DNA from: Candidatus Sulfomarinibacteraceae bacterium
Lineage (GTDB): Bacteria > Acidobacteriota > Thermoanaerobaculia > Thermoanaerobaculales > Sulfomarinibacteraceae
Reading direction: 5' to 3'
DNA length: 64,000 nt
Assembly: GCA_963796455.1 (NCBI GenBank)
Contig: CAWCLO010000004.1
Span: forward strand, 640,001 to 704,000
Shown: positions 1-64,000 of the stretch, piece after piece
How positions within the stretch are numbered: the first letter of the stretch is position 1
Layout: every line of letters starts with the position of its first letter
Translations under genes and position numbers: made by a program
Notes under the pieces: generated by a model
The model's database searches: none
The model's input: only the letters and a program-made list of their open reading frames with translations
Told to the model about the DNA's origin: nothing

Positions 1-109
1 AGAACTGGTTCGATTTCGCCATGCCCTGAGCTGAAGCTGGGCCGGACGCCACCAGTAGCGTTATTGTCGCCACGATGGCTACTAATATAGAGAGTTTTGT
101 TTTTAGCAT
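1..109 (-). CDS. Secreted protein, N-terminal part only (runs off window start)
   Basis: Read manually on the minus strand: MLKTKLSILVAIVATITLLVASGPASAQG..., a typical Sec signal peptide; GAGGAGG RBS at about 117-124. Confidence 0.7.
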   Translation of the reverse strand, partial: MLKTKLSILVAIVATITLLVASGPASAQGMAKSNQF

Positions 110-321
110 TGAGTCATCCTCCTCGAATCAAAAAGTCTGTAATCGTTCATCGTCTCAACCGACACTTCTATTCCAACCAGGGAACGCCGACGAATTCTTC
201 CATTTCTTATTCCGGAGGACGGCACCCAATGAGTTTTCATACTTTTGAAATATTCGAGCCCCTTTCATGAGTTAGCCGACCATCGATAACAAATCCGCCT
301 GATGGCGGAGAGGAGTCCAAG

Positions 322-846
322 ATGAGAAAGTTTGTGTTTGTTCTGGCGACGATTGTTCTAATGTCCGCAGCCCCGCTGTTTGCGCATTGTGGTTCCTGCG
401 GAACAGGTGAGGCACACGACCATGTCGCTGAAGCTGCTTCTGCCGATATCGTCGGTGTGGCTTCCTCGGCCGGCACCTTCAACACCCTGCTCGCGGCGGC
501 CAAGGCAGCGGGTCTGGTGGACACGTTGCAGTCCGCCGGTCCATTCACCGTCTTCGCGCCCACCGATGAGGCATTTGCCAAGTTGCCCGAAGGCATGATT
601 GAAAGCCTGCTCGCCGACCCGGAAAAGCTCAAGCAGGTATTGCTCTACCACGTTGTTTCCGGCACGGTGCTGGCCAGCGACGTGGTCGGCCTGTCGAGCG
701 CCACGACCGTTCAGGGTTCTGACATCGCCATCGCCGTCTCGGGCGGCACCGTGATGATCAACAACGCCACAGTGGTAAAAACTGACGTGATGGCTTCCAA
801 CGGCGTGATTCACGTCATCGACACGGTCATCGTGCCCTCCGCCTGA
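322..846 (+). CDS. Fasciclin (FAS1) domain protein, secreted
   Basis: Signal peptide; FAS1 motifs [19 protein letters not shown] and [19 protein letters not shown]. Confidence 0.95.
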
Positions 847-868
847 CTTTGAATTTCGAGTGAGATGG

Positions 869-897
869 ACGGTCCGCGCGATGCGGGCCGTTTTTTT
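869..897 (+). terminator. Intrinsic terminator after the fasciclin gene
   Basis: Stem ACGGTCCGC/GCGGGCCGT followed by a T7 tail. Confidence 0.8.
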
Positions 898-950
898 GTC
901 TGGTGCAGGATCCAGTACCCTGACCGGGCATTATACTGGCGGGAGTTTCT

Positions 951-1934
951 ATGGAAAACTCGAAGGTCGTGGTCGTCGGAGCCGGTCTCTCGGGGCTGAC
1001 GTGTGCGCGGGAGCTGGCCGATGGCGGCCTCGATGTTCGGGTTTTTGACAAGGCGCGGGGTGCGGGTGGACGCATGGCGACCCGTCGAGCCGGCGACCTG
1101 TGTTTCGACCACGGAGCCCAGTACTTCACCGTCCGGGATGACCGGTTCGAGAAGACGGTCGATGCATGGTGTCGACAGGGGATTGTCGAGCCGTGGACAG
1201 GCAGGATAGCCGTCGTCGAAAACGGTGCCGTGTCCGAGAAAATCAGCCGCATCCCTCGGTTGGTCGGCGTGCCGGGCATGAACGCTGTTTGCCGGCACCT
1301 CGCTCGCGATCTCGATGTGTCGTACGGCACCAGAATCGAGGTTCTGAACCGGGAGGCCGACGAGTGGGTGCTGGCAGACCAGAACGGTGTCGAACTGGGG
1401 TCGTTCGACGCCGTAGTGGTGTCCGCTCCGGCACCCCAGACTGGCGCCCTCTTCCGCACCTGCTCGCCCGATCTCGCCGCCCATGCGGCATCGGTCGAGA
1501 TGTCGCCGTGCTGGGCGGCGATGATGACCTTTCCGGAAAGCTTGAATCTGGGCTTCGACGGTGCCTTCGTGAACAACTCCGCCATCACCTGGGTGGCTCG
1601 GGACGCCTCGAAGCCTGGGCGCCCGGATCACGAGGCCTGGGTGATCCACGCCTCGCAGGAGTGGTCGACCGCTCATCTGGAGCTGGAGCCCGGCCGTGCG
1701 GCCGAGGTCCTACTTCGCGAGTTCCGCGCTGCGCTGGGCCTGGAGAACAGGGATCCGAATCACCTGACCGCCCACCGGTGGAGGTTCGCGCTGCCACTCA
1801 ATCCTCTTCCTGAGACCTGTCTTTTTGATGCGAAGCTTCGATTGGCGGCGTGCGGCGATTGGTGCGGCGGACCGCGGGTCGAGGGCGCCTTCCTGTCGGG
1901 GCTCGCCGCCGCCGAAGGGATTCTCGGGCGCTAA
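951..1934 (+). CDS. Renalase-like NAD(P)/FAD-dependent oxidoreductase (COG3380 type)
   Basis: GAGLSG, FDKARGAGGRMATRR, FDHGAQYFT, HRWRFA and CGDWCGGPRVEGAFLSG motifs. Confidence 0.92.
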   Translation: MENSKVVVVGAGLSGLTCARELADGGLDVRVFDKARGAGGRMATRRAGDLCFDHGAQYFTVRDDRFEKTVDAWCRQGIVEPWTGRIAVVENGAVSEKISRIPRLVGVPGMNAVCRHLARDLDVSYGTRIEVLNREADEWVLADQNGVELGSFDAVVVSAPAPQTGALFRTCSPDLAAHAASVEMSPCWAAMMTFPESLNLGFDGAFVNNSAITWVARDASKPGRPDHEAWVIHASQEWSTAHLELEPGRAAEVLLREFRAALGLENRDPNHLTAHRWRFALPLNPLPETCLFDAKLRLAACGDWCGGPRVEGAFLSGLAAAEGILGR

Positions 1935-2094
1935 GCTGGGGTGCCACCCATGAAGGGCGGACGACCGCATTGTCGAGGTGCACCCGGAGGTCTGCCTTCT
2001 TGACGCCGCGCCATTCCAACAATTCGTTCCGTGGCACCGGTCCTCAGCCCCGCTCATCGATCAGCAAGTGTGAAAGTGTGTGCGTGGCACCCAT
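1935..2094. repeat. Cluster of GGGTG[G/C]CACCC palindromic repeat cores
   Basis: 1935-1955 is identical to 21532-21552, and 1939-1959 is identical to 21502-21522; a further GTGGCACCCAT at 2084-2094. Confidence 0.85.
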
Positions 2095-2286
2095 ACCTGT
2101 GCATGTCCATGTATGGATGTGTGTCAGCGAAAGGTCGGCCCATGGTAGGCTTTCACCGATATATAAGCCCAGCTGGAAAAGAAAATCACGTTTTAAGATC
2201 TCATTCCGAGATCGGAATCCGGATCCCCGCCGTTTCTGGAATAGGCGGCGACTCGTATCCGTTGTCCCGTCAGATTTGGAGGCGCG

Positions 2287-2658
2287 ATGCTCGTCGATCT
2301 GCAACGTTCGAACTTCGAAGACCACGTGATGTCCGTAGGCATCGTGCTCATCGATTGTTGGGCGCCGTGGTGCGGAGCGTGCAAGGACTTCATGCCCACC
2401 TTCGAAGCGGCGGCCGAGCGCCACGCCGAGCACACCTTCGCCAAGCTCGATACCCAGGCCGAGGAGGAGCTCGCCAAGAAGCTCAAGGTGAGTCACATCC
2501 CTACCATCATCCTGTTCCGCGATGGGCTGCTGCTCCTGCGGCGGCCGGGCTATCTGTCAGAGGTGGAAATCGACGAGGCCATCGGCACCGCAGAGGGTCT
2601 CGATATGGAACATGTACGGGCCGACATGGAGAAGCGGCTGGCCGGCGAATCCGGCTGA
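2287..2658 (+). CDS. Thioredoxin family protein
   Basis: DCWAPWCGAC active site, cis-Pro region IPTIILF; GGAGG RBS. Confidence 0.92.
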   Translation: MLVDLQRSNFEDHVMSVGIVLIDCWAPWCGACKDFMPTFEAAAERHAEHTFAKLDTQAEEELAKKLKVSHIPTIILFRDGLLLLRRPGYLSEVEIDEAIGTAEGLDMEHVRADMEKRLAGESG

Positions 2659-2711
2659 GCTTCGCCGAACCATGTCATTGAAGATGAACTGAACACAACA
2701 AGGAGGAAGCG

Positions 2712-2894
2712 ATGACCGAGATCTACGAAGCTGATGTGGAGTTCAAGAAGACCCTGGGTGTGAAGTGGGTCAAGGTTGATTCGGGCCACACCTATCTGTG
2801 CCCGGTGGATGCTCTCAAGCGGTTCGAAAACCCTACCGAGGAACAGCTCAAGATGATCTGTGTCGACGAGTCGGATAACCCGCAGAACGACTGA
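2712..2894 (+). CDS. Small hypothetical protein (60 aa, two Cys)
   Basis: Strong AAGGAGGA RBS, host-like codon usage, lies within the redox gene run. Confidence 0.75.
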   Translation: MTEIYEADVEFKKTLGVKWVKVDSGHTYLCPVDALKRFENPTEEQLKMICVDESDNPQND

Positions 2895-2935
2895 GCCCGA
2901 GCGCCTTCAAGGCGCTCTCAGATCGTCAAATGTAA

Positions 2936-2974
2936 GGCGCCGCTGCGCCCGTGGCGCGGCGGCGCCATTTTTTT
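2936..2974 (+). terminator. Intrinsic terminator directly upstream of the peroxiredoxin RBS
   Basis: 14-bp stem GGCGCCGCTGCGCC/GGCGCGGCGGCGCC followed by ATTTTTTT. Confidence 0.75.
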
Positions 2975-2984
2975 GGAGTGCATC

Positions 2985-3584
2985 ATGTCATTGCTGGTCA
3001 CCAAACCCGCGCCGGAATTCACGGCCACCGCCGTCCTCGCCGACGATAGCTTCGACGAGCAGTTCAGCCTCTCGGCCCTGCGCGGCAAGTACGTCGTGCT
3101 CTTCTTCTACCCGCTGGACTTCACCTTCGTCTGCCCCACCGAGATCCTTGCCTTCGACGAGGCGCTCGAGGATTTCCGCAAGCGAGATGCGGAGGTCGTC
3201 GGCGTGTCGGTGGACTCGCACTACACCCACGCCGCGTGGAAGCGCACCCATGTGGACGATGGTGGCATCGGTCCAATCCGCTACCCCCTGGTCTCCGACC
3301 TCAACAAGGAGATCGCACGCAGCTACGGCGTGCTGCTCGACGAGGGCATCGCGCTGCGAGGGCTCTTCCTGATCGACAAGGAAGGCATCGTCCGCCACGC
3401 CCTGGTCAACGACCTGCCGCTCGGCCGCAATGTCAGCGAGGCCCTGCGGGTGCTCGACGCGCTGCGCTTCCACGAGCTGCGCGGCGACGTCTGCCCGGCC
3501 AACTGGAACGAGGGTGAGGATGGCATCGAGGAGTCCCAGGACGGAATCGTCGACTACCTCTCCAAATACGCCGCCAAAGACTGA
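2985..3584 (+). CDS. ahpC: Typical 2-Cys peroxiredoxin (AhpC/TSA)
   Basis: FFYPLDFTFVCPTE and VCPANW motifs; GGAG RBS at 2975. Confidence 0.95.
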   Translation: MSLLVTKPAPEFTATAVLADDSFDEQFSLSALRGKYVVLFFYPLDFTFVCPTEILAFDEALEDFRKRDAEVVGVSVDSHYTHAAWKRTHVDDGGIGPIRYPLVSDLNKEIARSYGVLLDEGIALRGLFLIDKEGIVRHALVNDLPLGRNVSEALRVLDALRFHELRGDVCPANWNEGEDGIEESQDGIVDYLSKYAAKD

Positions 3585-3814
3585 GCTGTCTGCCAGGCTT
3601 TCGGATTTTCGGAAGTTCGAGCGAGAATCAAGACCAAACAAATCCCCAGGTTCCTGAAGCCTGGCAGCGAAATTTTTGAAATTCGAATCCACGCGAACCA
3701 CGGCGGGCTTGGAGGCGCAGCACCCAACAATGCGAAGGGTGGAACCCACAGGCGTTCAGGACCATGTACTATGGCCTCCGCACCTAAAATCGAGAGCTGG
3801 TGAGGGGAGAGACC

Positions 3815-4177
3815 ATGGAAACTGCTGTTCTCATCATTCAGGTCGTGATCGCCCTGGGAATCTTCAATGTCTGGGTTCTTCGTTTCGGGAAATCGACCGA
3901 GTGGCGCGGCGGTACAGCCGCCAACATGAAGGAAGAGTTCCAGGCCTATGGCCTGCCGTCGTGGTCGGTGCAGGTCGTCGGTTTCCTGAAGCTCGTGTTT
4001 GCCGCATGTCTGCTCGCGGGCATCTGGTTTCCGACGTTGACCAAACCTGCGGCGGTCGGCATCGCGATTCTGATGCTCGCTGCTGTCGCGATGCATCTGA
4101 AGGTCAAAGATCCATTGAAAAAATCCCTGCCTGCCCTGACGATGCTTCTCCTGTCGGTGATCGTCGCGGCATCCTGA
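3815..4177 (+). CDS. DoxX-like membrane protein
   Basis: Four hydrophobic helices; EEFQAYGLP and AVAMHLKVKDP, typical of DoxX_2 proteins. Confidence 0.8.
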   Translation: METAVLIIQVVIALGIFNVWVLRFGKSTEWRGGTAANMKEEFQAYGLPSWSVQVVGFLKLVFAACLLAGIWFPTLTKPAAVGIAILMLAAVAMHLKVKDPLKKSLPALTMLLLSVIVAAS

Positions 4178-4302
4178 CCCGTCTCCGTCCGCTCGCGGGA
4201 ATAGGAGTAGGGGGAATCAGGTTCCGCCATCTAGCGTCTCGCACGATTAAAAAGCGGTTTGGTATTTAGCGGAGCGTGGTTTTCGCTTCGGGAGGATCAG
4301 CA

Positions 4303-4485
4303 ATGACTGTAACGAAAAAAGCGAAGTTGCTCATTATCGTGGCCGCGGGATTGTCTTTTCTTTTATCAGTCGGCCTTTGGTTTAGCGGGCAAAAAGAAGA
4401 GGGTATGTTTGTCGGTCTCTGGGTGCCGTCCATTCTGTCCCTTGGAGCGCTGCTTTTCGCCGGTCGGGGAGCGTCGAGCCAATGA
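4303..4485 (+). CDS. Small two-TM membrane protein
   Basis: GGAGG RBS; two hydrophobic segments including GMFVGLWVPSIL; ATGA overlap with the next gene. Confidence 0.7.
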   Translation: MTVTKKAKLLIIVAAGLSFLLSVGLWFSGQKEEGMFVGLWVPSILSLGALLFAGRGASSQ

Positions 4486-4673
4486 GCGCTCTTGGCATTT
4501 TCCTTTTCGGGCTCGTCGTCACCGGAATCACGCTGACGGCGGTTTTCCTGATAGGCCTGAGTGAAGCTTCTGATCCAGCGCATAGCCGGCTGAGCGATCT
4601 CTCGGCGCTGGAGAGAAAATTGGTCTCTCGGCCGAACGAAGGGGAAGAGGACGCGTCGAGCGGCGCGCGGTAG
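4482..4673 (+). CDS. Small single-TM membrane protein
   Basis: Translationally coupled (ATGA) to the upstream gene; N-terminal TM helix. Confidence 0.65.
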   Translation: MSALGIFLFGLVVTGITLTAVFLIGLSEASDPAHSRLSDLSALERKLVSRPNEGEEDASSGAR

Positions 4674-4800
4674 ATAGGTCGGCCGTTCGCGGAGTGACCT
4701 CGTCACGCTGGATCGCTTGAGACTTCGGTCCGGCGGATCGTGTGAGCTGGAATTCGCTTCCTGTCCTTGAGGTTGCCCAGGCATCGCAAAAGGAGGAAAA

Positions 4801-5433
4801 ATGTCACGACGCGCTTCAGTTTTTGTCTCAATGTCGTTTCTCGTGGTGGTTGCTATTGCCTGCGGAGGTGGGCAGCAGCAGTCTTCTGGCCCGCAACCCG
4901 CGCAGCCGGTGGCGGCAGTCGAGGAGGGTCCGACGGGGACCATCGACCACACCGTCGAGTCGTTGACCGGTGACACGGTCGAGCTGGCCTCCTTCCGAGG
5001 TCGGCCGATGCTGATCGTCAACACCGCCTCGAAGTGCGGCTATACACCGCAGTACGAAGGCCTCCAAAAGCTCTACGAGCGCTACGGCGAGGGCGATCTC
5101 GTGGTGATCGGTTTTCCGAGTAACGATTTCGGAAATCAGGAGCCCGGCACAGCCGAGGAGATCGGTAACTTCTGTCGCCTCAACTATGGTGTGACCTTCC
5201 CGATGATGGCCAAGGTCCATACCAAGGGCGTCGATCAAGCGCCAATCTATCGGACTCTCACCGCCGAGAGCGGCGACGAATACGAGGGCGAGGTTCGGTG
5301 GAACTTTACGAAGTTTCTGATCGACCAGGAAGGTCGTGTGGTTGCTCGCTTCGAGTCCGCGGTCGAGCCGTTAGATGAACAGATTACCTCTGCCGTCGAT
5401 GCATTATTGGCCGAGGCGACTCCGCAGGGTTGA
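4801..5433 (+). CDS. Glutathione peroxidase family (Cys type), probable lipoprotein
   Basis: NTASKCGYTPQY, GFPSNDFGNQEPG and WNFTKFL motifs; lipobox-like IAC after a hydrophobic stretch. Confidence 0.93.
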   Translation: MSRRASVFVSMSFLVVVAIACGGGQQQSSGPQPAQPVAAVEEGPTGTIDHTVESLTGDTVELASFRGRPMLIVNTASKCGYTPQYEGLQKLYERYGEGDLVVIGFPSNDFGNQEPGTAEEIGNFCRLNYGVTFPMMAKVHTKGVDQAPIYRTLTAESGDEYEGEVRWNFTKFLIDQEGRVVARFESAVEPLDEQITSAVDALLAEATPQG

Positions 5434-5496
5434 GGTATTTCTTGGGGCTCGATCGGGGCTGCAGCCTATAATGTTCGACGAAGGGCGAACAGAACC

Positions 5497-5946
5497 ATGA
5501 GCGACGACCGCAGCCACATGGAAGCTCTGCGCGAGATGCTGGACCACCAGCTGCTGGGTGTGCTTGGAACTCATCACGAAGGCGAGCCCTACACGAGCCT
5601 GATCGGTTTCGCGGCCACCGCCGATCTCAAACACCTGCTCTTTGCTACCGGTCGTGCAACTCGCAAGCACGCCAATCTTGCCGCCGATGCCCGCGCCTCG
5701 ATGTTGGTCGACACCCGAACGAATCGTCCTGTCGACTTTACAGAGGCGGCCGCTGCGACCGCGGTAGGAGTGGTGGAAGAGGTGGCGAAATCCGAGCGCG
5801 AGGACTTCGACCGGGTTTTCCTGGCCAAGCATCCCCATCTCGAGAGCTTCGTGCGTTCGCCGAGTTGCGTGCGGCTGCGCCTCCGGGTGTCGGTCTACAT
5901 GGTGGTGGCCCGCTTCCAACACGTCATCGAACTCCATATCGACTGA
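5497..5946 (+). CDS. Pyridoxamine 5'-phosphate oxidase-like FMN-binding protein
   Basis: Split-barrel motifs GEPYTSLIGF, FATGRATRKHANL and KHPHLESF. Confidence 0.85.
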   Translation: MSDDRSHMEALREMLDHQLLGVLGTHHEGEPYTSLIGFAATADLKHLLFATGRATRKHANLAADARASMLVDTRTNRPVDFTEAAAATAVGVVEEVAKSEREDFDRVFLAKHPHLESFVRSPSCVRLRLRVSVYMVVARFQHVIELHID

Positions 5947-8159
5947 TGAATTTGGTTGTCGGCCTCGACCAGATCGGTGATGACGACGGTGGCCGGGTCG
6001 GTGGCAAGGCCGTTGCGCTCGCGGCTCTGAAGCGGACCGGCCATCCCGTTCCCCGTTCGCTGTGCCTGACGACCGATGCCTACGAACTGTTCGTCGAGCG
6101 GGCGTCGCTGCGAGCCGTCCTCCACCAGGAGCTGGGTCGCAAGAATTTCGAGGACATGCGCTGGGAAGAGATCTGGGACGTGGCGCTGCGCATCCGCAAC
6201 CGCTTTCTGAGGGCACCGGTGCCACACGATGTCGTGGCCGCGGTCGAAGCACAACTGGCGAAATATCTGCCCGAGGTCGCTCTCGCGGTGCGCTCGTCGG
6301 CGCCCGGCGAAGACTCGGAAGGCGCGTCCTTTGCCGGCCTCCACGACAGCTTTGTCGGCGTGTTCGGCGCCCCTGCAGTGGTCGAGGCGATTCGCGGGGT
6401 ATGGGCCTCGTTGTGGAGCGACCGGGCCCTGCTCTACCGCCGCGAACTCGGAATCGACGTTGACACGAGTTCGATGGCAGTCGTGATCCAGGAGCTCATT
6501 GAAGGCTCGGTCTCCGGGATCGCCTTCGGGGTCCATCCGACGGATCCTGAGCTGGCCGTCGTCGAGTCGGTCTACGGCCTCAACCAGGGTCTGGTCGACG
6601 GTACGATCGAACCCGATCACTGGACCGTTGACCGGATGACGGGGCGCACCGTTTCGCACACTGCACCGAGCGGCCGCCGGCGGCTGCTGGCCCGCGGTTC
6701 TCAAACTCAGGTCGAACAGGTGCCGCCGGGCATGGCTGGCACACCGCCGCTCGACGAGGAAAGCCTGACCCGCGTCGTCGATGCGGCTCGCGCCGCCGAG
6801 GCACTTTTCGGTGCGCCGCAGGACGTGGAATGGACCATCGCTGATGGGCGGCTGGTGCTCTTGCAGTCGCGGCCCGTGACAACTTCCACCGCGAGTGAGG
6901 GCGACAAGCGGGCGTGGTACCTGAGCCTGACCCGCAGCCTCGACAATCTCCGCGGCCTCCGCGAGCGGGTCGAAAGTGAATTGCTGCCGGCGATGGATCG
7001 GGAGGCTGATGAAATCGCGGAGCGCGATCTCGGGGTGCTCGATGCCGAGGACTTGGCTGAGGAGATCGAGCGCCGCCGGACAGTCCACGACCGATGGGTC
7101 GACATCTACTGGCGGGAATTTATTCCATTAGCGCACGGCATTCGTCTCTTCGGTCAGTTCTACAACGACATCGCACGGCCGGATGATCCTTACGAGTTCA
7201 TGGAGCTGCTGGCTGCCACACCGATGCTCAGCGTTCGCCGCAACGGCGAGCTTGAACGAATCGCTTCGATGGTGCGGGAAAGTCCCGAGATTCGCGCCAG
7301 TCTCGCAAGCGGAGAACCTGCCGATGCAGAATTCGAACGTGAGTTCGAGGGTTTTCAGCGCACGTTTGGCGACACGGTTTATGCAGACCAGCAGTGCTTT
7401 GCCAATCGTGCACGCCTGGTACGGTTGCTGCTGTCACTGGCTGACGTGCCGGCGGCGGCGAAACCGGCGTCCGCTGTCGATGTCGAAGCTCGCACCGAAG
7501 CCTTCATCGAAAGTGTCGACATCGACAGGCGCGAGCTGGCACGGGAGCTGGTCGATATCGGACGGGTCAGCTACCGGTTGAGGGATGATGACAACATCCA
7601 TCTTGCCCGTCTCGAGGGTCTGGTGTTGGCGGCGGTCGAGAAGGGCCGGCGAAAGCTCGGCGAGCGCAGCGGTGATGTTGCGCGCGCGGAGCTCGAGGAT
7701 GTCGTGCTTGGGCTGCGTCACCCGAATCTGGTGGTCGAGGCGAAACCGGAGCAGCAGCGACTGGTTGCTGAGCCAGGTTTCCGCGCGCGGCCGCGGCAGC
7801 TGGTCGGCCAGCCGGCGGGCCCGGGGGTGACCACCGGCGCCGCCCGTGTGATCGACGACGTCGATGACCTCTTCGAGTTCCAGCCCGGCGAGGTGCTGGT
7901 GTGCGACGCGGTCGATCCAAACATGACATTTATCGTACCGATGGCGAGCGCGGTCGTCGAGCGCCGAGGCGGCATGTTGATTCACGGCGCCATCATCGCC
8001 CGCGAGTACGGTCTTCCATGCGTCACGGGTGTTCCCGATGCCACGAAACTGATCGGCACCGGCGACCAACTGACGGTGGACGGTTACCTCGGTATCGTGA
8101 CCGTCAGCCGACCAACGCCCTCGCAAGGTCGAAGCATCCGTGGCCTCGATCAGGGCTGA
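5946..8159 (+). CDS. PEP-utilising dikinase, rifampicin phosphotransferase-like architecture
   Basis: N-terminal ATP-grasp (GGKA, AVRSSAPGEDSEGASFAG, QDVEW, LQSRPVT); C-terminal swivel His domain (GGMLIHGAIIAREYGLP); TGATG overlap with the upstream gene. Confidence 0.88.
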   Translation: MNLVVGLDQIGDDDGGRVGGKAVALAALKRTGHPVPRSLCLTTDAYELFVERASLRAVLHQELGRKNFEDMRWEEIWDVALRIRNRFLRAPVPHDVVAAVEAQLAKYLPEVALAVRSSAPGEDSEGASFAGLHDSFVGVFGAPAVVEAIRGVWASLWSDRALLYRRELGIDVDTSSMAVVIQELIEGSVSGIAFGVHPTDPELAVVESVYGLNQGLVDGTIEPDHWTVDRMTGRTVSHTAPSGRRRLLARGSQTQVEQVPPGMAGTPPLDEESLTRVVDAARAAEALFGAPQDVEWTIADGRLVLLQSRPVTTSTASEGDKRAWYLSLTRSLDNLRGLRERVESELLPAMDREADEIAERDLGVLDAEDLAEEIERRRTVHDRWVDIYWREFIPLAHGIRLFGQFYNDIARPDDPYEFMELLAATPMLSVRRNGELERIASMVRESPEIRASLASGEPADAEFEREFEGFQRTFGDTVYADQQCFANRARLVRLLLSLADVPAAAKPASAVDVEARTEAFIESVDIDRRELARELVDIGRVSYRLRDDDNIHLARLEGLVLAAVEKGRRKLGERSGDVARAELEDVVLGLRHPNLVVEAKPEQQRLVAEPGFRARPRQLVGQPAGPGVTTGAARVIDDVDDLFEFQPGEVLVCDAVDPNMTFIVPMASAVVERRGGMLIHGAIIAREYGLPCVTGVPDATKLIGTGDQLTVDGYLGIVTVSRPTPSQGRSIRGLDQG

Positions 8160-8227
8160 AAACGGTAGTCTCTGTCAGTTGCTTCAAATGGGCGCCATTT
8201 GGGCGGTACCCATGTGCTCGTCACACT

Positions 8228-9325
8228 TCAACAATTCGCTACGTGGGACCCATCGCGGCTCACCACCACCACGCTGCAGTCGTCGTAGAGGGGCTCGTCG
8301 CCGCGAAAATCGTCCACCTGTTGCAGCACCCGGTCGTGCACCGATCGGCTCGAACCGCCTTGCGCCACGGCCGCCATCAGGCGCTCGAACCCGAACGATT
8401 CGCCGGCGCGGTCGAGAGTCTCGAAGACTCCGTCGGTGAACAGAAGAAGGGTGTCGCCAGGCTCGACCACCGCGTGATCGGCCACCATCTCGAGATTGAG
8501 CCGAATACCCAGCGGCAGGCTCCCTGTGCCGAGTTCGAGGACCTCACCCGAAGCGCGCCGAAGCAGTGGGTACGGGTGGCCGGCGCAGACGTAGTCCAGC
8601 CTCCCGCTCGGAGGGTCCAACACGCCGCAAAACAAGGTCATGAAGTCGCGGCTGCCGCCGGTGCGGTACAGGGCGCGGTTGACCAGGCGGCTCACCGGAA
8701 TGGGCTCGGAATCGTGGTCGAACCCGAGCTTGAGCGCCGAGTTGGCGATCGCCATCACCAGTCCAGCGGCGATGCCGTGACCGCTGGCGTCGCCGATGAC
8801 GATGGCGAGACGTCCGTCGTCGAGCGGCAGGAAGTCGTAGTAGTCGCCACCGATGGTGTTGGCGGTGCGGTAGGAGAACATGAACTCGTAGCCCTCGACC
8901 CCCGGTTCCTGTCTGGGCAGCAGCTCGCGCTGCAGATCGCGCGCCACCTCGAGTTCGTCGCGCACCACGACTCGATCGGCGAGTTCGAGCACCAACAGGA
9001 AGATCAGCCCGGCGATGCTCACGAGCGACAACGGCATTAATCGATAAGTCATCCCCCACAGCGCGAAGACGATGCACGCTACAAAAACCAACCGTCGCGG
9101 TGGCGACAGCTTGTAAGACAGCCCGAGAAACAGAATTTTCGCTCGGTAGAAAAATCGCCAGAAGCGGCTGGCGGGCTCCCCGTCGTTGTCGTGCTCGCGC
9201 GTTACCACTTCGTATGCCCGCACGGCATCGCGATCGAAGAGGCGTCGGAACTCGCCCCCGCGAAAGCCCTCGGTCGAGGACCTCACGTATTGCTCCGCCT
9301 TTCGAAACCACTCCGCCGTTTTCAT
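8228..9325 (-). CDS. PP2C/SpoIIE (RsbU-like) phosphatase with TM segments
   Basis: GGDYYD, IGDASGHG, LFTDG and DDCS motifs. Confidence 0.92.
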   Translation of the reverse strand: MKTAEWFRKAEQYVRSSTEGFRGGEFRRLFDRDAVRAYEVVTREHDNDGEPASRFWRFFYRAKILFLGLSYKLSPPRRLVFVACIVFALWGMTYRLMPLSLVSIAGLIFLLVLELADRVVVRDELEVARDLQRELLPRQEPGVEGYEFMFSYRTANTIGGDYYDFLPLDDGRLAIVIGDASGHGIAAGLVMAIANSALKLGFDHDSEPIPVSRLVNRALYRTGGSRDFMTLFCGVLDPPSGRLDYVCAGHPYPLLRRASGEVLELGTGSLPLGIRLNLEMVADHAVVEPGDTLLLFTDGVFETLDRAGESFGFERLMAAVAQGGSSRSVHDRVLQQVDDFRGDEPLYDDCSVVVVSRDGSHVANC

Positions 9326-9430
9326 CGTGCCCCACAGCGTACTACGGTTGCCTTGACCCTTTGGTTTCGGCGCTCCCTCAGGGCCCAGCCTCACTGAGAA
9401 TGTCTGGCGCCCCCTTGCTCGCATCCTCAT

Positions 9431-9476
9431 AAAGCAACAATGAGTCATTGCGAAGGATGGCACCCATCGCACCCAT
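9431..9476 (+). repeat. Subfamily A repeat arm with doubled end
   Basis: AAAGCAACAATGAGTCATTGCGAAGGATGGCACCCAT followed by CGCACCCAT; aligns without gaps to 14019-14055 and 25371-25407. Confidence 0.85.
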
Positions 9477-9741
9477 CGGCTGGTATCGGGATGGTTGCTG
9501 TCAAACCGACGAGGCGGATCTCGGGCGCCACGTGGCGTGCGCGGTGATGACCGGGAAATTCCTCGAGTTCACGCGATCCCGCGGCAACGATCTGTCGACA
9601 CCGGCGTCACAGCCCGGCTTGCCGGGGTTCAAACCCGGCGACCGTTGGTGTCTCTGGACGACCTTGAGGCACACTCCGCTGATCCCGTGGCATAAATCCC
9701 TGCCCAAACCGGTGGAGATTACCGGCCAGGGTGCCGCGTAA
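9468..9741 (+). pseudogene. DUF2237 family fragment lacking N- and C-termini
   Basis: GWYRDGCC..., HVACAVMT.EF, SRGNDLSTP and PGDRWCL are DUF2237-like motifs; no proper start, begins right at a repeat end. Confidence 0.75.
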
Positions 9742-9816
9742 TTCAACGTGACATGAGGTGGGACCAAATCGATTCACAAAGTCAACAGGTGATGCGTGGC
9801 GCCTCTGGTGAAAAAA

Positions 9817-10833
9817 TCAGGGCTCGTCCGAAACCTTGATGATGAGCTTGCCGTCGTGCGAACCGTCGAACAGCCGGTTGATATTGCGCGGTGCGGTCTC
9901 GAGGCCGTCGTAGACGTCGACCTTGTATTTCAGATAACCCTCTGCGTACCACCCGCTCAGCTTCTCGATGGCCTCGGCTGTCCGATCCAGATAGTCCATG
10001 ACGATGAAGCCCTCGACCCTGGCCCGCCGGATCAGAACCATCGGGAACGCGGAAGGCCCCGGCACCGGCTCGGTGGCGTTGTAGCCGGAGATCAGACCGC
10101 AGATCACGACGCGGGCGGAGTTGTTGATCCACACCAACTCGGCGTCGAGGATCTCGCCGCCGACGTTTTCGAAGATCACGTCGATGCCGTCCGGACAGTG
10201 CTTGTGGAGCTTGCGAGCGACGTTTTCGCTCTTGTAGTTGATGGCGGCATCAAAGCCGAGGTCATCGGTAAGCCAGGCGCACTTGGCGTCGCTACCGGCG
10301 ATGCCCACAACCCGGCAGCCGACGATCTTGCCGATCTGGCCGACGATCGATCCGACGGCACCGGCCGCGCCTGATACGACCAACGTTTCTCCGGCCTTCG
10401 GTTGGCCGATGTCGAGGAGGCCGAAGTACGCCGTCAGACCCACGATTCCGAACAGCCCGAGAAACGCGGTGAGCGGCAGCGGGCCCGGATCGATCACCCG
10501 TAGGTCGCTGCCGTCGGAGATGCCATAGTCCTGCCAACCGATCGTCCCGGAAACCAGGGCACCCGGCGAGAAGCGGTCATTATTTGAGTCCTCGACAACG
10601 CCGATCGTGAGCCCGCGCATGACATCGCCCACTCCGACAGGTTCGACATAGGACGGTCCCTCGCGAACCCATCCCCGGTTGGCGGGATCGAGAGAAAGAT
10701 AGATGTTGCGGGCCAGTACCTCGCCATCGGAAAGCGCGCGTACCGGTTCTTCCACCCATTCAAAGTCGGAATCCTTGATCAGTCCATTCGGCCTCGCGGC
10801 CAGACGCCACTGACGGTTGATACGGTCGCTCAT
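9817..10833 (-). CDS. NADP-dependent oxidoreductase (CurA/prostaglandin reductase, MDR family)
   Basis: LSLDP, GLTAYFGL, VVSGAAGAVGS, FENVGG and CGLISGYN motifs. Confidence 0.93.
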   Translation of the reverse strand: MSDRINRQWRLAARPNGLIKDSDFEWVEEPVRALSDGEVLARNIYLSLDPANRGWVREGPSYVEPVGVGDVMRGLTIGVVEDSNNDRFSPGALVSGTIGWQDYGISDGSDLRVIDPGPLPLTAFLGLFGIVGLTAYFGLLDIGQPKAGETLVVSGAAGAVGSIVGQIGKIVGCRVVGIAGSDAKCAWLTDDLGFDAAINYKSENVARKLHKHCPDGIDVIFENVGGEILDAELVWINNSARVVICGLISGYNATEPVPGPSAFPMVLIRRARVEGFIVMDYLDRTAEAIEKLSGWYAEGYLKYKVDVYDGLETAPRNINRLFDGSHDGKLIIKVSDEP

Positions 10834-11057
10834 GGTGCCCCGTTTTCTCTCGGCGATTGGAATGTGGTCTGTGCCGGGGCTGCATTGTACAGGCAGGAAG
10901 ACCCGATCGATGCAAGATTTACTCGTCTCATCCACCTCGAGGTTCGCCTTACCCTTCTCGCACCCATGCATGCCCACCCTTGGGGCTCGTGTAGAATTCG
11001 CAGACCCCGGGGCTTGGGGTGACGTGCCGTGCACCCCCAGACGCCTGATATCAGGTT

Positions 11058-12839
11058 GTGACAAGGATGATGATGGTTGGACCACAACCCTACAAAAGCA
11101 CGATAACGATGGTGTTTGCCGTTTGGGCATTTGCACTGTGGTCGAACCCGAGTTCGGTCGAAGCCGAACTTCCGCCACAACTCCGTGCAACCGAGGCACA
11201 TTCCCGTCTCGGCATGGTCTCGACAGGCTCACCCGAGGCCACCGCAGCCGCGGTCGGGGTGCTCGAAAACGGTGGCAATGCCGTCGACGCTGCGGTCGCC
11301 GCTGCCCTTGCGCTGGGCGTCGCCGATTCGGACGCTTCGGGTATCGGCGGCGCGACCTACATGGTTATTCGGTTTGCCAACGGGCGGGCCGTCGCGATCG
11401 ATGGTACGCCGAAGGCGCCGGGCCGATTCGACCTCCGGAGCCTGCAGGCCGCCGCCGAGGCCGGCAGAACAACCGGTCATGAGATGACGGCCGTCCCGAC
11501 GACCCTGGCGGTTCTCGACCTCGCGCTGCGCAAATACGGTTCGATCGATTTTGCCGAGGCCCTGCAGCCGGCGATCGAAATCGCCGATCGCGGTTACAGC
11601 CTCAGTGAGAACCAGATCATTTGGACGAATCGTTACTACGAAGACCTCGTCGGGACGTCCAACTATTTGCGGTATCTGGTAATGGCAGACGGGCACACTG
11701 TGGGTGAGCCGGGAGACCGCATCTGCAACCCCGAACTCGCGCAGACACTTCGTACGATTGCCGCACAAGGGGTCAGCGCATTTTACCGCGGAGCCGTCGC
11801 CGATCTTATCGAGGCCGACATGATCGACAACGGAGGAAACCTGCGCAAGAGCGATCTTGCGAGATTGAGGGTTTCCGAGCATGCACCGGTGAGAACGACC
11901 TACCGGGGCGTGGAGGTATTGTCTGTCCCGTCACCCGGAGGAGGAGACACACTCATCCACGCGCTCAATATTCTCGAAACCTTTCCCAGCGAGTTTCTTT
12001 CTGAGGACACGCTCGAGCGCCACCACGTATTTATAGAAACGGCCCGCATCGCGATTGCCGATCGAGCCGGATCAGGCGCCGGCATGGTGGCGAACGGTTT
12101 TCTCGGTTCCAACTTCCCAAGCAAGCGCTACGCGTACGGCCGCGCGCAGATGATCACACCTGGGACGGCACTCGCGGACTCCACCTTTGTGGGCCCCATC
12201 GATCCCGATTGCCTGCCGACAGGCGAAAGCACGACTCACGTCTCGGTCATCGACGCCCGCGGGAACGCGGTGTCGATGACTCAGACCCTGAGCGAGGGTT
12301 TCGGCGCCAAGATTGCCACTCCGGGTCTTGGATTTCCTTACAACAACTTTCTCGAGGCCTTCAGGGTTGAAAAGCCTCATTGCCCCGGATTTCTCCGTCC
12401 GTATGCGCCATGCGGCAACGATATGGCTCCCACGATTCTGGTTGATGAAAGAGGCCGCGTGATGGCTCTCGGGACTCCGGGAAGCAATCGCATCGCGTCG
12501 ATCCTCGCCGGTGTCATCAGCAATATCGTGGATCGCGGTATGAATCTCCGCGAGGCGATCGAGGCACCCAGGGTGATCTGGGGAGGGGGGCTGGAGATCA
12601 ATATCGAGTTGGAGGTCGCGCCGCCCATGGTCGAAACGTACGTGGACGCCTTCAACGCGATGAGCTACGAACACCCCGTGGAACCGGTTTTTTTTCCGGC
12701 TGACCCGAATGACCTCAGCAACTCCGGCGCAGTCAACACGGTTTTATATGACCCCACGGCCGGCGACTTCGTCGGCGTCGCCGACCCGAGGCGGGGAGGC
12801 CTTGCCGGCGGCCCTCGAGTGGTGGCGGGCCGAAAGTGA
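11058..12839 (+). CDS. ggt: Gamma-glutamyltransferase family protein (start uncertain)
   Basis: GGNAVDAAVA, SGIGG, autocleavage site ESTTHVSVID, GTPGS and GVADPRRGG. Confidence 0.9.
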   Translation: MTRMMMVGPQPYKSTITMVFAVWAFALWSNPSSVEAELPPQLRATEAHSRLGMVSTGSPEATAAAVGVLENGGNAVDAAVAAALALGVADSDASGIGGATYMVIRFANGRAVAIDGTPKAPGRFDLRSLQAAAEAGRTTGHEMTAVPTTLAVLDLALRKYGSIDFAEALQPAIEIADRGYSLSENQIIWTNRYYEDLVGTSNYLRYLVMADGHTVGEPGDRICNPELAQTLRTIAAQGVSAFYRGAVADLIEADMIDNGGNLRKSDLARLRVSEHAPVRTTYRGVEVLSVPSPGGGDTLIHALNILETFPSEFLSEDTLERHHVFIETARIAIADRAGSGAGMVANGFLGSNFPSKRYAYGRAQMITPGTALADSTFVGPIDPDCLPTGESTTHVSVIDARGNAVSMTQTLSEGFGAKIATPGLGFPYNNFLEAFRVEKPHCPGFLRPYAPCGNDMAPTILVDERGRVMALGTPGSNRIASILAGVISNIVDRGMNLREAIEAPRVIWGGGLEINIELEVAPPMVETYVDAFNAMSYEHPVEPVFFPADPNDLSNSGAVNTVLYDPTAGDFVGVADPRRGGLAGGPRVVAGRK

Positions 12840-12986
12840 GTCTTAGGGGTGGAGGGCAGCTAACCACCCGTCATGCAGAAGCCTGCACCACAAAATCGTC
12901 TGAATCCTCTGACCTCGCCCTGTGTCCGTGTGCGGACTACTTTGGTACGCTTGGGCTCAATCTGAAAATGCTGGTTGGAGTCGTTG

Positions 12987-13643
12987 ATGTCGAGAGTACA
13001 GACTCGCGCCGAAGAGATGATGGACGAACATGGTTTTCTGGGTGTCCCCCGAGAGACTTTTGAGGAAGCCGGGCGAACTCAGATGGTAAGACTCTTGAAC
13101 CACGGTCTGCAACCCGAATCAAAGGTCCTGGACATCGGGTGTGGTTGCCTCCGTGTGGCGTATTGGCTGGTGCGTTTTCTAGACCCCGACTGCTATTGCG
13201 GAATCGAACCGGCGCGCCAGCGCGTCGAGCTCGGAAAGCGTTTTCTTTTTTCGGCCGACGAGCTGGAGAGCAAACGGCCCCGATTCGACTTCAACTCGAG
13301 TTTTGACCTGTCTGTCTTTTCGACGCGTTTCGATTTTTTTCTCGCAGGTTCAATTTGGACCCATTGCAGCAAGACACATCTCGAGACCACTCTCGACGGG
13401 TTTCTCCACAATTCGACGCCGACCGGAGTATTTCTCGCTTCCTTTCTGCCACCGGCAACGGCGGAGGACGACTATATGGGCGATTCGTGGGTGGGAACCA
13501 GCCACGAGTCGAACGAACCGGGCGTGATTCGTCACTCACTCGATTGGATCAAGGATGCCTGCGGACTGAGGGGGCTCAAATTGAGTAGATTGCCGGGCGA
13601 AGATTGTGACAGTCAATACTGGCTCCGCGTCGAGAGGCGGTGA
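12987..13643 (+). CDS. Class I SAM-dependent methyltransferase
   Basis: VLDIGCGCLR motif I and SIWTH. Confidence 0.85.
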   Translation: MSRVQTRAEEMMDEHGFLGVPRETFEEAGRTQMVRLLNHGLQPESKVLDIGCGCLRVAYWLVRFLDPDCYCGIEPARQRVELGKRFLFSADELESKRPRFDFNSSFDLSVFSTRFDFFLAGSIWTHCSKTHLETTLDGFLHNSTPTGVFLASFLPPATAEDDYMGDSWVGTSHESNEPGVIRHSLDWIKDACGLRGLKLSRLPGEDCDSQYWLRVERR

Positions 13644-13669
13644 AGGGGCGTCCCGCCAGACGCGCGAGA

Positions 13670-13948
13670 TCAACCGGTCAATCGGTCCGCCCGCCGCTCC
13701 CATCGAGCCTTCGCCTTGGCGCGCTCCTCGTCCCGGTCTCGTGGTGGCGCCGTGGTCGTCAGCCTCTTCAAGAGACGGCGGCTTGCTGCCGAGATTTCTT
13801 CAACCGCCCGGTCAAATGCCTCGGTGTTGGCCTGGGAGGGCGCACGCATACCGCTGATTTTCCGAACGTATTGCAAAGCGCCGTTGCGCAACTCGTCTTC
13901 GCTCGCCGGCGGATCGAAGTTGAACAACGTCCGGATGTTGCGACACAT
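13670..13948 (-). CDS. DUF2277 family protein
   Basis: MCRNIRTLFNFDPPA..., ALQYVRKISG and PSQANTEAF. Confidence 0.88.
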   Translation of the reverse strand: MCRNIRTLFNFDPPASEDELRNGALQYVRKISGMRAPSQANTEAFDRAVEEISAASRRLLKRLTTTAPPRDRDEERAKAKARWERRADRLTG

Positions 13949-13971
13949 AGGCGCCCCCTTTTGCTTCACCA

Positions 13972-14055
13972 GAGTGCCACAATTCGCATTGCCTCGGTGG
14001 CCTTTGTATATCGCTGAGAAAGCAACAATGCGTAAATGCTGAGGGTGGCACCCAT
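13972..14055. repeat. Subfamily A inverted-repeat element (about 84 bp)
   Basis: Left arm GAGTGCCACAATTCGCATTGCCTC... matches the reverse complement of the A arm; right arm 14019-14055 ends in GGGTGGCACCCAT. Confidence 0.8.
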
Positions 14056-14383
14056 GAGGTGCTCTGTTTCGCGACATGCCTATCTGGTTGTTGCACATTC
14101 AATACACAAGACCTAGATTTTGAGACACGAGAGGTAATAATGAGACAAGCGACGCCACGTCGCGCCGTGCTCAGGTGCGGTTCTAATGGGTCTTCTGCGT
14201 GCGTCCTCGGCGCCGAACCAGGTCTTTTTAGTGACTGGGGCGCCGGGGTGGATCTTCGGATGCGTTTGCCCTCCAGGGTAGATTATGTGCAGATCCGTCG
14301 TGCCCCCATTGTCGGTCGAGGTCGGTAGCAGGCCTTTCCCGCGCACAGAAGATCGCGGTCCGATAGACAGTCGGAGGTACGCG

Positions 14384-16753
14384 ATGCGCGGTGAATGGAA
14401 ATTGTGCCTTGTGGTGATCGTGGTGTCGGTATTTGGAGCGGTGACGCTCGCCGAAGGGTCAGGCGGGTGGCAGCAGGTCGCCGATTTGCCGTCGCCGTTC
14501 ATGTTCACTGGCTCTGCACCTTTGGCCGTCCTCGACGACCAGATCTACGCTCTATGCGGCACCGGGGGACCGTACCCCGACACCTCCGGATGTAGGGATT
14601 TCTGGAGATACGATCCGAGCGTAGATGCATGGACAAAGCTTGCTGACATTCCGGTGAGCACCAACTTTACCGGAGGGGTAACGCTCGTCGCAACCCGTGA
14701 CTCAATCTACGCTCACCCGGGCGGTTTCTGGTTCTACGATTACCTCTGGCGGTACAGTCCGGCGAGCGATTCCTGGCAGGCCGTGACGAGATTCCCTTGG
14801 AACACTGACATTGAATGGGGAACCTCGATGGTCTGGACGGGCGGAGAATTCCTTTATGTGAGCCTCAAACGTGCGGACGATGGATTCTATCGACTGCATC
14901 TGGCGACGCTTCAGTGGGAAAAACTCCCGAACCCACCGTTCCTCCCGTTGACCTCGTATCCGGATCCGCCATTCTCCCTCGGCACCGGCAGCACGCTCGT
15001 CTGGACAGGAGGCGATGACCTCTATTTGAACAGGGGTCCGGGCTACCCATGGTGGTCGCCGTACGGGCCGGAGTTGGCCCGATACTCCATCTCGAGCAAC
15101 ACCTGGACGCCTCTCGCGATCCCTCCCACCCAAATTGCTAGTGGGATGGCGTGGGACGGGGTCGACGCGATCTACGCGCGAGCCTACACCAGCCTGTACA
15201 GCTACTCGATCTCGAACAACGCCTGGACACAGCACGAGGACTTTCCGGTCGCCGGCGATAGCAGGGAATTCGACCTCGTCATGGCGGCCGGGAATCTCTA
15301 CTCGGCTGAGTTCAGATTTTCGCCAGGGTTCTGGCGTTTCAGTCTCAACCAACCGCCGGTGCCGCACACCGGAATGATCTTACCGGACGAATGGTATGAA
15401 GTCGGCGAAGGGTCCTCGATCGTCCTCGACGGTACCCAATCGTATGATCCGGAAGGGCGTGAGATCGAGTTTTGGTGGGATCTCGACGGCGATTCCGTTT
15501 TTGAGGCCTACGGGGCAGAGCCGACATTCTTCGCTGACTGGTTCGACAACCCCCAGGTCGAGGAAAAGCTCGTGATCCTGAGAGTATGTGACGATCAGGA
15601 CGCCTGCTCGGAGGCGGAGGCATTGGTCAAAATCTTGGACCTGGCGCCAGACGCGGCATTCACATGGTGGCCCGATCCACCGAATGAGGGCTCCCTGGTC
15701 GAGTTCACCGATCGATCGACCAGCGAGGTCGACGAAATCGAGGACTGGCTCTGGGATCTGGGGACATCCGACACGAGCACCGAACAGAACCCGAGCTTCA
15801 CCTATCCGGACAACGGTGATTTCACCGTCACGCTCACCGTTACCGACGACGACGGGTCAACCTCGACCACCGAGGAGTTGGTGACAATCGCCAACGTCGC
15901 GCCGGTGGTGAACGCCGGGCCCGACGGCGAGGTCAACATCGACATTCCGTTTGCGAGTTCCGGCGAGTTTTTCGACCCGGGTACCGACGAGTGGGTGGGC
16001 ACGGTTGACTACGGTGATGGTGCCGGTCCGCAGGATCTGCCGCTTGGAGGCGACAAGTCGTTTGACCTCAGCTACCACTACACCTCCAAGGGCAGCTACA
16101 TGGTGACCGCCTGCGTGCGGGACGATGAAGGTGACGAAGGGTGTGACTCCGCGACCGTCGATGTCGTCAACCGGCCGCCGGTGGCTTTGTGCCAGGACGC
16201 GACGATGGTCGCCGATGCAAGCTGTCAGGCCACATTGGTGCCAGCGTCCTTCGATGGAGGCTGTTATGACCCTGACGACGATGCGTTGACCGTGAGCCTG
16301 CATCCTGATCTGGTGACAGGTCTGGGTGATTTCCCGTTGACCCTCACGGTCGACGACGGTGAATTCGACGACAGTTGTGGGGCAACGGTGACCGTGATGG
16401 ACTCGTCGGCGCCGCTGATGGGCGGTCCGTCAGCGAATCCTGCGGCGCTGTGGCCTGCGAATCACAAGATGGTGAACGTAAATATTGCGGTGACGGCAAC
16501 CGACGCTTGTGATCTTGCGCCGGAATGCCTCGTTACCAACGTCACCAGTAACGAACCCGAGACCGGTTGCGGCTCGGGAAAAAAGAAACCTGATTGGATG
16601 ATCACCGGAGCTCTTTCAGTCGATCTTCGCGCCGAGCGCTGCGGAAGGGGCGATGGGCGGGTGTACACCATCGAGGTGTCGTGTGCCGACGATACCGGAA
16701 ATTCATCCACCATGACCACCGAGGTCTTGGTGAAGCACGACCAGGGAGGCTAG
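14384..16753 (+). CDS. Secreted Kelch-repeat plus PKD-domain protein
   Basis: Signal peptide, Kelch-like repeats (WRYDP...W), PKD signatures (WDLG..., VTLTVTDDDG), C-terminal LWPANHKM...LRAER...GRVYTI domain; GGAGG RBS. Confidence 0.88.
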   Translation: MRGEWKLCLVVIVVSVFGAVTLAEGSGGWQQVADLPSPFMFTGSAPLAVLDDQIYALCGTGGPYPDTSGCRDFWRYDPSVDAWTKLADIPVSTNFTGGVTLVATRDSIYAHPGGFWFYDYLWRYSPASDSWQAVTRFPWNTDIEWGTSMVWTGGEFLYVSLKRADDGFYRLHLATLQWEKLPNPPFLPLTSYPDPPFSLGTGSTLVWTGGDDLYLNRGPGYPWWSPYGPELARYSISSNTWTPLAIPPTQIASGMAWDGVDAIYARAYTSLYSYSISNNAWTQHEDFPVAGDSREFDLVMAAGNLYSAEFRFSPGFWRFSLNQPPVPHTGMILPDEWYEVGEGSSIVLDGTQSYDPEGREIEFWWDLDGDSVFEAYGAEPTFFADWFDNPQVEEKLVILRVCDDQDACSEAEALVKILDLAPDAAFTWWPDPPNEGSLVEFTDRSTSEVDEIEDWLWDLGTSDTSTEQNPSFTYPDNGDFTVTLTVTDDDGSTSTTEELVTIANVAPVVNAGPDGEVNIDIPFASSGEFFDPGTDEWVGTVDYGDGAGPQDLPLGGDKSFDLSYHYTSKGSYMVTACVRDDEGDEGCDSATVDVVNRPPVALCQDATMVADASCQATLVPASFDGGCYDPDDDALTVSLHPDLVTGLGDFPLTLTVDDGEFDDSCGATVTVMDSSAPLMGGPSANPAALWPANHKMVNVNIAVTATDACDLAPECLVTNVTSNEPETGCGSGKKKPDWMITGALSVDLRAERCGRGDGRVYTIEVSCADDTGNSSTMTTEVLVKHDQGG

Positions 16754-16927
16754 GAACAGACGACTATCAACGCTAATCTAGAAAACCCGAGCAAACGTCA
16801 AAGTGGTCGCGGTTTGGTCTTGCTTGGGTCTCTCGATGACTACGAAGCGCTTGCCGTTGCCGAGAGATCCTTCGAGCAGCCGGAGACGTCGGCGTGGGGC
16901 GCTTCCAACGGCCGCTATGGCAACCTC

Positions 16928-18331
16928 TCACCCGATGGACGGAATCGGCATCACCTGTTTGTTCTTTCGGCTGACTTCCGCCTGAAAGCCCATGATGTGG
17001 CTCTCGACAGAGGCGTCGATGGTGGAGGTCAGAACGGTCGGATCTTGGGTTTTGACGGCCCTGACCCAATCCGTCACCAGGGCCCAGTCGCCACCGCCGT
17101 GGCCGCTGGATTTGTAGTTCTCCACATCCTCCACGGTGATATCCCACGTGGTCGCCTTGCCGGTCAAAAAGTCCGTCAGGACAAAGTGCTCCATATCACC
17201 CACGATGTCTCCCTTGGATCCCATGACTCGGGTTCTCCGACCGTGGTAGGAGGTCAAGGCCTCCATGGAAAAGCTGGCGGTGATGCCGTCTCCAAACTCC
17301 ATTGCGGTGACGTAATGATCCGGCTGGTCATTGTCCATCCGATACACGCAGCGTCCGTAGTTCGTGCTTTTCAACTTATTCAGGATGTACTCACCATGGA
17401 CGGCCTCGTCGTCCGGCATGTCGAATACATAAATCCATTTCCGGTCGCGGTGGTAAATCTTCAATGCCGAGTAGGGACACTGTTCCTCAACGGCACAACC
17501 ATCTGTGCACCGGGGGGTGCTCCCCTCCGGGGCGTTGGCTCGCTTGAACCACCTGAGATCTCCGAAGGCTGAGATGTTCTTGCACGGTTCGCCGATCATC
17601 CACCTGAGGATATCCAGATCGTGGCACGACTTGCCCAGAATGATCGGGGTGGATTCCCGAGAGTTGTGCCAGTTGCCCCGCACATACGAGTGGGCCATAT
17701 GAACATGCCCAATCGGTTCGAGATGCTGGATGCTGACCAGCTCACCTATTGACCCCGATTGGATCACTTTCCTCAACTCGATGAAGTAGGGCGCATAACG
17801 CAACACGTGACAGACCGCCACGATTCGGTCGGTTTTTTTCGCCAGCGCCAAAATGTCCAAACACTCCTGTGCCGTCGGGGAGATGGGCTTTTCGAGCAGG
17901 ACGTCATATCCCATAGCAAGAGCTTGCATGCATGGACCGTAGTGGAGGTGATCGGGCGTGCTGATGATCACTGCATCAGCAAATTTGGGTTGATCGAAGA
18001 CATGCTCCCAGGTCACAAAGCGCTGTTCGCTGGGGATACCGTGCTTCGTTGCGTAACTCTCGTTACGACCGGGTATCGGCTCGGCGACTCCGACGATCTT
18101 GAGTTCATTCGGAAACTCGACCCCGTAGTTTCCATAAACATTGCCACGAGCGCCGGCACCGAGGGTGATGGCGGTTACTGGTTCCTGAACTTCGAGATTA
18201 CCAAGAGGGGCTGCGTGAACCCGCTTGTGACTCCCAAGACTCGCCATCGTCAGAGGCCCGGCGAGGAGTGATCCTTTGCCGATCGCCGCCATTTTCTTCA
18301 TCACGTCCCGACGGTTGAGTTTCTTTGGCAT
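16928..18331 (-). CDS. Gfo/Idh/MocA oxidoreductase with Tat signal
   Basis: NRRDVMK twin-arginine motif, GAGARG, LLEKP, KSCHDLD and HGGGD. Confidence 0.92.
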   Translation of the reverse strand: MPKKLNRRDVMKKMAAIGKGSLLAGPLTMASLGSHKRVHAAPLGNLEVQEPVTAITLGAGARGNVYGNYGVEFPNELKIVGVAEPIPGRNESYATKHGIPSEQRFVTWEHVFDQPKFADAVIISTPDHLHYGPCMQALAMGYDVLLEKPISPTAQECLDILALAKKTDRIVAVCHVLRYAPYFIELRKVIQSGSIGELVSIQHLEPIGHVHMAHSYVRGNWHNSRESTPIILGKSCHDLDILRWMIGEPCKNISAFGDLRWFKRANAPEGSTPRCTDGCAVEEQCPYSALKIYHRDRKWIYVFDMPDDEAVHGEYILNKLKSTNYGRCVYRMDNDQPDHYVTAMEFGDGITASFSMEALTSYHGRRTRVMGSKGDIVGDMEHFVLTDFLTGKATTWDITVEDVENYKSSGHGGGDWALVTDWVRAVKTQDPTVLTSTIDASVESHIMGFQAEVSRKNKQVMPIPSIG

Positions 18332-18405
18332 GACTCTCCCTCACGTTTTCGTTGATACCGATGTCAGCTTACAGGTCCCACCCTCCGACAGGACCGTTCT
18401 GCTGT

Positions 18406-18483
18406 GGTGCTACCTATCACAATTGCGGGGTTGGCGTTGACATACACGAATCACAAAGCCACAAAGTGAAACGTGGCACCCAT
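18406..18483. repeat. Subfamily C-like inverted-repeat element (about 78 bp)
   Basis: Left GGTGCTACCTATCACAATTGC; right GTGAAACGTGGCACCCAT. Confidence 0.7.
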
Positions 18484-18565
18484 GCCGGTTCCGGTTCCCT
18501 TGATCCTGTAGCGTCGGTGAACAACTTCTGCTACCGTCGCTACAGAAACCGACTGGAGAATTTAC

Positions 18566-20359
18566 ATGCGATTCGTTTTTCTGTTCCTGTTGTTTCAGGC
18601 GGGGACCGTTTTCGGCGGGAGCGGCAACCAAATTTTTGTCAACGGATTCGACTGTCGCGCCACCCGGCCCTGGTCGCAGACCGTGGGGGCGACTCCGGGG
18701 CCGACCCCGGCTCCGGCTCCGGCCGGCCAACCGGCCCTGCAGTGCGAGTGGGCGGGCCCTCCTGCCGGGGATCCCTTCCCGAATCATTTTCAGGCGCTCA
18801 GCATGGCGATGGTCGCGGACCTTCCATACCCAAGCTCTGCCAACGTGGAGATCGTTTTTGTAGCCTACAACGCTCTCGACGGCAGTGTTGACGCCTTTCG
18901 CGGGGACAATCCCCTGAACTTCGGGGTCCTGAGAGTGCTCGATGGCTGCACATGTGAACAGATAGCGACCATCCACGACGCGAGCAACCCGATCATCGGC
19001 GCTACCAGCCCGGCTCTGGGGGATATCGACGGCGACGGAACCGTGGAGATCGTTGCTCTGCGTGCCGGAGGCGGTCTGGTCACTTTTTCCTGGGATGCCG
19101 TACAAGATGACTACGTCACCTGGTGGCGGGCGGACGCAAATGACACCGAGCTGGAGACCAAGTGGCGTTGGGACAGCCCATCCCTGCACGACCTGGACGA
19201 CGACGGCATCGCCGAGGTCATCTCGGGGCACGAGGTTTTTGACGGGCTTCTTGGCACTCGGCTGAACCCCACCGACGTGTTCCCGCAGTCCACTCCTCTT
19301 GTATCGACCCTCGCTGTGGTCGACCTCGATGGCGACGACAGGGTGGATCTGGTCGGGGACAGCCTTTACTACTGGGAAACTGACAGGTGGTGGGTGTTGG
19401 CGGACGGACCGTACGGTCTGGGGCACAGCGCGGTCGCCGATTTCGGAACCGCGACCTTGAACAGCTTCGATCCGACCACGCGTGACGGCATTGCTGAGGT
19501 TGTGACCGGCCACACGGCCAGCAAAGATGTCGAACTCCGTGACATTTGGGGAAACTCTCTGATGAGCGTCTGGGCGGGCCCCGTATTCTCCCACAGCGCA
19601 CCAGCCGTCGCCGACTTTGACGGTGACGGCTTCCCAGAGATCGCGGTTGCTAACGCCAGCCTCCTCAGGGTTCTCGATCTCGACTGTGCCACTGCTGGTG
19701 GTGGTTGCTACGGTGGTTTTGTCAGGTGGAATGCGTTCATACTCCACACTCATTCTTACGGCACGACACCTACCGCCTTCGACCTTGAAGGGGACGGCGG
19801 CGTCGAGTTAATTTATGCCGACCAGTGTTTCGGCCGTCTCTACAACGGCTTGTCGGGCGCCGTCATCGCGTCCTGGCCGCGCGCCTCGTGCAACTCCGGT
19901 GAGGGAATCAGCATCGCAGACGTCGACGGTGATGGTTCGGCGGAGTTCGTGGTGACGTCGAACGATACCTGCAATGGAGTCTCGTGTCCGGACATCGATA
20001 ACCGGCATCAGGGTCTTCGTTGTGCCATCAACTCGGAATGCATCTCGGATGTTTGTGATTCCGGATTTTGCCGTTGTTCGAACACGCCGGAGTGTCCGGT
20101 ATTGCACGAGTGCGCACCACCCCTGGTCGGCACGCCGGGCAGCGGTTCGGTGTGCCGCGCGAGCCAGATCCGCGTCACTCCGTTTCGCGGTCTCCGCGTC
20201 TTCGGTGATCCGAGCGAAGGTTGGAGCCCCGCGCGACCAATCTGGAACCAGAACACCTATTCGGTGACCAACGTGAACGCGGACGGCAGCATCCCAAAAA
20301 CCACCGACAGGCTGGACAACCACGCGACAAACGGTCCCAACAGCTTTCGTACGCCTTAG
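18566..20359 (+). CDS. Secreted FG-GAP/VCBS repeat protein with a Cys-rich insert
   Basis: Signal peptide, multiple D-[IL]-D-G-D-G repeats, and a WNQNTYSVTNV...NSFR C-terminus. Confidence 0.85.
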   Translation: MRFVFLFLLFQAGTVFGGSGNQIFVNGFDCRATRPWSQTVGATPGPTPAPAPAGQPALQCEWAGPPAGDPFPNHFQALSMAMVADLPYPSSANVEIVFVAYNALDGSVDAFRGDNPLNFGVLRVLDGCTCEQIATIHDASNPIIGATSPALGDIDGDGTVEIVALRAGGGLVTFSWDAVQDDYVTWWRADANDTELETKWRWDSPSLHDLDDDGIAEVISGHEVFDGLLGTRLNPTDVFPQSTPLVSTLAVVDLDGDDRVDLVGDSLYYWETDRWWVLADGPYGLGHSAVADFGTATLNSFDPTTRDGIAEVVTGHTASKDVELRDIWGNSLMSVWAGPVFSHSAPAVADFDGDGFPEIAVANASLLRVLDLDCATAGGGCYGGFVRWNAFILHTHSYGTTPTAFDLEGDGGVELIYADQCFGRLYNGLSGAVIASWPRASCNSGEGISIADVDGDGSAEFVVTSNDTCNGVSCPDIDNRHQGLRCAINSECISDVCDSGFCRCSNTPECPVLHECAPPLVGTPGSGSVCRASQIRVTPFRGLRVFGDPSEGWSPARPIWNQNTYSVTNVNADGSIPKTTDRLDNHATNGPNSFRTP

Positions 20360-20376
20360 GGTCTAGCACCAGAGAT

Positions 20377-20508
20377 CCACGTTCACAATTGCGCAGCTGT
20401 CAGTCACCGCGGGAGCTGGCTGTATCGCTGGGGTGCCAGGTTGTGCGTTGCACTGGTGCGGCACGACGCAGTTGTGAGGTTGTGATCAATGGCACCCATG
20501 TGGCACCC
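20377..20508. repeat. Stacked subfamily C and B arms with doubled end
   Basis: CCACGTTCACAATTGCGCAGCTGTCAG at 20377, GGGGTGCC at 20430, and GTTGTGAGGTTGTGATCAATGGCACCCATGTGGCACCC at 20471-20508. Confidence 0.85.
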
Positions 20509-20511
20509 GCG

Positions 20512-21459
20512 CTATGCAATGTCTTCAGCAGTCTTCACCGAACTGGCGTTGCGGTCGAGGTTGTTGAGCGTGGCCACTTCCTCATCGCTGAGGGCAAAGT
20601 CAAAGATCTCCAGGTTGCTCTTCATGCGCCCTGGGTTGCTGCTCTTGGGCAGGGAGATAATCCCCCGCTGGAAGAGCCAGCGCAGGATCACCTGCCCCAC
20701 ATTCTTGCCGTACTTCTGGGCCAGGTCGCCGATCACCGGGTCTTGCAGCACACCCGTGGCCCCCGAACCAAAGGGGGCCCAGGCCTCCAACACGATGCCT
20801 TCCTCCTGGCAATAAGCCACGGTCTCCTGTTGGGCTATATATGGGCTGATTTCAATCTGGTTGACCTGCGGCACAATGTCGGTATCGGCAATCATGGTCT
20901 CCAAGTGCCGCTTCAAGAAGTTGGAGGTACCGATGGCCCGCGCCATGCCGGAGCGGTGGAGTTCCTCAAAGACCTGCCAACACAGCTTGCGGTAGTGGCG
21001 GTTTCTCACCTCGTCCGGCCCCTCGCCAGGCCAGTGCATCAGCAGCAAGTCAACATAGCCGTGACCCAGCTCATCGAGGCTGCGCTCGAAATCATAGAGC
21101 ACCCTTGCCTTGATATCCGTGACCGTAGCTAAATCCAGGGTTTTGCCAATTGCGTTCAATGCTATGCCCGCTGCAGGGTGAAAGACCTTGGTGGTTAGAA
21201 ACAGATCCTCGCGCTGAAGCTTGCCGCTGGAGTACTGCTGACCCAGCAGGTTTTTGAGCATAGAGTGGGTACCGTAGACATAGGCGGTGTCGAAGTGGCG
21301 GTAGCCCACTTCCAGGGCATTCTGAATTGGTTTCCAAGCCAGGTCCGGTTGAAAACCGAAAAATCGACCTTCAGCTTCATTCTCGGTCCAGTTTCCAAAG
21401 GCGCAGCCAAAGCCCAGGGCCGGTACCTCTACGCCATTACTCAGTGTGATGTTCTGCAT
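20512..21459 (-). CDS. Aldo/keto reductase
   Basis: GYRHFDTAYVYG, DLLLMHWP, IGTSNF, NQIE and LPKSSNP motifs; AAGGAG RBS. Confidence 0.95.
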   Translation of the reverse strand: MQNITLSNGVEVPALGFGCAFGNWTENEAEGRFFGFQPDLAWKPIQNALEVGYRHFDTAYVYGTHSMLKNLLGQQYSSGKLQREDLFLTTKVFHPAAGIALNAIGKTLDLATVTDIKARVLYDFERSLDELGHGYVDLLLMHWPGEGPDEVRNRHYRKLCWQVFEELHRSGMARAIGTSNFLKRHLETMIADTDIVPQVNQIEISPYIAQQETVAYCQEEGIVLEAWAPFGSGATGVLQDPVIGDLAQKYGKNVGQVILRWLFQRGIISLPKSSNPGRMKSNLEIFDFALSDEEVATLNNLDRNASSVKTAEDIA

Positions 21460-21499
21460 TGAGTTCTCCTTTACGGGGGCCACTCTGAAAGCATACCGG

Positions 21500-21596
21500 A
21501 TGGGTGCCACCCATGAAGGGCGCCACAGTTCGCTGGGGTGCCACCCATGAAGATTGAGTGATTGCAAAGGGTGGCGCCCATGGAAGGGTGGCACCC
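21500..21596. repeat. Dense cluster of repeat cores
   Basis: ATGGGTGCCACCCAT at 21500-21514, GGGTGCCACCCATG, an A-type arm at 21550-21581, and GGGTGGCACCC. Confidence 0.9.
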
Positions 21597-21627
21597 GCTC
21601 TCGTGACGAAAGGGTGAGAAGAGCGGG

Positions 21628-23478
21628 CTAGAACCCGCAATCTTCGTTGGCTTGTCCTGGCGTACCAAGATCTCCATCGCCGTATGGAGTTGTTGAGGTG
21701 CACCAATTCGCTCCGTCGTTATTGTCGAGGCCTGGGTTTGCGAGGGACATTGAAGCGCCTACGGGGTTGGGGAAAGTGGCACCGCCATCCCACTCGACTC
21801 GGTCGATTTCGTTCAAACAACGGTTGCTGAGTACGATTTCATCGGCAGAATTCCCGAGCGCTATTCCCGTATAGACATAGTCGATCGTGACGCCGCCGTT
21901 TGCGCCAGAATTCCCTTCGGCGCCCATCACAAGGTAGCCTCCCGCTGGTACAAAGAGCGGCCCACCGTTCGCGATAACGTGAGTGTCTGCGCCATTGTCA
22001 GACAGAGTCCAGCCATTGATATCTACAGGGGAAGCACCAGGATTGAATAGCTCAAACCACTCTCCGGCTGCGTCAGAAACAGCGACGGGGTTTTGCATGA
22101 TTTCGTTGATGACGATGACCGTTGCTGGAACCGTGGTTGACCAGGCGCTAGTATCGCCGCACTCGAAGCCATCAGAAAAGATTGGCAAAATCTCTCGAGG
22201 AACAACGTAGACACTGCCGGCCTGCCCATTTTGATTGATATCTTCGGGCGCGCTCATGACGTCCGCGCCTGACACCAACGCAACACTGTAGCCAAAACGA
22301 TCCCCGGCGTTCGCGTCAAACGCTCCGATTGGGTCGATCATGTATCCACTCCAGTCTCCCGCCGGACTGGTGTCGATGAATGAGTATGCTGCTCCGGTTT
22401 CTACACCTTTCCCATTGTGGGATGGACCACCTACCAAGATCTCCCGTCCGGCAAGATCAACGCTGTACCCGAACTGAAGCTGATCGACCGGATCGGAAGG
22501 AGCGAGTACGGTCTCTTGGTAATTACTCCAATCGCCGAGTGGGCTGTTGTCTTGGAACAGGTATACAACCCCGGAGAGGTGGAAATTATAGTAGTGCCAG
22601 GGAGCACCCACCACGAGATTGTGACCCGTGAACGCGAGTGACAACCCGAAAAAGTCACCAGCCTCGGTATCAGAGGCTATGAGTTTGGCCTCCTGGAATG
22701 TGCTCCAGTCGTTTTGAGCACTCGTGTCCCGGTAGATGTAAACAGCGCCGGTGTACAAACCGAAACCGTCGTCATACGGAACCCCAACCGCAAATACGCG
22801 GTCACCGCCAATACTGACCTTGGTACCGAATTGTTGTTGGGTGTATCCGTCTGATGCATCAATCTTCACTTCTGAAAAGGTGGACCAGTCACCGCTTGCA
22901 CTGGTGTCCTGAAAGACATAGACAGACCCAGAATAAATACCGTTGGGATCGTCGAACTCCGCACCGGCGACGATGGTACGGCCACTGACTGAAACGCTTC
23001 CGCCAAAAAGCATGTTGAGAAAGGCGTCAGATGGGACTATCTTGCGCTCCGCGGTGAGGGACCAGTCGCCGGCAGCACTGATGTCTCGAATAACGTAGAG
23101 GCAGCCGGCTTCTTCTGCGCCGTCGTCATCGCCCGTGGCACCAACCACCAGTGTTCGTCCGTCGAGGGATATCGATGACCCAAAACGATCCAGTATTTCG
23201 AGGCCGGCCGGCACGATAAAAGTGTCGCCTACGACCGACCAGTCTCCCGAATTACTGAGGTCCAGAAATACGAAGACCGCACCCGAGAATGGATCCAAGC
23301 CAGGTTCGGAATGTCTCGGTGATGACGCGAAAACCCCCCGCCCCTCGGCTGCCAATTCTGTCCCAACCCAGTCGTCGAGGTTCGAATCTGATGCTACGAG
23401 CTTGGTTTGTTGGGAAATCACGGGCGAAGCCGACAGCACGGCCAAGACGACCAGAAAAAACGTTCTGTGGATTGTCAT
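21628..23478 (-). CDS. Secreted FG-GAP repeat protein with C-terminal lamin-tail domain
   Basis: Repeats of FG.SV....G...VVGA...GAVYVF; LTD motifs IVINEIM, EWFELFN and GTPG; internal IFSDGFE motif. Confidence 0.88.
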   Translation of the reverse strand: MTIHRTFFLVVLAVLSASPVISQQTKLVASDSNLDDWVGTELAAEGRGVFASSPRHSEPGLDPFSGAVFVFLDLSNSGDWSVVGDTFIVPAGLEILDRFGSSISLDGRTLVVGATGDDDGAEEAGCLYVIRDISAAGDWSLTAERKIVPSDAFLNMLFGGSVSVSGRTIVAGAEFDDPNGIYSGSVYVFQDTSASGDWSTFSEVKIDASDGYTQQQFGTKVSIGGDRVFAVGVPYDDGFGLYTGAVYIYRDTSAQNDWSTFQEAKLIASDTEAGDFFGLSLAFTGHNLVVGAPWHYYNFHLSGVVYLFQDNSPLGDWSNYQETVLAPSDPVDQLQFGYSVDLAGREILVGGPSHNGKGVETGAAYSFIDTSPAGDWSGYMIDPIGAFDANAGDRFGYSVALVSGADVMSAPEDINQNGQAGSVYVVPREILPIFSDGFECGDTSAWSTTVPATVIVINEIMQNPVAVSDAAGEWFELFNPGASPVDINGWTLSDNGADTHVIANGGPLFVPAGGYLVMGAEGNSGANGGVTIDYVYTGIALGNSADEIVLSNRCLNEIDRVEWDGGATFPNPVGASMSLANPGLDNNDGANWCTSTTPYGDGDLGTPGQANEDCGF

Positions 23479-23548
23479 ACCTGGAGACTAGCATGCTTCG
23501 ACTTGGTGCCGGTGCTGTGGTGCGGTGCGCATTGACCGCTCACATCCG

Positions 23549-23590
23549 GGGAACCCCGTTAACAATTGCACAGTTGTTAGTCACAGCGGG
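23549..23590 (+). repeat. Subfamily C arm
   Basis: CGTTAACAATTGCACAGTTGTTAGTCACAGCGGG, closely matching 20380-20413 and 43859-43882. Confidence 0.8.
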
Positions 23591-23611
23591 CCACGGCAGC
23601 GATTGCCTCCT

Positions 23612-24169
23612 TTACGGCAAGTAGGTCTTCGGGATTGGAAGGTCGGGGCGTTCGGCGGTCCAGAATATGTTCACCACCCACCACCTTTCGCCATCATTCA
23701 TGAGCTGAAAACTGTTGATTCCGCGGGCAAAGGGCTTCTCATCCTCGGCTTTGCGCCGGGATTCATAGGTGGAAAAAAGATGCACCACCGGACCGAAGCT
23801 CTCGACGATACGGTGAATTTCCACCTCGAAGAATCCCTGGGCCTCGAGCCCGGAAGCGGCACGTTCGACGTACTCTTCGGGGCTCCACATGAGGTGCTCC
23901 ATGCCTTCGGCTTCTTTTGGTTTGAAGACAGGAATGAGCTTCGCACCGGGAACGAACAGGGAACGAAATCGGTCCCAGTCCCTCTTCTGCCCAGCCGGTC
24001 CGGAGATGACGTCGTACACCGCTTTCACGATGGCATCGACGGACTCCACATCAGCTGGAGCAGCCTTCGGCATTGACGAAGCCTCCTGAGCCGGGACGGG
24101 CGCGGCAGTGGTAAAGAGCAACGCCAGCGGCGTGAACAAACAGAAGGCGTTTCGGATCAAATAGGTCAT
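23612..24169 (-). CDS. Secreted conserved hypothetical protein (NTF2-like fold likely)
   Basis: Signal peptide; YDVISGPAG.RDW.RF, FSTYE and RGINSFQL motifs. Confidence 0.8.
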   Translation of the reverse strand: MTYLIRNAFCLFTPLALLFTTAAPVPAQEASSMPKAAPADVESVDAIVKAVYDVISGPAGQKRDWDRFRSLFVPGAKLIPVFKPKEAEGMEHLMWSPEEYVERAASGLEAQGFFEVEIHRIVESFGPVVHLFSTYESRRKAEDEKPFARGINSFQLMNDGERWWVVNIFWTAERPDLPIPKTYLP

Positions 24170-24280
24170 CTCTTTTTCCCCCTTGCGGCAACAAGCCGAA
24201 CATCACCGGGTTTGAGTTCCTGGCACGACGATTCTAACGGTTCTCGAAAGAGGACCCATGAATGTACGAACCCTCAATAC

Positions 24281-24314
24281 TCTCAATTGTGTAATTGTGA
24301 ACGCGGCACCGATG
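24281..24314 (-). repeat. Subfamily C arm, inverted
   Basis: Reverse complement reads CATCGGTGCCGCGTTCACAATTACACAATTGAGA. Confidence 0.8.
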
Positions 24315-24328
24315 CAACCCGCAATCCG

Positions 24329-25210
24329 TCAGACCGCGGCGCCGATATCCCCCGGCGTCGCCCTCACCTCAATCGGTGCCAACTGCAGAGTTTCGAAGGG
24401 CATGTCAACGCCCGCGCCGGTCAAGGTCGTGAAGATCGCCTCGCGCAGTTCGAAGGTCTTTGGAACGTGCTGTTTTTCGTCCTCGATCCACGCCTGCAAC
24501 TGGAGGTTCACATTGTAGTCATTGAGGGCGGTCACCACGACCCGCGGCGGAGGGTCGTTCAAGATGCTCGGATCATCTCGAACCAGGTTCAACAGGATTT
24601 CACGGGTTCGTTCGAGGTTTTCGGTCACCGCGACCGTGACCGAGATGTCGAGGCGCAGGTGAGGGAAGTTGGTGTAGGAAGCCACTGTCGAGTTGACCAC
24701 CGTCGCATTCGGCACAGCCAGCATCCGGCCATCCCGGGTGACGATCCGGGTTGACCGTGGCGTGATCCGATCCACCCGCCCGTAGTGTCCTTCGACCTCG
24801 ACGAGATCTCCGATCACAAACGGCCGGTCCCAGAAAATGAGAATGCCCGAAATCAGGTTGGACAACGCGTCGCGTGCCGCAAAACCGATCGTCAGACCGG
24901 CCACACCCAGACTGGTGACCAGCGCCGCCGTGTTGACCCCGACCGCGGAAAGGGCCTGGACGACACCAAAGGAGAGGACGAGGAACTTGAGGATCGTCCG
25001 GGCAAAACTGGCGGATGTCCGGTCGACCTTCCCTCGCCTCAAGACTGTGTCTGCAAAACGATCGACGACCCACCACAGGGCATAAAAGCCGGCAAAGGTC
25101 AAAAAACCGATCACGACATTGGTGAGCATCGTGACCAGCGCCGGGCCGAGCACCGCCGGATCGAACTGGTCGCGCAGACGGCTCAGAACCGCATTTAAAA
25201 AGGAGTCCAA
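24329..25210 (-). CDS. Small-conductance mechanosensitive channel (MscS family)
   Basis: GLTIGFAARDALSNLISG, RPFVIGD and VPNA motifs. Confidence 0.92.
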   Translation of the reverse strand: MDSFLNAVLSRLRDQFDPAVLGPALVTMLTNVVIGFLTFAGFYALWWVVDRFADTVLRRGKVDRTSASFARTILKFLVLSFGVVQALSAVGVNTAALVTSLGVAGLTIGFAARDALSNLISGILIFWDRPFVIGDLVEVEGHYGRVDRITPRSTRIVTRDGRMLAVPNATVVNSTVASYTNFPHLRLDISVTVAVTENLERTREILLNLVRDDPSILNDPPPRVVVTALNDYNVNLQLQAWIEDEKQHVPKTFELREAIFTTLTGAGVDMPFETLQLAPIEVRATPGDIGAAV

Positions 25211-25287
25211 CAGAATCCTCCGACTTGTTTTCGTTTTCGTGCTGACAGACCTCGAATTCTACACGATCGGGTTGTTCCTCAAGGGCA

Positions 25288-25407
25288 AGGGTGCCACTGA
25301 AAGGGTGCCGGGTTCCGCATTGTTGCATTGTGAGTGGGTGCTCCAGAGGGTGGCACGTTTACGACGGCAGAAAGCAACATTGAGGCAATGCTAAGTGTGG
25401 CACTCAT
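25288..25407. repeat. Subfamily A inverted-repeat element with stacked left ends
   Basis: AGGGTGCCACTGAAAGGGTGCC..., left arm 25303-25331, right arm 25371-25407. Confidence 0.8.
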
Positions 25408-25550
25408 GTTTATTGATCCGGCTGCTATTGTCCTTGAAGAGTGCCCGTGCCTCCTTTCTACTCATGTGAAAACGTGAACGAAGTACCGACGTGGTACGGT
25501 CGAGGCGTTCAAAAGGTAATCGCTGTTCGATTCGGGAAGGGGAGCCAGCC

Positions 25551-25868
25551 ATGAACGATCCAAGCGAAGAGATCGCACCGGCAACCCGCGGGGTGGCGGT
25601 CATGCTTCTGGTCTTTGCGGCCCTAATCATCGGTGGGAACGCATTGGCCCTTCGTTTTATGGGCCGGTACTTTCCGCTCATTCTCGCCTTCGCCGGCCCT
25701 CTGGTCACGATGGGAATCGTCGGCCTGATCAGTCCGAAGATCCTCGATGCGCTCTTTTCGACGGTGGAGAAGGGGCACACGCCGACCGCGATTCGCGTCT
25801 CCTGGGGTGCCTTCCTCCTCGGTGTCGTCCTGAGCCTTGTCTTTCTGTTCAAGGCTTACATTGGCTGA
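25551..25868 (+). CDS. Small hypothetical membrane protein (3 TM)
   Basis: GGAG RBS; three hydrophobic helices. Confidence 0.65.
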   Translation: MNDPSEEIAPATRGVAVMLLVFAALIIGGNALALRFMGRYFPLILAFAGPLVTMGIVGLISPKILDALFSTVEKGHTPTAIRVSWGAFLLGVVLSLVFLFKAYIG

Positions 25869-26013
25869 CCGGAGAATCCGGCGCCCCACCAACACCGAGT
25901 CGAGAAGCCGCTTGACGAGGCGCCTCAGGTAGGGCACGACCTGCCAGGGAGTGCCGCCTACTCAATAACTCAACCATTGTGGAAAAGAAAACTTTGCACC
26001 CGTAGTAACTGCT

Positions 26014-27612
26014 TCAGGGGACCCACCATGACGAAACATCTCCGGACTCGAAGCCGTCGCTGAAGACTTCATCTACGACCTCGTACGCCCCGATGGAGGG
26101 AGGCGTTGCATAGGCGGCGCCGTTTCGGTCTATCAGGATTCCAGCGGCAACCCCGCGCTGTCGAACGGGGGAGTCCTTTGCGGGAACCCAATCGAATTCA
26201 TCGAGGTCGGCCAACAGCGGATCTTCGATCACAGCCGTGGCTTCCCAATCGAATACCTGGCTCCGGTAGACGTAGCCCACGTCGCTCTCGATCGCGAGAA
26301 CCACGTCACCGGATTGCGGCCGGTAGCAAGCATTGTTGCTATGGGTGGCGGAAGATGCTGTGTTTGCGACATAGCAGGGATCGCCTGAAACCGCAGATCC
26401 CTTGTTGACGACCAGGTTGTTCCGAAAAACGGTAACGCCCGGAGTGCTCGAATCGTCCATGAAAGCGTTGCCTTCATCAACCACGATGGTGTTGTGGAGA
26501 AAATCGAACTGCGCCGTTTTTTCACCATCGGTATAACCGACGCCCGAGGCGATCTGGATCCAGATCGCCGCATTGTCGCCGGCGTCCTCCTGATAGAACA
26601 GGTTGCCGTAAATGGTTGCCGATGGGGCGTACCCATTTTGAACGACCATTCCGGGCTTGTCGCGCATGCGGATGTCGTTGTAGCGAATGACGGCGTTCTG
26701 TGGTGTGCCGTCTTCGTTGCCGGCGAGGGCGACCGCGGGGCCATCCAGACTCTCGGCCCCCTGGGTGATCGTGTTGCATTCAATGACGCCGTCGACAACG
26801 CTCTGAGAGAACGACATTCCCGTCGCTCGGCCGTCACCGTTGATTCCGAAATTGGTGACGGTGTTGCGGTACATCTGCATGTTGTAAAGCGTCGAAGGGG
26901 TTGCGCCATGTACGGCGCGCCCCACGTAGGCAGTGACACCGTGATTGGACGCCGTGTCGACCACATTGTCACGGAAAGTGATGTTCGACATATCCGTGTT
27001 CCAGGTCTGGAAGAGCACTGCGATGACGTAGTCGTCGTTCTCATCGCCACAATTCAGAATCGAATTGTTTTGCACGACAATGTTGGTTTCGGAGTCCTGA
27101 TAACCATTCGGTGAGTAATAGCTGTCTGTCCCACCGACGACGATGCCGAAAGCGTTCGTGTCGTTGCCGTCGACCACGATGTTCTGGAAATAGAGATGGC
27201 TGGCGCCGATAATGTTGACTACGGCTTTTTCAGGTGCCTCTCGATCTTGTGACGAACGGATGATGGCTTTGCCGCCGGTGCCCCAATAGTCGCCGTCCCA
27301 AACGATCGGCTGACCCGGCGTTCCTCCATGATGGATGCCGAGCGCCGTTGCCGTCTCGAAAACGTCCCCCCGCTTCAAGGCGATGCGCGCGCCCGCCACT
27401 GTCGCGTTGTCCTCGGCATAGTCGAGAGATTGCCAGGGTGTTTGCTCGGTCAGTCCGTCGTTGTCGTCATCGCCACCGGTGCTCACGTAGTAGGTCACTG
27501 AGGTAATAGGGGGCACCACCGCCACGCCGCACGGCGGATCCAGACTCTCGCCGCGAGCTGGAGCCAGCAGAAGAAAAACAAGAGGGAGAGACAGGGCACG
27601 AAGACTACTCAT
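26014..27612 (-). CDS. Secreted right-handed beta-helix (pectin lyase-like) protein
   Basis: TYYVSTGGDDDNDG...PWQSL, Asn-ladder repeats, SIGAYE, and C-terminal VFSDGFESGD. Confidence 0.85.
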   Translation of the reverse strand: MSSLRALSLPLVFLLLAPARGESLDPPCGVAVVPPITSVTYYVSTGGDDDNDGLTEQTPWQSLDYAEDNATVAGARIALKRGDVFETATALGIHHGGTPGQPIVWDGDYWGTGGKAIIRSSQDREAPEKAVVNIIGASHLYFQNIVVDGNDTNAFGIVVGGTDSYYSPNGYQDSETNIVVQNNSILNCGDENDDYVIAVLFQTWNTDMSNITFRDNVVDTASNHGVTAYVGRAVHGATPSTLYNMQMYRNTVTNFGINGDGRATGMSFSQSVVDGVIECNTITQGAESLDGPAVALAGNEDGTPQNAVIRYNDIRMRDKPGMVVQNGYAPSATIYGNLFYQEDAGDNAAIWIQIASGVGYTDGEKTAQFDFLHNTIVVDEGNAFMDDSSTPGVTVFRNNLVVNKGSAVSGDPCYVANTASSATHSNNACYRPQSGDVVLAIESDVGYVYRSQVFDWEATAVIEDPLLADLDEFDWVPAKDSPVRQRGVAAGILIDRNGAAYATPPSIGAYEVVDEVFSDGFESGDVSSWWVP

Positions 27613-27686
27613 CCTTTCAAGGGTATCAGCGTGTGTGAGGGGTGCGAACGATACCGGGAGCGCTGACTCATGGGGAGTTCGTTTTT

Positions 27687-27780
27687 GTGCCGCTGATCAC
27701 AACCTCAGATGCTGATTGGTGTTGTTGGGATGTGATCAGTGGCACCAAAACGAGCCCTGAAGACGCCCGTTGGGTGGCAC
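27687..27780. repeat. Subfamily B inverted-repeat element plus an extra end
   Basis: GTGCCGCTGATCACA/TGTGATCAGTGGCAC arms (14/15 complementary); GGGTGGCAC at about 27772. Confidence 0.8.
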
Positions 27781-27816
27781 ACTCGTTGGGATACCTCTCA
27801 AAACGAGGCAAGCACC

Positions 27817-30800
27817 CTACTGAGAAGGGGAGGGGCTGCCCGGCACATCGGGGATCGCCGTCTTCCCCTCTCCCTTCGATCGGAGTGCCTTGAGCAACGA
27901 CAGAGCGGTCGCACCGAGATCGTCGAACAAGGTGAAGAAGACCGGCACCACCAACAAGGTCAAAAGGGTTGCCGTGGTGAGCCCGCCGATAAGGGTCAAG
28001 CCGAAGCTGGTGTAGCTCAAACCGATGGAGTTGGACCCGGAGAGGGTCACAGGGATCATCCCGCAGATTGTCGTCAGCGCGGTCATCATGATCGGTCTGA
28101 ATCGTCTGTTGGCCGCCGTGAGCAGCGCGTCCGTTCGGTTCATCCCGGTGCTCCGCAGTCGGTTGACGTAGTCCACCAGCACGATGCCGTTATTGACCAC
28201 CACACCGATGAGCAGTACCAGCCCGACCCCGCCGAGAAAATCGATGTTGTAGCCGAAACCGAAGTGGGTCCACCAGACCCCGAGCCCGGCCAGCGGGATG
28301 GTGAGGATGATGGACAGTGGAAGAGTGAAGCTTTCGAAAAGGAACCCCATGAGCAGGTAGATGAAGACGACGGAAAGACCCGCGGCCAACATCAGACCGC
28401 GGAGATCTTCGGCTGCGCTGTCGGCCCGCGCCAGCTGGCCGAACCGAACGCCCTCAGGGAGATCAACAAACTTCTCGAGCGCAGCCACCCTGCGCCGTGC
28501 CTCGTCCTCCTTGCCCTGCTCGAGCTCGAGGGTGATGGTGTGCGAGGTCTGCTTGTCGCGCCGGAAGATCCGCCGCGCGGTTTTGAGGTAGGTGGTGTCG
28601 GTCACCGAGGACAGCGGGACGAAGCCGCCCGAACCGGTGGGAAGATAGAAGCTCTTCAGCTGACTCAGCGTCTCGCGATCGCTCTCTAAAAAGCGGATCC
28701 TCACCGGGATGTCGTTGCCGTCGGTTCGATAACGATTGAGCTCCTGGCCCCGCAGGGCGTAGCCGACCATCCCGGCCACCACCCTCGGGCTGATGTTCTG
28801 CTGCTGCGCCCGCTCGCGGTCGATGACCAGACCGAGCTCCGAAGGTGCAGGATCACCCGACGCCTTGACCCCGAGCACCCCGGGGATCGAGGTGAACAGC
28901 GGTTCGAGATCTTCTGCCGTGGTTTCGAGCTGCTCGGCGTCGTCACCGTAGAGGGTCACCACGTGAACCTGCTCGCCCGTCTCTTCGGCCTCGGATTCCT
29001 GGCCCGTGTAGTAGGTGACCCCGGGTCGTTCGGGAAGCCTCTCGAGCACGATCGCAGTCACCTCGCGCGGGCTGAGATCGGTGGTGCGGGGGTTGTTGAA
29101 AAAGCCCTGGAGCTCGCCGAAGGTCTCGCGATGGAAGATGAACCATCCGGACAGCCCGAGCTCCTCCGCCGCCGTCTCGATGATCGCCTCGCACTCCAAA
29201 AAGAAGACCTCGGATTCCTCCAACGTTGTGCTGCGCGGTAGGCGGACCTCGATTTCGAAGCCGCCGCGTTCTTCCTCCTGAATCTCGACGAACTCGACCT
29301 GCTGCATGGGCACCGCGACAGTCACGGCGAAGACCGCCAGAATCACCAGGACCAGATCGAGGCGCCGCCTGAGAAAGACGGCGAGCAAACGGCCGTAGAG
29401 CTGGTTGAGCCGCCCGAAGGAGGCGTTGTAGATCCGTTCCATGACCGCCACGAAGCGGCGGTAGGCCGGTCGGAAGAAGGCCTCGCGGCCGCCGTTGCCG
29501 TTGCCATCGGACAGCGTGAGATAAACGCTCAAAGGAACGAAGATTCCCGCCACCACCAGCGAGCCGAGCAGCGCCACCGAGATAGGGATCGACAGCCGAA
29601 GCAGGAAGAACTGGGCCTGCCCACCGACCAGCGAAACCGGCAGAAACACGACCACGGTGGTCAGGGTGGCCATCAACACCGCCAGGGCGATCTCGGCGGT
29701 GCCGCGGATCGCCGCCTCGCGGCGCGCCAGACCCGCCCGGTGAAGGCGGTGGATGTTCTCGGCCACCACCACCGAGTTGTCGACCAGCAGACCGACCGAG
29801 ATCATCAGCGCCAGCAGCGACAGAATGTTGAGCGACTCGTTCGTGAAAAACATGGCGGTGAGCGCGATCAGCAGGCTCAAAGGGATGGCCAGGGTGATGA
29901 TGAGGGTCATCCGCAGCCGGCGGAGAAAGAAGTACAGCACGAAGACGGCGAAGAGCCCGCCGATTTTGCCGCTGTCGAGCAGGGTATCGAGGCTTTCGGT
30001 GATCACCCGCCCCTGATCGAAGAGCGGCACCATGAAGATCCTCTGTAGAGCGGGGCTTTCCTGCATCGCCCGCAGCTCGCCGCGGATGGCCCGCGCCACC
30101 TCGAGGGTGTTGGCGTCACCCTCCTTAAGTACTACGAGGGCGACCGCGGGACGCGAGTTGGCACGGATCCGGAACCGCGCCTCGGGCGGTTTGTAGGTCA
30201 CCGTGCCGATGTCGCGCAAACGGACCTGGGGCGCGACCATCCGATTCTCCAGCTCCTCGAGGTTTCGGTAGCGTGCCACCGAACGCAGCAGCAGCTTTCG
30301 GCCGCCGGTCCTGACATCGCCCGATGCCATCGAGAAGTTGTCCTGCCCAAGCTCCTGCGCCAGGGCGTAGATGTTGAGCCCTGCCGCCTCAGTGCGTTCG
30401 CGGTCGAGCTCGATGAAGATCTCTTTTTCGAGCAAACCGTTGACATTGACCGACGCGACCCCCTCGAGCCGCTGGAGGCGGACGACGATCTGTTTTTGGA
30501 CCAGGGTGTAGGGGTCTGTCAGCTCGGGGTCGATGGCGAGACCGACGACGAAGACCGGGATCGCCGACTCGTCCTCCTTGCGGATGAAGATCCGGTCGGC
30601 ATCCTCCGGCAGCAGCGCCCGAGCCCGCTCGATCCGATCACGGACCTCCCGGTAGGCGACATCCATGTCGGTCCCGCTCTTGAAGTTGAGGAAGCATCTG
30701 CCGAAGCCGGTGGTCGAGAAGGAGTTGAGCGACTCGAGCCCGCGCACCGTGCTGAGTTCGTCCTCGAGCGGCATGACGATCTTCTCCAGCACCTCCTGTG

Positions 30801-30992
30801 CCGGCGCGTCGCGCCAGGGAACGTTGACCCCGAGAAACGGCGGCGAGAACCCGGACGGGATGAGTTCGAGGGGAATACCCAGCGCCGCCACCAACCCCAC
30901 CACGACCATCGAGGCGAGCAGCACCAGGACCCCGATCCGCCGGTTGAGCGAGAACCGCGGCAGGGCCTCCTCGAAGTGGCGCTTGTCGTCCA

Positions 30993-30996
<4 letters not shown>
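27817..30996 (-). CDS. RND efflux permease (AcrB/MdtC family)
   Basis: GLLVDNSVVVAENI, GVVVNNGIVLVD and RPIMMT motifs; 1059 aa. Confidence 0.95.
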
Positions 30997-34462
<3,466 letters not shown>

Positions 34463-34466
<4 letters not shown>

Positions 34467-35569
34467 GACTCGGCCTCGTCTTCGCCGTTGGGCTCGGGTT
34501 CCGGATCACCCGGCAGACGAACGAGCGCACCGTCCTTGAGGCTGGCCTGACCGGCGACCACGATCTGATCACCTTCTGAAAGCGCGGAGGCGGGCTCAAA
34601 GTTGTTGACATCTTCGAGCACCGGTTGGATCTTGATCCGCTCCACCCGGCGCTCATCGCCCAGGCGGAAGACAAAGAGCTGGTCGTTGTCGTAGACCACG
34701 GCCCGTTTCGGCAGCAACAGGGCGTCCTCGTGGACCGCCGTCACCAGGTCGACCTCGACGTACATTCCGGGCCGCAGCCCCTGCTGGCGGGGGATCGCGA
34801 CGGTGACTTTCAGCGTGCCGGTTCCGGGATCCACCACGGGAGCGATGCGGTCCACGCTGCCGACCAGGTTTGCGCGGCCGACTGCATCGGCGGTGACCCG
34901 GGCAGCGAGCCCGGGCGCCAGCGACGGCAGCTCCTTCTGAGGAACGTAGATCCTGGCGACGATGGAGTCGAAGTCGATGATCCGAAACAGCGGCTGGTTG
35001 AGCGTCACAGAGTCGCCGACGTTGACGAGGCGCTCGGTGACGACACCGGCGAACGGCGCCCGGACCTCGGTATAGGCCAGGTTGCGTCGCGCGTCATCAA
35101 CGGCGATCTCGGCCTGATCGAAGACCGACGCCGTGTCGTTGAACACCTGCTCGCTCACCAGCTTCTGCTCGAACAGGCTCTTCTGCCGGTTGAACTCGCG
35201 GGTCGCCTGCCGCAGCTCGATCTCGGCCTTGTTGAGGGCGCTCCGTTGCTCGTCGTCCTGGAGCCGGATGAGCAGTGCGCCGGCTCTGACGCCGTCGCCT
35301 TCCTCCACCCGGAGCTCGACCACCCGCCGCTGGGCCTCGGCTAAAACCTGGACGTCGCGCTCGGCCTCGAGGGTTGCCGAAAACCGGAGCGCCGACTCGA
35401 TGGTGCCGCGCTCGAGGGCGACGACATCGACCGGAACAGCCTCTTCGGGCCGATCCTCGTCGCTTGCTGCCCCCTCGGCCCAGGTCCGTTCATCATCCCC
35501 TCCGCCCGAACATGAGGCGAGGGTCAGCAACAGTAGGAGAGTGAGACACGTAGAGGTGAGCAATTTCAT
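34463..35569 (-). CDS. RND membrane fusion protein (periplasmic adaptor), lipoprotein
   Basis: Lipobox LASC, VEEGDGV, RAPFAG and LRPGM motifs. Confidence 0.93.
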
Positions 35570-35693
35570 TGGCGGTGGATAGTCCCTTCGACTCGTTTTC
35601 GGTCCCACGAGATTTAACGGGAAAAACGACTCCGGGTTCCCGATCAGTTATCGAGTGCCTCCAGGATACAGATCCTGATGGGTTCCACGTTGC

Positions 35694-35726
35694 ATGGGTG
35701 CCGCGTTCACCATTGCGCCATTGTCA
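35694..35726 (+). repeat. Subfamily C arm
   Basis: ATGGGTGCCGCGTTCACCATTGCGCCATTGTCA. Confidence 0.78.
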
Positions 35727-35935
35727 TTTTCGAGAGATCGCTAAGTCATTGAGCGCCAGGTATTAGATTGTGGCGTTTGCTCGTGCAATGCCGTCTCCGG
35801 GTCATCAGGTGATACCTGCAAACCAGGCAAAACCATGCGTTCGGATGAAGGAAACCATCCAAACGGGCGATTGCGGTGAACAGTTCCTACTCCTATCGTT
35901 GAATATGAGGGCGTCTCGACACTATGGGGGTTGTA

Positions 35936-37222
35936 ATGAAATCAGCTTTTGTTCGGGGAATGCGGGTCGTTTTGTTTGCGGTGATCGCGATGGCTCTTTG
36001 CATTGCAGCCGGTCCCGCCGTGGCTCAAGGTCCGCCGATCTTCGACGTGCAGGAAATCGGCCCGGGGACCATCCCGGCAGACCTCAATAATCGGGGTGAG
36101 GTTGTCGGAGGAGCCAGGGGGCCCGTACCGGGCGGGTATGGATTTACCGCATTCTATTGGTTCGATGGGGTCCTCGTCGATCTTGGGGCCAACTGGGAAA
36201 ACGCGAGTTCTGCCCTGTCCGTGAACAATTCCGGCGTGATTCTCGGGACCGTTGAAGGTGTTGGCGATGAACTCGACAGGTTATTTGAAATCGATGCCGA
36301 AGGGAATATCAGTTACCCCGCGCCGTTCGACCCAGCGGTTGACGTGAGGGCGAAGGCGATCAACGATGAGGGCCAAATTGTAGGAACCCATAGCAGCACG
36401 AGTATTCCCTTTTTCTGGGATCGCACGACGGTGTATGACCTTGTCCCGAGTTGGGCGGTTCAGAGTTTTTTTGGCGGTCTCAATAACCTGGGTCAGGTCG
36501 CAGGGTCTTCCCGCGAGGATGGGTGCGGCAACTCCGGTTTTTTGTGGCAAATGAACTTTTTCACCGAAGTCGGCTCGTGCAACGATCGGATCGCGGCGAA
36601 TGACATCAACGACACCTCACAAATCGTTGGTTCCATGTTTTTTGCGGGTGAGAACCAGAAACACGCATTCGTTTACGAGGACTCACAGTTCACTGACCTG
36701 GGGGTTCTTGACGGCCAACAGGCAAGTGTTGCACGCAGCATCAATAACCAGGGTTGGATTGTCGGTGACTCGTCCTCGTCGATGCCACCGTCCGGGAGCG
36801 CGTTCATTTACATTGACGGGGTTATGTACGACCTCAACGACTATGTTTCTACCGAAAGCTGGCGTCTCACCAGGGCCCTCAAGATCAACGACCGCGGCCA
36901 GATACTCATGTTGGCCAATCTCACAACGAGCTTCGGGAGCACCTATCTCCTGCTGACACCCTCGGGAATTGATTCGATTCCAGGCCTCATTGAACTGATC
37001 GAATCCTACGAACTCCATCACGGTATCGAGCACAGTCTTTTGGTGAAGCTCGAGCACGCGAACGAGGCGGTCGCCGACGGAAACCTGAAACGCGCATGCC
37101 ATCGTCTCCAAGCGTTCATCAATCAGGTCAACGCACAAACGGGGAAGAAGATCACCGAAACCCAGGCGGAAGAGATTCTCGAAGCCGTCGACACTATTCG
37201 AGCTGCGCTGCCCTGCCCGTAG
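35936..37222 (+). CDS. Secreted HAF-repeat beta-propeller protein with C-terminal helical (FIMAH-like) domain
   Basis: Repeats of A..IN..GQIVG...HAF...DLG; C-terminus LQAFINQVNAQTGKKI. Confidence 0.85.
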   Translation: MKSAFVRGMRVVLFAVIAMALCIAAGPAVAQGPPIFDVQEIGPGTIPADLNNRGEVVGGARGPVPGGYGFTAFYWFDGVLVDLGANWENASSALSVNNSGVILGTVEGVGDELDRLFEIDAEGNISYPAPFDPAVDVRAKAINDEGQIVGTHSSTSIPFFWDRTTVYDLVPSWAVQSFFGGLNNLGQVAGSSREDGCGNSGFLWQMNFFTEVGSCNDRIAANDINDTSQIVGSMFFAGENQKHAFVYEDSQFTDLGVLDGQQASVARSINNQGWIVGDSSSSMPPSGSAFIYIDGVMYDLNDYVSTESWRLTRALKINDRGQILMLANLTTSFGSTYLLLTPSGIDSIPGLIELIESYELHHGIEHSLLVKLEHANEAVADGNLKRACHRLQAFINQVNAQTGKKITETQAEEILEAVDTIRAALPCP

Positions 37223-37476
37223 CGCACACCGTCGGTGCTTCAATGGCACCCATGCATGTTCTTTTGGCACTCTCACTTCTAGAAAGTGAGAAATATTGTT
37301 GGAATTGCGTCGTCTAAGAGTCAAAGGAACTCTTTTGTGCGGACAACATCGGGTGCCGTTACCGTCGAGAAAGCGACCGAATCGGCAGAACGTGCCTCGT
37401 CTTTCCGCAAAATGGCATGCGTGGGTGGATCCGCGCGTATGAACATGCGAACCTGGCGTCACCTCAGGAGGTAACA

Positions 37477-38458
37477 ATGCCGACTCATCGTGAAGTTCGT
37501 CGATCCTTCGTTCTGATGACTGCCCTTGCCCTTTTCATCGGTTGCGGTGTCGTCCAGACCGAGCCCGAACCCTCGGCGGCCAAGGAAGTCGCGCCGCCCT
37601 TGCCGGCAATCGATTCGTTGGTCACGGCGGAGTGGCTGAGCGAGCACCTCGACGAACCGGATCTGGTGGTGCTGGACTGTACCGTGATGGTGGAGCAGGC
37701 CGAGGACGGCAGCATGCAGACCGTCAACGGCCGGGCCAACTATGACAGCGGGCATATTCCGTCCGCCGGCTTCGCGGATCTCATGGGAGATCTCGTCGAT
37801 GGTGAGAGCGATCTCGATTTCGCGATGCCGACACCTGAGGCCTTCGCGGCCGCCATGAGCGCGCTTGGCGTGAGTGACGATTCTCGAGTGGTCCTCTACG
37901 ACGCGATGGGCTCTTCGTGGGCGGCACGAGTCTGGTGGATGCTTCGCTGGATCGGCTTCGACCGCGCGGCTCTGCTCGACGGAGGTCTGGCGGCCTGGAC
38001 GGCCGAAGACCGTCCGCTGTCAACCGAGGCTGTCGCGCGGCCAGCGGGGACGCTGACCCCGGCTCCCCGGCCCGGAACTCATCGCCGATCGTGACGAGGT
38101 GCTCGCCGCGATTGATGACGCCGGAGTGCTCATTGTCGACGTCCTGCCGGAGCCGCACTACCGCGGAGAGATGGTCATGTACGCCCGCCCGGGTCACATC
38201 ACCAGCGCTGTGAACGTCTCGGTCATGGGGCTTTTTGACGAAACCGGCCATTTTCGATCGCAGGACGAGCTGGCCGCTCTGCACACGACCGATCACGATG
38301 CCCGCCACATCACATATTGCGGTGGCGGCATCGCCGCGTCGTCGAATGCCTTCGTCATGACCCGACTCGGTTTCACCAACGTCGCTGTCTATACCGCCTC
38401 GCTGCAGGAATGGACTGCCGATCCGGACCTACCGATGGAGACCGTGCCGGCGCAGTAG
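37477..38458 (+). pseudogene. Two-domain rhodanese/sulfurtransferase (SseA-like) with a frameshift near 38072
   Basis: GHIPSA, ARVWW and LDGG in one frame; RPGHI and YCGGG in the next; pseudogene or sequence error. Confidence 0.85.
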
Positions 38459-38616
38459 GGGAAGATGAGTATCTGGATCCGAAGATCCTGGATCGTTGCG
38501 TTGACGGCTACCAGAATGCCCAACTTCCCAAGATCCTCGGACCTGGAGCCTCTACACATGCCCCGTTCGCATCACCACAACCTATGGGCATTTGACAGGG
38601 TGACGGAAGAGTAAGA

Positions 38617-38676
38617 GGGCACCCATGTGAGAAAGCAAGATTGAATGATTACGAAGGGTGGCACCATGGCACCCAT
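38617..38676 (+). repeat. Subfamily A arm with flanking and doubled ends
   Basis: GGGCACCCATGTGAG-AAAGCAAGATTGAATGATTACGAAGGGTGGCACC-ATGGCACCCAT. Confidence 0.85.
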
Positions 38677-38770
38677 GGGACAGATGAATGTCAGGTCCGG
38701 AGTTCGAAGTTAGGTTAAACGGAACTGCGGAACTGCGGGCCTCGCTCCGAAAGAAAATGGCACCGAATAA

Positions 38771-39607
38771 TTATGGCGTCACCGATGACCACAAATCGGT
38801 GGTCCCCGACTCGAAACCATCGGCAAAGAGCGTCCCGGGCACGACCTCCTCGAAAGAGAAACCGACGCGGAGATCGTCGAAAAAGGTCGGTTGGCCGTTC
38901 ATCTGATCGCCTCGGATTGAGACGGTCAAGATTTTTCCGCCGCCGCTGTTCAGCAATTCGGTAGAGAATCCGTTGATCACCGGCAAGTTTGACTCGTCGA
39001 CGGGGTCGACCCAGAGCGTGACAACCTCGTCGTCGTCCAGGCCACCCGTGTTCGTGTCGCCGTACTCGATCCGGACGACGACAAGTTGCTTGTCGGCGGG
39101 CACGGTGCCACCGCTGGCGAGGCCGCTGATGCCGCCATTACCGACGATGTACGCTCCATCGCTAATCCCGAAAGAAAAGTCGACCGCCCCACCGCCGTCG
39201 AGTCGCACGAGCTCGAGCTCGAAAGTCATGTCTCCGTCGGCCCTCGGAGGAGCAATCAGGAAGCTCGCGTAGAACATATCGCCGTCGGTCTCATAGAGAA
39301 TATGTTCGGCCGAGGCGCTCCGTGTCGCGATGCGGGCTCCGTTGTCACCGGAAGGCCGGTCGTAGACGGCTTTGCCCGTGCCGGCCTCATCGTCGAGTTG
39401 AGTCTTGTTGACATAAAAGTTGCTGTTCGGAACAAGCGTCCAGTTGCCGATCAATCCGTCGGCCGGTCCCGCCGGGTCAGCCGAGATCAATACGTTGTCC
39501 GGATAGCCTGTGAAAGTATCCTCGATGATCGTTTGTGCCTGCAAAGAAGCAGCCGGCGATAACAGACACAGACCCATCACGCCTACCGGGATTCCGTGAA
39601 ATCTCAT
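38771..39607 (-). CDS. Secreted hypothetical protein with C-terminal FADGFE motif
   Basis: Signal peptide; beta-sandwich-like sequence (TLWVDP, FDDLRVG); ends LFADGFESGTTDLWSSVTP. Confidence 0.8.
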   Translation of the reverse strand: MRFHGIPVGVMGLCLLSPAASLQAQTIIEDTFTGYPDNVLISADPAGPADGLIGNWTLVPNSNFYVNKTQLDDEAGTGKAVYDRPSGDNGARIATRSASAEHILYETDGDMFYASFLIAPPRADGDMTFELELVRLDGGGAVDFSFGISDGAYIVGNGGISGLASGGTVPADKQLVVVRIEYGDTNTGGLDDDEVVTLWVDPVDESNLPVINGFSTELLNSGGGKILTVSIRGDQMNGQPTFFDDLRVGFSFEEVVPGTLFADGFESGTTDLWSSVTP

Positions 39608-39932
39608 TCGATTGCCCCCCGCGTTCGTTCAATCGTTCCTCGAATCGTGTCATCGGTGCCCGCCAGTTTCCTGGTTGTGGTCGGTGCCGACCGGGTTGAT
39701 CATTCGCGTTCGGCCTTGGTGACGTCCCGCCGGACAATCCAGGGGTGGGGCACGGTCACCTGAACTTGAGCAAGACCGGTGCCAACTTCTCCAGATTTCA
39801 ACAAGTGGTTTTGGAACAGCTATTTGGCTGCAGATGAGCCGCCGAGTTTCCGAACCCGGGCGAGTCGAGGAGCCACGCAGGGTGTGGCAACCCGACCCAC
39901 TCGGTCAGGTGCCGCGGTCGATCCACGAAAAA

Positions 39933-40075
39933 GGGTCCACCGATCACAACCTCACAATAAACACAGTTTCAGGCGATAGACATTGTGAGGTTGTGATCAG
40001 TGGCACCCATGCACCCATGTTCTGGCAATCAGGATGCCAGCTGGCACCCAGGTGGCACCCTTGTATGGGGTGCCC
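39933..40075. repeat. Subfamily B hairpin element followed by multiple stacked cores
   Basis: Perfect 17-bp IR at 39942-39958/39982-39998, ending GTGGCACCCAT; then GCACCCAT, TGGCACCCAGGTGGCACCC and GGGGTGCCCC. Confidence 0.9.
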
Positions 40076-40113
40076 CTGATGCAGCTACACTGGCGGCACA
40101 TCGGAGGTGCCCT

Positions 40114-43100
40114 TTGGCCAGACTGAAGCTTTCTCATGCCCTAACGCTGTTGATCGTGGCGATGCCATGTGTGACCGCAGGAGCCCAGACCGCGCCTGAA
40201 AGCGCCATCGTTCCTGCGGAGCTCTTCTCCGGCCTCGAGTACCGCATGGTAGGGCCCTCCCGCGGGGGGCGGGTGACGACGGTGGCCGGTCACAGGGATC
40301 AGCTCGCGACCTTTTATATGGGTGCGAGCGGCGGCGGGGTGTGGAAGACGGAGGACGGCGGCCTGACATGGCGCAACGTTTCTGACGGCTCGTTCGCCAC
40401 GGGGTCCATCGGCGCTATCCGGACGGCCGATTCGAACCCCGATGTGGTGTATGTGGGAACCGGCTCGGACGGACTCCGGAGCAACGTCATCATCGGCAAA
40501 GGGGTCTACCGATCGGATGACGGTGGCACGACGTGGCGGCACCTTGGCCTCGAGGGCGTCGGCAATATCGGCGCCGTGCTGATCCATCCCGAGAATCCGG
40601 AGCTGGTCTACGTGGCGGCCATCGGCAACCCTTTCGCACCGAACCCCGAGCGAGGCGTCTACCGATCGCGGGACGGGGGGAGAGCTGGCAGAAGGTGCTT
40701 TTTGTGTCGGAAAAGACCGGCGCAGTGGATCTCGAGTTTGCCCCGGACGACCCGAGCAGAATCTACGCCTGCATGTGGCGCGCCGAGCGCAAGCCATGGA
40801 CCATCATCAGCGGCGGCCTCGAAGGCGGCGTCTACACTTCTCTCGACGGCGGTGACAGCTGGCAGCAGCTCACCGAAGGCCTGCCCAGCGGCCTGCGTGG
40901 CAAGGCGGATCTGGCCGTCTCGGCGGGCGATCCGGAGCGGGTTTACGTGCTCATCGAAGCGCCGGGCGACGAGGGCGGGCTGTACCGCTCCGACGATCGC
41001 GGCTCGAGCTGGCGTCAGGTCTCGGATTTCGACAAGATCCGCACCCGGCCCTTCTACTACTGCAATCTCGAGGCCCACCCCACAAACCCGGAGATCCTGT
41101 GGGCGATGAGCGAAGGCTTTTGGAAGTCCGAGGATGGGGGAGAGACCTGGAAGAAACAGAGAACACCCCACGGCGACAACCACGACATGTGGATCAATCC
41201 CTCGCACCCTGACCTGTTCATCCAGGCAAACGACGGCGGCGCCAACGTCACCCTCAACGGCGGCAAGACCTGGACGAGTCAGTACAACCAGCCGACTGCG
41301 GAGCTTTACCAGGTCGATGTGAGCGACGGCTTCCCATATCGCCTCTACGCCGGCCAGCAGGACAACACCACCATCTCGGTGCCGAGCTTTCCTCAGCGCG
41401 CCATGCCGGGAGGTCATACGGCTCTGTGGGAGGACCAGGGTGGATGCGAGACGGGCCCGGCAGTGCCCAAACCCGGCGATCCCGACATCGTCTACGCCAA
41501 TTGCAAGGGCCGATTCGGCGTCTTCAACCGACGAACCGGGCAGGAGCAGCAGTACTACGTGGGATTCGCCAACGTTTACGGCCACAACCCCAGGGATCTG
41601 GAGTACCGCTTCCAGCGGGTGGCGCCGATCCACGTCTCGCCCCACGATCCCGATCGCGTCTACCACGGCTCGCAGTTCGTGCACGTTACCGAGAACGGCG
41701 GCAGGACCTGGAAGACCATATCTCCCGACCTCACGGCGAACACACCGGAGACGCAGGTGGTTTCGGGAACTCCCATCACCATCGACGTCACCGGCGAAGA
41801 GCACTTCGCCACCCTCTACGAGATCCAGGAGTCACCCCACGAGCCGGGCGTCATCTGGGTAGGTGCCAACGACGGGCCGATCCACCTGACGCGCGACGGC
41901 GGCGCGACCTGGACCGAGGTCACCCCCGAAGGACTCGGTCCCCATGGCCGGGTGCAGACGATCGAGGTTTCGCCCCACGACCCGGCGGCGGCCTATGCGG
42001 CAATCCTCCGCTACCAGCTCGGTGACTTCTCGCCCCACGTCTACGCCACACGCGACTATGGTGCCAGCTGGTCGCGGCTGACAACCGGCGAAAACGGGAT
42101 CCCCGAAGACGTGCCCGTGCGGGTGGTACGAGAGGACCCGATGCGACCGGGGCTGCTGTACGCCGGTACCGAATTCGGCATGTACGTCTCCTTCGACGGC
42201 GGGGCGCAGTGGCAGGATCTGCAGCTCAACCTACCCGTCACACCGGTGACGGATCTCAAGCTGGTGCACAACGACCTGGTGCTTTCGACCATGGGCCGCA
42301 GCTTCTGGATTCTCTACGACCGGTCTCCCCTTCTCGAGGCCTCCGCCGAGCTCGCCACCGAAACCGCTCACCTGTATGCCGTGCAGGAAGCCGTCCGCCT
42401 CCACACCGGTGGCCGCTGGCGGCGACCGAGTGATGATGCAGCCCGCCCCCAGTACCCTGCGGCCGGTGCCAATATCAACTACTACCTCGCCGCGGAAGCG
42501 AACGGCGAGATGCGTGTGGAGATCTTCGACGACAACGGCACGCTTGTGCGCGAAATCGTGCCCGAGCCGCCGGATCCCGAGCAGGAATCCGAGTCCGAGG
42601 AGGTGGGGGAGGTTCGACTCCTCCGAAGATCCGGACGACACCATGGAGACGCCCGACGCGCCGCCCGAGAAACCTGCGCCCACACGCTGCAGACCACGGC
42701 GGGAATGCACCGCGTGGTTTGGGATCTGCGCCACACCGGCCCGACCGAACGACGGGTCAAAGATGAGGGTGAGGACGACGACGACGATCGCTCCAAGCTG
42801 CGCGGCCCCATGGTGCCGCCGGGCACCTACGAGGCGAGACTCCAGATGGGGGAGTGGAGTGCGAGACAACGATTCGAGGTGGTGATGGACCCGCGGGTCG
42901 AGGCCGAGGGCATCGGCCCCGCTGATGTCACGGTTCAAGCGGACTTCGCCCTCGCGGTCCGGGACGCCGTCAGCCAGGGCCAGAGATGCCGCGGATCGAA
43001 TCGAGGAGGCCATGAAGGGGCTCGACCAGGGCGAGCAGCGCGAACGGCTCGAGGGAATCAAGGCCAGGCTCATCACGCACGAGGTGCGCTATTCACAGCC

Positions 43101-43260
43101 CAAGCTGCTGGATCAGCTCGAGTACCTGTACCGCAACCACATCGGTGCCGACCAGCTGCCGGGGGCAGAGGCGCGAAGACGTTTCACAGTTCTCGAGGAC
43201 GAACTGGCAGTTCTTCTCGAAGACCTGGAACTCACGCTTAACGCCAAGAACCAGGATTGA
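40114..43260 (+). pseudogene. VPS10/BNR-repeat 'glycosyl hydrolase' family protein, frameshifted
   Basis: GPSRGGRV, GGVWKTEDGG.TW, repeated S.D.G..W, PHGDNH and GTEFG motifs; frame breaks near 40678, 42610-42690 and 42976. Confidence 0.85.
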
Positions 43261-43444
43261 ACTGCCGTCTGTCGGGGCCTCCATTTCGCTTCACCTGGGT
43301 GACACGCTTTGCATTGTCTCGTCGTTCACGATAATGCAATGGAGAACCCGGTACCCATCAGCGTGACGTGTTCCTCCTATTTGAGGATGGCCTCCACGAT
43401 TTATGTTTGGTTGTGACCGTGGCACCGATGGTCCGGCGTTGGGA

Positions 43445-43839
43445 TCAGCGGGGCGCCGTTCGTCTCGACGCGCGCCGGGTCCCGATCGTGGAGAACTCGA
43501 CCGCATCGACCGGTCCCGACACCTCGATCACTTCCGCGTCCAGGCGCCGCCAGACCGCACCCTTCCCATCGACCTCGACTTCCGTGATCCGCAACGCTGT
43601 GTGAAGCCAGAAGTGGAAGGCGGTGACGCCCCCGGTCAGCGCCCTCACCGTCATGGTGTTGCTGCCGTTGATGGTTTCGGACTCGGGGTTGACGTCGAAG
43701 TCCAGACGGTAGTGGAGGACGTCGGTGCGCTCGTTGAGGGGATCGTTGATGCTCTTGAGCCGCAGCACTTCGGATTCTTCGGAGGATCCGGCATGGGCGG
43801 TCTTGGCACGCGAACAGACGTCGGTCGTGCCCGTCTCCA
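43445..43839 (-). pseudogene. N-terminal fragment of an M1 aminopeptidase-like protein
   Basis: DVLHYRLDFDVNPESETING...LRITEVEVDG resembles M1 N-terminal domains; no catalytic domain; bounded by repeats at 43409-43429 and 43840. Confidence 0.6.
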
Positions 43840-43977
43840 GGGTGCCACCAGGGTGCCACGTTCACAATTGCACAGTTGTCAGGCTTCGTGAATCAAAAGG
43901 GTGCCGCCGATCGCAATCTAACCCACAACACAGTTTCAGGCGATAGACGTTGTGAGGTTGTAATCAGTGGCGCCCAT
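43839..43977. repeat. Stacked left ends, a C arm and a complete B element
   Basis: AGGGTGCCACCAGGGTGCCACGTTCACAATTGCACAGTTGTCAG; the B element at 43899-43977 shares 22 identical loop bases with 39960-39981. Confidence 0.9.
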
Positions 43978-44205
43978 GCGGTCATATAATGAAATGAAGG
44001 GCAGATGGCAAAGGCTTCATGGCGAGACGCATTCACGGTTGATCGGGTCTACCCGGAAGGGTTGCGGTGCCTGATTGAGTTGGTCCACCGTCACGTGCCG
44101 AAGGCTTCGTGGGGGATGGCCCCTACGGACCATTCGTGGCCTTGATCGAAAGAAACCTGGCCGACTGGGAAGCTGACGCGTGAGAGTCGTGGCCACCTGG
44201 TTGGG

Positions 44206-44754
44206 ATGGGGATGGGGTCGATTTACGATCTCGGCGGGCCTGGGCACCGCGCACCTCAAGACGAGCGCGAGCAATTCGATCGCTTCGATGACGCGCTCCG
44301 CTGGATACACGGCCTCACCTGGACCTGTGCCGAGCAATGGGTCGCCCACCGGAAGCGATGGAACGCCCAACATGACCGCGCACTGCTCACAAAACTCGAG
44401 GTCCAACAGCAGGTGGTCATTTCGGCCAAGGAATGCCTTCGTTGCCGGTGGCAGGCGGCAGTTCGGTCGGACATGACAGTGGCGGTCAATACCCTCGAGA
44501 AGGAGCCCTTTCTGCGACAGCTTGTCACGCGCGGGGGCAAAGCGGTTTCTCGAGCCCTGTTGCGACCTCGCACGGCCAAACAGCTGGCTGGTCACGGAAA
44601 GCTTCGCGATGCTCTCATGGCGACGCTGCCTGACCAGGGCGTCAAGGTCTATAGCAAGCGCTATCCTACTCGTTGCCCAGCATGTCAAGGACGTCTTATC
44701 GGGACCTATCTCACCCTTGAGGAGGAGACGGTTCGCGCGTTGGTCAAAGGATGA
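44206..44754 (+). CDS. Hypothetical protein (two CxxC pairs), 5' end possibly degraded
   Basis: ORF only; CLRC and CPAC motifs. Confidence 0.4.
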   Translation: MGMGSIYDLGGPGHRAPQDEREQFDRFDDALRWIHGLTWTCAEQWVAHRKRWNAQHDRALLTKLEVQQQVVISAKECLRCRWQAAVRSDMTVAVNTLEKEPFLRQLVTRGGKAVSRALLRPRTAKQLAGHGKLRDALMATLPDQGVKVYSKRYPTRCPACQGRLIGTYLTLEEETVRALVKG

Positions 44755-44782
44755 GCCGGGTGCCAGCTCCCGGACAGCCGCG

Positions 44783-45295
44783 ATGGCATTTCGTTCTCCG
44801 ATTTCTGATCGACTGGGCGTTGATCGCATCTGCCTGACAGGGGTGTTTGTCGGGCCGTCCGCCCTGGTCGGCCTTGTCGGCCCGGCGATGGTCTGGGAAT
44901 TCGTTCATGCGTTTTACGGACTGTTCTTGAGCAACCTGCGGGTGGCGAAAGGCTCCCTGATGAGCTGGATTTTCGTCGCTTCAGTCTCGATTGTGGTTGT
45001 GATTTATGCCTTCGCCGTCAATGGCTGGGTTGTGCTGACCTTTGCAGTGCTTTCGACTCGGTATCTGCTTGCAGGTAATGCCGGGCAAATTCAGTCTGCT
45101 TTTGCCGACACTGTGCAGTATGTCTTTGCCGTCTTTCCAGCCGGCTTCCTCGCCTACGTGGCCACGCAGACGGCTGACCTGACGATGGCACAGGGCGTTG
45201 TCCTCTTTGCCGGGCTCTATTTCCTGGCGCGCTGGTTTTTTTCGAACTACTGGGATCCGTACCGCTGGCTCGGGGTCGACTGGCATCCAGGCTGA
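44783..45295 (+). CDS. Hypothetical membrane protein
   Basis: Several hydrophobic helices; start uncertain. Confidence 0.55.
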   Translation: MAFRSPISDRLGVDRICLTGVFVGPSALVGLVGPAMVWEFVHAFYGLFLSNLRVAKGSLMSWIFVASVSIVVVIYAFAVNGWVVLTFAVLSTRYLLAGNAGQIQSAFADTVQYVFAVFPAGFLAYVATQTADLTMAQGVVLFAGLYFLARWFFSNYWDPYRWLGVDWHPG

Positions 45296-45390
45296 ACCAA
45301 TTCGAAGATGGTCGGCACCCATGTGGCACCCAAGCCGAGCCTCCGCTATCCTCTGCGTTGCCGTGTGCGCCCGGATCCGGAGGTCAAATC

Positions 45391-46170
45391 ATGCTGATCC
45401 TATTGTCCCCAGCCAAGAGTCTCGTCGAAGGACCTGCCGTCGACGGCCTGCCTGCCACCCAACCGGTTTTGCTCGATCAGACCGAAACACTGATGAAAAC
45501 GACTCGTCGTCTGAGCGCACCCAAGATCAAAAAACTGATGGGCGTCAGCGACCGACTCTCGGTCCTGAACCGCCAGCGCTTCCGGGATTGGACGACGCCC
45601 TTCACGACTGAAAATGCACGCCAGGCCGCGCTGATGTTCAGTGGAGATGTATACCGCGGTTTCGACGCAGCCACCCTCAGCGTCGAGGATCTCGCTTTTG
45701 CCCAGGACCACCTGGTGATCCTTTCCGGCCTTTACGGCGCCCTGCGTCCACTGGACCTGATCCAACCCTATCGCCTCGAGATGGGCACCCGGCTTAATAC
45801 GAGACGTGGCAAAGACCTCTATGCCTTCTGGGGCCGGCGCATCACGGACCGATTGAATGAGCTCACCGAGGGGCAGGAAGATCGCACCGTCGTCAACCTG
45901 GCCTCAAAGGAATACTTCAAAGCGGTCCAGCCTGAAAAACTCGCCGGTCCTCTCGTCACCCCGGTCTTCAAAGACGTCAAGGACGGCAAAGCACGATTCC
46001 TGTCATTCTTTGCCAAAGCGACCCGCGGCAAGATGGCGCGGTGGGCGATCCAGAATCGCATGTCCACGAAGGATCAACTGCGTGCCTTCGATGGCGGCGG
46101 CTACGTGTTGCAACCCGAACTCTCCGACGAGACGCACTGGGAGTTTCACCGCCCCGGAGTGAATTGCTGA
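45391..46170 (+). CDS. yaaA: Peroxide stress protein YaaA (DUF328)
   Basis: LSPAK, FSGDVY, LSGLYGALRPLDLIQPYRLEMG, NLASKEY and AKATRG motifs. Confidence 0.95.
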   Translation: MLILLSPAKSLVEGPAVDGLPATQPVLLDQTETLMKTTRRLSAPKIKKLMGVSDRLSVLNRQRFRDWTTPFTTENARQAALMFSGDVYRGFDAATLSVEDLAFAQDHLVILSGLYGALRPLDLIQPYRLEMGTRLNTRRGKDLYAFWGRRITDRLNELTEGQEDRTVVNLASKEYFKAVQPEKLAGPLVTPVFKDVKDGKARFLSFFAKATRGKMARWAIQNRMSTKDQLRAFDGGGYVLQPELSDETHWEFHRPGVNC

Positions 46171-46328
46171 TGGGTGAGGGGTGGGTCTTCAACTTTGTTG
46201 CCGGTGACGAGGGCTCGATCGACCGGATCGACTTCGAGTCGGATGGTCTGACCATGATCGTGAAACGCGTTGGAGAATAGTCGGGGAACGGCCAGGGTGC
46301 GCCTCCAGGGTGCCAATGAATCTCTCGA

Positions 46329-46778
46329 CTATCGTTGGTTGCTGTTGTCCATGTCCGACATGATCATCCAGCGGCCGTCAGGGTCTTTATGCAAGGTGAG
46401 CGTGAACTTTCCGATATCGGGTTCGCCGCTGTGCCGCGAAAACCCTCCAATGATATAGCCCAGCGAACCTTCTGTCGCGAAAGCAAGTGCCCGGAGCACA
46501 AGCGCGCCGCCGCTATTTTTGTAGCGAAGTTCGATCTTTTTCCTGCCCCGGACCGGCGGCCTTCCACTCGAGAGGACAAAGCCATCTTCGGTGAAAAGGG
46601 CTGCAAGGGCTTTTTCGTCTTTGGCCCGCCAGGCTTCCTCGTAGTCAGTGAGAACGCGAGCGAGTTCCGGGGGGAGCGAGATCGTCGGCTCGGATGGTTC
46701 CTCTGCGCCACACACCGCGCCGCACCCGACCACCAAGGCCGCAGAAACGGCCACCAAAACCGGACCAACACTCTTCAT
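46329..46778 (-). CDS. DUF4440/SnoaL-like (NTF2 fold) secreted protein
   Basis: ALAALFTEDG, GKF and DGRWMI motifs. Confidence 0.8.
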   Translation of the reverse strand: MKSVGPVLVAVSAALVVGCGAVCGAEEPSEPTISLPPELARVLTDYEEAWRAKDEKALAALFTEDGFVLSSGRPPVRGRKKIELRYKNSGGALVLRALAFATEGSLGYIIGGFSRHSGEPDIGKFTLTLHKDPDGRWMIMSDMDNSNQR

Positions 46779-46873
46779 TTTTCCCCTCCGCCTCTTTCTC
46801 TACAGTGCCGCGGCGGCGCCGATGTGGGAACCGGAAAAGAGGGCGCCACACTCGAGTGGCACCCACGCAATTT

Positions 46874-47239
46874 CTAGCTTTCCACGTGGAAGAGTTTGTT
46901 GTAGATCCGCCACTGACCGTCGGTGTTGAGGAGCGACAGAGTGTCCAGGAAGGTCATGCCCAGGTAGTCGTCGCGCACCCGGGCGACTGCTGTCTTCCCG
47001 GCGATGTCGAGCGAGACGACTTCGAGCCGTGCGTTCTCCCCCTTCTCCCGGGGAGAGGGCTGCTGACTTTCCACGAAACCGGCGAAATCGACCACCGACA
47101 TCTCGTGCAGCTCGCCGTTGATCTCGCCGGTGATCTTGGCATTTGGATGGAATGCTGAGTGGGCCTTCTCGCCGCTCGACTCGAACATGGAGTCGAAGTA
47201 GGTCTGGATCGTGTCCTTGATTGCTTGCTCGTCGCTCAT
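46874..47239 (-). CDS. NTF2-like (lumazine-binding_2 type) protein
   Basis: YFD...AFHPNA and DTLSLL..DGQWRIYNK; GGAGG RBS. Confidence 0.82.
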   Translation of the reverse strand: MSDEQAIKDTIQTYFDSMFESSGEKAHSAFHPNAKITGEINGELHEMSVVDFAGFVESQQPSPREKGENARLEVVSLDIAGKTAVARVRDDYLGMTFLDTLSLLNTDGQWRIYNKLFHVES

Positions 47240-47386
47240 TTCTCACCTCCGGAATCGTGGATATTAATATTGTTGTTTTGTTTCGCAACCGACGAGAGCT
47301 GATGGGAATTCCCCAATCACCCAACCCGCACACCACATCTGAAGGTATGTACGTGGAATCCATGCGATCCAGGACAGAAAGGGTAT

Positions 47387-48521
47387 TCAGGTTCCGGTGA
47401 TTCGGCCCAGCGCCTCGGCCAAAGGTGCGACTGCGCGGTCCGAGTCGCCCAACTTCTCCAGGCCGAACAAGCCCACACGAAACGTGCGGAAATCGGACGG
47501 TTCATCGCACATCAACGGGACACCGGCTGCGATTTGCAGGCCCTGTGCAAGGAACTTGCTGCCGTTCTGGATTTCCGGATCGTCCGTGTAATAAACGACC
47601 ACACCTGGCGCCTGGTAGCCTTCGTCGGCAACACTTTTGAAGCCGTGGCTCTGCAGAAGCTCACGGACTTTCTTACCCAGTTCCCACTGTTTTTCACGCA
47701 TGGTTTCGAGCCCGTAGGAACAGGTCTCCATCATGTTGTCCCGAAACGTTTTCAGTGCGTCGGTTGGAAGTGTTGCATGGTAGGCATGTCCGCCGTTTTC
47801 ATAGGCTCGCATGATGTCGAGCCATTTCCGCAGGTCACAGGCGAAGCTGTTGCTGGTGGTTTTGCCAACTCGTTCCAGTGCGTTCTCGCCCAGCATGACG
47901 AGGGCACCGCATGGAGAGGAACTCCATCCTTTTTGAGGGGCGGTGATCAACACGTCAACACCGCTGGCTTTCATATCGACCCACACACAACCGGAAGCGA
48001 CACTATCAAGAACAAATAAACCACCATGTTCATGAACGGCTTCGGCAACGGCGCGGATGTATTCATCCGGCAGGATCATGCCCGAGGACGTGTCCACGTG
48101 CGGCGCAAAAACGACATCCGGTTTTTCGAGTCGGATCGTATCCGTCACTTCGCCGATGGCGGGTGGCACGAACGGCGCCTCTGGTCCGGCAGCCCTCTGC
48201 CGGGCCTGCAGAACGGTGAGTCTCGTCGGTGAGGCCGCCCATCTCAATGATCTGAGACCAGCGGAAACTGAAAAAACCATTTCGGATCACCAGGCACTTC
48301 TGACCGGTGGCGAACTGGCGGGCAACCGACTCCATCCCGTAGGTGCCGCCACCCGGCACGACGATCACAGCCTCAGCGTTGTAAACGTCCTTGAGGGTGG
48401 TTGAAATATCCCTCATCACCTGCTGGAAAGTCTGTGACATGTGGTTCAGGGAGCGGTCGGTGAACACGACCGAGTATTCGAGCAGTCCTTCCGGATCAAC
48501 CTCAGGCAACAAGCTGGTCAT
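47387..48521 (-). pseudogene. Class V aminotransferase (serine-pyruvate/alanine-glyoxylate type), frameshift near 48218
   Basis: LLEYSVVFTDRSLNHMS and PGGGTYGME in one frame; PHVDTSSG and the PLP-lysine motif ITAPQKGW in the next. Confidence 0.87.
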
Positions 48522-48811
48522 TCGCGGGTTCCTCCTTGAGTTTTCTGGGTGGTCAAACGCAATGATCTCTTCAGGTTCACCCAGGAAACGCGGTTCTTCA
48601 TCGCCAGTATTGTAGTGGTACCCGTGGGAAGCTGCCCGACGTTTTCGGGGCGCCCGCTGTTTTCGCCAGGGCACCGATGTTCGCTACCACCCTCGATCGT
48701 CGACCCCCACATTGGCCCTGCTCCGTTGTAATGTTGTGATCAGTGCCACCCGAGCATGGACAGTAACCTTTCGTTACCCGTCGGGTATGATCACCCCCAG
48801 GGAGAAAGTCC

Positions 48812-51541
48812 ATGGCCCAGTGTCCATCATGCTCGGCGGAAATACCGGAGAGTTCGAACAGCTGTCCGAGCTGCGGTGCGGATCTTGATCTCTCGTCGCT
48901 GATGACCGAGACCGGGCTCTCCCAGGATGGAGTCCCCACGCAACCGCCGACGCCGGGACCGCAATCAGGCCCCTCGGCCGTAGGAATCACGAGCGATCTC
49001 CAGGGAGACGGCGACGAGCACCAACCCGGCACCATTCTCGGCGGGAGGTACCGTGTGGTTGGATTGCTCGGGCGCGGCGGCATGGGTTCGGTATATCGGG
49101 CCGATGATCTCACCCTCGGGCAGCCGGTCGCGCTGAAGTTTCTTCCCGATGAACTGGCCGCCAATCTCGATCGTCTCGAGCGTTTCCGGGCCGAGGTCCG
49201 GGTCTCCCGCCAGGTGTCCCACGCCAACGTCTGCCGCGTTCACGACATCGGTGAAGCCGACGGCAAGATCTTTCTTTCCATGGAACTGGTGGATGGAGGA
49301 GATCTCTCGTCGCTGCTCAAGCGGGTCGGTCGCCTGCCCACCGATCGCGGTCTGGAGATCGCCCGCCAACTCTGCGCGGGGCTGGCGGCGGCGCACGACC
49401 GCGGTGTGCTTCACCGCGACCTCAAACCGGCCAACGTGATGATCGACGCAGAAGGTCGGGTTCGAATCGCCGACTTCGGGTTGGCGGGAATCGCCGGCGG
49501 GTTCGAAGGATCCGAGATTCAAAGCGGAACGCCCGCCTATATGGCCCCTGAAACCCTGAGTGGGCGAGAGGTCACCACCCGATCCGACATCTACGCTCTG
49601 GGGCTGGTCCTGTACGAGCTTTTCACGGGAGCCAGGGCTTTCCGCGGCGCGAGTATCGCCGAACTCACCAAAAAGCACACCGAAGAGTCGGCCACCGATC
49701 CAACCGCGATCATCGGCGATCTCGACCCTCAGATCGAACGCGTGATCCTGCAATGCCTCGAGAAGGACCCGCTGGCGAGGCCCGAATCCGCGTTGGCCGT
49801 GGCGATGGCGCTGCCCGGCGGCGACCCGCTGGCCGCGGCCCTGGCCGCCGGTGAAACTCCGTCTCCCGAACTGGTTGCCCAGGCGGGGGCCGAGGGAACC
49901 CTCAAACCCTGGCAAGGCTGGGCCCTCCTGGCCTCGGTTGTGGTCTCTCTTCTTGCGTTTGTCGCCGCCAGCTCGTACCGGCATATCCTTTTTTTCGAGC
50001 CCATGGATCGCCCACCCGAAGTGCAGCTCGATCGGGCCGTCGAGTTGCTGACCACTCTCGGACTCGATGTTCCGACCACCGATCGGATCACGGGCTTTTC
50101 AGCCGACTTCAATATCCTCCGCGAGATCAACAATGACGGGGCCTCGCCTGAAGAACTTGACGCGCTTTCCGAAGGTGAGATCTCGGTGATCGGGTTCTGG
50201 CTCAGGGCGGCGCCATCGGAATTGGTGGCCGAGCGCATCTCAGGTCGGGTGTCGAGGACGCGACCGGCGCGAAACATGGCCGGCGAGCTCTTCGCCTCAT
50301 TCGACAGCCACGGTCGACTGCGTTTTCTCGACGTCGTGCCCGACGAAATGATGGCGTCAGATGGCTCGTCCCCGATGAACACCACAGAGGAGGCCTGGCA
50401 GGGCGTGTTGGCAGCGGCGGGTCTCGATTCCCAGGCATTTGAAGAGTCGATACCGCTTTGGTCTCCGCCCCGGTTTATCGACGAGCTTCGCGCCTGGTCA
50501 TTGCGGGGAGTGGGAGAAGGGGATCTCGCCGTCAATCGGATCGAGGTCGGGAGTCGATCCGGACGACCGGTTTATCTGCGGACCGGAACCTCCCTCGACG
50601 AGGCGGTGGGCCGATCGGCCTCGACCCGCGGATCAGACCTCGGACAGGCATTGAATGCCGGGCTCATCGTGGTGGTTTTGATCGTCGGTGGCCTCATCGC
50701 GCGCCGGAACCTACGCCGCGGTCGAGGAGATTTGCGGGGGTCGTGGCGCATGGCGGGGTTCGTATTCGCCCTCGGAATGACAAGCTGGTTGGTCTCGGCT
50801 CACCATGCTTTCGGCGCCGGCAGGGAGTTGAATCTTTTTGTGCTCGCGGCGGGCGGTTCGTTGTTCATTGCGGGTTTTGTGTGGTTGCTCTACGTCGCTC
50901 TCGAACCCGAGGTCCGGCGGCATTGGCCCAAACGCCTCATCTCCTGGCAGCGTATGTTGGCCAGGAGCTATCGCGATCCCTTGGTAGGACGGCACGTGCT
51001 GGTGGGTCTTCTCATCGGAACCAGCATGAATCTGCTTGTTGCGTTGATTGCCATCGTCTCCTCGATGCTCAATACTTCAGCCCTCGAACTCAGCGCGTCC
51101 GGGATGGCTCACCTGACCGGAACCGGGTTCGTGGTCGGGTCGGTTCTGGCCCAGGCCGGCCAGGCGATCTTCGCCGGCGTCTTCATCACGGTACTCGTCC
51201 TTCTCGTGAGACTCGTCCTGCGTCGGACCTGGGCCGCGGTGGCATTGTCTGTAGCAATTATTGTCGCGATGAATGTGCTCGGGTCGGAGGACCCATTCTG
51301 GGACGGTTTGGCCTCGACGGTCATCCTCGCCGCGGTCATGGCTGCGCTCCTTCGTTTTGGTCTGCTTTCTCTGATTGCTGTCGTCTTTGTCGTCAACGTT
51401 CTCCAGGTCATCCCGCAGACTATATCCCTGTCGGCGTGGTATTTTCCGGCGACAGCGATTCCGGTGCTCGTCGTGCTGGCTCTCGCGGCAGCCGCGTTCG
51501 CGGCCTCCCTCGGCCGCCAGTCGTGGTTCGGCTCAGACTAG
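48812..51541 (+). CDS. Hanks-type Ser/Thr kinase with zinc-ribbon N-terminus and multi-TM C-terminus
   Basis: CPSC...CPSC; GRGGMG, VALK, HRDLKPAN, DFG and GTPAYMAPE motifs; many TM helices. Confidence 0.95.
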   Translation: MAQCPSCSAEIPESSNSCPSCGADLDLSSLMTETGLSQDGVPTQPPTPGPQSGPSAVGITSDLQGDGDEHQPGTILGGRYRVVGLLGRGGMGSVYRADDLTLGQPVALKFLPDELAANLDRLERFRAEVRVSRQVSHANVCRVHDIGEADGKIFLSMELVDGGDLSSLLKRVGRLPTDRGLEIARQLCAGLAAAHDRGVLHRDLKPANVMIDAEGRVRIADFGLAGIAGGFEGSEIQSGTPAYMAPETLSGREVTTRSDIYALGLVLYELFTGARAFRGASIAELTKKHTEESATDPTAIIGDLDPQIERVILQCLEKDPLARPESALAVAMALPGGDPLAAALAAGETPSPELVAQAGAEGTLKPWQGWALLASVVVSLLAFVAASSYRHILFFEPMDRPPEVQLDRAVELLTTLGLDVPTTDRITGFSADFNILREINNDGASPEELDALSEGEISVIGFWLRAAPSELVAERISGRVSRTRPARNMAGELFASFDSHGRLRFLDVVPDEMMASDGSSPMNTTEEAWQGVLAAAGLDSQAFEESIPLWSPPRFIDELRAWSLRGVGEGDLAVNRIEVGSRSGRPVYLRTGTSLDEAVGRSASTRGSDLGQALNAGLIVVVLIVGGLIARRNLRRGRGDLRGSWRMAGFVFALGMTSWLVSAHHAFGAGRELNLFVLAAGGSLFIAGFVWLLYVALEPEVRRHWPKRLISWQRMLARSYRDPLVGRHVLVGLLIGTSMNLLVALIAIVSSMLNTSALELSASGMAHLTGTGFVVGSVLAQAGQAIFAGVFITVLVLLVRLVLRRTWAAVALSVAIIVAMNVLGSEDPFWDGLASTVILAAVMAALLRFGLLSLIAVVFVVNVLQVIPQTISLSAWYFPATAIPVLVVLALAAAAFAASLGRQSWFGSD

Positions 51542-51621
51542 ATAGGGAGTGCCGCCCGAATCGACACGTGCTTTTTTCAGGACGGCACCATGGTGGAGCC
51601 AGAGCGCAGGCACCTCACGTA

Positions 51622-52704
51622 TCAGCGCACGGCGTCGAAAATGTGCGTGTAGAGGAATTCGATCGGAGCGTTCTGCTCCTGCCGGCCTCGGGCGCCGGCG
51701 GTGACCACGACGACCATGTCAAGCTCGGGTGCGACAAAGATGTACTGGCCCTTGAAGCCGAATGCGCCGTAGACATCCTGCGTGCCGCTACCCCCGGGAG
51801 CCGGGGGCAGTACCCACCACCAATAGCCGTAACCGACGACCCGGTCACGCTGACCCTCGAGCTCGACCTGTCGTGACAGTGAGTCTGCGACCCAGGAGGT
51901 AGGCAGGATTTGTTTGCCGTCCCAACGCCCCTTTTGCAGGTACAACAGCCCGAGCTTGGCCATGTCCTTGGAGCGGAGGTGCAAACCACCCCCGGTATGC
52001 GGGTGCCCCTCGGCGTTGCGATACCAGCGGCTCTGCTCGATTCCCATTGGCGCGAACAGGTATTTTTCAGCAAAGGCGTCGGCGTGCATGCCGGTGCGCT
52101 CTTTGAGGATCGCGGAGGTCAGGATCACCGCTCCCGAGTCATAGCGAAAGCTCGTTCCGGGCTCAGCGATCATGGGTCGATCGAGAATGAACTTCGTCCA
52201 TCCCCGGCTCAGGCGGTTGAGCTGAAAATGAGGGGAGTCCGAACCGCGCTCGTGATAGTCCGTGCCGCTGCGCATGGTCAGCAGATCTTCGAGAGTTATC
52301 TCTCGCTTGCGCTCATCCAGGTTTTCGATGTCGTCGATTTCGGGAAAGAAGGCCAGGGCCCTCTCGTCCACCCCCTCGATCTTGCCTTGGCTGATGGCGA
52401 TACCGACGAGGGCCGAGGTGAAACTCTTGCTGACCGATTGCTGCTCGTGAAGCTCCTCGGCGCCGTGCCCGTTGAAGTACTCCTCGAGCACGAGCCGCCC
52501 GTTGCGAACGATCAGCAGACTGTGAATGTTGCGGATCTCGTTCTTACGCAGAGCTGCGACGAGGTTGTCGAGGCGTTCGCCGTCCAGACTCTGCTCGGCG
52601 GGAGTCGAGCGGATCCAGGACTCGGTCGGCCGGGGTGACTCCCCGGAGGCAGGAATGCAGGCCGAACAAACCAGGACGACCAGCAGGATTGCGGATCGGA
52701 TCAT
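51622..52704 (-). CDS. Serine hydrolase, beta-lactamase/AmpC-like family, lipoprotein
   Basis: SVSK (SxxK), LLTMRSG, FRYDS and YGYWWW motifs; lipobox SAC. Confidence 0.92.
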   Translation of the reverse strand: MIRSAILLVVLVCSACIPASGESPRPTESWIRSTPAEQSLDGERLDNLVAALRKNEIRNIHSLLIVRNGRLVLEEYFNGHGAEELHEQQSVSKSFTSALVGIAISQGKIEGVDERALAFFPEIDDIENLDERKREITLEDLLTMRSGTDYHERGSDSPHFQLNRLSRGWTKFILDRPMIAEPGTSFRYDSGAVILTSAILKERTGMHADAFAEKYLFAPMGIEQSRWYRNAEGHPHTGGGLHLRSKDMAKLGLLYLQKGRWDGKQILPTSWVADSLSRQVELEGQRDRVVGYGYWWWVLPPAPGGSGTQDVYGAFGFKGQYIFVAPELDMVVVVTAGARGRQEQNAPIEFLYTHIFDAVR

Positions 52705-52875
52705 GATCAGAAGATACGGCCTAGGGCATCCTCGGGTTTACCTGGGTGTCACGATGGTGGCACCCAAACTTGCTCTGAAACCATTGACCGTCGTCTGAAG
52801 AGCATGGAATCGAATCCTCCGGGGTGTGTTAGTCTCCGCACGAAAACCTTCCAGAAGATGAGAACGGAGCCTGAA

Positions 52876-53904
52876 ATGAGAACTATTTCTAATTCTGGCC
52901 CTGGCGCCGGAGTCGCGGCGATCCTTGTTATCGGGGCGGTCGTTCTCAGTGTTTGCGGGTTTGCACGCGCTGCGGACATCTATCCGGACACGATGGACCT
53001 GGCAGCGGAGGGGTTCTCGCTTCGCAACGCTTCGTTCCTCGTGTCGCTGGTGGAGGTCGCCGGGCAGAATGACGCAGGTCGGATCCAAACGCAGCTGGCT
53101 GCGGTAGGGTTTGTTCGTTCAACCTTGATCAAGGGCAGAGTCCTCCATTGTGTTCTCGCAGAGCACGAGGACTATCTGGTGTTGGCGTTCAGGGGCTCGA
53201 CGACGATGCAGGATTGGCTGACCGATCTCAAGTTCACCCAGTCGAAAAGCAAGCGCACCGGTTTGCCCGGTAAGGTCCACCGTGGTTTTTACAAGTCTCT
53301 GGACCAGGAATGGCCGCGTCTCTCGGATCTTCTGAAACATGCCGGTGAAAGTGGCAAGCCCATCTGGATCACCGGCCACAGCCTCGGCGGAGGGCTCGCA
53401 CATCTCGCCGCCATGCGGGCCGCGCAGGAGGGAATCGGGGTGGCCGGAGTTTACACCTTCGCATCACCGAGGGTGGGCAACGACACCTTCGCCTCAGCGT
53501 ACGATCGGGTCTACCGCGGCCGGTCATTTCGGGTCGTCAACTCCAACGACCTTGTCCCCCACGTGCCGCCCAGCCAGCCCGCCGAGGGAGTCTTCGGCCG
53601 CATCGTCGCACCGGTCGGAGACACCCTCGAGCTCAAGATGGCGGTCAAAGGCGCGTTCATGATGGTCCACTACACCCATGCTGGAGACCTCTATCTCTTC
53701 GAAGACACGGGCGCATTCGCCGGGAGGCGAGCCTACTCTGACCGAAGCGATGTCGGCTACTGGCAGCGAGTCGAGTCAGAATACGGCGATGGATCGTGGC
53801 TGGTCCTCGTGGACGACCAGGGAAAGATCGCGAGGAACCATTTCCTGGCTGCCTACATCAAGGTCCTTCACGAAGCGGCGCGAACCGCAGACAACACCGG
53901 TTGA
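52876..53904 (+). CDS. Lipase class 3 family protein
   Basis: AFRGS, VHRGF, GHSLGG, FASPRVG and DLVPHVP motifs. Confidence 0.92.
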   Translation: MRTISNSGPGAGVAAILVIGAVVLSVCGFARAADIYPDTMDLAAEGFSLRNASFLVSLVEVAGQNDAGRIQTQLAAVGFVRSTLIKGRVLHCVLAEHEDYLVLAFRGSTTMQDWLTDLKFTQSKSKRTGLPGKVHRGFYKSLDQEWPRLSDLLKHAGESGKPIWITGHSLGGGLAHLAAMRAAQEGIGVAGVYTFASPRVGNDTFASAYDRVYRGRSFRVVNSNDLVPHVPPSQPAEGVFGRIVAPVGDTLELKMAVKGAFMMVHYTHAGDLYLFEDTGAFAGRRAYSDRSDVGYWQRVESEYGDGSWLVLVDDQGKIARNHFLAAYIKVLHEAARTADNTG

Positions 53905-54336
53905 CGGCTGAACGCGAAGCTCTTGCACCACGTATGCACCAATGAACGCATCACCGATGACGGGACGATACGGCGCATTGAGACATTGCACCGGAGTGGA
54001 GTTCGGAGTGGCGTGTGCAGGTTGGCGTTGGTGCAGTCGCGAGGTCGTCGGGCGGATCTGGTCGCTGCCGCTGATTGCTGAATACTGATCGCTGTTCCCC
54101 GTCTCTGATCCCTGTCGCTGCCCCTGGACTCTGTCGCTGCCGCTGCAATTCGGACGCGGACGCCGAGGGGGGGCGTGCAACCGCCAACTGGATATGGCAA
54201 AAACCAACCCGTAGACCACGTGCTGTCAGGTGGGAAATTTCATGACGTTCTGTTTTGGACAGCACTGATCGCGGATACTCGATTTCCCGAAAGGGTGGTA
54301 TCCAGGATCCAGCATCGAGCATCGAGTATCTAGTGT

Positions 54337-55734
54337 CTACGAATGCAGCGCCCGCTTGTCCACTGCCAACGCCGCTTCCTTGACCACCTCGGAGAGCGTC
54401 GGATGGGCGTGGCAGGTCCGTGCGAGGTCTTCGGCCGAGGCGGAAAACTCCATTGCTATCGCAGCCTCTGCGATGAGTTCGGAAACTCTCGGCCCGACCA
54501 TGTGCACGCCGAGAATCCGATCTGTCTCCTTGTCCGCGAGGATCTTGACCATTCCAGTGAGTTGACCGAGGCTCTTGGCGCGGCCGTTGGCGCGGAACTG
54601 GAAGCGCCCGGTATTGAACTTCAGGCCGGCGTCTTTGAGTTCGGCCTCGGTGCGACCGACCATCGCCAACTCCGGTTCCGTGTAGACCACGTTCGGGATT
54701 ACATCGTAGTTGACGTGGCCGGGCATGCCGGCAATCTTTTCAGCCACAGCAACGCCCTCGTCCTCGGCTTTGTGGGCGAGCATGGGACCGCGGACGAGAT
54801 CGCCGATCGCCCAGATGCCGTCGATATTGGTTTTGAGGTCGTCGTCGACGGCGACCCGGCCATGCTCATCCAGGGCGACCCCGACCTCTTCGAGACCGGT
54901 GCCCTCGGTGCATGGACGACGTCCGACCGCTACCAGGACCCGGTCGGCGTTGATCTCTTCCGATCCGCCCTTGGCGTCTTCGATGGTCAGCTTGATGGTC
55001 TTTTTGAGGACCTTGCCGGCGGTGACCTTGCATGACAACCTGATGTCCATGCCCTGATCGGTCAGGGCCCGTTGCAGGGCGTTGGCCATCTGCTTGTCGG
55101 CGAAGGGCGTGATGGTCGGCAGCATCTCGATGACGGTGACTTCCGAGCCCAGTCGCCGCCAGACGCTTCCGAGTTCGAGACCGACCGCCCCGGCGCCGAT
55201 GACAACCAGTTTCTTCGGCACCTTGGCAAAATCAAGAGCCTCGGTCGACGACACCACCGATTGGCCGTCAAAGGGCAGAAAGGGCAGTTCGACGGCTTGA
55301 CTCCCCATTGCGAGACAGATGTTCTTGGCCGTGATCTCGGTGTCACCGCCGTCTCCGGTGACCGTTACTCGACCGGGTGCGGTCACGACGCCCCGGCCGT
55401 GCAGAACAACTACCTTGTTCTTCTTCATCAGCATCGCGACGCCGTCGGTCAAATCTTTGACGATGCCGCCCTTGCGGGCGAGCATGGCGGTGAGATCCAG
55501 GGCAATGTCACCGAGCATGACGCCATGCTCGGCCGCATGCTTGCGGGTCGTTTCATAGAGCTCTGATGACTCGAGGAGCGCCTTCGAAGGGATACAGCCG
55601 ATATTGAGGCAGGTGCCGCCGAGGGCGCTGCGCTTTTCGACCAGAGCGGTTTTGAGCCCGAGTTGGGCGGCCCGGATCGCGCAGACATAGCCGCCGGGCC
55701 CGGCACCGATGACGATCAGATCGTAAGAATCCAC
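54337..55734 (-). CDS. lpdA: Dihydrolipoamide dehydrogenase (E3)
   Basis: GGTCLNIGCIPSK, MLAHKA and HPTLSE motifs; GTG start. Confidence 0.97.
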   Translation of the reverse strand: MDSYDLIVIGAGPGGYVCAIRAAQLGLKTALVEKRSALGGTCLNIGCIPSKALLESSELYETTRKHAAEHGVMLGDIALDLTAMLARKGGIVKDLTDGVAMLMKKNKVVVLHGRGVVTAPGRVTVTGDGGDTEITAKNICLAMGSQAVELPFLPFDGQSVVSSTEALDFAKVPKKLVVIGAGAVGLELGSVWRRLGSEVTVIEMLPTITPFADKQMANALQRALTDQGMDIRLSCKVTAGKVLKKTIKLTIEDAKGGSEEINADRVLVAVGRRPCTEGTGLEEVGVALDEHGRVAVDDDLKTNIDGIWAIGDLVRGPMLAHKAEDEGVAVAEKIAGMPGHVNYDVIPNVVYTEPELAMVGRTEAELKDAGLKFNTGRFQFRANGRAKSLGQLTGMVKILADKETDRILGVHMVGPRVSELIAEAAIAMEFSASAEDLARTCHAHPTLSEVVKEAALAVDKRALHS

Positions 55735-55736
55735 TC

Positions 55737-57011
55737 TTAAATCTCCAACAACATCCGGTCCGGATCCTCGATGCACTCGACGATTCGCTTGAGAAAGGTG
55801 ACGGCCTCGCGTCCGTCAATGATTCGGTGGTCGTAGGACATGGCCAGGTACATCATCGGCCGAATCACGATTTCGTCATCGACCACGACCGGGCGTTTTT
55901 TGATTGAGTGCATCCCGAGGATGGCGCTGCCCGGTGGATTGAGGATCGGGGTTGATTGCAGCGAGCCGAAGACGCCACCGTTGGAAATCGTGAAGACCGC
56001 CCCCGAAAGATCCGAAAGCTCGAGTCGCCGCTCTTTCGCGCGGGTCGCCAGATCTGCAATGCTCGACTCGATCTGGGCCATCGAGAGACGATCGGCGTCA
56101 CGAACAACCGGTACAACCAGGCCTTTGTCGGAGCTGACGGCAACGCCGATGTCGTAGTAGTGGTTGGTGACAATCTCGTCGCCGTCGATATAGGCGTTGA
56201 CCGCCGGCACGGTTTTGAGTGCGTTGACGGTTGCCTTGACAAAAAAGGACATGAATCCGAGCCCAACGCCGTGTTGCTGTTTGAAGTCTTCCTTGTATTG
56301 ACTGCGGAGATTCATGACCCGGCTCATGTCGACCTCGTTGAACGTGGTCAGAATAGCCGCAGTCTGCTGCACGTCCACCAACCGTTCGGCGAGGCGCTGA
56401 CGGAGCCTCGACATCGGCGATCGTGTCTGCCGTTGATCGGGCAGAGCGACCGGTTGTGGTGGCGGAGTCGCGGGTTTGGGGGGAGCCGCTGCGCTGGGCA
56501 CCGCGACCGGTGCCGTGGCGGGTGCGACCGGTTCGTGGCTGTCGAGATAACGGATCACGTCGCCCTTCAGCAAACGCCCGTCCTTGCCGGTGCCTTCAAT
56601 CAGTTTTGGATCCAGGTGGTGTTCGAGGACCAGACGCTGAACCGCAGGTGAAAGCCCGGAGACATCGATCGGCGGCTGCGAGTCTGCGCCGACATCGGTG
56701 GTGGCGACTTCCTCGGTTTTTGCCGCCACGTCGGCAGCCGTCTCTTCAGGCGGTGCCGGACCGGCTGCCGCGGTGGCATCGGTGTCGATGGTGGCTACCA
56801 CCTGCCCGACCTCGACGGTCTCACCCTCGGCAACCTGGATCTCGAGGCGGCCGGCATGCTCGGCATTGATCGTCATGGTGATTTTATCGGTCTCGAGGAC
56901 CAATAGAGGATCCTCCACCGAGACCACCGCACCGTCGGTCTGGGACCACTCGGCGAGGAAACCCTCGGTGATCGATTCGCCGATCTCAGGAATTTTGACT
57001 TCGACCGCCAT
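55737..57011 (-). CDS. sucB: 2-oxoglutarate dehydrogenase E2 (dihydrolipoamide succinyltransferase)
   Basis: Lipoyl [19 protein letters not shown] and SYDHRIIDG motifs. Confidence 0.97.
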
Positions 57012-57033
57012 CTGCAGAGCTCCTTGGGTGCTG

Positions 57034-59790
57034 TTATGAGTCGTTTGATTGTTCGAGGGCCGCTCGGACGAGTGCTTCCTGCTGAGCGCGATGAATACTG
57101 GCCGATCCTGTCGCCGGGCTCGCGCTTGGTTCGCGTCCGATATAGCGGATCGGGTGATCCGGGAAAATCTCCATGAGTCTGGGCATCATGAAGGTCCAAC
57201 CACCGCGGTTGCGGGTCTCTTCCTGGACCCATACAATTTCGCTTGCGCCCCGGTAGGGGGCCACGACCCTCTCGAGAAAGTCGCCGTTGAAGGGGTAGAA
57301 CTGCTCGACCCGGACGATGGCCACATCCGTGACATCCATCTCCTCGCGTCCCGCCGCGAGATCGTAAAATACCTTGCCGCTGCACAGCACCAGCCGGTGC
57401 GGCGCCTCCGGGGTCATCGGGTCATCGAGGATCTCCTGGAACTTGCCGACCGTCAGATCCTCGAGGGGCGAGACGGCCTGCTTGTGTCGCAGCAGGCTCT
57501 TGGGTGACATGATGATGAGCGGCCGGCGAAACTGGGAGATGATCTGTCGGCGCAGCGCGTGGAAGAACTGTGCCGGGGTGGTCAGGTTGCAGACCTGCAT
57601 GTTTTCTTCAGCGCAGGCCATGAGGTAGCGTTCGAGATAGGCGTTGGAGTGTTCCGGGCCCTGTCCCTCGTAGCCGTGCGGGAGCAACATCACCAGACCG
57701 CTGACCCGGTGCCATTTGTCGAGAGCCGCAGAGATGAACTGATCGATGATGACCTGGGCGCCATTTGCGAAATCGCCGAACTGCGCTTCCCAGAGAACCA
57801 ACATATTTGGTTCCACCAACGAGTAGCCGTAGTCAAAACCGAGAACCGCCGCTTCGGAAAGCATGCTGTTGTACACGCAGAAACGGGCCTGGTCCGGGGT
57901 GATGTGGTTGAGCGGGACCCAGATTTCCTGGCTGGTGGAATCGAACCAGGCGGCGTGGCGGTGTGAGAAGGTCCCGCGCATGCTGTCCTGGCCGCTGAGC
58001 CGGACCGGTGTCCCCTCCATGAGCAGGCTGCCGAATGCCAACAACTCCGCCAGCGCCCAATCCACTGAGCCGTCGTTTTCGACCGCGTCCAGCTGAGCGG
58101 GCAGCCGCCGCGCGACCTTCCGATTGAGTTTGAACCCTTCGGGCACGGTGGAGAGCGCGGTGGCGACTTCGAGCAGTTTGTCGACAGCCACGCCGGTCTC
58201 CGCGCAGTCAAAGCAATGGGGGTGGTCGTAGCCACTCCACAATCCGGCAAAGGCGTGGCCGTCGTCTTCTGTGAGGTCGCACGCCTCTTTGGCGCTCTGA
58301 AATGCTTCGACCAACCGCTCCTGCAAGGAGTTGGTGAGCTCCTCACTTTCGCTCAGGGTGATGTCATGTGCGCTTTCGAGTTGCAGTTGGTAAATGGCGC
58401 GGGTCGACGGCCGGTTCTGGATCTTCTGATACATCAATGGCTGGGTGAAAACAGGTTCATCACCCTCGTTATGACCGTGCTTCCGGTAGCAGACCATATC
58501 GATCACCACATCCTGCCGAAACTCCTGCCGGAATCGAAGGGCGAGGTCGACGACGTGCACCACCGCCTCCGGATCGTCGCCATTGACGTGGAAGATCGGA
58601 GCCTCCACCATCTTTGCCACATCGGTGGGGTAGCGGGTCGAGCGGGCTTCACCCGGCAGCGTGGTGAACCCGATCTGGTTGTTGACCACGATATGCACGG
58701 TTCCGCCGGTCTCATATCCCTTGAGCTGGGAAAGATTGAAGGTCTCCGCCACCAGACCCTGGCCGGCGAAGGCTGCGTCGCCGTGCAACAACAAGGGCAG
58801 GACCTTGCGGCGTTTCGCGGTGTCCCCGCGCCGCCGTTGTTTGGCCCGCGTCCTTCCCTCGACAACCGGATCCACTGCCTCGAGATGACTGGGGTTCGCG
58901 GTCAGGCTGATGTGGACGCTTCTGCCTTCAACCGTATTGTAATCAGATGAATATCCGCGGTGGTACTTGACGTCACCGTCACCGCCGTACGGGTCCGGTC
59001 TGACATTGTCCTCGAACTCGTGGAAGATCATCGAGTAGGGCTTGCGCAGGATGTTCGCCAGAACGTTGAGACGGCCCCGGTGGGACATCCCCATGACGAT
59101 CTCCTCCGCCCCTGTCTCGACTGCTGTCTCGACGAACTGATGCAGAGCCGGTATCAGCGACTCGCCGCCCTCCAGAGAAAAGCGTTTCTGGCCCTGGTAG
59201 CGGCCGTGGGTGAAGCTCTCGAAAAGTTCGGCGTCAATCAATTGCGCGAGGATCCGGTGTTTTTTGTCGCGGCTCAACTGCGGCCGGTTGCGGATCGGTT
59301 CCATCTGCTCCTGCAGCCACCGGCGGACGGCCGTGTCCTGAACGTGAAGGTACTCGACGCCGATGGTGCCGCAGTAGGTTTCTCGAAGCACCAAAATGAT
59401 CTCGCGCAGGGTGATCTGCTGCGGCCCGCCCATGTGACCGGTGTCAAAAACCTGGTCGAGGTTTTCTTCACTGAGGCCGAAAGTTTCGAGTTCCAGCAGG
59501 GGGTGGCTTGCCAGATTGTCGCCGAGAGGGTCGAGGTCCGCAACGAGGTGGCCGAGGTTTCGATAAGCAAAGATCAGGCTGGCAACCTTCGATTGCTCGG
59601 ATGCGCGTTCGGAGGCCACGGGGCTGCTCGGCCGAAAGGCGAGATCGAAGCCCGCAAAGAAAATCCGCCACTCTTCGCTCAGCGTGGACGGGTCGGATTG
59701 CCATTGCAGGTAGAGTTCTTCCACATAACCCGAACTGGCGAGCAGCGCCAGGTTTTGCGGCGAATAATCGGATGCGGCTCCTGTGGCCAT
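57034..59790 (-). CDS. sucA: 2-oxoglutarate dehydrogenase E1
   Basis: [33 protein letters not shown] and [12 protein letters not shown] motifs. Confidence 0.97.
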
Positions 59791-60108
59791 CAATCAAGCT
59801 CCTCGGCGTCGGTTCGATTCGAGCGGCGAACGCCATCATCACATAACATTTCGGAGGATTATGGCATTTCCTCGCCTCGATGGTAGCGATGGCGGAGTAT
59901 ATATCGCAATTGAGTGTTCATCGCATTTTCCAGGAGAAGACTCATGCGGTTCGGCAAGCTCTGGTCGAAGCGATGAGGCTATGAGGCAATGAGGCTATGG
60001 AACGGTGAGGCGATGACGCCATCCGATATGCAAAACTCCATAGCCAGGCCGCGCCGGCGGCCGGTCACTGCCTCGCTGCCTCGCTGCCTATTCGCGTAGA
60101 ATGGCCGC

Positions 60109-60513
60109 ATGAAATCCCTGTCGCTGGAAAAAGCCGAATTCTTGAGGGTTCTCGCCGCCCGCATCGTGCCCGAAACAGTCGCTCTCGATCAGGCCGCTGC
60201 GGCTCGGTTCTTCGCTATCATCGACCACACTTTGTTGGAACGAGATGCCTCGGTGCGTCGCCAATTTTCGATTTTTCTGGGCGTCCTCCGCTGGGCGCCG
60301 CTTGTTCGCTACGGTGGAAGCTTCGAAGGGCTCCGGAAGGACCGAAAAGATGCGGTGTTGAGATTTTTCGAAGACTGCCCCGTCAGTTTGCTCCGCAAGG
60401 GGTTTTGGGGGCTCAAGGCAATGGTGTTCATGGGATATTACGGGCAGCCGGAAACCAATCAGGAGCTGGGCTATAACCCGTCGGTCGACGGAAGGAACGG
60501 TCTCCATGCCTGA
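60109..60513 (+). CDS. Gluconate 2-dehydrogenase subunit-3-like small protein
   Basis: RIVP N-terminus and GYYGQPE...LGY C-terminus; overlaps the GMC gene. Confidence 0.7.
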   Translation: MKSLSLEKAEFLRVLAARIVPETVALDQAAAARFFAIIDHTLLERDASVRRQFSIFLGVLRWAPLVRYGGSFEGLRKDRKDAVLRFFEDCPVSLLRKGFWGLKAMVFMGYYGQPETNQELGYNPSVDGRNGLHA

Positions 60514-62008
60514 GCTCGAATACGACATCGTCATCATCGGCTCCGGTGCCGGCGGCGGCGCGACCGCCAAGGAGCTCGTTCCTTTGTGCGCCGAAGGGGC
60601 CCGAATCGCCGTGCTCGAGTGGGGCTCCAAGCTGCGCGACGAGGAGTTCACTGGGCACGAGGTCGATATGGCCTCCAAGCTGTATTTCGACTCCGGCGGG
60701 ACATTTACCAAAGATCGTGTGATGACTCTGGCCTATGGCCGGGCCTATGGTGGTTCAACCGTGATCTATACGGGTACCTCGCTCGCCATGCCGGAAGAGG
60801 TTGTGGCGAAGTGGAACGTACCTGGCATCGTGTACGAGGATCTCCACCCGAGGGCGCTGAAGTATCTGGATGAGAACAACGTTCACCTGCTTCCTGATGA
60901 CCAAATCAACGACAACAACCGGCTCTTTCTCGACGGCTGCACGGAGCTGGGCTACCAGGTGGAACAGTTTCCGATCAACGTCAAGGGCTGCAGATCCTCG
61001 AGCCTCTGCAACCTCGGGTGTCCCAACCAGGCCAAGCAGGGAACCCATCGGGTGCAGTTACCGCAGGCTGAGGCTGGTGGCGTCGAGGTCATCACGAATT
61101 GCCGGGTCACGAAGATCGGCGAACGCAGCTGCGAGGCGGTTGTTGCCGATCCGGGTTATGGAGAGGCGTCAGCTCTCGAACCGGGTTCCTACCGAATCAA
61201 AGCCAAGGTCATCGTTGTCGCGGCTGGTGGAGCGGTCAACTCGCCGGCGCTTTTGTTGCGTTCCGGGTTTGGAGACTCGCTGCCGGCCCTCGGCCGCTAT
61301 ATCACCTTGCATCCTGCGCTGATCCTGGTGGGCGAACACGCGCAAAAGATCAGCAACTTCAACGGCCATCCCAAGAGCTATTACTGCGACCATTTTTGGC
61401 AGAAGGATCGATTCCTGCTGGAAACCTGTATGTATTTCCCCTTTGTCACCGCCAAAAACCTGATCGGTTTCGGCGCCGAGCATTCCGAGTTGATGCGGGC
61501 CTTTCCGCGTCTGCAGATGATCCTGGTCCTCGCGCTCGACCCGGCGCTTGCGGAGAACAGAGTGACGGTGGATTCCAGGGGCGTTCCGGTGGTTGACTAC
61601 ACCCTGACCGACGGCGTGCTCGACACCCTCCACGCCTCGATGTTGGCGAGCACCAGGGTCTTTTTTGCTGCGGGTGCGGAACGCGTGCACGCTCCGGCCG
61701 GCACGAACTTCTTCATCGAGCGGTCCGATGCAGGTCGGATCGATGAGTTGATCCCGCGGGCCAACGTCAAACCGGGCAAGATTTCGGTCACCTCGGCACA
61801 TCTCATGGGTGGATGCCGGATGGGGCGTGACGCCACCGATTCGGTGACCGACGGGTGGGGGAGGGTCCATGGGTCGCCCTGGCTGTTCGTCGCCGACTCG
61901 AGCCTGTTTCCGCGCTGTTCGGAAGTCAATCCCTATGTGACGGTCATGGCGCTTGCCGATCGCGTCGCCGAGGGCATACGCAACAATGCAGGGGAGCTTT
62001 TAGCATGA
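60506..62008 (+). CDS. GMC family oxidoreductase
   Basis: IGSGAGG, GGSTVI, C..GC, SAHLMGGCRMG and VNPYVT motifs. Confidence 0.92.
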   Translation: MPELEYDIVIIGSGAGGGATAKELVPLCAEGARIAVLEWGSKLRDEEFTGHEVDMASKLYFDSGGTFTKDRVMTLAYGRAYGGSTVIYTGTSLAMPEEVVAKWNVPGIVYEDLHPRALKYLDENNVHLLPDDQINDNNRLFLDGCTELGYQVEQFPINVKGCRSSSLCNLGCPNQAKQGTHRVQLPQAEAGGVEVITNCRVTKIGERSCEAVVADPGYGEASALEPGSYRIKAKVIVVAAGGAVNSPALLLRSGFGDSLPALGRYITLHPALILVGEHAQKISNFNGHPKSYYCDHFWQKDRFLLETCMYFPFVTAKNLIGFGAEHSELMRAFPRLQMILVLALDPALAENRVTVDSRGVPVVDYTLTDGVLDTLHASMLASTRVFFAAGAERVHAPAGTNFFIERSDAGRIDELIPRANVKPGKISVTSAHLMGGCRMGRDATDSVTDGWGRVHGSPWLFVADSSLFPRCSEVNPYVTVMALADRVAEGIRNNAGELLA

Positions 62009-63723
62009 AGACTCGCGCCGCCAAGGAGATCGCCCGCGCGCTCGCGGACGAAGGTGTGCGATACACCTTCGGAATTCCGGGAACCCACAATATCGAGCTC
62101 TACGATGCCCTCGCAAAAACCGACGGCATCGAGACGGTTCTGGTGACCTCGGAAGTTGCGGGTGCGTTCGTCGCGGTGGGATTTTCGGCTTCTTCCGATC
62201 AAGTCGGAGTGATCAACGTCGTACCGGGTGCAGGGGTGACCTACAGTCTGTCGGGCATTGCTGAAGCCTTTATGGACAACATTCCGATGGTGGTTTTGGC
62301 CAGCGGAATTCGATCCGATACCGATGCCGCATATCAGCTGCACGCCATCGACCAGTTGGCCGCGCTGCGGCCGGTGACCAAAGAAGCGGTCCGGGTGGAT
62401 CGGGCCGAGGATCTTTATCCGACGATCCGCCGGGCCTTCCGGATCGCCCGACAGGGTGCGCCCGGGCCGGTTGCGGTCGAGATCCCCGCGCAGCTTTTCA
62501 TGTTTCGCCAGGAGATCGGAGCCGTTGCCTTCGAAGCGGAGCCCGATCTCGGTGGATCTCCGGAAGCGGAATTGGTGGAGAGCGCTGCAGCGATGCTCGC
62601 TGAAGCCAAACACCCGGCCATCTATCTCGGCAAGGGGGCTGCAGGCGCCGCCGACCTGTTGGTTGCTTTGGCTGAGCAGCTGGGCGCGCCGGTGACCAGT
62701 TCCTTCAGCGGCAAGGGTGTTTTTCCGGAAAACCACCGGCTCTGGCTGTGGAATGGTTTTGGCCGCCAGGCTCCGCCATTTGCGCGGACGATCATGGACC
62801 GGTGCGACTGCCTGCTCGCTATCGGCTGCCGATTTGGCGAAGTCACAACGGCCGGTTACGGCATCGAGCCGCCGGAGCAGCTGATTCACGTCGATATCGA
62901 GCCCGAGGTCTTCAACCGCAATTTTCCGGCCAAGATCGCCATCAGGTCCGACGCGCGGTCGTTTGTCGAAGCACTCGGTGGCCTTATCGACGGTCGCCGT
63001 CCCTCCGAGAGCCTGGCCGGCGAAATCGCAGACGGACACACCGCGGTCCGCGAGAATTGGCGCAGCAAATCCAGCGCGACGCGGGTCACGCCGAATGCGC
63101 TCTTCGAGGCCCTTCAGCGGCACTGCAACGAAGATGCGATTTACGCGACCGATAGTGGCAACGGCACTTTCCTGGCGGTCGAACATCTGCGGATTTTGGC
63201 TCCAGGCAGATTTCTCGCTCCCACCGATTTTTCGTGTATGGGTTTCTCGGTGCCGGTTGCGATCGGTGCCTGCTTTGCCAACCCCGGCCGCGACGTGGTG
63301 GCCTTGCCGGGCGATGGCGCATTCCTGATGACCGGGCTCGAGTTGGTCACCGCCTCGGCCTACGGATTGGCGCCGTTGGTGTGTGTGTTGCGAGATGGCA
63401 AGTTGTCGCAGATCGCCCAGTTCCAGAAGATGCAGGTCAATCGCGAGACCTCGAGCGTGCTGCCTGAATACGATCTCGAGGCCTTCGCCGGGGTGAGCGG
63501 CAGCCGCTATTTTCGGATCATCCGCGACGTGGAGCTCGATTCGGTCCTGCCCGCGGCCCTCGAGATGACCCGCGCCGGAACTCCCGTCCTGATCGAAGTC
63601 GTGATCGACTACTCGCAAAAGACATACTTCACCAAGGGCGTTGTCAAAAACGTCTTCTCGCTTCTGCCCTGGGGCGATCGGGTGGCAAACATTCTTCGCG
63701 CGGTGGGCCGACGGATCGTTTGA
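62005..63723 (+). CDS. Thiamine pyrophosphate-dependent enzyme (acetolactate synthase-like)
   Basis: FGIPGTH, PGPVAVEIP and GDGAFLM motifs; ATGA overlap with the GMC gene. Confidence 0.92.
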   Translation: MKTRAAKEIARALADEGVRYTFGIPGTHNIELYDALAKTDGIETVLVTSEVAGAFVAVGFSASSDQVGVINVVPGAGVTYSLSGIAEAFMDNIPMVVLASGIRSDTDAAYQLHAIDQLAALRPVTKEAVRVDRAEDLYPTIRRAFRIARQGAPGPVAVEIPAQLFMFRQEIGAVAFEAEPDLGGSPEAELVESAAAMLAEAKHPAIYLGKGAAGAADLLVALAEQLGAPVTSSFSGKGVFPENHRLWLWNGFGRQAPPFARTIMDRCDCLLAIGCRFGEVTTAGYGIEPPEQLIHVDIEPEVFNRNFPAKIAIRSDARSFVEALGGLIDGRRPSESLAGEIADGHTAVRENWRSKSSATRVTPNALFEALQRHCNEDAIYATDSGNGTFLAVEHLRILAPGRFLAPTDFSCMGFSVPVAIGACFANPGRDVVALPGDGAFLMTGLELVTASAYGLAPLVCVLRDGKLSQIAQFQKMQVNRETSSVLPEYDLEAFAGVSGSRYFRIIRDVELDSVLPAALEMTRAGTPVLIEVVIDYSQKTYFTKGVVKNVFSLLPWGDRVANILRAVGRRIV

Positions 63724-63841
63724 CCCTCTTCGCGCTCGACAAAACGAATCGGTATCGGTATCGGTATCGCTATCGCTATTGATAGATGAATTCCCGACGG
63801 CAGGATTGCATCACGAAGGCAGGCGGACCACAATACTCACA

Positions 63842-64000
63842 ATGAGTAAGATCGTGATACACGGTGTGGACGTCCTGCAGTGCGAGGACGACCGTTGCGA
63901 GGTGCTCCGCGGCCAGGACATTCGCATCAAAGGCAACCGCATCGAAACCATGAATCGTCCGTCAAAACGGGTGCCGGATGCTAGGATTCAGACCTATCAA
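63842..64000 (+). CDS. Possible amidohydrolase N-terminus (open at window end)
   Basis: MSKIVIHGVDVL...QDIRIKGNRIE resembles the amidohydrolase N-terminal beta-domain. Confidence 0.45.
   Translation, partial: MSKIVIHGVDVLQCEDDRCEVLRGQDIRIKGNRIETMNRPSKRVPDARIQTYQ

Follow-up and report, generated by a model that had tools for sequence, protein, structure and literature searches.

The DNA analysed here (the window) is a stretch of 64,000 nt, positions 640,001-704,000 of the forward strand of contig CAWCLO010000004.1, from Candidatus Sulfomarinibacteraceae bacterium (GCA_963796455.1). Below, G000 denotes this assembly, C4 the contig with the window, other G numbers relatives, and L numbers TIR/TIRYT loci. 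Coding spans, taken from ORFs and Pfam matches with some long ORF starts trimmed by hand to the likely start, make up 84% of the window, and a short motif recurs between them. A reading made from the sequence only had reported 12 exact copies, all extragenic, against about one expected by chance: all are present with the coordinates and strands reported (10 on the forward and two on the reverse strand), each is extragenic, and dinucleotide shuffles give a mean of 0.65 copies and a maximum of 3 in 100. The 11 degenerate copies that it named were each found within a few bases, and the RND, suc and GMC operons are without an exact or well-matching copy, as it had noted. The repeat unit is longer than it described: a family-specific arm of 22-30 nt whose end is GTGGCACC plus a leader of 4 nt, in most cases CATG. 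Scans of the window for tRNA and Rfam families gave no matches. The features are listed below by window position, with a dot where no strand is given.

1..52770, +: right-hand part of a polarised zone of TIRYT end repeats and accessory genes of ~120 kb (G000:C4 ~570-693 kb), most tips toward higher coordinates
220..232, +: degenerate tip; start of fasciclin/oxidoreductase module homology with G006:C20
1937..1951,.: minimal two-tip remnant immediately behind the stop of 951-1934
2016..2095, +: two arms belonging to separate TIR families, one nearest L214 (3 mismatches in 22) and one nearest L141 (2 in 22)
3585..3750,.: decayed GGTGCCAGG-clade arm pair and one + arm of family A, nearest L142
8188..8254, +: tips with one arm whose nearest match is L214; 8253 is the first position of the SpoIIE module, which G033 (89%) and a run contig (1 difference in 330) also have
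9426..9477, +: family A arm whose tip has been re-copied (arm match)
9477..9663, +: DUF2237 gene fragment beginning at the tip; gene whole in all four relatives fetched
9781..9807, +: decayed arm shortly behind the oxidoreductase stop
12899..12925, +: GGTGCCAGG-clade arm, nearest L205
13969..14056,.: family A two-arm mini element, tips outward
18449..18484, +: single arm, nearest L146
20367..20511,.: two - arms, one + arm of family B with 1 mismatch against the L234 TIR, and a re-copied tip at the end that abuts the stop of 20512-21594; a run contig match (5 differences in 360) begins at 20505
21499..21598,.: two-tip remnants, minimal and stacked, with a + arm of family A (arm match)
24211..24314,.: mixed pair: one - arm of the GGTGCCAGG clade, decayed, and one + arm whose nearest match is L137
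24320..25280, -: mscS module between facing tips (homology comparison)
25287..25408,.: stacked - tips and one + arm of another family (arm match)
27682..27780,.: family B two-arm mini element (arm match)
35675..35760, -: lone arm, nearest L137/L053, continuing into sequence that resembles a TIRYT gene 3' end; homology with G004 ends at its outer tip (35675)
37243..37254, +: bare tip (motif copy)
38616..38752, +: a tip, a family A arm whose tip has been re-copied, and an arm of the GGTGCCAGG clade (arm match)
39929..40062,.: family B two-arm mini element, its + arm equal to the L234 TIR over 22 nt, then re-copied tips
43294..43429,.: decayed two-arm element (arm match)
43430..43840, -: 3' fragment left of a larger gene by a cut at the - tip (43840); L291 has the whole ORF
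43837..43978,.: stacked - tips together with a - arm (L137 nearest) and a two-arm element of family B
45312..45334, +: bare tips, two in a stack (motif copies)
46296..46320, -: degenerate - tips adjoining the stop of 46329-46778
46856..46867, +: bare tip adjoining the stop of 46874-47239 (motif copy)
48615..48754, +: degenerate tips and a family B + arm (arm match); aminotransferase module homology with G001 stops at 48624, the place of a - tip in G001
52742..52768,.: the main zone's final tips (motif copies)
63820..63872,.: small outlying two-arm remnant past the GMC/TPP genes, nearest L162 and L256

The repeats are orphan arms of the terminal inverted repeats (TIRs) of TIRYT transposases, single-strand DNA enzymes that have received little study. 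They come mainly from one clade, and the motif is the outer tip of the TIRs of that clade. As far as the available text of the source papers goes, TIRtron/TIRYT (PMC3733652), TnpA-Y1 subclass 2.1 (PMC6006769) and RAYT group 1 (PMC5581495) are one and the same. Intact genes of ~325 aa in congeners carry these arms on both sides as inverted repeats; one search gave 47 TIRYT loci with a matching 24-nt inverted pair, and a later one gave more. Within the window, 39 arms match known TIRs with at most 5 mismatches in 22 nt, against 9 in a reversed-library control; one is identical to a known TIR and 13 have one or two mismatches. The three library matches that fall within genes (15647, 52154, 54419) have 4-5 mismatches in 22, the level of that control. 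The arms are non-palindromic 22-30-mers, and inverted repeats arise only where arms are paired. The REPIN system first offered as a candidate is replaced here: the repeats are TIRYT terminal inverted repeats and not hairpin REPs or REPINs.

The cognate proteins are HUH enzymes. H60, H62, Y119, N123 and P124 of the HUH and Y---NP motifs are invariant in seven of seven proteins, NCBIfam REP_Tyr_transpos (NF047646) is matched by seven of seven, and Y1_Tnp by five of five; among the structural matches listed, the closest is TnpA-REP (4ER8), which has the same fold. The C-terminal domain (residues ~230-320) is confidently modelled as helical. Described TIRYTs, in the portions of the literature available, have a C-terminal HTH (Bac_DnaA_C, HTH_23 or HTH_28) and GGGGWSAS in most, not all, of their TIRs; here a Pfam HTH was matched by one of five proteins, at E~0.08 only, and no DnaA appears among the structural matches listed. 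In a tree of 52 distinct TIRYT proteins, all from the present genus, the eight with the present TIR type form one side of one branch (100/100).

We could not find an enzyme of this clade in G000, an assembly 90.5% complete, where the best match has 36% identity; the array is thus either a relic there or served from an unassembled gene. The genome does encode three long TIRYTs, which were rejected as the cognate enzyme: their TIRs are of GGTGCCAGG type, and their identity to the cognate clade is 36%. It also encodes three short RAYTs, which have their own hairpin repeats without the present motif. Of the three tyrosine recombinase sequences in G000, two are whole genes and the third is a fragment, and all of them lie away from the arrays. 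The enzyme encoded elsewhere that had been postulated is accordingly a RAYT-superfamily HUH transposase, intact in congeners and absent from our search of G000.

The array stretches from C4 near 570-575 kb, ~70 kb before the window starts, to approximately window position 52,770. Genome-wide, 48 of 71 arms fall in ~240 kb of 5.02 Mb (~5%). The motif is clustered, and relatives do not show synteny for the genes that lie between the repeats, contrary to the even spread and syntenic, invariant content by which the sequence-only reading would have recognised an ordinary REP or regulatory element. In the C4 zone, 15 junctions have + arms only, one has - arms only, and six are mixed, all with tips outward; over 34 stretches, single-orientation junctions number 179 in the majority against 44 in the minority orientation, and 68 of 73 mixed junctions have outward tips. 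Arms from many different subfamilies, most of them facing the same way, are thus gathered in a small number of accessory regions. Replication direction was rejected as the origin of this polarity, 10 of 21 stretches being concordant by a hexamer score that is weak on short stretches. The two ends are unequal: the leader is CATG or CATC in 146 of 252 majority arms against 8 of 67 minority arms, and in 20 of 43 upstream against 7 of 43 downstream TIRs, which suggests that the leader is inherited as part of the upstream or downstream TIR. The G+C of the array (0.599) is the same as the mean of the genome, with a standard deviation of 0.026 against 0.015-0.038 in other 118-kb blocks, and a distant origin of the passenger genes was set aside on these unremarkable values.

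The position of the end emerges from two kinds of comparison. When 446 tips are aligned, information content is 0.5-0.9 bits at +1 to +4 past GGCACC and ~0 from +5. Among 75 independent cross-genome breakpoints (at least 90% identity over at least 300 bp, TIRYT genes excluded), 15 lie at -3 to +2 of this end of conservation, against 3.8 under a local null (maximum 9 in 300), and a leader-blind repeat gave 13 of 75 against 3.5 expected (maximum 7). The other 60 are not just outside a tip, three of them lying at a shared arm's own tip. At 20 of 30 tip junctions the other allele has 0-1 of the 4 leader bases in common; five share all four, which implies that a second cut position or artefacts exist. 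There are 324 distinct stacked tip pairs, often of differing families. Agreement with the cognate arm in stacked units rises gradually, without a sharp step, from 0.20-0.25 before the cut to 0.43 at 0 and 0.7-0.8 by +8 (88 of 181 units assigned). We found no head-to-head tip junctions with a 4-nt gap.

In the majority of junctions a tip is fused to an arbitrary position, at times in mid-gene: two window genes are severed at a tip, at 9477 (DUF2237) and at 43840. Among 32 pairs sharing an outer flank, most of them trivial duplicates and only ~5 comparing different genomes at <99% identity, the adjacent arm was the same in all 32, and clean tip-by-tip arm swapping was rejected as the usual reaction. 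The proposal that the sites mark gene acquisition or rearrangement thus stands for rearrangement, given the breakpoints and mid-gene cuts, while capture by an enzyme is what we infer.

Gene modules of the array are common to G006, G005 and G001 at 80-91% identity, in differing order and orientation, and the suc block is one match of at least 4.1 kb at 74-77% identity in at least 16 of 24 congeners; the higher identity of the modules could reflect gene-specific conservation. These genome searches took the best 12 candidates per genome, and they speak for the presence of a module in a relative and not for its absence. The mscS module is lodged, in three relatives, between genes that adjoin on G000:C1 without it. 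G001 has a 4,811-bp tip-to-tip empty/filled pair, and G016 a 1,960-bp duplicate behind tips of two families, ending at its own tip; both look like tip-bounded cassettes. At both ends of the G001 pair ~23 nt are nearly identical, which would also allow host recombination as its origin; the three contigs concerned may be strain variants within one bin. Of the cassette system first suspected, tip-bounded exchange is retained in two to three cases only, and the tip-to-arbitrary-point joints that prevail do not conform to it. In any run, at most 0.21 of window words were found, and no listed piece spans the stretch; a joint of 13671 to 20505 is given little weight, as it occurs in a single run contig (depth 3.6, 88% threshold).

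Our favoured reading, which we hold to be probable, is that TIRYT enzymes join their own tip to arbitrary DNA, thereby building polarised gene-shuffling zones of orphan arms. The HUH enzyme would bind an arm and nick just past the leader (GGCACC + 4), and the nicked end would be joined to an essentially arbitrary second site. If that site lay downstream in cis, the DNA between would be deleted, giving mid-gene cuts and stacks of 5'-truncated arms; if it lay a few bases upstream, the tip would be re-copied; if it lay on another molecule, or were a second tip, a gene block with its own arm might be inserted, moved or copied. New ends would land beside old ones in the same orientation because the enzyme binds at resident arms, and the zone could so grow into a polarised gene-shuffling array supplied mostly from congeners. 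Deletion explains many junctions, and deletion from tips alone accounts for stacks and mid-gene cuts.

A bolder version, which we regard as possible but advance only tentatively, makes the arms the self-propagating landing sites of an HUH-driven analogue of the integron: a family of cross-reacting Y1 transposases would insert arm-ended blocks exactly behind resident tips and excise them from tip to tip, giving each Sulfomarinibacteraceae genome one or more polarised arrays of 50-120 kb that draw on a genus-wide gene pool and are of sufficient age to have gained site-specific group II introns of their own. Were insertion behind tips confirmed, single-strand transposase chemistry would offer a way to build accessory-gene arrays without an integrase, and such arrays would be invisible to integron finders in a lineage that is uncultured and lives in sediment. 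A literature search in which subscription journals were mostly outside coverage found no report of integron-like gene capture by HUH/tyrosine transposases.

The arms may instead be damage marks in a passive graveyard, where TIRtrons and mini-TIRtrons enter a tolerant accessory region and erode it by tip deletion, and genes move by homologous recombination or other elements. We consider this rather unlikely, although much agrees with it: most breakpoints lie away from tips, each of the 32 pairs keeps one and the same arm beside its common flank, stacks and truncated genes are of the kind that deletion produces, passengers look local by G+C, and group II introns and other elements are also concentrated in the array regions. 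However, deletion alone does not readily align many unrelated arm families independently of replication direction, and it does not easily account for the one block behind tips of two families or for the inversion of modules relative to arm polarity between genomes.

That the motif is an ordinary REP or a transcription-factor site retained to regulate accessory genes would suit the intergenic position of all 12 exact copies, many near gene ends, but is very improbable and already largely refuted by TIR identity: copies cluster in ~5% of the genome, arms match the TIRs of particular transposase subfamilies, the same gene end bears differing families in different genomes, and junctions sever genes. 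It is scarcely credible that an integron-type array (CALIN), with IntI acting on attC, was colonised by TIRYT ends. A C-terminal IntI-like fragment does lie 185 kb away (C4:878.6 kb), but at 160 bits against the TIGR02249 cut-off of 265, and no IntI in the genome exceeds that cut-off; a rough scan of the window without a positive control gave two RYYYAAC...GTTRRRY box pairs, both intragenic and poorly paired, and the genes are in mixed orientation with operons among them.

Joining of tips to arbitrary DNA can be set beside several known systems. As far as the available text describes them, TIRYTs share with the present system a Y1 HUH protein that is long and has a helical domain at its C-terminus, a gene flanked by TIRs and not by hairpin REPs, the presence in one genome of several paralogues, every one with a TIR of its own, and solo and paired TIR copies elsewhere. 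They differ in that the present tip, GGTGCCAC / GGTGCCAG, agrees with GGGGWSAS at 6 of 8 positions; published TIR families are dispersed repeats, and that text describes neither 100-kb polarised clusters nor unequal ends, an end four bases past the core, or tip-joined gene blocks. It also leaves open the role of RAYT group 1/TIRYT enzymes and why genomes keep them (PMC6006769, PMC5581495), and we found there no biochemistry of TnpA-Y1 subclass 2.1 (PMC3733652, PMC6006769). With a substrate (the 22-30 nt arm with its leader), a cut predicted at GGCACC+4, two ends that differ, and products formed in nature (stacks, joints within genes, one tip-to-tip indel), the locus makes the role of TIRYTs a direct in vitro question.

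E. coli TnpA-REP has the same fold (structure 4ER8), and its low-specificity cleavage and strand transfer were proposed to diversify and amplify repeats, which recalls the stacked truncated arms; its REP/BIME substrates are tetranucleotide-tagged hairpins, genome-wide and cleaved at CT, with passenger genes not described in the text available (PMC3333891). More generally, the REPs and REPINs of RAYT groups 2-3 are short GTAG- or CGTC-tagged self-complementary hairpins, scattered through the intergenic space of the whole genome, whereas the present arms are neither hairpin nor dispersed. The TnpA-REP of prochlorosin arrays also belongs to subclass 2.1, has truncated copies in variable gene clusters and was proposed to drive diversifying recombination, but concerns one gene family, for which inverted repeats were looked for and not found, and its authors withdrew the causal claim in a note (bioRxiv 2020.03.09.984088). 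IS200/IS605 elements (IS608, ISDra2) have Y1 HUH chemistry, two functionally unequal ends and a terminal tetranucleotide inside one end, according to the accessible part of PMC6006769. The present arms lack subterminal hairpins, an IS608-like target-derived tetranucleotide at the minority end was rejected (10 of 12 minority tips share only 0-1 of 4), and lagging-strand bias is not seen by the same weak score.

ISCR/IS91 elements capture DNA by one-ended rolling circle, with Y2 HUH enzymes and ori/ter ends. An HUH enzyme, and a fixed and a variable end beside captured or truncated genes, are common to both systems; here a Y1 enzyme with TIRs is involved, and the fixed end is joined to the DNA outside it. 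In integrons and CALINs, the IntI integrase swaps cassettes site-to-site, an attC site (R''/R' boxes on a long imperfect hairpin) lying behind each gene. The present array differs in that neither IntI nor attC was found here, site families are many, module limits are mostly unfixed, and genes retain their own orientation and upstream regions. It resembles integrons in its polarised array of sites between unrelated accessory genes, in a pool that is common to relatives and shuffled, and in the tip-to-tip empty/filled pair. Group II introns insert in the sites, a likeness to group IIC-attC introns as the available text describes them (PMC3001079).

The sequence-only reading had reported 12 copies of GGCACCCAT in the window, all outside intact genes, and both observations held: each copy was confirmed at its position, against 0.65 in shuffles (maximum 3, n=100), and 12/12 lie outside coding spans, which make up 84% of the window. 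The source genome (G000) contains 76 exact copies, with peaks at contig C4 550-700 kb and at the ends of C6 and C7, and the 10-mers most enriched in those peaks are all part of GTGGCACCCATG. The exact 12-mer is present in 15 of the 18 congeners of a first set (at most 59 copies each, concentrated on few contigs and predominantly on one strand) and in 5/5 additional congeners; in the neighbouring family only 3/12 genomes have it, in single copy.

A long Y1 transposase of the source genome has matches in 21/24 congeners, and the terminal inverted repeats (TIRs) bounding these transposase genes consist of a leader, GGTGCCA and ~22 bases specific to the subfamily. We call the family-specific TIR copies arms, and their outer ends tips. 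In a tree of 52 proteins, a branch supported at 100/100 separates the eight with a GGTGCCAC-type TIR from all others, and TIR sequence tracks phylogeny in the rest of the tree too. Against a library of 155 arms, 39 window sites match with at most 5 mismatches in 22 (control 9); GGTGCCAC-type arms number 71 in the source genome at up to 4 mismatches (control 10), 48 of them confined to ~240 kb. Wider scans provided cognate enzymes for the two commonest arm families of the window, A (loci L219, L229, L142, L221) and B (L234, L151). The cognate proteins have HUH and Y---NP motifs, match Y1_Tnp and REP_Tyr_transpos, are similar to TnpA-REP 4ER8 in sequence and fold (model pLDDT 63), and belong, by database record labels, to Ca. 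Sulfomarinibacteraceae and other Thermoanaerobaculia/Holophagae. Enzyme and repeats fit TIRYT as defined in the relevant section of PMC3733652, and subclass 2.1 in that of PMC6006769; the transposase family and its TIR repeats are already known. No member of the cognate clade was found in the source genome (best match 36%), whose assembly is 90.5% complete, with two arrays reaching contig ends. This genome also carries three short RAYT genes (193-212 aa; C1:740752, C4:210157, C1:952748), each bounded by hairpin REP-like repeats of its own that bear no relation to the GGCACCCAT motif.

Arms have a defined end point: over 446 tips from 22 stretches, the leader, made up of the first four bases after GGCACC, is conserved as CATG, and the fifth base is not. 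They are also polarised. In the C4 zone, the ~120-kb accessory stretch including most of the window, 15 junctions have only arms with tips along the common direction, one has only opposite arms, and the six mixed ones all have outward-facing tips; totals for 34 stretches are 179 majority-only, 44 minority-only and 73 mixed (68 of these with outward-facing tips). With the replication origin at C10 ~578 kb, polarity agrees with replication direction on C4 and C7 and disagrees on C6, and is concordant in 10/21 stretches of relatives. The two ends are unequal, a CATG/CATC leader being found in 146/252 majority arms versus 8/67 minority arms; among assignable cases, 11/12 minority arms derive from the downstream TIR and 12/19 majority arms from the upstream one. 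We found 324 distinct pairs of same-strand tips at most 70 nt apart, and in many of these stacks a 5'-truncated arm of another family begins exactly at +5 without homology, although the mean profile is blurred. Tips are directly followed by a re-copy of their own last 5-12 bases in 141/910 cases, against 25 in the null (maximum 37). Window examples lie at 63750-63780, 38720-38740 and 60078-60090, and such re-copies could be the source of some short intergenic tandem arrays in this genome. A different dispersed repeat adjoins the lpd stop (54029-54284), with at least 12 further copies genome-wide at 79-86%.

Breakpoints are enriched at tips. We collected 75 independent ends of cross-genome matches (at least 90%, at least 300 bp), removing matches over TIRYT genes and ends close to stretch edges or N runs. 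Fifteen begin at -3 to +2 of the predicted cut versus 3.8 under local shifts (maximum 9, n=300), three more finish at a shared own tip, and the remaining 57 lie away from tips; a leader-blind definition gives 13/75 versus 3.5 (maximum 7), and 0 for an opposite-strand core. A DUF2237 gene in the window, intact in 4/4 relatives fetched, is cut mid-gene and begins at 9477, immediately past a re-copied tip, while a second gene fragment terminates at a tip at 43840. Other homology limits lie at tips or within ~10 bases of them (220, 8253, 24320, 25280, 35675, 39925, 47363), and near-identical run contigs start matching at 8253 and 20505 (a single contig each). As only 0-1 of the four leader bases are shared with the other allele in 20/30 tip junctions (all four in 5/30), the join requires no homology.

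Nicking by HUH enzymes produces a 3'-OH together with a phosphotyrosine end able to join up again at other nicked sites (sections of PMC6006769 and PMC3333891), and for TnpA-REP such rejoining occurs with low site specificity (same section of PMC3333891). We consider it probable that a tip end made by the HUH enzyme joins arbitrary sites and that binding at resident arms guides new events. The place of the second site would set the outcome, be it deletion, tip re-copying, or insertion and duplication, and enzyme bound at resident arms would keep new events localised and oriented. A graveyard shaped by deletion only is a rather unlikely alternative, and both the integron and the regulatory readings appear very improbable. 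An IS608-like rule, with the tetranucleotide at one end coming from the target, was tested and failed.

Concerning gene movement, the suc block adjoining the array is a single match of at least 4.1 kb (74-77%) in 16/24 congeners, whereas each array module matches one to five fetched congeners at 80-91% among the matches listed, none of which spans a well-preserved GGTGCCAC-type junction. Two relatives (G006:C20, G005:C1) have several modules in common with the C4 zone, as well as its left boundary gene, but in different orders and with some inverted; a third (G008:C32) partly retains the order. In three relatives, mscS lies between two genes that adjoin each other without it on C1 of the source genome, and the 2.7-kb gene beside it there is found at C3:354.7-357.4 kb, between arms of the GGTGCCAGG clades. 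Lesser clusters of such arms occur at C3 354-371 kb, C6 0-16 kb and C4 1133-1147 kb.

In relative G001, contig C11 reads tip, 4,811 bp plus arm-tip, then flank, and C3 and C12 read tip, then flank. In G016:C18, two copies of a 1,960-bp block (97.7%) lie behind tips that belong to different families; each copy closes with its own arm, and the DNA beyond differs. Both cases look like cassettes. A regular cassette system is nevertheless argued against by the identity of the adjacent arm in 32/32 pairs with a common flank, by the lack in our data of any tips joined head to head across a 4-nt gap, and by module limits that vary among genomes.

Inside the array, window 2287-8159 holds a DoxX-gpx-PNPOx-PEP synthase-thioredoxin-peroxiredoxin block that in G006:C17 comes after a homologue of C1 240.8-244.8 kb; relative to that contig, thioredoxin-peroxiredoxin is relocated to the block's front, between arms. 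The C7 array contains a 91% duplicate (279901-281563 and 285081-286808). Also on C7 is a 728-bp block (291561-292288) whose 97% identity to G006:C20, versus ~75% for core genes, indicates recent interspecies transfer.

Polarised 50-120-kb arrays, their end point, unequal ends and tip-joined gene blocks were not found in the literature, consulted mainly as open-access main text. The nearest published idea is an association with prochlorosins (bioRxiv 2020.03.09.984088), whose causal claim was later withdrawn by its authors. The locus turns the question of TIRYT function into a defined experiment, gene capture by the enzyme being still a proposal.

Group II introns occupy fixed positions within TIR arms of three relatives (G006, G008, G014), and none was found in the source genome:

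L009:2834-3612 (G006:C16), group II intron in arm, group II domains confirmed by Rfam
L062 ~10770-11560 (G008:C32), group II intron in arm, group II domains confirmed by Rfam
L057 10435-12459 (G014:C1), group II intron in arm

One type lies past GGTGCCACG on the inward strand, with at least four near-identical ORF-less copies in G006; the other splits the tip between GTGGC and ACC, with three copies in G008 and ~2-kb copies in G014. This site-specific placement in TIR arms is reminiscent of group IIC-attC introns. Separately, the source genome retains a C-terminal piece of an integron integrase (C4:878636-878941, 160 bits); G032:C22 and G008:C27 contain similar sequences.
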